Shown here one piece after another: positions 1-33,902 of a stretch of DNA of 33,902 nucleotides; the stretch's first letter is position 1; every line of letters begins with the position of its first letter. The position numbers were made by a program, and so were the translations under genes. This stretch comes from Perkinsus olseni (lineage: Eukaryota). Location of the stretch: assembly GCA_013115125.1 (NCBI GenBank), contig JABANN010000380.1, forward strand, positions 1 to 33,902, given 5' to 3'. The notes under the pieces are model-generated. The model saw nothing but the letters and a program-made list of their open reading frames with translations, searched no databases and was not told where the DNA came from.

Positions 1-499
1 ATAGACCCATTGAACAGTAACGTGGCGCCCTCTAGGTAGAACTTGTTGACACCCCGGGAGAACATATTGCAGAAATGATCGGTCGGTAGTACCCACTCTT
101 GACTACTGAAGGACACCATCGCCCCATCATTACGGGGGACCAACACGAATAGGAATCCTAATCCTATTATAGGATCACAGCGAAGAAGCGCGGGCTGATG
201 ACCATCTGGGACAACACCAATAGCTGATCATGATGAGGGTACGTTGCTTCTCCGTTGTTGCTCATAGTCAACGCAAGGCGAGGAGGAGTGTGAAGTCTCT
301 CTACCTCTCCGTCCAAGCCTACTCTCTCGAAGGGAAATTTCCCTGGGGAATATGCTATACACGCATGCGCAAGGCGATCGGCGCATAACGAGTAACAAGA
401 TAGCGGCCTTCTTTCAGAATCGTGACGAACGCCGCGATGCTGCGTTCTCGGCAGGACGTACAAATTGTACGGTGAAATAGTATCAAAGAGTGCCCTCAT
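1..499 (-). pseudogene. Possible degenerate pepsin-like aspartic protease fragment running off the window edge
   Basis: ORF 167..499 begins MRALFDTISPYNLYVLP, resembling the hydrophobic-FDTGS catalytic motif with G replaced by I. It ends LVLSQMVISPRFFAVIL, resembling the 'LISxxxFAVYL' segment of pepsin-family proteins. Resemblance only; no intact frame. Confidence 0.25.
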
Positions 500-869
500 C
501 CACCATCATTATCATTCGATAAACGTCGATAGTGTAATGAGCTGGACATGATATCCACATTCTGAATATCCCACTTTCGAACTTCGCATAGCGCATGAAG
601 CATGTAGTACTTTCAACTGTAGTTGACATGCGGCTGACGGTTGACTGCGGGAAATAGAGACGAGCGCTGTAAGCTCTACTTCCTTCAGTTACGCATGATG
701 TGCGGTGCTGAGAGTTCGGGCCCCAGATATCCTATTTGCCAGCAATGCCAGCCTAGCATCGACGCAAAGTGTCACGCCTGTTGTCTTCATTATTGTCTCC
801 TAATGCTGTCTCTATGAAAGACGTTAATTGTAATGGGAGGAGCAAGGCGAACACCCACGTAAGGAGAAC

Positions 870-1178
870 CAAGGACGACGTTCGCCTTGATGACTCGGTC
901 TACCTCGTCTCCTCCCAACGTTACCGGCTCACCGTTGATCGGGCGACCGTCAGTTGTATGATCCATTCGAGGCACGCGAATGGCATACGACAGGGAGACC
1001 GGCACGCTCGGGGCGAGCGCGAGGAGCGCCTCACACGCATGCGAAGACTGCATCGGGGTCTCGCTAGTAGGCTCCTAAGAATCAAGCTCTCCCTCCCCCA
1101 TCTCTCCCACCCCAAAGTCACTGAGCACCCGTTCCCCGGAGGATCAAGGACGACGTTCGCCTTGATCACTCGGTCTAC
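870..1178 (+). repeat. 34-bp direct repeat pair (870-903 and 1145-1178), possibly within an LTR-like relic
   Basis: CAAGGACGACGTTCGCCTTGAT(G/C)ACTCGGTCTAC occurs twice with 1 mismatch, 275 bp apart. Confidence 0.85.
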
Positions 1179-1646
1179 AAATCTGTAGAATAGTCTTTGT
1201 TTGCCTAGCATCGGGTACAACTTGTAACCCACATTTGTTACTTACAAGTGCCAAGTTGCTCATTGGCAGTATGGCTGATGATCAGCCGCTGATCAGGCAT
1301 ATCATCCGACTACTGTTTCGGCGAGCTCTTGAGAAGCCAAGGGCTTCTTTTTACCGGCGTACGATTTCGGTTTTTTGACCGATTTTACTCATGTAATGCG
1401 AGACGTGCATTTATCGGTGATTAGTGATCGCCTATGGTGTTATCATGCCCGACAAGCGATCTCACACCACCTACCCTAACTAAACTCGGAATCAAAGCTA
1501 GGTGACCTAGGTTCGACGCCGAGGCCTGTGATAGGCCGCCTATCACGTCTATCGGTGTCACCGATCGTCTATCGTCTATCACGGTATGATATACTGTATA
1601 TCGGGTGCACATATACGACTGCGACTCACACTCTCATCGGCGTGTG

Positions 1647-1851
1647 ATTCATGACATGAATTTCATGCCTTCAGTGACACTGAATCAGTGTATATCCCGC
1701 AGCCTCTCCAGGCTGCGCCGCAGCTGCTGCGGCAGCGGCTGCCGGGCAGCCTGACTACGTGATTGACAGTTAACACTGTGAACTTCACAGTCTGTCAGGA
1801 GAAACTAACCATCATGGTTAGTGTTATCACTAGAACCCGGCATTAGTGATA
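1647..1851. repeat. Chain of overlapping short palindromes
   Basis: ATTCATG-A-CATGAAT, CATGAA-T-TTCATG, TTCAGTG-A-CACTGAA, CACTGA-A-TCAGTG, GCCGCAGC-T-GCTGCGGC, GGCAGC-G-GCTGCC, GGCTGCC-G-GGCAGCC, ACTGTGAA-C-TTCACAGT and ACTAACCAT-C-ATGGTTAGT, all read directly from the sequence. Confidence 0.9.
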
Positions 1852-2482
1852 CTGATAGAAGCCTGATGTTTTACGAATACAGCAGGAACAAATACCACCA
1901 ACGCTAGGGGACAGGTGGATTGCGTGGCCACACAATCATAGTTCAACCATGATTAGTTTTCGCTACTGGCAGTCAATGACTGTCAATCACAGGACGACCA
2001 ATCCTGCCGAAATGTATATGAATGAAGAAGACTCTCGAAATGACCCAGTTGGTCGCACCAGCATCCGAATTTCGGATTATCCTCATTCTGCGAGATGAGC
2101 CGGGCTGATGCATTATTCGAGACTGTTGTTATTTCCCTCTTGACTTAACAAAACCATGCTTCAGCCAGTAACAGGGATATAGGAAGAGATACTGATCTGA
2201 TGCTCAAATATGCACCACAATATCGTAATAACATTAAAATGACGTGGTCTAGCCAGGAGGGACAAATGCACAGTCTAGCTCAGAGAATTACACAAGAGTA
2301 TCACAAATTATGGTACCCATGACGGAGGGAGTTGGGGTGCAAACAACACAAGGTTCTGAACTACAGATTCGGCTTGCAAATCAGAACCCGTCAGACTCAC
2401 AGTCACAGTCTCACTCACTCACAGACTGACCATATGACGCCGCCTCGAGCTGACAAGATATCACAAGCATGATGAAGGCCCT

Positions 2483-3085
2483 TCATTGAAGGATGCCCCA
2501 TAGCTTCTCATCCAATCTCGGAAGGCATTCTCTCGCGAGTGGTTGAGTGGTAAGAAAATTCGAGCGTAGTTCGATACGCGTCTCAAGAAAATATTCGTCA
2601 ATCCTATTTAATCGTGGCGATTCACTGAGGAAGCTCTCGACGCCAAAGTTCTCTAGGGCGTTAAAACCCCGGCATTTTTGGGACAGAAACTTTGAGAGCA
2701 GGACAAAGATTTTGTCCCACGTCACCGATGTCGTCGTCAATCGATCAGCCACCCAACAACGCACATTGTGCGTGTACGCTATACTGAGTGTAATGCGATA
2801 GCCAGCATGGCTGGCTATTTTCAGCGTGGCGGAAGTGGTACTGCAAAAGAAGAATAGAAGACAGTCTCTGTGGAATGTGTGTGTGGGTCTGTTGCCAGGC
2901 ATTACACGTCTATGACCTATCGCCCTTAGACATACAATAGCCGACTCTGAGCGATCCCGAGTAGGCCCGACAACAGCAATCCCCTGCGACCAAGTGAGAC
3001 GGATTGAGAGCGCAAACAACGATCGGCGGGGGAGGGAGAGATACCGTAGCGATAACCTCCGCAAGCAGCGTGATACGTGGAGCAC
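2483..3085 (-). CDS. Hypothetical protein (probably spliced; C-terminal half looks coding)
   Basis: 200-codon open frame with a helical, protein-like C-terminal part (WDKIFVLLSKFLSQ...RLDEKLWGILQ). No recognisable family. Confidence 0.3.
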   Translation of the reverse strand: MLHVSRCLRRLSLRYLSLPRRSLFALSIRLTWSQGIAVVGPTRDRSESAIVCLRAIGHRRVMPGNRPTHTFHRDCLLFFFCSTTSATLKIASHAGYRITLSIAYTHNVRCWVADRLTTTSVTWDKIFVLLSKFLSQKCRGFNALENFGVESFLSESPRLNRIDEYFLETRIELRSNFLTTQPLARECLPRLDEKLWGILQ

Positions 3086-3534
3086 CTCCTTCGCAGCCCA
3101 TAGCTAAACCCAGTGAGGAGTGCAACTGCCGATGAGGCTCATCGTAAGGCGCAGAGCCAAACGTTATGCGACGCGAGCACACCAGTTATCGACTCTGCTA
3201 GTATACTGTGAAAGTATAAGAAACAATAAGGTTGATGTTTGGTTGACACTAGGTACACGAACAAGGTGAGGACGATAAGAGGGGACGCATGCCGTCGAGC
3301 CATCCTCGGTCATGGATGTATGAGTGATGGCAAGCCCGGCCCCAGTTTCGATCTGACCATCTGTTTGCTGGTCAGTGACCCCCATGCCACGATCAGGCAC
3401 TGGGACCAATGGGGGCCCAGAATGTGAGGCGTGCATTGCACATCAAACGGCACGCGTGAACAGTAATTTCGTGGCGCGCGACATCTTCAGTGCGTTGTTG
3501 TTCGAGGCGTTGGTCAGCACATGGCACTTCTATA

Positions 3535-4281
3535 ATGCAGTTGCCTGCGACAAACGACGTTGCTGAAGAAGTGGCTTCTTCCGAAGTGTCTTCCCCTCGA
3601 GCAGCATCTGAGTCAACCACCGACTCCGAGGTTGAAGGTCACACTCCTGCACATCGCAGAATAAAAGATACTCCCGACTCCGCGGTCAAGTACCATTCAG
3701 CCAGCACCTTACGTCGCTGCGCCACGAAATTACCAGCTTTGCTGATCACCCTTTTCCTCGAGCTCATCCCGGCTTTGGTCTACTCAAACGGCTACTCCCT
3801 TCTCGAGCCCTACATCGGTGAGGAGAAGTCCAACCTCTTCATCGCCCTCAACTCCCTCGTCGCCGCGGTCGCCGGTAATTTCGCCCTGCAAAACAGCAGC
3901 AACATGTCACGAGCCATCTCAATCGGTATCATTACCAAAGACAGATGGATGGGCCACGCTTTCAAGGAGTTCCTCCTCGGTTGTGTGCTCTCGGTTGAAC
4001 TGGGCGTGCTCTTCTTCGTCATCACCGGCTTCGTCATCTCCCCCATTCTCTTCCACGGCGAAGTCGATGCGACTTTGGGTGGCGTCCTGGCTTTAGTCTT
4101 TATTGTATCTACAACGATTGGATCTTTTTCGGGGCTGATCACCCCACCCGTTCTTTATTTTTTCTTGCGGCTCGATCCTTCGGCGTGCGCTGGACCGGGT
4201 GAGACTTGCTTCCAGGACGTTGTGGGCTCGGTTGTGATGGTCTACATGGCTCAAGGAGTCTTCGCATTGGGTAGAGGGTGA
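3535..4281 (+). CDS. MgtE-type magnesium/divalent cation transporter, membrane domain only, intronless (248 aa from ATG 3535)
   Basis: MgtE transmembrane motifs: KLPALLITLFLE (RLPWL-like), VAGNFALQNSSNMSRAI (GN..Q....R), FKEFLLG and LRLDPSACAGPGETCFQDVVG (DPA.asgP..T...D). About five hydrophobic helices. Confidence 0.88.
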   Translation: MQLPATNDVAEEVASSEVSSPRAASESTTDSEVEGHTPAHRRIKDTPDSAVKYHSASTLRRCATKLPALLITLFLELIPALVYSNGYSLLEPYIGEEKSNLFIALNSLVAAVAGNFALQNSSNMSRAISIGIITKDRWMGHAFKEFLLGCVLSVELGVLFFVITGFVISPILFHGEVDATLGGVLALVFIVSTTIGSFSGLITPPVLYFFLRLDPSACAGPGETCFQDVVGSVVMVYMAQGVFALGRG

Positions 4282-4760
4282 AGCACTAGATGAGGTATCT
4301 TAGGTTGATCCGTGCAAGATACAGAATGGCTCAGGGAGTCTTCGCATTGGGTAGAGGGTAAAGCTCTGATTATGTTTTACTTTCATTTCAAATTGAAGGG
4401 GTTGTGCTCGAGTTAGACGGGGTATCTTAGGTCGATCCGTGCAAGATACAAATAACTGGATCGGGTATCTAAGGTTGATCCTAGAATGATTGAGACTAGC
4501 TCAGGAAGTCTTCGCATTGGGTAGAGGGTAAAGGAGCATTATGCTCAATTAGTTGCAAATTGTGGCGAATCGTTGTGCTCGAGTTACGTGGGGTATCTTA
4601 GGTCGATCCGTGCAAGATACAAATAACTGGATCGGGTATCAAAGGTTGATCCTAGCATGATACAGAATGACCCAAGATCGAGATCGAACATGTCTCGAAA
4701 CTACCAAGCTCCAGTGACAATATGATTCTGGAGTATCTCAGGTCGATCCATGCATGATAC
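4246..4760 (+). repeat. Degenerate tandem repeat (periods ~80 and ~170 bp) containing copies of the MgtE 3' end and a GTATCTT...AAGATAC hairpin motif
   Basis: GCTCARGRAGTCTTCGCATTGGGTAGAGGGT at ~4249, ~4329 and ~4499. The block GTTGTGCTCGAGTT...GGTATCTTAGGTCGATCCGTGCAAGATACAAATAACTGGATCGGGTATC occurs at ~4401 and ~4572. Confidence 0.9.
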
Positions 4761-4820
4761 GAAGTAGCTCAAGTTTCATCTATGGTTTCCTCTTCTTCCC
4801 TCTCATCAACATGGCCCGGC

Positions 4821-6321
4821 ATGCTGCCCTCCCTCTCCATCTCCACCATCAGTACCATCAACCCCCGGTCTGTCTTCGCCTTCTACATCGTCTCTCGTGA
4901 CGGCTCCCTTCTCTACGACTACGAGTCACTCACGGCTGAGCAGCGGCCCTCTGCCAATGACAAGATACGCTGGAGCAGCACCTTCCACACGCTTTCCGCT
5001 ATCGCAGCCAGCCTGTCTCCGGTGAGAACCTTCCCGTTGTCGAATTACAATTGCTTAGTGTCTTTCCCAGTCGTCACGTGAGGCCTTAGAACCCCCGTAC
5101 TGTGCGTGTCATTCAATAGACGAGTGTGGTACCGCAATTTTAGAATGGATTCCAAGTCTCACTGAACGGGTGGTTAGGAGTAAGGAACTGTTGATTGCTT
5201 CGCAGTATCCCCGTGGCTCAACCGCCTTTGCATGCGCGTTGCGGCGGGTTCGAGTAGCGCTAGTGAGTAATTCTGTAACTCAAGAGTCGATTCTTAAATT
5301 GATTTTCACGCGTTGCCTCGGATCCTGCCAGGAGAAAAGGAAGCTTCTCTGTTAGAGTGTGCCCCTGAGGGAAGCTTCTTGACGATCCGTCGAATTGCAT
5401 TGCATGTCAACGCTACAGAGAGTCCCTAACTGAGCCCGGAACCGCAAGCGTTGGACTGTATACTCACCCGCGTTACATGCGGTTCCAGAATCGATTCTGA
5501 GCTTCACAATCTTTCTGTCAGACCCTCCCAGCATCCGGCCACGGCTCAGCAGGCGGCGGTGGTTCGAAATTGGAGTACCTCAACCCGAGGGGCATCAAGA
5601 CCATTCGCGGCGACTCCTATAGTGTCCACTGCATGACCGTTATTTCTGGTAGGCTTCTTCGCTCCGCTAACTGATTTACTTCAGAAAGCATTCAACGCTT
5701 CTACTCGGAGCGTCGATTACAGTGACGGGAAATATTTGATTTTTTTAATAATTTTAATAGATAATAATACAGTATTTTGAGCATTTGATATAATTGAGAT
5801 TAATACATAATAACTGATAAATATTTTTTGGGAATTTTCGATGAAAGGTGGATTTCCCGTTGTACTTCACTGCTTTTATGGCTGTGTATTTGCACGAGGC
5901 CGTGTTGTCCCGAATCGAGCTCAGCGATGGGCGTCTTCGGTAGAAGTGTCTTCCCTGCGGCTGATCGATTCGCGACACGAGCTCTTCTCCATTTCGATAA
6001 AATTATTTATTTTTATGACGCTTTATTTTTTGTATTTTTGCTCAGGTACTAAAGGCTTCGCCGTCTGCGCGCCTGCCTTCCCCGAAAGTGTCGCCCAGGA
6101 GCTGCTAGCCCAAATGTAATTAATTACAGTCGATTTTTCATACCACACCTTTCGCAGATTTATATACTTCTGCGACTACGTGATGAAGAACCCTTTCTAC
6201 GAGCTCGGCATGCCCGCCCGGTGTAAGCAGTTCGACGATCGTGTTCAACAGCTACTAGGAAAGTACGACGAATGCTTGACGAATGGCATGAGATTATTTC
6301 CGTTTTTTCAGGTACAAGTGA
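4821..6321 (+). CDS. TRS23: TRAPP complex subunit Trs23/TRAPPC4 (sybindin family); exons 4821-5021, 5522-5648, 6046-6115, 6158-6262, 6312-6321 (upstream in-frame ATG at 4782 also possible)
   Basis: Spliced translation: VFAFYIVSRDGSLLYDY...SANDKIRWSSTFHTLSAIAASLSP / ...RGIKTIRGDSYSVHCMTVISG / TKGFAVC...ELLAQI / FIYFCDYVMKNPFYELGMPARCKQFD. These are the diagnostic Trs23 motifs. All introns are GT-AG with consistent phase. Confidence 0.9.
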
Positions 6322-6796
6322 GCAGCACTTTTTGCCGTAAAATTAAGATTTACAATATTTCCCGTGGTACGATGTTTCGTTGGTTTGGCGGGTGGTAGTC
6401 ATCTTCGATGGTCCGATCAGCGATGGAACAGGATCTCGATAACACGGTTTGCATTTTCTCAGTCATTTCCCTGGTCTCCCGGGCGGAGTTTCTTACCGCT
6501 ATTCCTTATCTTAGCACAAAATCATGTCGAGCTCCTACTTGGCTTTGCGGGTCGTTACACGGTGGCGGAATCTTGAGAATCGTCGCTTGATATCCCGATC
6601 ATTCACAGGATATGGTCTCCATCAATTGTTGGTGTTCTTTGAATCCTTGCCTGCGTCACCAGGTGAGTACAGGGTGTCTAGGCATCACAAATTTACGTTT
6701 ATCGCGATGGAAAGTTTTTTTGATGATCTTCTCTCTCCCAGCGCTGAGTTTGAGGGAAGAGCACACTCACATTCTTGCAGGATTTCCTCTGCGTGA

Positions 6797-8512
6797 ATGT
6801 TCTTCGCGTCATCACCCAACCTGGTTCGGTCGATGTTTCTGCCCTACTTTTCGAAGAAGACAGGGTGCGGGCTTGGTTACGTCCCCCGTGACCGATTAGT
6901 ATTTTCAGGGCTCCCCGGTTGCGACTGCAGCTCATGGGAAAGAAAGGCAGAAGATTCTACCGGATGGTTGCGTGCAATCAGAAGGACCCTCGCAACGGCA
7001 AGCATATGGAAGTACTGCAATCGGGCTGGGCGGGACGTGTGAGATTTCTTCTGGTTCTTCTGGTATATACCGGTTTACAGCGCTTTTAGAGTGGTTTTCC
7101 ACTCGTGATACAATCCTTGGAAAAGCTTTAGAAGTTCAAGAGAGACTCAGTTAATACTGTCAGTATTCCAGCATTTTTTTCGTAATTTTTGGGCGTTTGT
7201 AGCTGACCGGAGGGGAGGGAGTCGCCGACCCTGACTGAAATTTTTCGCAGGCGTTCCAGTGTACTCTTGAGGGTCATCTTCCTACTGGGATTTTCGGCCG
7301 TTCTTCAGTCTTCCCTCCTCAGCGGGTTCTACTCCCGTGCGATCGCTTTTACACATCCCAAGTGTTCAACGGTCCTCAATTCAACTCGAATAACTCTTCT
7401 GAATAGTTTTTTATCCAGGGAGCGCTTTCCGGCTAATGCCATCCGCATCTCTTCATTTGCCCACAACATTTTGAAGCTCGATGAATTTCTGATGGAGTGA
7501 GCCCGGGCGCGTTCCACAGCTTGAATGATGCAGATCAGTTCTCGGAAACTTTTTCGCCCGGGTCAATAAGAATCGGGAGGATCGCCATTATTTTCGAGAT
7601 TCGTTCGCGTGCGCTCCGGAGTATCTTAGGTCGACCCTCGCTCTGTACAAGATATCTTCAGCTACAGCTTTCATCGCGTACAATTATCGGAGTTTTCATC
7701 CCCTCAGGTGCTCGGCAGTTTCGCTCCCAAGGTCAAATCTGGCGTGAAGGAAATCCGGTTGAGATTTTCCCGCTCGAAATTTTGGCTGGGCGTTGGGGCG
7801 TCCATGAGCCCTCAAGTGGAGTGAGTGTTCCGGTGGCTGCTGCTGGGAAAAATTGGATTTTCGGGAAAAAATAGAAATAGAATGAAAATTTTCGATAATT
7901 TCTAAAAATTAATGAATATATTGGAGTAACTGTAATTTTCGGAAATATTTCACATATTTTTTCGTAATTTTCTGATTTTTTTCAGACATATTCTGGCATT
8001 GTCGAATCTGATACCGCCCCCGCCGCCAGCTTACGGGCGCCGAACTAAAGGTAAACTAAGATATGCGCATGCGTGCTGATAATGCCGCTCAGGACACTAC
8101 GAGCTACTCGAGCAGGTTATGGAGGAACGTCAGAAGGCTCATCAGGCGGCTATCGAAGTCATCCTCGGTTGGATCTGGGATATTTTAGAAAACTCTTATC
8201 GGGGATTGCTAGAGATATCTATTAGATAATAGATGAGTTGTCGTCACAACATTTTTTTGCGATCATGTTAGTTTCACGCGCGCGCAGAAAACAGCATGCG
8301 CCGTAAAATTGTTGGAAAAATTTTCTCTTCGTGAAAAATTTCTCCTGGGGGTAGGATTTCCTTCACATGAGATTTTACCGTGGGTGCTAATGACGGAAAG
8401 GTTAAAATAGACAGCTTGCCTTCCTTAATTCCTAGTCATTTCAATTCTGTCGAACTTTTCTTCTCAGGTTTTCAACAAACTTGGTCGGCAGCAGAAGGTT
8501 GTATTCACGTAA
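6797..8512 (+). CDS. MRPS16: Mitochondrial ribosomal protein S16 (bS16m); exons 6797-6864, 6909-7011, 7708-7820, 7986-8050, 8093-8157, 8468-8512 (last junction less certain)
   Basis: Spliced translation MFFASSPNLVRSMFLPYFSKKTG-APRLRLQLMGKKGRRFYRMVACNQKDPRNGKHME-VLGSFAPKVKSGVKEIRLRFSRSKFWLGVGASMSPQVE-HILALSNLIPPPPPAYGRRTKG-HYELLEQ... matches the bS16 pattern (IRL..G.K.RPFYRIV......RDG..IE.LG; ..WL..GA..S..V). GT-AG introns are in phase. Not visible in the ORF track because it is spliced. Confidence 0.92.
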
Positions 8513-8903
8513 CCACAGCATGTATTTTGGTTTATCCCGTTTCCGAGTTGTCCGAGTGATTTTGTTGTAAATTTACGTTTTTCCCGGATCGCTCCGCCTT
8601 TTTTGATGATTGCTGGACGGCGACGAAGCGGCTTTGGATTCACCCTCGTCTGCTCGGTAATCCTCCTTAGTGGGAGAAGTGTTGAGGGCGTGAGCGCCCA
8701 GTGCCTGGCGGCTTGGACGGAAATGGTAATAGATGAAGCTGGGAAAGGCGCGCAATAGTGGAGCTCTCAGACGGATTCGTATGAGTTCAAGTTTTGGTAT
8801 GAACGGGAACGCCAGTTGTGCTTCATAAAATTGCAGAATTCAGTTGCAAGCTGTTGTGGAGAGGTCGGTGGAGCGTCGTGACTTTCCGGAGGGCGTATTT
8901 TAG

Positions 8904-10090
8904 GTTGACTATAGTGACCACCGATTTGAGGACTGTGATCGGAGCTGTGAACTGGATTGTCGTTATGGCGGGGAGTGGGAAAGGGTTTGCTCGAGGAGCT
9001 TCGGTGAGTTGGAGCGTGCAAGAAAATGATGACACCTCTAAGGGGCCTTCGGTTTCTTGCGGACGTGAGAAGATTCATATTCATAGTCTGTTATCCGGAT
9101 TCCATCTGTCCTGTTTAGCGAGAACGTGTATGGTTGTGTTAATATTTGATTTCTATCATAGTTGGGTTCCACATAGCGAGTTCTGGTGATCGTCGAAGGG
9201 ACTGGGATGCAAGACATTACGTACGTCATAGAGATTTGCGAACTGTGTTTCATAGCTTAGTTTCTTTCTCGAGGCTCCTGCTAGGTACGATAAGAGCTTC
9301 CCGAATTTAGTCGCATGAATCTGGGTGAATTTCATCCGAAGATTTTGCGCGCGTTGTTTGCACCATTGTCAGGTAGAATGTGTTCATTGAAATCGGCGGT
9401 ATCGGAATACAACCCGATTGAGATGACCTCTGGTCTTTGCTTACCCAAAGAATGCGACAACAGCGGCGACAAGAACAGGATTATTAGGGACATCATGCGG
9501 GGGGAAATGCGCAGATATCAGACTGTACTAGTGCTGTCAACGTTCATCAAAGTCTCGATCAGCTCTTCATTTTTTTTGCTGAGTGACACTTCGTGCCAAT
9601 CGTTCTGAAAATAAAAACTAAATCAAATTAAAATCGGTGAAGTAATTCTTCTGCTCTCTTCCTTCGGTGGAGCCACACGTGTTGCTTCAACGCGTGCATG
9701 ATCCCCCGCCTCCAACCTAGATATCCTGTCCGTCCAGTACTCTGCGGAAGCTCCTGATCGCCCTTTTGGTCATCTGTATCTTATCATCGCTAGGAGCAGC
9801 TATATAGTGAGTCCTTTCCATCATTAATCTCACGCGATTTCTCCTTTGCCAGTTTGGTACTGGTGCCTCCAGCGGGAACAACAGCGATGTTGGCATCAGC
9901 AACAGCATTGAGAAGAGAGACGAGGAAGACTCTCAACAGGCTTTTTGGAAGTACTTTTCACCGTTGATCATAACTCCATGAAAACGGCGTGTTCTCGCTC
10001 GTGCGGTGTTTGTGTTCACAGTTAGTGTGATGGGCTATCAACGAGAGGGAAAAAAGATATGCCAGGGCCTGAAGACTGGTTTTTGTTGAA
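8904..10090 (+). CDS. Multi-exon Cys-rich membrane protein of unknown function (5' exons unresolved); exons ~8904-9003, 9373-9551, 9721-9806, 9853-9950, 10022-
   Basis: Phase-consistent splicing gives VDYSDHRFEDCDRSCELDCRYGGEWERVCSRSFG-RMCSLKS...MTSGLCLPKECDNSGDKNRII...-ISCPSSTLRKLLIALLVICILSSLGAAIY-LVLVPP. This is a Cys-rich segment followed by a clear transmembrane helix. Confidence 0.55.
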
Positions 10091-10896
10091 CTGGAATCTG
10101 TCCTGAGCAACCGTTGATATTGGTATATCGTGTGGGTAATTTTGAAGGTATGCCAGACTACTTCGCCCATAGAGTCGACCGTGGGACCGCCGGCAAAAAA
10201 TCAAGGCTTCGACAGCATCGGACTTCGTGGTATAACAGTCAGCCTCCTAATTTGCCAATCCGAAGGTCGGAGGTTCAAACCTATGTAGCGGCATATCGAT
10301 AAAAATGTTATCTGTCTGAATTTCTCCCGCGTAGGAGCGTCTCACACTTCGCAAACGAAGCGTCAATGCTTGCTCCCAAGGGGACTCCTTTCGGCACTAC
10401 TACCATGGGGTGGCCTGCTGTACGCCTTGCGCGCGTCGAATGAAAAGACATGCCAATGCGAATGAATGAACTGCGATGCGAGACACTGGGTTCTCTGTTC
10501 GATACAGGCAGCGCTGTTCAAGGTGGCAAAGCTGCTGATGTGCATACTGGAGCCAGAATAGTTGACAGAGCGGCGCAGCTCACTCTTGCAAACACTACTG
10601 CAGACTCTGCAGTGCAGAGACGAACACGTCGGGTTCGATTTGAGCGAACGACACAGCATGAGACGCGAGTACTTTGTGGTAAAGACGCCTGCTGGAGGAT
10701 ACCGATCACCACGCGTGCTTTTCTTTTCGCGAGAGGAACATGCCGGTAGGTTTGCTGTTCCGTCGTCACTAAACTGTTAACAAGTAACTCAACAACAAGA
10801 CAGTGATGGTCAGCGGTAAATCGTGCTGTAGATATCAGGCTGATTGAGTGAGGGAAGTAACCGGTAAAAATCCTGAAGAAGTAAACTAGGCTGCCT

Positions 10897-11790
10897 CTAG
10901 TGAAAGAAACAAGCGCAGGAGATGTTCCTCTTGTGAGGGTTCTGTCCACCAACGCATCTGCCAAGCCTAGAGTCACCCGCGTGCCTCTGGCAGACGCTGC
11001 CGGGCAGCTCGCTGTCACAGGCGAGATCACCGCCATAACAAGCCTTGCGAGGGAGCGTCGGGGAAGCAGTAGTTGTCACAGGGGCGCCGCTAGGCGTAGT
11101 CGTGGTGTTGGCGGGTGTGTGGCTGGGCGTAGTGCTGGTGTTTGGGGTTCGAGTAGTGGTAGTCTTTACAGGCTCACAGCTCGGAGTGGTGGTAGTATTG
11201 ACAGGCTCACAGCTCGGAGTGGTGGTAGTCTTGACAGGCTCACAGCTCGGAGTTGTGGTGGTCTTGACAGGCTTGCAGCTCGGCGTAGTGGTAGTGGTGG
11301 TTGTAGTAGTTCGCTTAGTAGTAGTGGTCTTGACAGGCTTGCAGCTCGGCGTAGTGGTAGTGGTGGTTGTAGTAGTGCGCTTAGTGGTTGTAGTCTTCAC
11401 AGGCTTGCAGCTCGGAGTAGTGGTAGTGGTGGTTGTAGTCTTCACAGGCTCGCAGCTCGGAGTAGTGGTAGTGGTGGTTGTAGTCTTCACAGGCTCGCAG
11501 CTCGGAGTAGTGGTAGTTTTAGCCGGCTCGCAGCTTGGCGTAGTAGTAGGCTGAGCAGTCGGGTCCTCACAATCACAGCGGACGAGCCTAGTGTCCCTAT
11601 CGTGAAGGCTCTTGCAAACACGTCCAGCGAGATGGGGCTGGTAACTCTTACAATAAGACCCCAAGCCAATCTCCTTCCTGCAAAGAGCAGTGCCGCACAG
11701 TCTGCTGCTGTTTGTTGTGGTACTGGCAACAGCAGTATCAACGGAAGCGGCAACAGCGACCGCGGCGATAGCGATGTAACGAGGCAACAT
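10897..11790 (-). CDS. Secreted mucin-like protein: signal peptide, six-Cys module, Thr-rich repeats, second six-Cys module
   Basis: ATG start and hydrophobic leader MLPRYIAIAAVAVAASVDTAVA. Nine PSC[EK]P[VA][KN]T(n) repeats. Flanking modules have a C..C..C..C..CxC pattern. Confidence 0.9.
   Translation of the reverse strand: MLPRYIAIAAVAVAASVDTAVASTTTNSSRLCGTALCRKEIGLGSYCKSYQPHLAGRVCKSLHDRDTRLVRCDCEDPTAQPTTTPSCEPAKTTTTPSCEPVKTTTTTTTTPSCEPVKTTTTTTTTPSCKPVKTTTTKRTTTTTTTTTPSCKPVKTTTTKRTTTTTTTTTPSCKPVKTTTTPSCEPVKTTTTPSCEPVNTTTTPSCEPVKTTTTRTPNTSTTPSHTPANTTTTPSGAPVTTTASPTLPRKACYGGDLACDSELPGSVCQRHAGDSRLGRCVGGQNPHKRNISCACFFH
11150..11548 (-). repeat. Coding minisatellite (30-nt base unit with ACN triplet expansions)
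   Basis: On the + strand, ACAGGCT(T/C)(G/A)CAGCTCGG(A/C)GT(A/G)GTGGT... repeats nine times. Confidence 0.9.
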
Positions 11791-12530
11791 AGCAAGGGCT
11801 GGTGAAGATGCGAAGGGCTAGGAGAGACGGCCGAGGGAGTGACGGCGAACGAGACGCGACAGATCAAGCGTGACGGGGGTGGCGTCACGCTCTGGTTGCT
11901 GCCAGCTTGGTCCATAGTATGGACCACTAAGGACAGTACCGCGGAATGGAATGTTGGATCGTGAGTCAGTTACGGGAAGGCGGAACTGAATAGTGTGGTG
12001 ACTAACACAGCGGTGAAGCATCCGCCCTGAGTGCGGCCTCTTCGAGGTGTGGTTCGACAGGCTGCAAAAAGCAAGCTTTCAGATCCAATGCCATCTACAG
12101 GGCCATCAGCTTGATGAGCGATGACCTGTGTTTCAGCAACTCGTCCACGGTGTTGTGACCCGTCCGTCGGTCAGAGTATATCTGCCCGACAGAATTAGCC
12201 TTCATTGCGCACGTGGCGACCCTCCTCGTCCCTGGGGATCGCTCGGATATCTTAGTTGCGATCCAGTACAGAAGCTCTCAAGCCGCTGTTCGCGAAGTGA
12301 ATCGGAATATCTTGTAACGCTCGTACCGCTTGAGTTAGTCTTAAGAGATCTCTGTGTCCTCACATCAGCGTGCTCTTCATCCCCACGCCCATCGATAAGA
12401 CAGGGTTGCAAAGTTGCCCTTCATTCGGTCTGCTCTGAGGCACTTTCATGCAACACTACACCCGGCCCCGAGCCACCACACAAGAATGAGTGAAAAAATA
12501 TCGGCAGTCATGGCGCAAAAATTATCATCA

Positions 12531-13427
12531 TCATGAAGTCTTCGCTCTTCTATCCAAGCGTTCTTGAATAGCCTTCCAAGCCACGGAGAAGAACATCCCT
12601 TGCATGCCGTTGGTGATGATCCTCGTCTTGAGCCCTCTCCCGAACAGACCAGCGACGCCGTCCTTGTCAATGATCATCTTGTAGGCTTGACGATAGCTGA
12701 TCGGTTCGACCGAAGTCTGCTTCGTTGTTTTCAAAACCCTCAGCGAATTAGAAATGCAGTCCGACACAAACGACGAACAGAACCCCATAAACGCGTTCCG
12801 CACGTACTTGCCAGCCGGGAGGCTATCGAACTGGGGAAGGTTTTGAGACAGGTAGTTGTGAGTCACAAACCAGGGGTAGTGGCCGACCCACGTAGCGCTC
12901 ATCGCTCCTATGGAGCCATGCCACAGCTTGCTCACGCCGTGCTGCTTCACCTTGTCGACAAGCACTCGCATGCCGGCCTGGCCTTCAACCTGCTTGGTCG
13001 TCTTCCACGCATCGATCGGCATAAGAGCGACTCGGAAGCACGCCGCTCCACACGATGCCGCCGCAGTTTTCACACCGACGGGAATGTCCTTTGTGGCACC
13101 GCTGCTGTCTAGGAGCGCAAGAACGCCGACGTTAGCCGCGGTGTCACCGAAGCGACTCAAGGGGGCTTGCATGAGTGCAGGAAGCAGCCCTCGGTAGAAC
13201 CTCGGCACGCCTCCCTCACCGTACAGCTTTCTGAGGACCTCCATCAGGCCACCACCGTAGCGGTATTGATAGTTCATGGTCGTGCGCATCCACATCAAAG
13301 CGAATACGTTGAGTACTTGCGCGGAGGCACCAGCGATGCCACCGCGGAAAGCAGCACCCGTGGCCTTGCTCAGAACCTCACTGGTCGACAGAGCAGCACG
13401 ATCGCCCGCAGAGGAGGTGGACGCCAT
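12531..13427 (-). CDS. Mitochondrial carrier family (SLC25) protein, intronless, 298 aa
   Basis: Tripartite architecture with carrier signatures (MPIDAWKTTKQ, degenerate WMRTTMNYQY and NSLRVLKTTKQ) and EGGVPRFYRGL / HGVSKLWHGS / DGVAGLFGRGL. Substrate cannot be determined from the sequence alone. Confidence 0.93.
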   Translation of the reverse strand: MASTSSAGDRAALSTSEVLSKATGAAFRGGIAGASAQVLNVFALMWMRTTMNYQYRYGGGLMEVLRKLYGEGGVPRFYRGLLPALMQAPLSRFGDTAANVGVLALLDSSGATKDIPVGVKTAAASCGAACFRVALMPIDAWKTTKQVEGQAGMRVLVDKVKQHGVSKLWHGSIGAMSATWVGHYPWFVTHNYLSQNLPQFDSLPAGKYVRNAFMGFCSSFVSDCISNSLRVLKTTKQTSVEPISYRQAYKMIIDKDGVAGLFGRGLKTRIITNGMQGMFFSVAWKAIQERLDRRAKTS

Positions 13428-14356
13428 ATAAAGGCAACTGTGATTGTGATGGATTTCAATCCGTAGTCGGAAAATTTTCTAAGATTTTGGCTTCTTGGCG
13501 AAGTGATCCTTTTTACAACAACAGCATCGCGTCGTGAACTTCACGAAGGCTTCAGAGAGAACAGGAGACGCCAGTGCTGGGAGACACACCTTCGGCAAGG
13601 GGTCGCCCTCGCCCGCCCGAACGGTGGAAGAAAGTAAATGATGCGGTTCGGTATCTTAGGTCGCTCCCTGCACGATTCAGGAATACTCAGGCTCGGTTCC
13701 GTAGCTGGAAGCGTGAGATAGGGGCGTTGACGCTGAATATACCACCGCGTCATCAGCTGTTCAGCAAAGTAATTTCAAAATCCAGAATCGACAGATTTTC
13801 ACGCGCGAAATGCGATTCCAGGATCTGTTTTGAGTTTCATAGTCGGTCTATTGAACGACACCTTTCTGATGTCCGATGATAGCACAGCTCCCACCCGGAG
13901 CCGCGCCGCAGCTGCGCTAAATCTTTCATGATGATTCGAAGACACTGGACCCAAGACTTGATTCCAGGTGGCAAAACTCGACTGTTGTGTTCTCAATCAT
14001 TCAGTCTCGAAGCAGGAGTGACGCTCTGTTTTTAGGAGTCTATGCACGCCTTTTGAAGCTCCGAATGGATTCTGGCGAATTCGGAACCAATTCTGACTTT
14101 CGGAAATGACGCCCCTCTTAGTCGCTAGGCCGAGTCTTTTAATTAATAAGCAGCTCATTTAGCGTGCGCACTTCGGACTTGCGTTCGCGCATGCGTGCAA
14201 GACTCGAGCCGTCGCCCCGGTCAAAATATAGTGCATCTACCAATAGGCTTCATTGGTCTAGAGGTTAGTTTGCCTGACTGTTTTGAGCGTGACCTGGGTT
14301 CAAATCGAGGGTTGCTCGTTTCGCTGGGTTTCGAAAGACGAATTTGGCGCACAACG

Positions 14357-14444
14357 TGTGTCTGCCAAATTGGCAGACACATTGTAAATATTAAATATTG
14401 GCAGTAAATGTCGCCAGTAAATATTGGCAGTGCCAATATTTACT
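14357..14444. repeat. Two perfect palindromes with a 1-nt centre
   Basis: TGTGTCTGCCAA-A-TTGGCAGACACA (14357-14381) and AGTAAATATTGGCA-G-TGCCAATATTTACT (14416-14444). Confidence 0.95.
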
Positions 14445-16080
14445 AAATACTTGAGGAGTAGCCGCCAACGAACATAGTACACTCTTCAGTTGTTTTCACA
14501 AATTTCGTATTGCTCATTATGGGGTCGTTGACTGTTGGCTGACCTCGCCGCCACGCATAGTGTAGTCTTTGCGATGCTTTTGCCGCCGATATTCTTCTCC
14601 TGCTTCACGGAAGTTGCGCTGTAACTCAGCCAGGTCGTTGATGATGTGAAGACCGTAGATGGAAGATTGAATTTTAGATGGAAGAACTCGGTTGTCGTGT
14701 TCTCACTCAGCCTGTCTTAAACCAGAACCATTCGTACTCTGGACTAGCGTGGCGGCGGGATGGCAACCTGAAGCCGGTTCGGCGTTGCTTTTCGTGGAAC
14801 AAAGTAATTCTGAGACTCAGAATAGCACCCGGAATTGATCTTGACACGGAACATGCGGTTTGAGGTTCTATTCTGCGTTTCAGAAATGGTTTATTGACCG
14901 ACCCTTGCAGCCAGATACCAGCAAACCAGGCAACTGAGTTAGCATCATTATCGGTACTTACGTCTTGAATATTTTCAGGCTTTTCTCGATTGAAGCTCTC
15001 CTCATACATTGTGCTGTACATGGTTAATCGCCACGTCTCTCAGCATGGAGAGCGCCGGTTGTCGCTCCGATTTTACTCGTTAGTGGTCTTTAAAAACTCT
15101 CTCAAGACAGATTGCTTCTCAGCTTTCCCTGTTTGATGTCAGAGAGAAGCGAAGACTCTCACGACCCTTCCCCCAATTATCATGCCTCCTCGGCCAAGTC
15201 CTGGAGAACTGTACCGAAGATGATGCTGGTTGGACGCTACTACTGGGTACTAGAGAAGGGTGGTGAAACTCCGCGTTCTGTAGGAAATGCCGAGAGTGTT
15301 CAGCAGATCGATTCCGACGCTTTGCATCGATCTCTGGATCGCGGTCAACGCCTAAAAATCAACCTCTCGCACGAACTATAGTTTCTCGCGGACGATGGAG
15401 GGAGAGGATTCAGCAATGCTTCTACAATAGAAGCACTGTCGAAGGAAATCTTTCGAGAAAATTCAGCGGATTAAGTATCCACACTCGGGGCGCTTGGGCC
15501 TTGACGAAGTGGCTTGGTGAAGCCACATCGATCGAGCATAGGACCCGAGTTGTTCACCCGCGAGCTGCCGACTAAATCGCCCGACCGACAATAACGCGAT
15601 AACGCTAGTTAGACGAACCTGTGTCCGATACTTCCGCTCCGGGAGTGGAGGGATGAGGTTGGGGACAATTACCGCATCGGTCATCTGGCATGATAGAGTC
15701 TATCGTCTATCAGATAGACGGTAGCTATGGCTGTGGCGTAGTACGCCGAGCGTACGGCACGCCGCTACGGCGTTTCAGATTGGGCGCCATACAGCACACA
15801 GTATCTTTGCACGCATGCACGGGTTGGTTAGCCACGCTCTCGTTTCCGGTATTTAACTGAGGCTTAGAAAATGAAGTATCTTGTGCCTATGCTGGCACGG
15901 GGCAGGTTAACCTCAGATACCAGCCGGGCCCGATATCTCTGAAATGCTGCCCGGAGACGGTGTGAAGCCAGTTAGTAAAATAAAAAGGTTAAGACGTGAA
16001 ATTAAACAGGTAGTTGAGAAATGTGAAACACCTTCTCTCGGGCAGTCGTCTATTTCAAGCTTGAAGCTGAGATACGAGAT

Positions 16081-17200
16081 TTAGAAGAAAACAATGAAGA
16101 CAAGAATGTTGGTGCAAAGAAGTCCGGGGAGAACTCGACAGGTGGATTCTCCATTTTGGATTCTCCATATTTGGTTTCCATTTTCTCGCAGTTTTCTCCC
16201 CAAGAATCGCGCTATTTCAGGAAAGCGACGGAATTCTCTTCTTATCGAACTCATCTCATCGTTACAAGAAAAAGATAAACTTTTGCTTAAATTAAGGTAT
16301 TGACTGATTGGCGTGAATTCAATCGCAATCTCGCTTTTGTCAGGTTGATGTGAACTCATGCTTTTGCGTTGTTCTTTGAGTCTTGCGTTCTCAGCAGTGT
16401 ATCTTCTCGCGTCGGCATCCAGTTGATTCTGAGCGCGCCAAAACACTGGTGTTGAGCTTGCTTGTTGGTATTGCTATAAATATCAACTCTACCCTTCATG
16501 ATGGCTCTAGGCTTCATCCGATGAAGTTCCTCGCAGAATCCTTCCAGCTCGGTGAAGCGGTAAGCCAATCCGCTGTAAACTTTACTGTGACAAAGCATTT
16601 TCATCGATTATCCGAGTATGCAGCAAATTGCTCAGCAATTGAATCACTTGGTAGCATTCCTACGTAGGCCGATCGGCGTGAGCGAAATCGAGACTGTTGA
16701 CTCAGCCGAGTCCGGGTATGGAGTCGGGCAGCTCTCGTGTCCTATTGAACCGTGGTGGAAGCCCCCCAACTGCTAGTTGGCATCGGACACGGGCTGCTGC
16801 CTAACTGCTGGCTCTGACACTGATGAAGGTTGAACAGTTCAGATTGAAACGTTCCTTAATAACGAGCAATACATGAATTAGTCATCACGCATTCCTGCTC
16901 TATGGCTTCGACCGACTTCATCTGCATCTTCCTCCATCCTCGCGGTCACCGTCCCAGCCGCCAGTCCTCCGACGGTTGCTCCAGCTGCTGCTATTTATTT
17001 TTTGAACAGTTCAAAGCAAGGCCACTCACTGTTCTCTTTGTTCACTGTTTCCTAGTAGGCTTTGCTAGGCTTGGCACTGGTCATTCGGAGGCTGCTCTCG
17101 GTCAGCATTGCTCTCCCCTTGACCGGTCGCAGGAAGTGGCTTCGAGCTGCGGCTTTGAGTGTCTTCCATATCGATCGCCTTGACGCGCCGTTTTGGCATA
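16081..17200 (-). pseudogene. Probable decayed or unresolved spliced coding segments
   Basis: Protein-like stretches (GLAYRFTELEGFCEELHRMKPRAIMK; NQLDADARRYTAENARLKEQRK) with candidate splice sites, but I could not build a consistent model. Confidence 0.25.
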
Positions 17201-17579
17201 CACGAAAACGTGATTCCAGCGGAGTGTTCTGATGACTGTGGATAAAAGCGAGCACATACCTAGCTGAGAGCCACCTGGTGGGGACAAACAACAGCCATTT
17301 CCAAGGCTTTCCTTTCTGCTTTTCTGAACAGTAGGTTCAAGTCTACGGGCCGTTTCACCCTTGTGCTACAGTGTTCCACACTAGTCAGGAATATAGTCCA
17401 AAAACTAAATTTATGAATAATTGCCAAGTTCCCATCTGCTTCTCCCACACGATATGCGTTAACTGCAGACAGTGAAAACCCAGGATAGCCGAGCGCACTA
17501 TATTAAGTTGTTGAATTTCCAGAGATTTCCAGTGTGCCCATACCTATAACCGTTCCGTCAAACGCCATTGGTTGGACAG

Positions 17580-18142
17580 ATGATCTCTAGTAGAGATTCT
17601 CTACGAACAAGTCATTCAAGGTTGCTCTGTGCTTGGCACTGCTACAGCCTGCTGTTCACGGCGGCGACTGTGACGTCGGAGATAGTTTCTGCAAGGGAAG
17701 GTTCGGTAATGTCTACTCTTGCAAGATTCGTAAGCAGTCGCCGACTGAGGTGAGGTACTGCAATTTCATCGACGACTGGAAAACGGAGACCCCATGCCTG
17801 TGTGAGGATCCCAATCCACACAAGGATTGTAAATACGGCGACGACTACTGCAAGGACGCATACGGTGTTACCTCCAAATGGGAACTCTACGAGATGTCCC
17901 CTAAGGAAGTTCGCAAATGTAAGTTCATAGACTGGGAAGCTGACTCCAAGTGCCGCTGCGAGGAGGCTCTCCCGACGACCACAACCACCACTCCCGAACC
18001 CATAACCGGCTGCCCCAACCCTCAAGGCGGTAGGTTCTGCCAGTGGCAGGTCGGTAGAACTAGCAAGTGCTACCCCGGTCCAGCCTGGGTCCCTCACGGG
18101 TACTGCAGTGGCTCATCTTTTAAATGCCCTTGCTATCTCTAA
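17580..18142 (+). pseudogene. Secreted protein with three six-Cys modules (copy 1); start region frameshifted by a 14-nt fold-back insertion at 17589-17602
   Basis: ORF 17633..18142 has no in-frame ATG (in-frame TAG at 17591). Deleting AGTAGAGATTCTCT restores ATG ATC TCT ACG AAC AAG... = MISTNKSFKVALCLALLQPAVHG, a signal peptide in frame with the Cys modules. Module 2 also has Trp where module 1 has its third Cys. Confidence 0.75.
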
Positions 18143-18764
18143 TCCCAGGGAGCCTTGAAGTTGTTGATGTTTATTCATGCAATTGGTGTTGATGGCTTTC
18201 ATGTTTTGTTCCGAGTTTCACAATCTCACAGGGTCATGTCGCCGATTGATGGTGAATCGGTAAGGAAATGGACCGCTCGGGATTTGCTCGAGCCGTGGGA
18301 GAGGGAGGCGGTTGAAAGCGGCCACAGAAGGTGTGTTCCGTGTCCTTCTCGAAATCTGCTGTGTCTGATAGGGTTGTCGGGATCATAGCAGTCACGCCAG
18401 ACTAGTGAGTAGTTTCCAATGGTAATTTCCACCTAGTTTATTTACCAGAGGCCATTAAAAAAAGCTGTGCCGAGCGAAGATAGACCTGCAGTCTGAGTGA
18501 AGTGCTGCTTCGCTACAGTACTGACGAGCAAGAACATTTGCGTTCGTTTCTCGGGGTTCTTCAATTGTTTGCTTGAGACGTGCTTACTAAGCACTGCGTA
18601 GCATGGCGCTCGCTGGAGGTCTGCTAAGAGTGGGCTTCTTTTGTAGTATACTAAGTCAACCTAAGATATGAGCAGAAAGCCGGAATTTCGTTGGAAATAT
18701 TCAAGCTAGCATACGCATTGTTGAAGACAATCGGCAGAGTCACTCTGCCAGTGTCGTAATACAG

Positions 18765-19627
18765 GGACCCGCCATCCCGAAGTGCCGTCGAGAACCAATA
18801 CGATGAGGTTGTCAACTCATGGATAGCCACCTTGGCAGAGATAGACAAGGAAACAGGACTGGGAGGTGGCGACCTCGGGTGGACTGGAGACTCTCTGAGA
18901 TGCCGTAGCCCGGAATTGAACCCACGGCTCTCTCAGGGACTGCGGTACTGGGAGAGTTGAAGTCCATGGACGGAGATTTGCCTCCACTCCGCCAAGGCGT
19001 CAGTGAACAGGCCCTCTGCAAGGTATAGTTAATTTCCTGGCGCGCGAGAAATTGTCAACCTGCCGTCTGACCAGGCCCATTTGGTCCGTGCCAAGTTCTA
19101 CAAGCTGTTGGGTGAAGAGGAGAAGGCACTGCATGAGTATTCTTCTTTGTGTGCTCGCATGAATGGGCGTTGATGATCCTTGAGCGTCGAGTTCGATACT
19201 ATTAAATCGATAGTATTCGAGGAAATTTTCCCAGAGCAGTCCCATATGCATGTTTGCGACGCGCGCCGTGCCTTGCATACCAGAATTTTCCCAATTCACC
19301 GGCATTTGCCATGTAGTTGACTTTTTTGAATGTTTGCGTACGACAATGTTCGTCCCTGGGAGGAGAGATGGGCCATTCTGGATGGCTTGGAGAAGGCAGT
19401 GTCGACAGGCTTCCTCATCGTCGTTATTGGCTTGTTTGCGCTGATGATGAGGTAATCGTGTGACGCCAGCTTCCAATCCCAATGGTGGTTCTCACTGAAA
19501 ACTTCTCAGGTTCCGGGGAAATGCCTTGAAACATGCTGAGGAGTTTTTCGTCTTCGAAGCGCAAGATTCGGAGTGCAGTACATACGCCGACTCCTCGTCT
19601 GAGTCGGTTAGTGATCTCGATTTCTGA
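18765..19627 (+). CDS. Multi-exon hypothetical protein with C-terminal transmembrane helix (5' part and middle exons unresolved); exons include 18765-18865, 18937-19022, 19075-19136, ...-19451, 19510-19627
   Basis: Phase-consistent joins give DPPSRSAVENQYDEVVNSWIATLAEIDKETGLG-GTAVLGELKSMDGDLPPLRQGVSEQALCK-AHLVRAKFYKLLGEEEKALH... and ...AVSTGFLIVVIGLFALMMR-FRGNALKHAEEFFVFEAQDSECSTYADSSSESVSDLDF*. Confidence 0.5.
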
Positions 19628-20000
19628 TCTGTTATTCGGAAGGCTGTGGGTTCGAGACCCTCAACCTCTCAATATCACTGACTGAGTATTCTCATTATAG
19701 CTTGTTTCATTCAAGCCTTGCCGATGTTTTGTTGGTGCTCAGTCGTGACAGCTTATGCCCTCCTTGGATGTCTCCCAGAGACGATGTGCGAGAGTCGGAC
19801 TTCATCGCTGTGACCCACTGGGTCCCCGTTAAATAAACTCATCCTGACAATCGGCACCCATACCAGTAGGTTGAGGATGGGGTCCTTGTGTAGTAGTTCG
19901 TTAATATGTAGCCCCACTAGGACGAACACCACGACTGATGGGTGGTAAGAAAGCTTCTTATTGTATCATCTGCTATAGCGTAACAGACTAGTTATGCAAG

Positions 20001-20103
20001 TAAAGAGTAAGAAGTTCTTACTCTTTAGAAGTTAGAACTCTTTAGAAGTTCTTCCTCTTCTTACTCTTTAGAAGTTCTTCCTCTCTTTGAGAAGTTCTTA
20101 CTA
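20001..20103. repeat. Palindrome plus short tandem ACTCTTTAGAAGTT repeats
   Basis: TAAAGAGTAAGAA-G-TTCTTACTCTTTA (20001-20027), followed by 3-4 copies of (A)CTCTTTAGAAGTT(CTT). Confidence 0.9.
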
Positions 20104-20392
20104 AGAGCAATGCATCTATCAATACTCAACGATTGCTTGCCATGGTGACAACAATAACGTTAATATCTTCTTCTATAACAGTCCTATCATTAGTTCAACT
20201 CCCATAGAACGAGTGACAATGGACAGAGCTTATTAACTGGTTCTCCAGGACTCCTGGAGGCGGAGAACTACTCAATGCTATCTGCGCTGATCCTAGGCCA
20301 ATTTGTATTACTCAGAGTAATTTACTCTCCCATGGAGGTCGTCTCCTAGACTGCATCGCCATTGCCATCGAACGTTTCTTGATTAACTGAGC

Positions 20393-20707
20393 TCAACATC
20401 GCTCGTGAAGCGGGAACCAGTTGCTCTGGTAAGCAGTTTCGCACTCCACGGAAAACATGCCCACATCGCCAGGAAGGCCAACAAAAACTATCTTGACGGG
20501 ATTGGGGCCTTCCGACTCGTAAACGAAATGACCAATGTGCATGTATGCGTTGTCGTCGAGCTTGGGTCCGAGGGAGGGGGTCGGAACTGGAGTTTGGCTA
20601 AGGCCCGAATGTTGATTGGATTCTGGTTGGGGGGCGGGCCGACACTTGCGGTTACCGTGGACCAGAGGGAAGAGAGGAAGGGCTGAGATGATGAGGCGCG
20701 AGATCAT
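20393..20707 (-). pseudogene. 3'-truncated paralogue of the secreted protein at 26292-27173
   Basis: MISRLIISALPLFPLVHGN...YMHIGHFVYESEGPNPVKIVFVGLPGDVGMFSVECE...SNWFPL aligns with MMILRLIASALPFFPLVNGN...YKHIGYFVYEPKGPGLVEMVFVGLPGDVGLFSVKCE...SSWFRL. Homology then stops abruptly near 20400. Confidence 0.85.
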
Positions 20708-20734
20708 TATTGATGAGTGGACAGCAATCTACTC

Positions 20735-20989
20735 CAAGCTTAGCACTATCGATTAGGATGAACGTGATCCTAAGCTTCGTGAGCGAATAGACAGTCCCAA
20801 GGGTACGCAAGCCCAAAAGCAAGGACACCTCCTGCTGTGGAGCGAAGCTGATAATTCCTCAGTGAGGAAGTCCCAGGAGAAAGCAAACTCCATTGGCAAC
20901 GTTAGTGGCGCACACAAGCGCGAGACAACAGATGCCAGGGACCACTGCGCGAGTCCTCCGGGAACGTATTCCGTGGCGCGTGACACGAT
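20735..20989 (+). repeat. ~260-bp non-coding block in three copies (20735-20989, 22752-23003, 29092-29370)
   Basis: Shared TATCGATTAGGATGAACG(C/T)GATCCTAAGCTTCGT...GAATAGACAGTCCC...GTCCTCCGGGAAC...GCGTGACACGATA. Copies 1 and 3 lie upstream of the minus-strand secreted-protein paralogues. Confidence 0.92.
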
Positions 20990-21962
20990 ACTATCGTCGC
21001 ATGGGGTATTTCTCAACCGCGATTGCGGCGCACCTAATGAGCGAGAAAACTACTACACTGATAGTGTTGCACTCAGTGTGATACACTGGTAGTGCAACAC
21101 ACTTTATCCCATTCGCTACCACATGTAGATGCTATTCTATCGCACGCACATTCCTGCGACACTTCGGGGCATTTCGGGTTCGCGACGTGACGTCACGCCC
21201 CGCGGTTGTGTTTAGAGCTTCGGTCGGGACACTGGCTGACTCAAGAGCCATAAGATAGATGAGTAGAAAAGTATGTAGTTAATTAGTTAGTCTTTCATGC
21301 CGTGTATCTTGTGGCAGTTTCAACAAAGATACACTGAATCGGCGCTTGCCCTTGTGCAACAGCGCAAACAGGTTGCTCAATGAGTCAAGCAAAAAGTTAT
21401 TTAGAGGAAGTGCCAGACTCAAAGTGACGGAAGAATCGATGGGTTATGCCTCCAAACATCTTGTAGCGTTGTTTCCGGTGGCAGTTTCCGCGTGCGGCAA
21501 GGTCTACAATGGAGCCACAGTTGTTGCACATCTCTCCATGCTACTTACTCCGTTGCCGGCGCAGGGAAGACTTCCCTGGGAAGTGTACGTGTGCGCTATT
21601 CTACTCAACAACTACGTGTAGAGTGGATTGGATAGAAGAGAATCTCTTCAAGAGATCCGATAAGCAGGAGAGGCGTGGGAAGTGAAATAGCTATTGGGCA
21701 GAAGCTTTGTAGCTATGAAGAATTGTGTGATGGGACGGTGCACGTGTGAGTGAGTTCTAGTCTAACACCGGTTCCGGCTTTGCGAGGCCCTAGCCTATGC
21801 TCAGTCACGGCGAGTCCGACTCAGCTAACCACTTTGTCTCTAGTGTGAGTCACGCTACGTAACTCATATTCCCGGAGTTTCGAATTGAGACACTCGGAAC
21901 GAGTGACTCGGCGAATCGTAGCCCTCACTTGACTCTGAAAGTCTTATAGTATCTTCATCTCG

Positions 21963-22261
21963 ATGGCTGTAGCTCTGAACAGCTTTCAAGTGGTCGTTGT
22001 CCTGGTAATAACTCAACTTGGGTCTCCGGTACATGGCGGCGACTGTGACGTCGGAGATAGTTTCTGCCAAGGAAGGTTTGGTAATGCCTACTCTTGCAGC
22101 AGTCGCCGACTGAGGTGAGGTACTGCAATTTCATCGACGACTGGAAAACGGAGACCCCATGCCTGTGTGAGGATCCCAATCCACACAAGGATTGTAAATA
22201 CGGCGACGACTACTGCAAGGACGCATACGGTGTTACCTCCAAATGGGAACTCTACGAGATG
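21963..22261 (+). pseudogene. Six-Cys-module secreted protein, copy 2 (10-nt deletion frameshift; runs into assembly gap)
   Basis: ATG 21963 gives MAVALNSFQVVVVLVITQLGSPVHGGDCDVGDSFCQGRFGNAYSC. AAGATTCGTA is missing relative to copy 1, and the downstream sequence is identical to copy 1 up to the gap. Confidence 0.85.
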
Positions 22262-22357
22262 NNNNNNNNNNNNNNNNNNNNNNNNNNNNNNNNNNNNNNN
22301 NNNNNNNNNNNNNNNNNNNNNNNNNNNNNNNNNNNNNNNNNNNNNNNNNNNNNNNNN
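22262..22357. other. Assembly gap (96 N)
   Basis: Run of N. Confidence 0.99.
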
Positions 22358-23047
22358 TTTTTCGTCTTCGAAGCGCAAGATTCGGAGTGCAGTACATACG
22401 CCGACTCCTCGTCTGAGTCGGTTAGTGATCTCGCCTTCTGATCTGTTATTCGGAAAGCTGTGGGTTCGAGACCCTCAACCTCTCAATATCACTGTCAGTG
22501 ATTCACTGACTGGCTAATCTCATCATTGCTTGTTTCGTTGTAATCTTTCTGTTGTTTTGTTGAAGCTTAATTTATGACATGAATGCCTGGGCCCCAGGCT
22601 CACACAAAGTTTGTCACACAAGGTTTAACCTTGATCAGTTGAACCAGAGGCATAGCGCCACCACGAATAACGCGACAGTGTCCTGACGACGCCACTTTGA
22701 AAACGAAAGTCCTTGTCTTACAAGGCTTTAGCGTGGATGACAAGGCTTGTAATCCAAGGTCGTATCGATTAGGATGAACGCGATCCTAAGCTTCGTAAGC
22801 GAATAGACAGTCCCAAGGGTACGCGAGCCCAAAATCAAGGACACCTCCTGCTGTGGAACGAAGCTGATAACTCCTCAGTGAGGAAGTCCCAGGGGAAAGC
22901 AAACTCCATAGGCAACGTAGTGGCGCACACAAGGGCGAGACAACACATGCCAGGGACCATTGTGCAAGTCCTCCGGGAACACATTTCGTGGCGCGTGACA
23001 CGATAAGGGGGCGACGCCGCACGGGGTGTATCTCGACTACGATTACT

Positions 23048-23746
23048 TGTTACGCTCAGTCTATGTTTATGCGTGCCGAGTAGTCTGGGCAATAGCTCTT
23101 TCATAAGATCCATCTCACAAGCTCCCTTTGGCCTTGTGTTCCACGTATGAGTAAGAAGAATACAACAGATGGTGGAGAACCCGCTGGCACCCCTCCTGCG
23201 CCTACTACCACTTCTGCGACACCACTACTACCTATATTAACCCTCACTTAGAGCTTCTACGCTATCTACCCCTCACTTACCTCAACCTTCTCTCTGAGGG
23301 ACAATCTACTCATCTCAACGCCCTCTCTGAAGGACACTCACGTGAACTCAATTCACACAATCAACTCACCAAGCTTGAAAATGGCTACTCATAAACGGTC
23401 TGACGAGCTTCAACCCTCATGAACCATCTACCTAACCACTCTACCCCTACTACTGTGTACTACAACTTCAACAACGTCGCATCTGTAAAAAATACTGTTC
23501 GGGCCACACCACGTCGAACAAGCTTCCTACTCTGGAACAGTGGATATGAACTTCTTACATCCATCTCTCTACTTTCACATTACTCGCTCAGTCTACCGAC
23601 CAAGTAGAACCTAGGGGGGTGAGATTTGTTACGCTCCGTGTATGCTTATGCGTGTAGAGTAGTCTGGGCAATAGCTCTTTCATAAGATCCATCTCACAAG
23701 CTCCCTTTGGCCTTGTGTTCCACGTATGAGTAAGAAGAATACAACA
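23048..23746 (+). mobile_element. Non-autonomous LTR retroelement (TRIM), 699 bp
   Basis: 120-bp LTRs at 23048-23167 and 23627-23746 (TGTTAC...ACAACA). 5-bp TSD TTACT at 23043-23047 and 23747-23751. PBS TGGTGGAGAA at 23170 is complementary to a tRNA-Ala-type 3' end. Purine tract AGGGGGGTGAGA at 23613-23624. Empty site in the paralogous unit at ~21030. Confidence 0.93.
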
Positions 23747-24124
23747 TTACTGCGCACTTCCTTACTGAGTACACAGTGTACACACTCATGCGTAAGTGAC
23801 TTACGAATGAGTGAGAAAACTACAACATTCACAGTGTTACATCCAGTGTGATACACTGACAGTGTAATACACTGTAGCCCATTCGCTCCCACACGCAGAT
23901 GTTACTCTATCGCACGTACATTCATGAGATACCCCGATCCCCCATTTCGGGTTCGTGACGCCACGCTCCGCGGCTGCTTAATGAGTCGAGGAAAACTTCG
24001 TTGTGCCAGACTCTAAGTAACGGCAGAATCGACGGGTTATGCACCCAAACATCTTGTAGCGTTGTTTCCGGTGGCAGTCTTCGCGTGCGGCCAGGTCTAC
24101 TGTAGTCTACAAATTTTAGACTAT

Positions 24125-24195
24125 GGGAGATATGCGCTGACTGTGGTGGCATTGTAGACCGTCTACAATGCCATCACAGTCAGCGCATATCTCCC
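24125..24195. repeat. 71-bp palindrome (35-bp arms, 1 mismatch, 1-nt centre)
   Basis: GGGAGATATGCGCTGACTGTGGTGGCATTGTAGAC-C-GTCTACAATGCCATCACAGTCAGCGCATATCTCCC. Confidence 0.95.
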
Positions 24196-24494
24196 CATAC
24201 TGCTCACGTGGCCCCGGGCGCAGGGAAGTGCGCGTGTGAGTGAGTTATAGTCCAACACCGGTTCCGGCTTAGTCAGGCCCTAGCCAATATGCTCAGTAAT
24301 GGCGAGGCAGACTCGCCGAGTCGCGATACCAATATGGGTCAATAGGTGACTTAGCCTTCCGCAACTCAGGGTACAGCTCTAGTCACTGGAATCTAGTGAA
24401 AGCTACGCTGCGTAACTCATATTTCAGGAGCTTCGGATTGAGACTCTCAGTGATATCTTGGCACTCACACGATTCTGAAAGTGTCTTCATCTTC

Positions 24495-24975
24495 ATGGCT
24501 GTATCTTTGAACAGCTTTCGAGTGATTGTTGTCCCGGGTAAAACCTTGCTGGGGTCTCCGGTTACCGGAGTCCGGTACACGGCGGCGACTGTGACGTCGG
24601 CGATAGTTTCTGCCAAGGAGAGGTTTGGCAATGTCTACTCTTGCAAGATTCGTAAGCAGTCCCCGACTGAGGTGAGGTACTGCAACTTCATCGACGACTG
24701 GAAAACGGAGTCTCCATGCTTTTCTGACGAACCTAATTCGCCCGACGATGGTAAATAAGGAGACGACTATTGCAAGGACGCGTATGGCATTACCTCCGGC
24801 GTCCCCATAAGAAGTTCGCGAATGCAGGTTGATAGAATGGACGGCTGACTCCGGGTTTCGCTGCGAAAAGGCCCTCCAGACTAACACATCCGCCACTCCC
24901 GTCCCCATAGCCGATTCCTCTAATCCCCGAGGCAATAGGTTCTACCAGCGGCGTGCCGATAGACCGAGCAAGTGA
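24495..24975 (+). pseudogene. Six-Cys-module secreted protein, copy 3 (multiple frameshifts and stops)
   Basis: MAVSLNSFRVIVV... leader like copy 2, then RFGNVYSCKIRKQSPTEVRYCNFIDDWKTESPC. Contains a 14-nt palindromic insertion at ~24563, a +1 insertion, an in-frame TAA at 24756 and deletions. Confidence 0.88.
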
Positions 24976-25924
24976 AAACTTGTTACCATATTTAATCCGC
25001 GTAGAGCAACAAGCAAGTCTCATTCTCATTCGGACCGAATGATTCGGTCAAAGCTCAGAATTCAAGCATGCCTGCAAATTGCAGAGACCAGAAATGATTG
25101 ATCGTTGAGTCATTTTGAGTGGTGAGCGCCGGATGTGATTCAGACATACTCGCTCGTTAAATATCCCGCTCCTGGTCCCGTGGGTCTGGGAGGTCGGTTC
25201 GGTACGAACCGGCCCGTGAAGCACCGACGAGGGCAAGACACCTGGCGACCCAGAGCCTGAGTCTGCCGACAGTGCGTGTCTACACCCTCTTCGGTACTTG
25301 CTCCCGGGAGTGGTGGGATGGGGAGAAAATCAATCATCGCCGTCTAGCCTTAACCGGGTCACGGCAGGTGGGACGTGGTCGAAGCCCGCTCGCCTCACGG
25401 TTTCATGCCTACGCCACCAACTATGGCGGAGCGACGTGACCATCCGTATCGGTATTTAACCTAGTTTAACAAGTTAACCTTCATAAAAACGCTCGCTCAG
25501 AAAACGTCGCACCATGTGGAGTTCCAGTGATGCGTAAGGTGTGAGTGCGAATGACAACAGCATAGCCTCTCTTTATCGCATTCCGGTGGATAGCTGAACT
25601 CCCATTGGCAACGGGCCAATTCCTCCTCGGCACCCAAGGGATGACTGAGTCGAGTATTCACGTGTGCACTATAAACTCAGTTCAGCGGCTATATGAGACG
25701 GGGCTCAAAGAGCCAAGTAACCGAACTCAAGGAGGTCGGGGCAAACGTGTGTCCACTCGCGTGGCGAGGAATGCGCGGTTGCCGCGACGATTGCTTAGAC
25801 ATAGAGCAGATGCAAACAGAGACTCAGCAGCTATGGTCCATAGCCTCCATAGCCTATGGAGGTGGTTGAAACTATAGGGCACGGCGAGCATTGCACGTGG
25901 CAAGGAAGACAAGCAGTGTGCGGG

Positions 25925-26022
25925 CCACACAATGTGACCCACACAACGTGACGCACACAACGTGACCCACACAACGTGACCCACACAACGTGACCCACAC
26001 AACGTGACCCACACAACGTGAC
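25925..26022. repeat. Minisatellite, 14-bp unit CCACACAACGTGAC x7
   Basis: Seven contiguous units with two single-base variants and no spacers. Confidence 0.97.
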
Positions 26023-26023
26023 G

Positions 26024-26088
26024 TGGCAAAAGCGGATGAAGTCTTTCGTCCTCTCGCTATTCGAGACTCATCAGCGTCCGCTCTGCCA
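26024..26088 (-). ncRNA. Candidate type I hammerhead ribozyme with minimal stem III
   Basis: The minus strand reads UGGCAGAGCGGACG-CUGAUGA-GUCUCGAAUAGCGAGAGGAC-GAAA-GAC-UU-CAUCCGCUUUUGCCA. It has the complete core, a G-C-closed stem II and a ~13-bp stem I (one C.A mismatch, one bulge). Confidence 0.6.
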
Positions 26089-26291
26089 GATAGTCACTAG
26101 GAATGAATCGAGTACTCATCCTCATCGAGGTGGTACTTCTGTCGTGTTCGGTCTAGCAGCACAATATCTCCCTGGTAAACGTGATTCGTATAGTATGATC
26201 TGTTGATGCGACCAACAACAAGTGCTGCCATTCGGAATGGCCCATTCCTACCATTACTGATCCCCCTTCGTAGGTTGCTGTCTACTTACCA

Positions 26292-27173
26292 ATGATGATT
26301 TTGCGCCTTATCGCCTCAGCTCTTCCTTTCTTCCCTCTGGTCAACGGTAATTGCAAGGCCCGCCCCGCTCTCACATCGGCATCTCCTCAACGTTCGAGCC
26401 TTGGCCAAGCTCTTTCTTTGACCGCCTACCGCGTGCCTGGGGTCAATGACGACTCGTATAAGCATATTGGCTATTTTGTTTACGAGCCGAAGGGACCCGG
26501 TCTCGTTGAGATGGTTTTTGTTGGCCTTCCTGGTGATGTGGGCTTGTTTTCAGTGAAGTGTGAACACGCTTCCTATCATAGTAGTTGGTTCCGACTTCGC
26601 CCGAACGGTATAGACAAGGACATCATCCATGTGGTACCGGAGGAGGGTCTTGAGTTCTCAGAGTACGAGAATTGGATAGTTCGAACGGAAGCTGCATGCC
26701 CTGGAGGCGCAATACAAAAACATGATCTAACCGTATTCTACGCCACCGAGGCGGGCGATGTACAGGCTATCATCGGAGGTGTTATTGTTACTCTAAATCG
26801 CACCTGGTTGCCGCTGATTCCGGGACTCTATTCCACCGGCGACTCATCCAAGTTTGGAGTCCAGATGCAGTATAACATCAGCATTGACGGAACCGTTGCT
26901 GTGGAGCTCGGTTGCGCTGGTGGCGGTGTCACCGGTTTCAAGAAGTACAAACTCGTAGGCACGGGCCTCGGTAATCACTACGAGGTGAAACCTACCGTGG
27001 ACGGAGACACGTTGGAGGACCTCGTCGGCAGCCTTGAGGCGGCTTGCCCCGGTGTATCGGGAGATGAAGTTCTCGCGGAAACCTATCAGACTGTGGGATT
27101 TGCGACCGAAGGAGTGATCTTCGTTACTGGCAACTTCTACGAAGGAAATATCCTTCGTAGACAATTTCCTTAA
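26292..27173 (+). CDS. Secreted protein of unknown function (293 aa, intronless, two internally related domains)
   Basis: Long ATG-initiated ORF with signal peptide. Internal repetition (RTEAACPGG...VFYATE vs SLEAACPGV...VGFATE). Two paralogous relics lie elsewhere in the window. Confidence 0.85.
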   Translation: MMILRLIASALPFFPLVNGNCKARPALTSASPQRSSLGQALSLTAYRVPGVNDDSYKHIGYFVYEPKGPGLVEMVFVGLPGDVGLFSVKCEHASYHSSWFRLRPNGIDKDIIHVVPEEGLEFSEYENWIVRTEAACPGGAIQKHDLTVFYATEAGDVQAIIGGVIVTLNRTWLPLIPGLYSTGDSSKFGVQMQYNISIDGTVAVELGCAGGGVTGFKKYKLVGTGLGNHYEVKPTVDGDTLEDLVGSLEAACPGVSGDEVLAETYQTVGFATEGVIFVTGNFYEGNILRRQFP

Positions 27174-27785
27174 CCTTCTCCTGCTAGTTCAACCAACTTC
27201 GTTGTTTGCTCCTTTTTGCAATCGATTTTTCCTCCCTGGGAGAGCATGCAGATCCAGGGACTTTCCCGTCGGTAACCGACGGTCTGATGCAGATTTATAT
27301 TAAACGTTTACTTCAACTGAAGATTCTCTGATCAGTATGATGAGAAGTCAGCGACGAATGTCAAGGAATCGTTCCCCAGACTCCGTTTCACCACTCACTC
27401 ACAATTCGCGATGTTGATTTCAGTTGGTCAGGCAAGGTGTCGATAGGAAATTCCTACAAGAAGTAGTCAACTCAGTTTCGGGCAGAATCTAGCTGTTGAA
27501 GTGGCACCCATAAGAACCAGTTGATGGTACAGTATCTGTCGCCGTTCATTGCCGAATCCACAATCGCACACACGGTGTGTGACACACCAGCTGATAAGTT
27601 GTCGCGTGAACTATTGTCTCCATTGTTTAACAATAGTTTGGCGCTCGGCACTCCTTAAGATTACCTCTTTAGAGTTCAGCTTATTTGTAAGAATGTATTA
27701 TCTACGAGTTGTCAATGAACCTAGCGATCCTCATGGCGACTATCATGCCGAGCCGAATTATTCGATATCATAGATAACTTCCTCT

Positions 27786-27845
27786 TAGTGGTAGTGGTAG
27801 TGGTAGGAGCGCCTGTTATCAAGCGGATGACCCGGGATCGATCCC
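27786..27845 (+). pseudogene. tRNA-like relic (possibly Asn/Asp-derived or a SINE head)
   Basis: A-box-like TAGTGGTAGTGGTAG, anticodon-loop-like CTGTTA and B-box-like GGGATCGATCCC. No acceptor stem is recoverable. Confidence 0.3.
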
Positions 27846-28236
27846 AACAGTAAGCTAGCAGGGGAGAAGTGGCCAGAGTCGTCAATCAGGAGAGATTTTT
27901 TTATCATTATTCTTGCGCGGCGCAAAAATAAGCTTTAACGCGAAACTACCCGACTTGGTCACCAAGATGGGTAGTAGGGTGTGCCTTTGTGTCCACTTGA
28001 TGGGTCCGTCATCTTACGCTGGTCCTCACCGCCACTGACGTCGCGGTGGTAGTGGTGACAGTCACAGAACCCGCTACGTCCTCTTCGACGGTGAGGGCGC
28101 TTGGACACAGGTCGACGTTGCGTAGACATGGAAACACCTAACCCTGATCCGACGGCGCCCGGCTGCCGTGAGTTCCGGGCGTCCGGGTCTCAGGTTTGTG
28201 TTTTCCTCCCGCACTCCCGTATTCAGTCGGATTTTA

Positions 28237-28788
28237 CAGAGGGGAGAAAGGAAGGGCCGAGATGATTGAAGGTCAATTTATTGGGCAAGTTCAACAAGTA
28301 AACGAGTGATCGGTTTGGTTTATGTTATTGCGTTACGCAATTTGCGTAGTGTCCTCCGTTACATGGTGACTTTACCTGAACCCACCCGCCCACACCGTTA
28401 GTTATGTTGGCTGGGACTCCCAGCCTGGGAGGCATGAGCAGAAAGGCGAGGTACGATGTACCTTAATTGTGGTACGCGTCAGAAAACTGACACAAATCAG
28501 AAATGGTCAAGAAATACCAAACCTCGCCTAAGTCATGCGGAGCGAAACATCCACTGACTGGATTCCAGTCTACGGGTTTGCAGCTGCGTGTTCGTTGACG
28601 GGGCACCTAGACGTGCTCAGCCTAGAGTGCCCAAGGATTTTTTGCTCCCACTACCCATTACTCCCAAGTTACGAAACACCATGTAGCGGAACTTCCGCTA
28701 GGAAACCTACTCTGCCCTACACCGAAGGGTGTAGGTAGTTGTGGGATTGCAACGAGTGAACAAGGTTGATGAGGCGGAAGATCATCAT
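28237..28788 (-). pseudogene. 5' relic of a third paralogue of the 26292 gene, split by a 500-bp insertion
   Basis: The upstream CCTTCGTAGGTTGCTG...ATGATG matches 26265-26297. MMIFRLI (28788-28768) continues as ISALPFSPL at 28266-28237. Confidence 0.8.
28267..28766. mobile_element. 500-bp insertion of unknown class flanked by duplicated TGAT
   Basis: TGAT at 28263-28266 and 28767-28770. The paralogue at 20686-20699 reads GAGATGATGAGGCG uninterrupted. Confidence 0.6.
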
Positions 28789-29986
28789 TTGTGAGTGAAC
28801 AGCAACCTACGAAGGAGAATCAGCGATAGACCATCGATTGAAAGCGTGGAAACAGTAGCACGTGTTGTGCAGCGTATTCCCAGTTGAACTGTGACAATTC
28901 ATGACATAACTTCGTCTCCAACTTGATCAGTTCAACCAGAGACATTGTGCCTCTACGAATAACGCGACAGTGTCCTGACGAAACCACCTTGAACACGAAC
29001 GTCGTTGTATTACTGTAATACTATTAGTAATAGTCTATTACAAGGCTTGTATCACAATTGATATTGCCGAAGTTGGATGACAAGGCTTGTAATCCAAGCT
29101 TAGCACTATCGATTAGGATGAACGCGATCCTAAGCTTCGTGAGCGAATAGACAGTCCCGAGGGTACGCAAGCCCAAAATCAAGGACACCTACTGTGGAAC
29201 GAAGCTGATAATTCCTCAGTGAAGTCCCAGGAGAAAGCAAACTCCATAGGCAACGTAGTGGCGCACACAAGCGCGAGACAACAGACGCGGCGTCTGAGAC
29301 GCCACTGGCATCATGCCAGGGACCACTGTCCAAGTCCTCCGGGAACACATTTCGGTGCGCGTGACACGATAGGAACACGACACGGCACGGGGATGGTCGC
29401 ATCTTTCCTCACAATGAGTCCCTCACAGAAAGATAACAACCCCTACGTCTCTGTCAGACAGAGACATGTCTATGTCTCTGAGAGATGTCGCCACCCTATG
29501 TCTCTGAGAGTCCCCAGACTCTGGGGGTCGCCTTGTTGATGATTCGACAGGCCATTGCGGACAGAGAGTATTTGGAGCCAGACTGGCTCAGCCAGTGACC
29601 AAAGTCTCGAGCATGGAAAGTGTTTGTGACGCCAGACACCTAGTCAGGTTATCTCATGAAGAACTCACGTCTATCATCGTCTGCTGCACCGATGAGACTG
29701 GCGCCGGCTAGGCTATCTAAGATAGCGAGTGTTCTCGCAAATCAAGCGGATTGAACTCACTCGCCAATCTGAACGCATCAGCTCCTTCAGTTTGAAACGA
29801 ATCGTTTCGGTAGTTTCATCTCTGCTTGAGGCAGATATAGCGGAGACACTATGACGGAAGTTCCGTCACGGTCAAATGCCGCACCGAGGGTAGCCTACAG
29901 AAAAGTTGATTTTTACAACTTGATGGCTCCCGGGGTGACGAGAAGTTTTGTAGAACGGTAGGCTGAAATAACCGAACTCCGTGAGT

Positions 29987-30181
29987 TCAGAGACACGGAC
30001 AGGGTATAAACGCACCGGCGCTTGTACAGAACCCGTAAGTCGATCCGAATGGGCTACGGATACATCTGCTGTGCTCACCGACTCGTATAGCGCACTGCTT
30101 GTCGGCGTCGGGGTGAGGGCACAGAGAACTCACCAGAGACCCGAGAAGAGTGACAGTCAGAGTCACGAATAAGATCTTCAT
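29987..30181 (-). CDS. Small secreted Cys-rich peptide (64 aa, single six-Cys module)
   Basis: MKILFVTLTVTLLGSLVSS signal peptide plus LCPHPDADKQCAIRVGEHSRCIRSPFGSTYGFCTSAGAFIPCPCL. The Cys spacing matches module 3 of the 17580 gene. Confidence 0.85.
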   Translation of the reverse strand: MKILFVTLTVTLLGSLVSSLCPHPDADKQCAIRVGEHSRCIRSPFGSTYGFCTSAGAFIPCPCL

Positions 30182-32436
30182 CAAGGAGACGTTGTTGGTT
30201 GGTACGGTCATAGTGGTGCAAAGACTGTTGTCAGGATAGTTCAGACGGTCGGATAATGCTACGCCTCGAGCTGCCACAGTTCTAAGGAGCACGGGAGTGG
30301 ACGAGCTGCCGCAGCACAGCGGCGGAAGTTCAAGCAAATCATGTGCCATGGTTAGCACTGCAGCGCAAAAAAACTCTGCACGCACGAGAACGTTCCTTCT
30401 CAGTAATGACTGTCCCAGGGACAGTGTCCCTGCCGGTTGGTATTGAGATAAGGTGAGGAGTTGGCGGAGAGCGATAGATGTGGCCGCATGAAGTCATGGC
30501 CTGTGATTTGAGATCCCTATCCTGCTTATTATCGAATTACTTCCACCGAAACCGAGGACGATTCTCTCTCACTGGAACTCTCAGCCGCGCCGTGCTCGGC
30601 CGATCTAACGCCTAACCCACGCGCCGCGTCCCCCGTGAAACGGAATCGGTGAACTTTACTTTGAATCACCGCCATACCTCATGCGGTTTCCCACCACCGG
30701 CGTGCTGGCGTTATACTATGAGCTCGATACCGTACAATCTCGCGGAGTTACACAGTCGATGGCTTATACTGTAGTACCGCGTGCCTGAAGAGTCACACTG
30801 ACCGGAGTCGGCATGCCCGAAAGGGCGCCCACGCGTGCGCGTCTTACCGAGTGTTAGGGTTCCGTCCATACTAGCAACGCCACATGGGCTGTGGAGAACG
30901 TTGGCGATGGGGTAGGGATAACCGAAGAGGGAGTAGTCGGTTAGTGGTGTAGATCTGGTTCTGGTGACAAGCTAACTTGAAATCCCTTCTCCAAGTAATA
31001 AGCAACTCAATCCAAAGCCTTGTTCTCAGGAGTATACTCGTTCTAGAGACTGGGGTTGACCGGAGTACCAGCAACAAGTCGATTGAAGCTACAGTAGTAC
31101 TGTAACAGTACGAGCAATCTAAAGATTGCGAAACATGACATGTTTCGCAATCGTCCAGAAAATTGCCGAAAATTTTGGCTAAAATCGTCACCGACATTGT
31201 CAGTGACTTAACTTCTACAATTTCGAGGGTTTGTGGCTCAAATTTTGACAGACAGCTCCCAGTATATACTTACGTTGTTTCATCTGAGCGCGCGCTAAAA
31301 ATTTGATCGATTTTCACCAGGCTGCATTTTGCATATATACACTCTATTCGACCCACTTTCACTGAAACGGGATCATTGATTGGAAATCGGACGGCGGCGC
31401 CGTCCGATGATCTTGATGAGAGGATCCAGAACGTCACCTTTAACGTGAGCCGAGGGTGAGAATTGGCCCTCTTTCGAGAGCCATTTCTCGGCTGAGCGTC
31501 TCTTATCAGTCTCCTTGAGTCCCTCCTTCAGCGTTGGATACTTCCAACGTATCTCATCAGCACTGTATCCATAAGCTTTCACGACCAGCTCGTCATTGGT
31601 GTCCCTGAAAGTGACAAAGCAGGCGATGACTAAGAGTGGCCGAAACCGCTACCGAAGCCCAGAAACCTTCTTCGAGGGCTCAGTTGATGCGTCATCGCAA
31701 CAGTCTATGTGCAAACCCTACCCGCCCTTGAGAAGCTCTCACTTAGAGTGAGACTGCTATCGATAAACGATAACAAGTTGCTCACCACCGCGGACTGAGC
31801 CAGTGGCAGCCACTGGCTCATATAGATAGCCAGCCAGCGCTGCGACTCACAGGTCAACGGTGCACAGCTTTGCGCCCACCCTCCAGAGCAGGCGACCATC
31901 GATCATTGAGAATATATCACAAGAAGCAAGAGGAACGAGCTAAGTTTGGCCGCATGCAACGTCTTACTTGACAATCAAGTTACGACGAGATTTCGAGCGC
32001 TACGCGAATGCCTTGACATAAGTGAAAGCCTTCTGGTCTGTGTCCAGATGAATTCCAAGACTGAGGTCTTCGCGGACATGGGTGGGATCGAAGAATTGCC
32101 ACTCGAGATGACAAATACTCCCCTCCTTCTCATCTTCAACATAACGGATTTCGTACTGACACAAACTGAGCCGACTTGAACATTCAGTCAAATGTTTATC
32201 GGTAGCAGGTGCCACCTACTGTACATAAGTACAGGAGAACGGTAGACCTGCCAGGTGGCTTTGTACAGTTACTCACAGTAGAGCCAGGCTCATTCATATC
32301 TCCGAACTCCACGGCCTTGGCGCTTACCTGCAGGCAAAGATAAGCATATGGCCGCCATATTATGGCGAACCCATCAAATACGGCGGAAAAAGGGCAACTC
32401 TCCTCTAAGGCCACCGTTTCACCTTCACCACTGCTG

Positions 32437-33232
32437 GGGCCTATTTCATAGGACGATATTCCTTAGGATCCTAAGGGATTAGGATGCCTTTTTAGGCCTT
32501 ATGGCTTTCACATGGACCGATTCCTAAGCTTAGGTCATGAGGGTAGGACATTAAGATCTTAACATTTTGGATTTAGGACGCGGTTATGACTTTAGGATAG
32601 GCCGTTAAAAGTCCTAACTTAGGACGTACGGATTTCACAAGGCACTTTTTTTAACGTTAGGACACGTTGTTTAGGACAAGATCGTGAAGCAGCTCGGGGG
32701 GTAGTTAATAGGCATCCTAACCGCGGAAATGGTAGCCGTGACACGTCCCGCTCCGCTAGAAGCTCCCTGGTCGGTCCTCTTCCGGCACATGTCACGTCGG
32801 GACTTGTGTATTTTCGCAAGTTTAATTTCGGCGGCGTGCTGTGCAGTCTGTCTGGAAGTGCACTGCGAGTTGCAGGCTGCAATCATTGCAGTACTTTTCT
32901 CGTAGGTCCAGCGCCTGAGGTAGTCAACAAGGTCTCATCTTCATGGCCCGCGATTCAAGTGTTGTAGCTTGGTAGGTTAAGTAACGCCACTGTCACCCGT
33001 GAGGCCGTCGGTTCGAAACTGGTAAATCGCATTTTTCTCCTCTTTTGCTTGGTATGGTAGGTTAGGACGTCTTTATCCTGAAATAAGGACGTCTTTAAAA
33101 TTAGGATCCTACTGTCCTTTGAGGATTCTCATGTGAAACCGCTTGACTCTTTTAAGGACGTCCTAAGGTTAGGATCCTTTTTTTAAGACGTCCTAAATCC
33201 TAACCGGTTAGGATTTCTTGTGAAATAGGCCC
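32437..33232. mobile_element. PIF/Harbinger-type MITE, 796 bp
   Basis: Perfect 12-bp TIRs GGGCCTATTTCA...TGAAATAGGCCC. 3-bp TSD CTG at 32434-32436 and 33233-33235. Dense subterminal TTAGGA/TCCTAA motifs at both ends. No transposase ORF. Confidence 0.9.
32950..33031 (+). pseudogene. tRNA-Asp(GTC)-like relic inside the MITE
   Basis: GCGATT...AATCGC-A acceptor pairing, A-box TAGCTTGGTAGG, loop CTGTCAC, T-arm GTCGG-TTCGAAA-CTGGT, then a TTTTT terminator. The anticodon stem is broken and there are ~8 extra nt after the 5' acceptor strand. Confidence 0.5.
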
Positions 33233-33720
33233 CTGAGCACGGCCTCGAGTGAAGGTGCGATGAGAAGCATGAGAACTGGATTGCAGCAGATTATGGTCAT
33301 TGTTTAAGGTTCGATGAGAAGATGACTGTCTCTTTTTTTAATAGTCCCAAGCTGCGGGCTGTCGTTGCTCCCGCCTTGCCCGCGGCCTCCCTGTTCAAGC
33401 TAGTGACTTCAACGCACTCGACTCGAGTGACTCGAGCCATTTGGTCACAGGCCTTGTGACACAGGGTTCACGGTAAACCGTTCACCCTCCCCCACCTGTT
33501 AGCCAAGAGGTCTCGGGATCGACCCTCGTGACTTCCCGTTTGAAGAAATGAATCTGGACCTCAAAGGCGATTCTGGAATTGGCATTACAGTGTAAAAAAT
33601 ATGTGAGCTTCGACTCGACGTTCTCCGGTCGGGATTTTTGCAGACATTACCTTTACCATTGTCCGATTACATGCCTGCCAATCGATCGCGGCGTATGCCA
33701 CCACCATCCCTAACTCCAGG

Positions 33721-33821
33721 TGGCCCCCCCCCCGGGGGGGGGGGCCCCCCCCCCGGGGGGCCCCCGGGGGGGGGCCCCCCCCCCCCCCCCCCCGGAACCC
33801 CCCGACCCCCCCCCCCCCCCC
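33721..33821. other. G/C homopolymer low-complexity tract, probably low-quality sequence near the contig end
   Basis: Alternating long C and G runs. Confidence 0.7.
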
Positions 33822-33902
33822 AACAAAACGGACCCGCGCCGATCCACAGCTGTCGAGACGCTCGCATCAGTCATTCCTTACTGCACGGCTCCCCTCATGC
33901 GC

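Follow-up and report, generated by a model that had tools for sequence, protein, structure and literature searches.

A 33,902-nt stretch of Perkinsus olseni DNA (contig JABANN010000380.1 of assembly GCA_013115125.1, positions 1-33,902; hereafter the window) carries chained palindromes that obey a single rule, under which an 8-mer N is converted to N1-7 + revcomp(N) + N2-8, giving 22 bp with a net gain of 14 bp. These scars are probably excision footprints left in non-coding DNA by an hAT-type cut-and-paste DNA transposon, and under this reading the window is a dense record of past transposon jumps and of break mending. Our literature search found no published description of such 22-bp scars.

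The initial annotation had described at least 20 palindromes with a 1-nt spacer, and their abundance is borne out by a sharp peak at spacer 1, where the window contains 132 perfect inverted repeats with arms of at least 6 nt, versus 9.8 on average across 20 dinucleotide shuffles. The peak persists for arms of at least 8 nt (38 versus 0.6) and at least 10 nt (10 versus 0.1), and a spacer-1 palindrome is present at every position where that annotation had placed one. Spacers of 0 and 2-12 yield 6-27 inverted repeats versus 5.4-7.5 in shuffles, i.e., near chance, spacer 0 showing only a small excess (15 versus 7.5). The window also includes a 96-N gap and, at 33722-33822, an alternating G/C run of suspicious appearance; 8 of the 132 palindromes lie inside the run, at 33722-33784, and 124 remain without them. 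Outside the run the commonest arm length is 7 nt (64 of 124 palindromes).

The chaining pointed out in the initial annotation is equally clear, with 22 exact 22-mers of the form N1-7 + rc(N) + N2-8 in the window; such a 22-mer, whether exact or with one mismatch, appeared in none of the 20 shuffles. Exact triple repeats for k = 4 to 13 number 18, 4, 2, 1, 22, 0, 0, 1, 0 and 0, respectively. When k (7-10) and offset (0-3) are varied together, only the (8,1) cell is populated, with 21 exact scars after low-complexity filtering; the (8,0), (9,0) and (9,1) cells hold no exact triple repeat, the (10,3) matches are (8,1) scars read one base wider, and the other combinations are empty apart from short or shifted readings. 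The retained direct repeat N1-7 ... N2-8 is likewise specific to 8-mers (22 exact, versus 1 for k = 7 and none for k = 9 or 10). The palindrome centre is the complement of the base that would border an element, offset 1 being the sole populated offset, and conforms to the centre rule described for hAT footprints in PMC5873905 and PMC1978519. Outside the G/C run, 22 scars are exact, 9 carry one mismatch and 14 carry two; the scars are of mixed ages and decay with age. The 22-bp form is the commonest single outcome, with 22 exact cases versus about 10 exact short-tract forms. Scars occur at about 1.4 per kb over the window, a density that would require very many excisions and in this respect counts against an hAT origin. 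The three coding ORFs recognised by Pfam, like ORF 26292-27173, are free of the 45 scars that have at most two mismatches, as expected because insertions of 14 bp cause frameshifts.

Exact scars are located at 1273..1294 (target GGCTGATC), 1670..1691 (TTCAGTGT), 1730..1751 (CGGCAGCC), 10598..10619 (CTGCAGAG), 17583..17604 (ATCTCTAC), 20307..20328 (ATTACTCT), 21563..21584 (AGGGAAGT), 21635..21656 (GAAGAGAT), 22488..22509 (ATCACTGA), 24556..24577 (CTCCGGTA), 25027..25048 (CATTCGGT), 26227..26248 (GCCATTCC), 27567..27588 (CACACACC), 28327..28348 (ATTGCGTA), 28410..28431 (GCTGGGAG), 29575..29596 (GAGCCAGT), 30410..30431 (CTGTCCCT), 31090..31111 (TACAGTAC), 32346..32367 (ATATGGCG) and 33415..33436 (CACTCGAG). 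Scars with one mismatch are found at 1523..1544 (GGCCTATC), 1647..1668 (ATTCATGT), 1711..1732 (AGCTGCGG; nested, overlapped by the scar at 1730..1751), 1769..1790 (GTTCACAG), 2472..2493 (ATGAAGGG), 16512..16533 (CTTCATCG), 18580..18601 (GTGCTTAG) and 28549..28570 (ATCCAGTC). A short-tract footprint at 24094..24111, composed of N1-7, 4 palindromic bases and N2-8, has the target GGTCTACA.

The scars are insertions, because the 8-mer stands alone, without a scar, in paralogues and in one polymorphism between strains or alleles. All five testable scars, namely those with at most one mismatch and a spanning paralogue in the window (21563, 22488, 24556, 29282 and 29298), face a single ungapped 8-mer; for the first three the paralogues are 24185-24238, 19634-19711 and 21984-22071, respectively. 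The four paralogue comparisons from which the initial annotation had argued for insertion are all upheld: 24563-24576 and 29007-29040 are insertions of 14 and 28 nt relative to 22021 and 22715, respectively; 29286-29312 is a 28-nt insertion that both other copies lack; and 24101-24166 is an inverted copy of its right flank that is missing at 21501. Each of the two 28-nt insertions decodes exactly as two nested 14-nt events. At 29007..29041 an outer scar with target GTATTACA encloses an exact inner scar at 29020-29041 with target ACTATTAC, both absent in paralogue 22675-22751, and at 29282..29319 a scar at GATGCCAG was followed by one at CAGACGCC, two paralogues having neither. An old scar with two mismatches at 20848..20869 is common to the paralogues at 22826-22924 and 29168-29262, with substitutions. 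At the polymorphic scar 28549-28570, exactly 14 nt are missing in a single contig from run X3 (depth 108/234) and in one from X9 (384/384). In X3, which comes from another study, contigs spanning 10 scars match the window without a single difference. Among the paralogues and the run contigs listed, sites are seen in two states only, empty or scarred.

Canonical 22-bp scars do not account for all spacer-1 palindromes. Once 46 scars are removed, about 99 palindromes remain above the shuffles, most of them lacking an ancestral state, and this residual excess is spread over arms of 4 nt (28), 5 (19), 6 (18), 7 (17), 8 (6), 9 (4) and 11-14 nt (7). Orphan palindromes with one central base include those at 1804..1822 (9-nt arms, third segment absent), 14357..14381 and 31796..31820 (12-nt arms), 14416..14444 and 31124..31152 (14-nt arms), 20001..20027 (13-nt arms) and 31386..31408 (11-nt arms). 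A half scar at 20985..20997, with 6-nt arms and a central C, adjoins a deletion of about 13 nt relative to two paralogues, and another at 22619..22633 (7+1+7) falls precisely where the paralogy with 28922 has its left end. The longest, a 71-nt palindrome at 24125..24195, has 35-nt arms around a central C; its left arm is an inverted copy of the right one, which is homologous to 21501-21546.

The restriction to 8-mers at offset 1 points to the duplication of an 8-bp target site and the later closure of hairpins by a transposase one base into the flank. In the proposed pathway, an element would integrate and duplicate an 8-bp target N on either side, 8 bp being the predominant hAT target duplication length given in PMC5499845. 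On excision, the transposase would nick each flank one base in, and the 3'-OH of the flank would attack the opposite strand to form a covalent hairpin that reads N1-7 followed by the complements of N8 and of N7..N1, in that order. Each duplicated copy would therefore lose its element-proximal base on one strand, and the offset would generate the arm + 1 base + reverse-complement arm structure without any loop. Host nucleases would then open the hairpins several bases from the tip, on the 3' side, leaving long 3' overhangs of palindromic P nucleotides. As the target copies are identical, the overhangs, revcomp N on the left and N on the opposite strand on the right, would be complementary over exactly 8 nt; they could anneal, and fill-in and ligation would yield the 22-bp product with its 14 extra bp. 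If annealing failed, joining of one P-tract to a resected end might produce flanking deletions and orphan palindromes, with arms of 4-14 nt and in one case of 35 nt, while repeated visits to one site might produce nested or chained scars. A search of the window revealed no pair of 8-bp direct repeats flanking terminal inverted repeats, and a Pfam search of its 126 ORFs of at least 75 aa gave no transposase-family match. Since the window holds neither donor element nor transposase, the transposon itself is our inference. The flank hairpins and the annealing of their overhangs are proposed steps as well, whereas the geometry, its restriction to k = 8 with offset 1, the derived +14-bp state, the nesting, the polymorphism and the decay with age are directly observed.

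Transposon-independent break repair, either by polymerase-theta-like snap-back self-priming or by replication template switching at spontaneous breaks, was the explanation favoured in the initial annotation. It would suit tracts that are insertions templated on neighbouring sequence, a window in which no transposon was found and some 99 excess single palindromes with variable arms of 4-14 nt. However, such synthesis would give variable arms and spacers, whereas the chained form is limited to the 8-mer, offset-1 register, which self-priming has no cause to measure, and spacers other than 1 are near chance. Moreover, one unpaired central base cannot serve as a self-priming loop, and the 8-mer is directly duplicated in every canonical event, which marks staggered integration. 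The invariant 8-bp register with its 1-base offset fits a target duplication with hAT-type flank hairpins, not free snap-back or polymerase-theta synthesis, and we consider repair of this kind quite improbable as the source of the scars. Part of the original idea stands nonetheless: the process is stereotyped, frequent and templated on neighbouring sequence, presumably via a hairpin intermediate, with 46 scars of 14 bp adding 644 bp of non-coding sequence in 33.7 kb, and its microhomology-joining component survives because annealing of complementary palindromic overhangs is microhomology joining. Self-priming from a 3-nt loop, in contrast, does not accord with the 8-mer, 1-base-offset register.

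A hairpin-on-flank element with 8-bp duplications from another superfamily, such as a Mutator-like element, would share much of this chemistry: PMC5499845 gives target duplications of 8-10 bp for MULEs and of 8 or 9 bp for Muta1, which makes hairpins on flanking DNA. The Muta1 hairpin described there, however, is 43+43 nt from a 43-bp flank, which would imply no 1-base offset and hence a 24-bp N+rc(N)+N product with spacer 0. The window has no such product for k = 8, 9 or 10, only the small spacer-0 excess given above, and empty 9- and 10-bp registers, and Muta1 excisions in yeast are reported in the same paper as precise in more than 90% of cases; we therefore regard this alternative as unlikely. 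That a domesticated transposase-like host nuclease, or abortive integration-excision cycles, makes 8-bp-staggered hairpinned breaks with no resident element would reconcile many scars with the lack of any element in 33.9 kb, as the geometry demands transposase chemistry and not long residence. Yet no candidate gene is seen, and ordinary residence with later excision accounts for these observations by known steps, leaving this a very improbable account. A broader form of the idea, which we hold to be unlikely, is that scars written without a resident element, by a host-retained hAT-like enzyme or abortive integrate-excise cycles, reflect an endogenous mutator that adds 14-bp palindromic modules to non-coding DNA with unusual hairpin opening (nicks 4-14 nt from the tip). 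Such a mutator would follow fixed rules and contribute much of the new sequence and many of the rearrangement breakpoints in Perkinsus. The G/C run and the 96-N gap could suggest a sequencing or assembly artefact; for the scars we reject this as scarcely credible, as 10 of them are identical in contigs from another study, one shows a 14-nt polymorphism, and old scars carry substitutions and recur in paralogues.

In V(D)J coding joints, P nucleotides are palindromic additions produced when a covalently closed hairpin is opened off centre, as we propose for Perkinsus, but V(D)J hairpins have neither the 1-base offset nor a target duplication, and their P-tracts measure 1-4 nt. Polymerase-theta end joining makes short, snap-back templated inverted insertions that are primed by microhomology with a loop of several bases. 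The Perkinsus scars resemble these as short templated inverted insertions at mended breaks; in contrast, template, length and spacer vary in polymerase-theta products, there is no direct 8-mer duplication, and a fixed register would be unexpected. As for hAT elements, Zhou et al. reportedly observed in 2004 that the first Hermes nick is offset by 1 base. The presumed Perkinsus element would resemble Hermes in its 8-bp target duplication and hairpin-capped flanks (PMC10368747; PMC4763223). Hermes prefers nTnnnnAn targets (PMC10368747), and the inferred Perkinsus targets lean weakly in this direction, with T2 in 16/32 and A7 in 10/32 (pooled 26/64, binomial p = 0.004; both in only 4/32). They show further biases as well: T1 and A8 are rare (6/64) and C3/G6 enriched.

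The closest parallel is provided by Ac/Ds footprints in plants, Saccharomyces cerevisiae and Candida albicans. As described in PMC5873905 and PMC1978519, these retain both target copies minus the element-proximal base, bear palindromic P-nucleotide insertions centred on the complement of the lost base, with arms of up to 20 nt in yeast, and involve hairpin opening, microhomology joining and flanking deletions, a repair route that Perkinsus may well share. The Perkinsus footprints differ in being natural, nested and fixed in the genome at about one per kb, and no element is seen with them in the window. A complete 8-nt inverted copy is also not the usual hAT footprint, since the Ac/Ds footprints in these two papers are heterogeneous and mostly carry 1-3 P-nucleotides, whereas in Perkinsus one product, with the complete inverted copy, is the commonest.

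Maximal perfect inverted repeats in the window were counted for each spacer length and compared with 20 dinucleotide-preserving shuffles. With one central base (spacer 1), 132 palindromes with arms of at least 6 nt are observed versus a shuffle mean of 9.8, and 38 versus 0.6 with arms of at least 8 nt; spacers 0 and 2–12 give 6–27 palindromes with arms of at least 6 nt versus 5.4–7.5 in the shuffles. The sharp peak at spacer 1 predicted in the initial annotation is thus found in the window, and a one-base-centred palindrome is present at every coordinate listed there. After exclusion of eight palindromes in a G/C run (33722–33784), 64 of the remaining 124 have the modal arm length of 7 nt. Where palindromes overlap by 7–8 nt, the 22 bases always read N1–7 + revcomp(N1–8) + N2–8, in which N is some 8-mer. 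We refer to this 22-bp tract, 14 bp longer than its 8-mer target, as a canonical scar.

When this rule is generalized to length 3k−2, exact counts for k = 4 to 13 are 18, 4, 2, 1, 22, 0, 0, 1, 0 and 0. Counts at small k are at chance level for patterns so short, and the count at k = 8 is above chance because none of the 20 shuffles held an exact or one-mismatch 22-mer. Outside the G/C run, 22 scars are exact, 31 have at most one mismatch and 45 at most two. A grid of k = 7–10 by offset 0–3, where the offset counts the bases missing from each direct copy at its inner end, is populated only at k = 8/offset 1 (21 exact after low-complexity filtering), the two exact matches at k = 10/offset 3 being canonical scars read 1 base wider. 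No N + revcomp(N) + N occurs in the window for k = 8, 9 or 10, and the other geometries tried (k 4–13, offsets 0–3) were discarded as empty or as shifted readings of canonical scars. Footprints with both target copies and shorter palindromic (P-nucleotide) additions, or P-tracts, are rare in the window (~10 exact), as at 24094 (GGTCTAC-TGTA-GTCTACA), and complex tracts that the rule failed to decode include 1551–1565 and 14384–14450. A scar-like tract at 23851–23875 (ATACACTG ACAGTGTAA TACACTGT) is consistent with a 9-mer register save for one mismatch, has a decayed form in the paralogue at ~21080, and could reflect an uncommon 9-bp duplication or variant repair. The G/C run (33722–33822) consists of alternating C and G blocks of ~5–20 (C10 G11 C10 G6 C5 G9 C19 ...), and could represent either repeated scars in poly-C (target CCCCCCCC giving C7 G8 C7) or a sequencing or assembly artefact.

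Several paralogous blocks within the window allow the tracts to be polarised. All five scars with at most one mismatch and a spanning paralogue (21563, 22488, 24556, 29282 and 29298) are represented in the paralogous sequence by the 8-mer alone, without a gap, bearing out the earlier proposal that the tracts are insertions. The 28-nt insertion at 29282–29319, which two paralogues lack, resolves into a first event at GATGCCAG, a subsequent T-to-C change and a second event at CAGACGCC; likewise, that at 29007–29041, also of 28 nt, resolves into an earlier event at GTATTACA and a later one at ACTATTAC, its outer scar becoming exact once the inner exact scar is collapsed. The scar at 20848 (2 mismatches) is found in all three paralogous copies, with substitutions and a 3-nt deletion, and is therefore older than the duplications. 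Contigs of X3, a sequencing run from a different study than the best-matching run, match 22465–22933, 24681–25122, 26005–27828, 29256–31010 and 31007–32517 without difference and carry ten scars unchanged, which confirms the tracts outside the assembly. At 28550, exactly 14 nt are missing from one contig each of X3 (depth 108/234) and X9, another run compared with the window (384/384), and this absence restores the 8-mer of the scar at 28549–28570. Because the X3 contigs agree and this scar varies by 14 nt, the tracts are real, derived and still polymorphic, and they are of mixed age.

The paralogous patchwork (17654–18069, 19544–19734, 20407–22261, 22358–23044, 23806–24974 and 28922–29392) shows 74–93% identity in direct and inverted order, and a scaffold gap of 96 N (22262–22357) falls within it. 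Block ends at 22630, 23806 and 24100 adjoin one-base-centred palindromes; half scars as a general mark of block ends were rejected, most of the 19 boundary pairs inspected failing.

Scars are unevenly spread, with 8 in 0–2 kb and 11 in 28–30 kb; none lies in 4–10 kb or 12–14 kb, the site of recognised genes, and neither the three ORFs with Pfam matches nor ORF 26292–27173 contains any of the 45. Among 32 inferred targets (scars with at most one mismatch plus the nested one), 16 carry T at the second base (T2) and 10 carry A at the seventh (A7; 26/64 when pooled, p = 0.004), T1 and A8 together amount to only 6/64 (p = 0.0015), and T2 and A7 coincide in just 4. The target logo (rare T1, T2, C3 ... 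G6, A7, rare A8) shows a weak lean towards the hAT preference, given as nTnnnnAn for Hermes in excerpts of PMC10368747.

The rule does not exhaust the palindromes. Among the 95 spacer-1 palindromes with arms of at least 7 nt, the expected third segment is matched at 5 or more of its 7 bases in 60 (chance 4%), and the remaining 35 are orphans that lack it. Once the 46 scars with at most two mismatches, nested included, are removed, residual spacer-1 palindromes number 124 versus 96 in shuffles at arm 4, 43 versus 24 at arm 5, 23 versus 5.4 at arm 6, 18 versus 1.4 at arm 7, 6 versus 0.2 at arm 8, 4 versus 0 at arm 9 and 7 versus 0 at arms 11–14, with no similar residual excess at spacers 0 and 2. 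Those orphans readable against paralogues appear to fit one-sided outcomes of the scar process: at 20985–20997 a ~13-nt deletion abuts a P-tract of 7 bases, and at 24094–24195 a short-tract footprint at GGTCTACA adjoins 35 nt of inverted right-flank sequence whose centre is the complement of N1. Canonical scars are the commonest single product, but perhaps a third to half of all events.

P-nucleotide footprints are textbook for hAT elements, and we consider the scars to be probable excision footprints of a putative hAT-type cut-and-paste transposon. The 8-mer is duplicated in direct orientation and is therefore taken as a target-site duplication, the mark of staggered integration; hAT target duplications are predominantly 8 bp, according to excerpts of PMC5499845. 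For Ac/Ds, PMC5873905 and PMC1978519 describe palindromic insertions centred on the complement of the element-bordering base, and the scars resemble Ac/Ds footprints in that each copy is one base short at its inner end and the complement of this base stands at the palindrome centre. In the proposed route, each flank hairpin would be cut on the 3′ side of its tip, several bases away, leaving revcomp(N) as the left overhang and N, on the other strand, as the right one. Because both target copies are identical, these overhangs would pair across exactly 8 nt, and fill-in and ligation would yield N1–7 + revcomp(N) + N2–8. A range of nick positions would give the same 22-bp product, which would account for its frequency. 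The scars are therefore classed as most likely hAT-type by mechanism; the element itself is only a candidate member of that superfamily.

Footprints of another superfamily that forms hairpins on the flanks by the same mechanism, for example Mutator-like elements (MULEs), seem unlikely. MULEs also make flank hairpins and 8–10-bp duplications, yet, in the same excerpts of PMC5499845, the Muta1 hairpin contained both 43-nt strands entire and Muta1 excisions in yeast were mostly precise, and the offset-0 product predicted from such a hairpin is absent in the window. The initial annotation had instead proposed transposon-independent snap-back or polymerase-theta synthesis; this mechanism, like template switching, leaves the single 8-mer register, the one-base centre and the direct duplication unexplained, and we regard it as rather improbable. 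A covalent hairpin would account for pairing up to a single central base, whereas a self-primed loop could not. We give little credence to a host-encoded hAT-like nuclease or abortive integration–excision as the source, and almost none to the palindromes being a sequencing or assembly artefact, which the X3 agreement, the 14-nt polymorphism and the old, substituted scar common to paralogues exclude for the scars.

No donor element for the favoured hAT-type excision was found in the window. Searches for 8-bp exact repeats flanking 12-nt inverted ends, and for 10-nt exact inverted ends with at most two mismatches in the flanks, returned only matches that either fall in the G/C run or lack convincing duplications, and none of the 126 window ORFs of at least 75 aa matches a transposase family in Pfam. 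From the 25 longest inverted-repeat pairs, 32436/33216 and 26257/28768 were rejected as element ends, having no matching 8-bp flanks. ORF 26292–27173 (+; 293 aa, intron-less, no Pfam match) was likewise rejected as a transposase, an Atlas search placing it in clusters of ~100 proteins restricted to Perkinsozoa. An exact 1060-nt contig (26291–27350) from what is probably an RNA run covers this ORF at high depth; inverted repeats of 56 nt (26257–26312/28768–28823, 84%) flank it, and a diverged inverted copy is located at 20407–20732. Separately, a small LTR-type element at 23047–23746 looks like a miniature terminal-repeat retrotransposon because its ~460-bp interior lacks a long ORF; its 121-bp direct repeats (23047–23167/23626–23746, 96% alike) start with TG, end with CA and stand between the two copies of a 5-bp duplication (TTACT), and contigs of other runs cover the repeat at very high depth.

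The window is eukaryotic nuclear DNA, with G+C of ~50% from end to end. Pfam matches are limited to MgtE (3460–4278, +), Sybindin (4758–6395, +, split) and a mitochondrial carrier (Mito_carr; 12534–13478, −) among the 126 ORFs; the carrier is 100% identical to "hypothetical protein FOZ61_009019 [Perkinsus olseni]", with relatives at 88% identity in P. chesapeaki and 78% in P. marinus. Rfam gave no match on the window at gathering score, and no RNA dataset containing the stretch is listed. Tandem repeats occur directly past the MgtE ORF (4246–4661; units of ~170 nt, 82% identity) and at 11069–11552 (units of ~66–160 nt, 70–81% identity), inside long overlapping ORFs (10885–11817).

If the hAT-footprint reading is true, non-coding DNA of Perkinsus holds a countable, datable record of transposon excision, here at ~1 scar per kb, and annotators should take such palindromes as scars, not as RNA hairpins or binding sites. 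It would also reveal how the parasite handles hairpin-capped breaks, with long P-tracts and annealed complementary overhangs, a matter on which data ordinarily come from reporter assays. P-tracts of such length would point to hairpins being opened otherwise than by a nick of the Artemis kind at the tip. As a simple pattern, the 22-bp rule can be applied to any genome, and it accounts for part of the indel polymorphism among strains and paralogues. A full-text search of a limited open-access collection found no published description of these Perkinsus scars and nothing relevant on Perkinsus end-joining genes. In contrast to known hAT footprints, the commonest product here contains all 8 nt of the target as an inverted copy; the scars differ further in their density, with 45 recognisable across 33.7 kb, in their nesting and in forming a natural record that is fixed and partly polymorphic.
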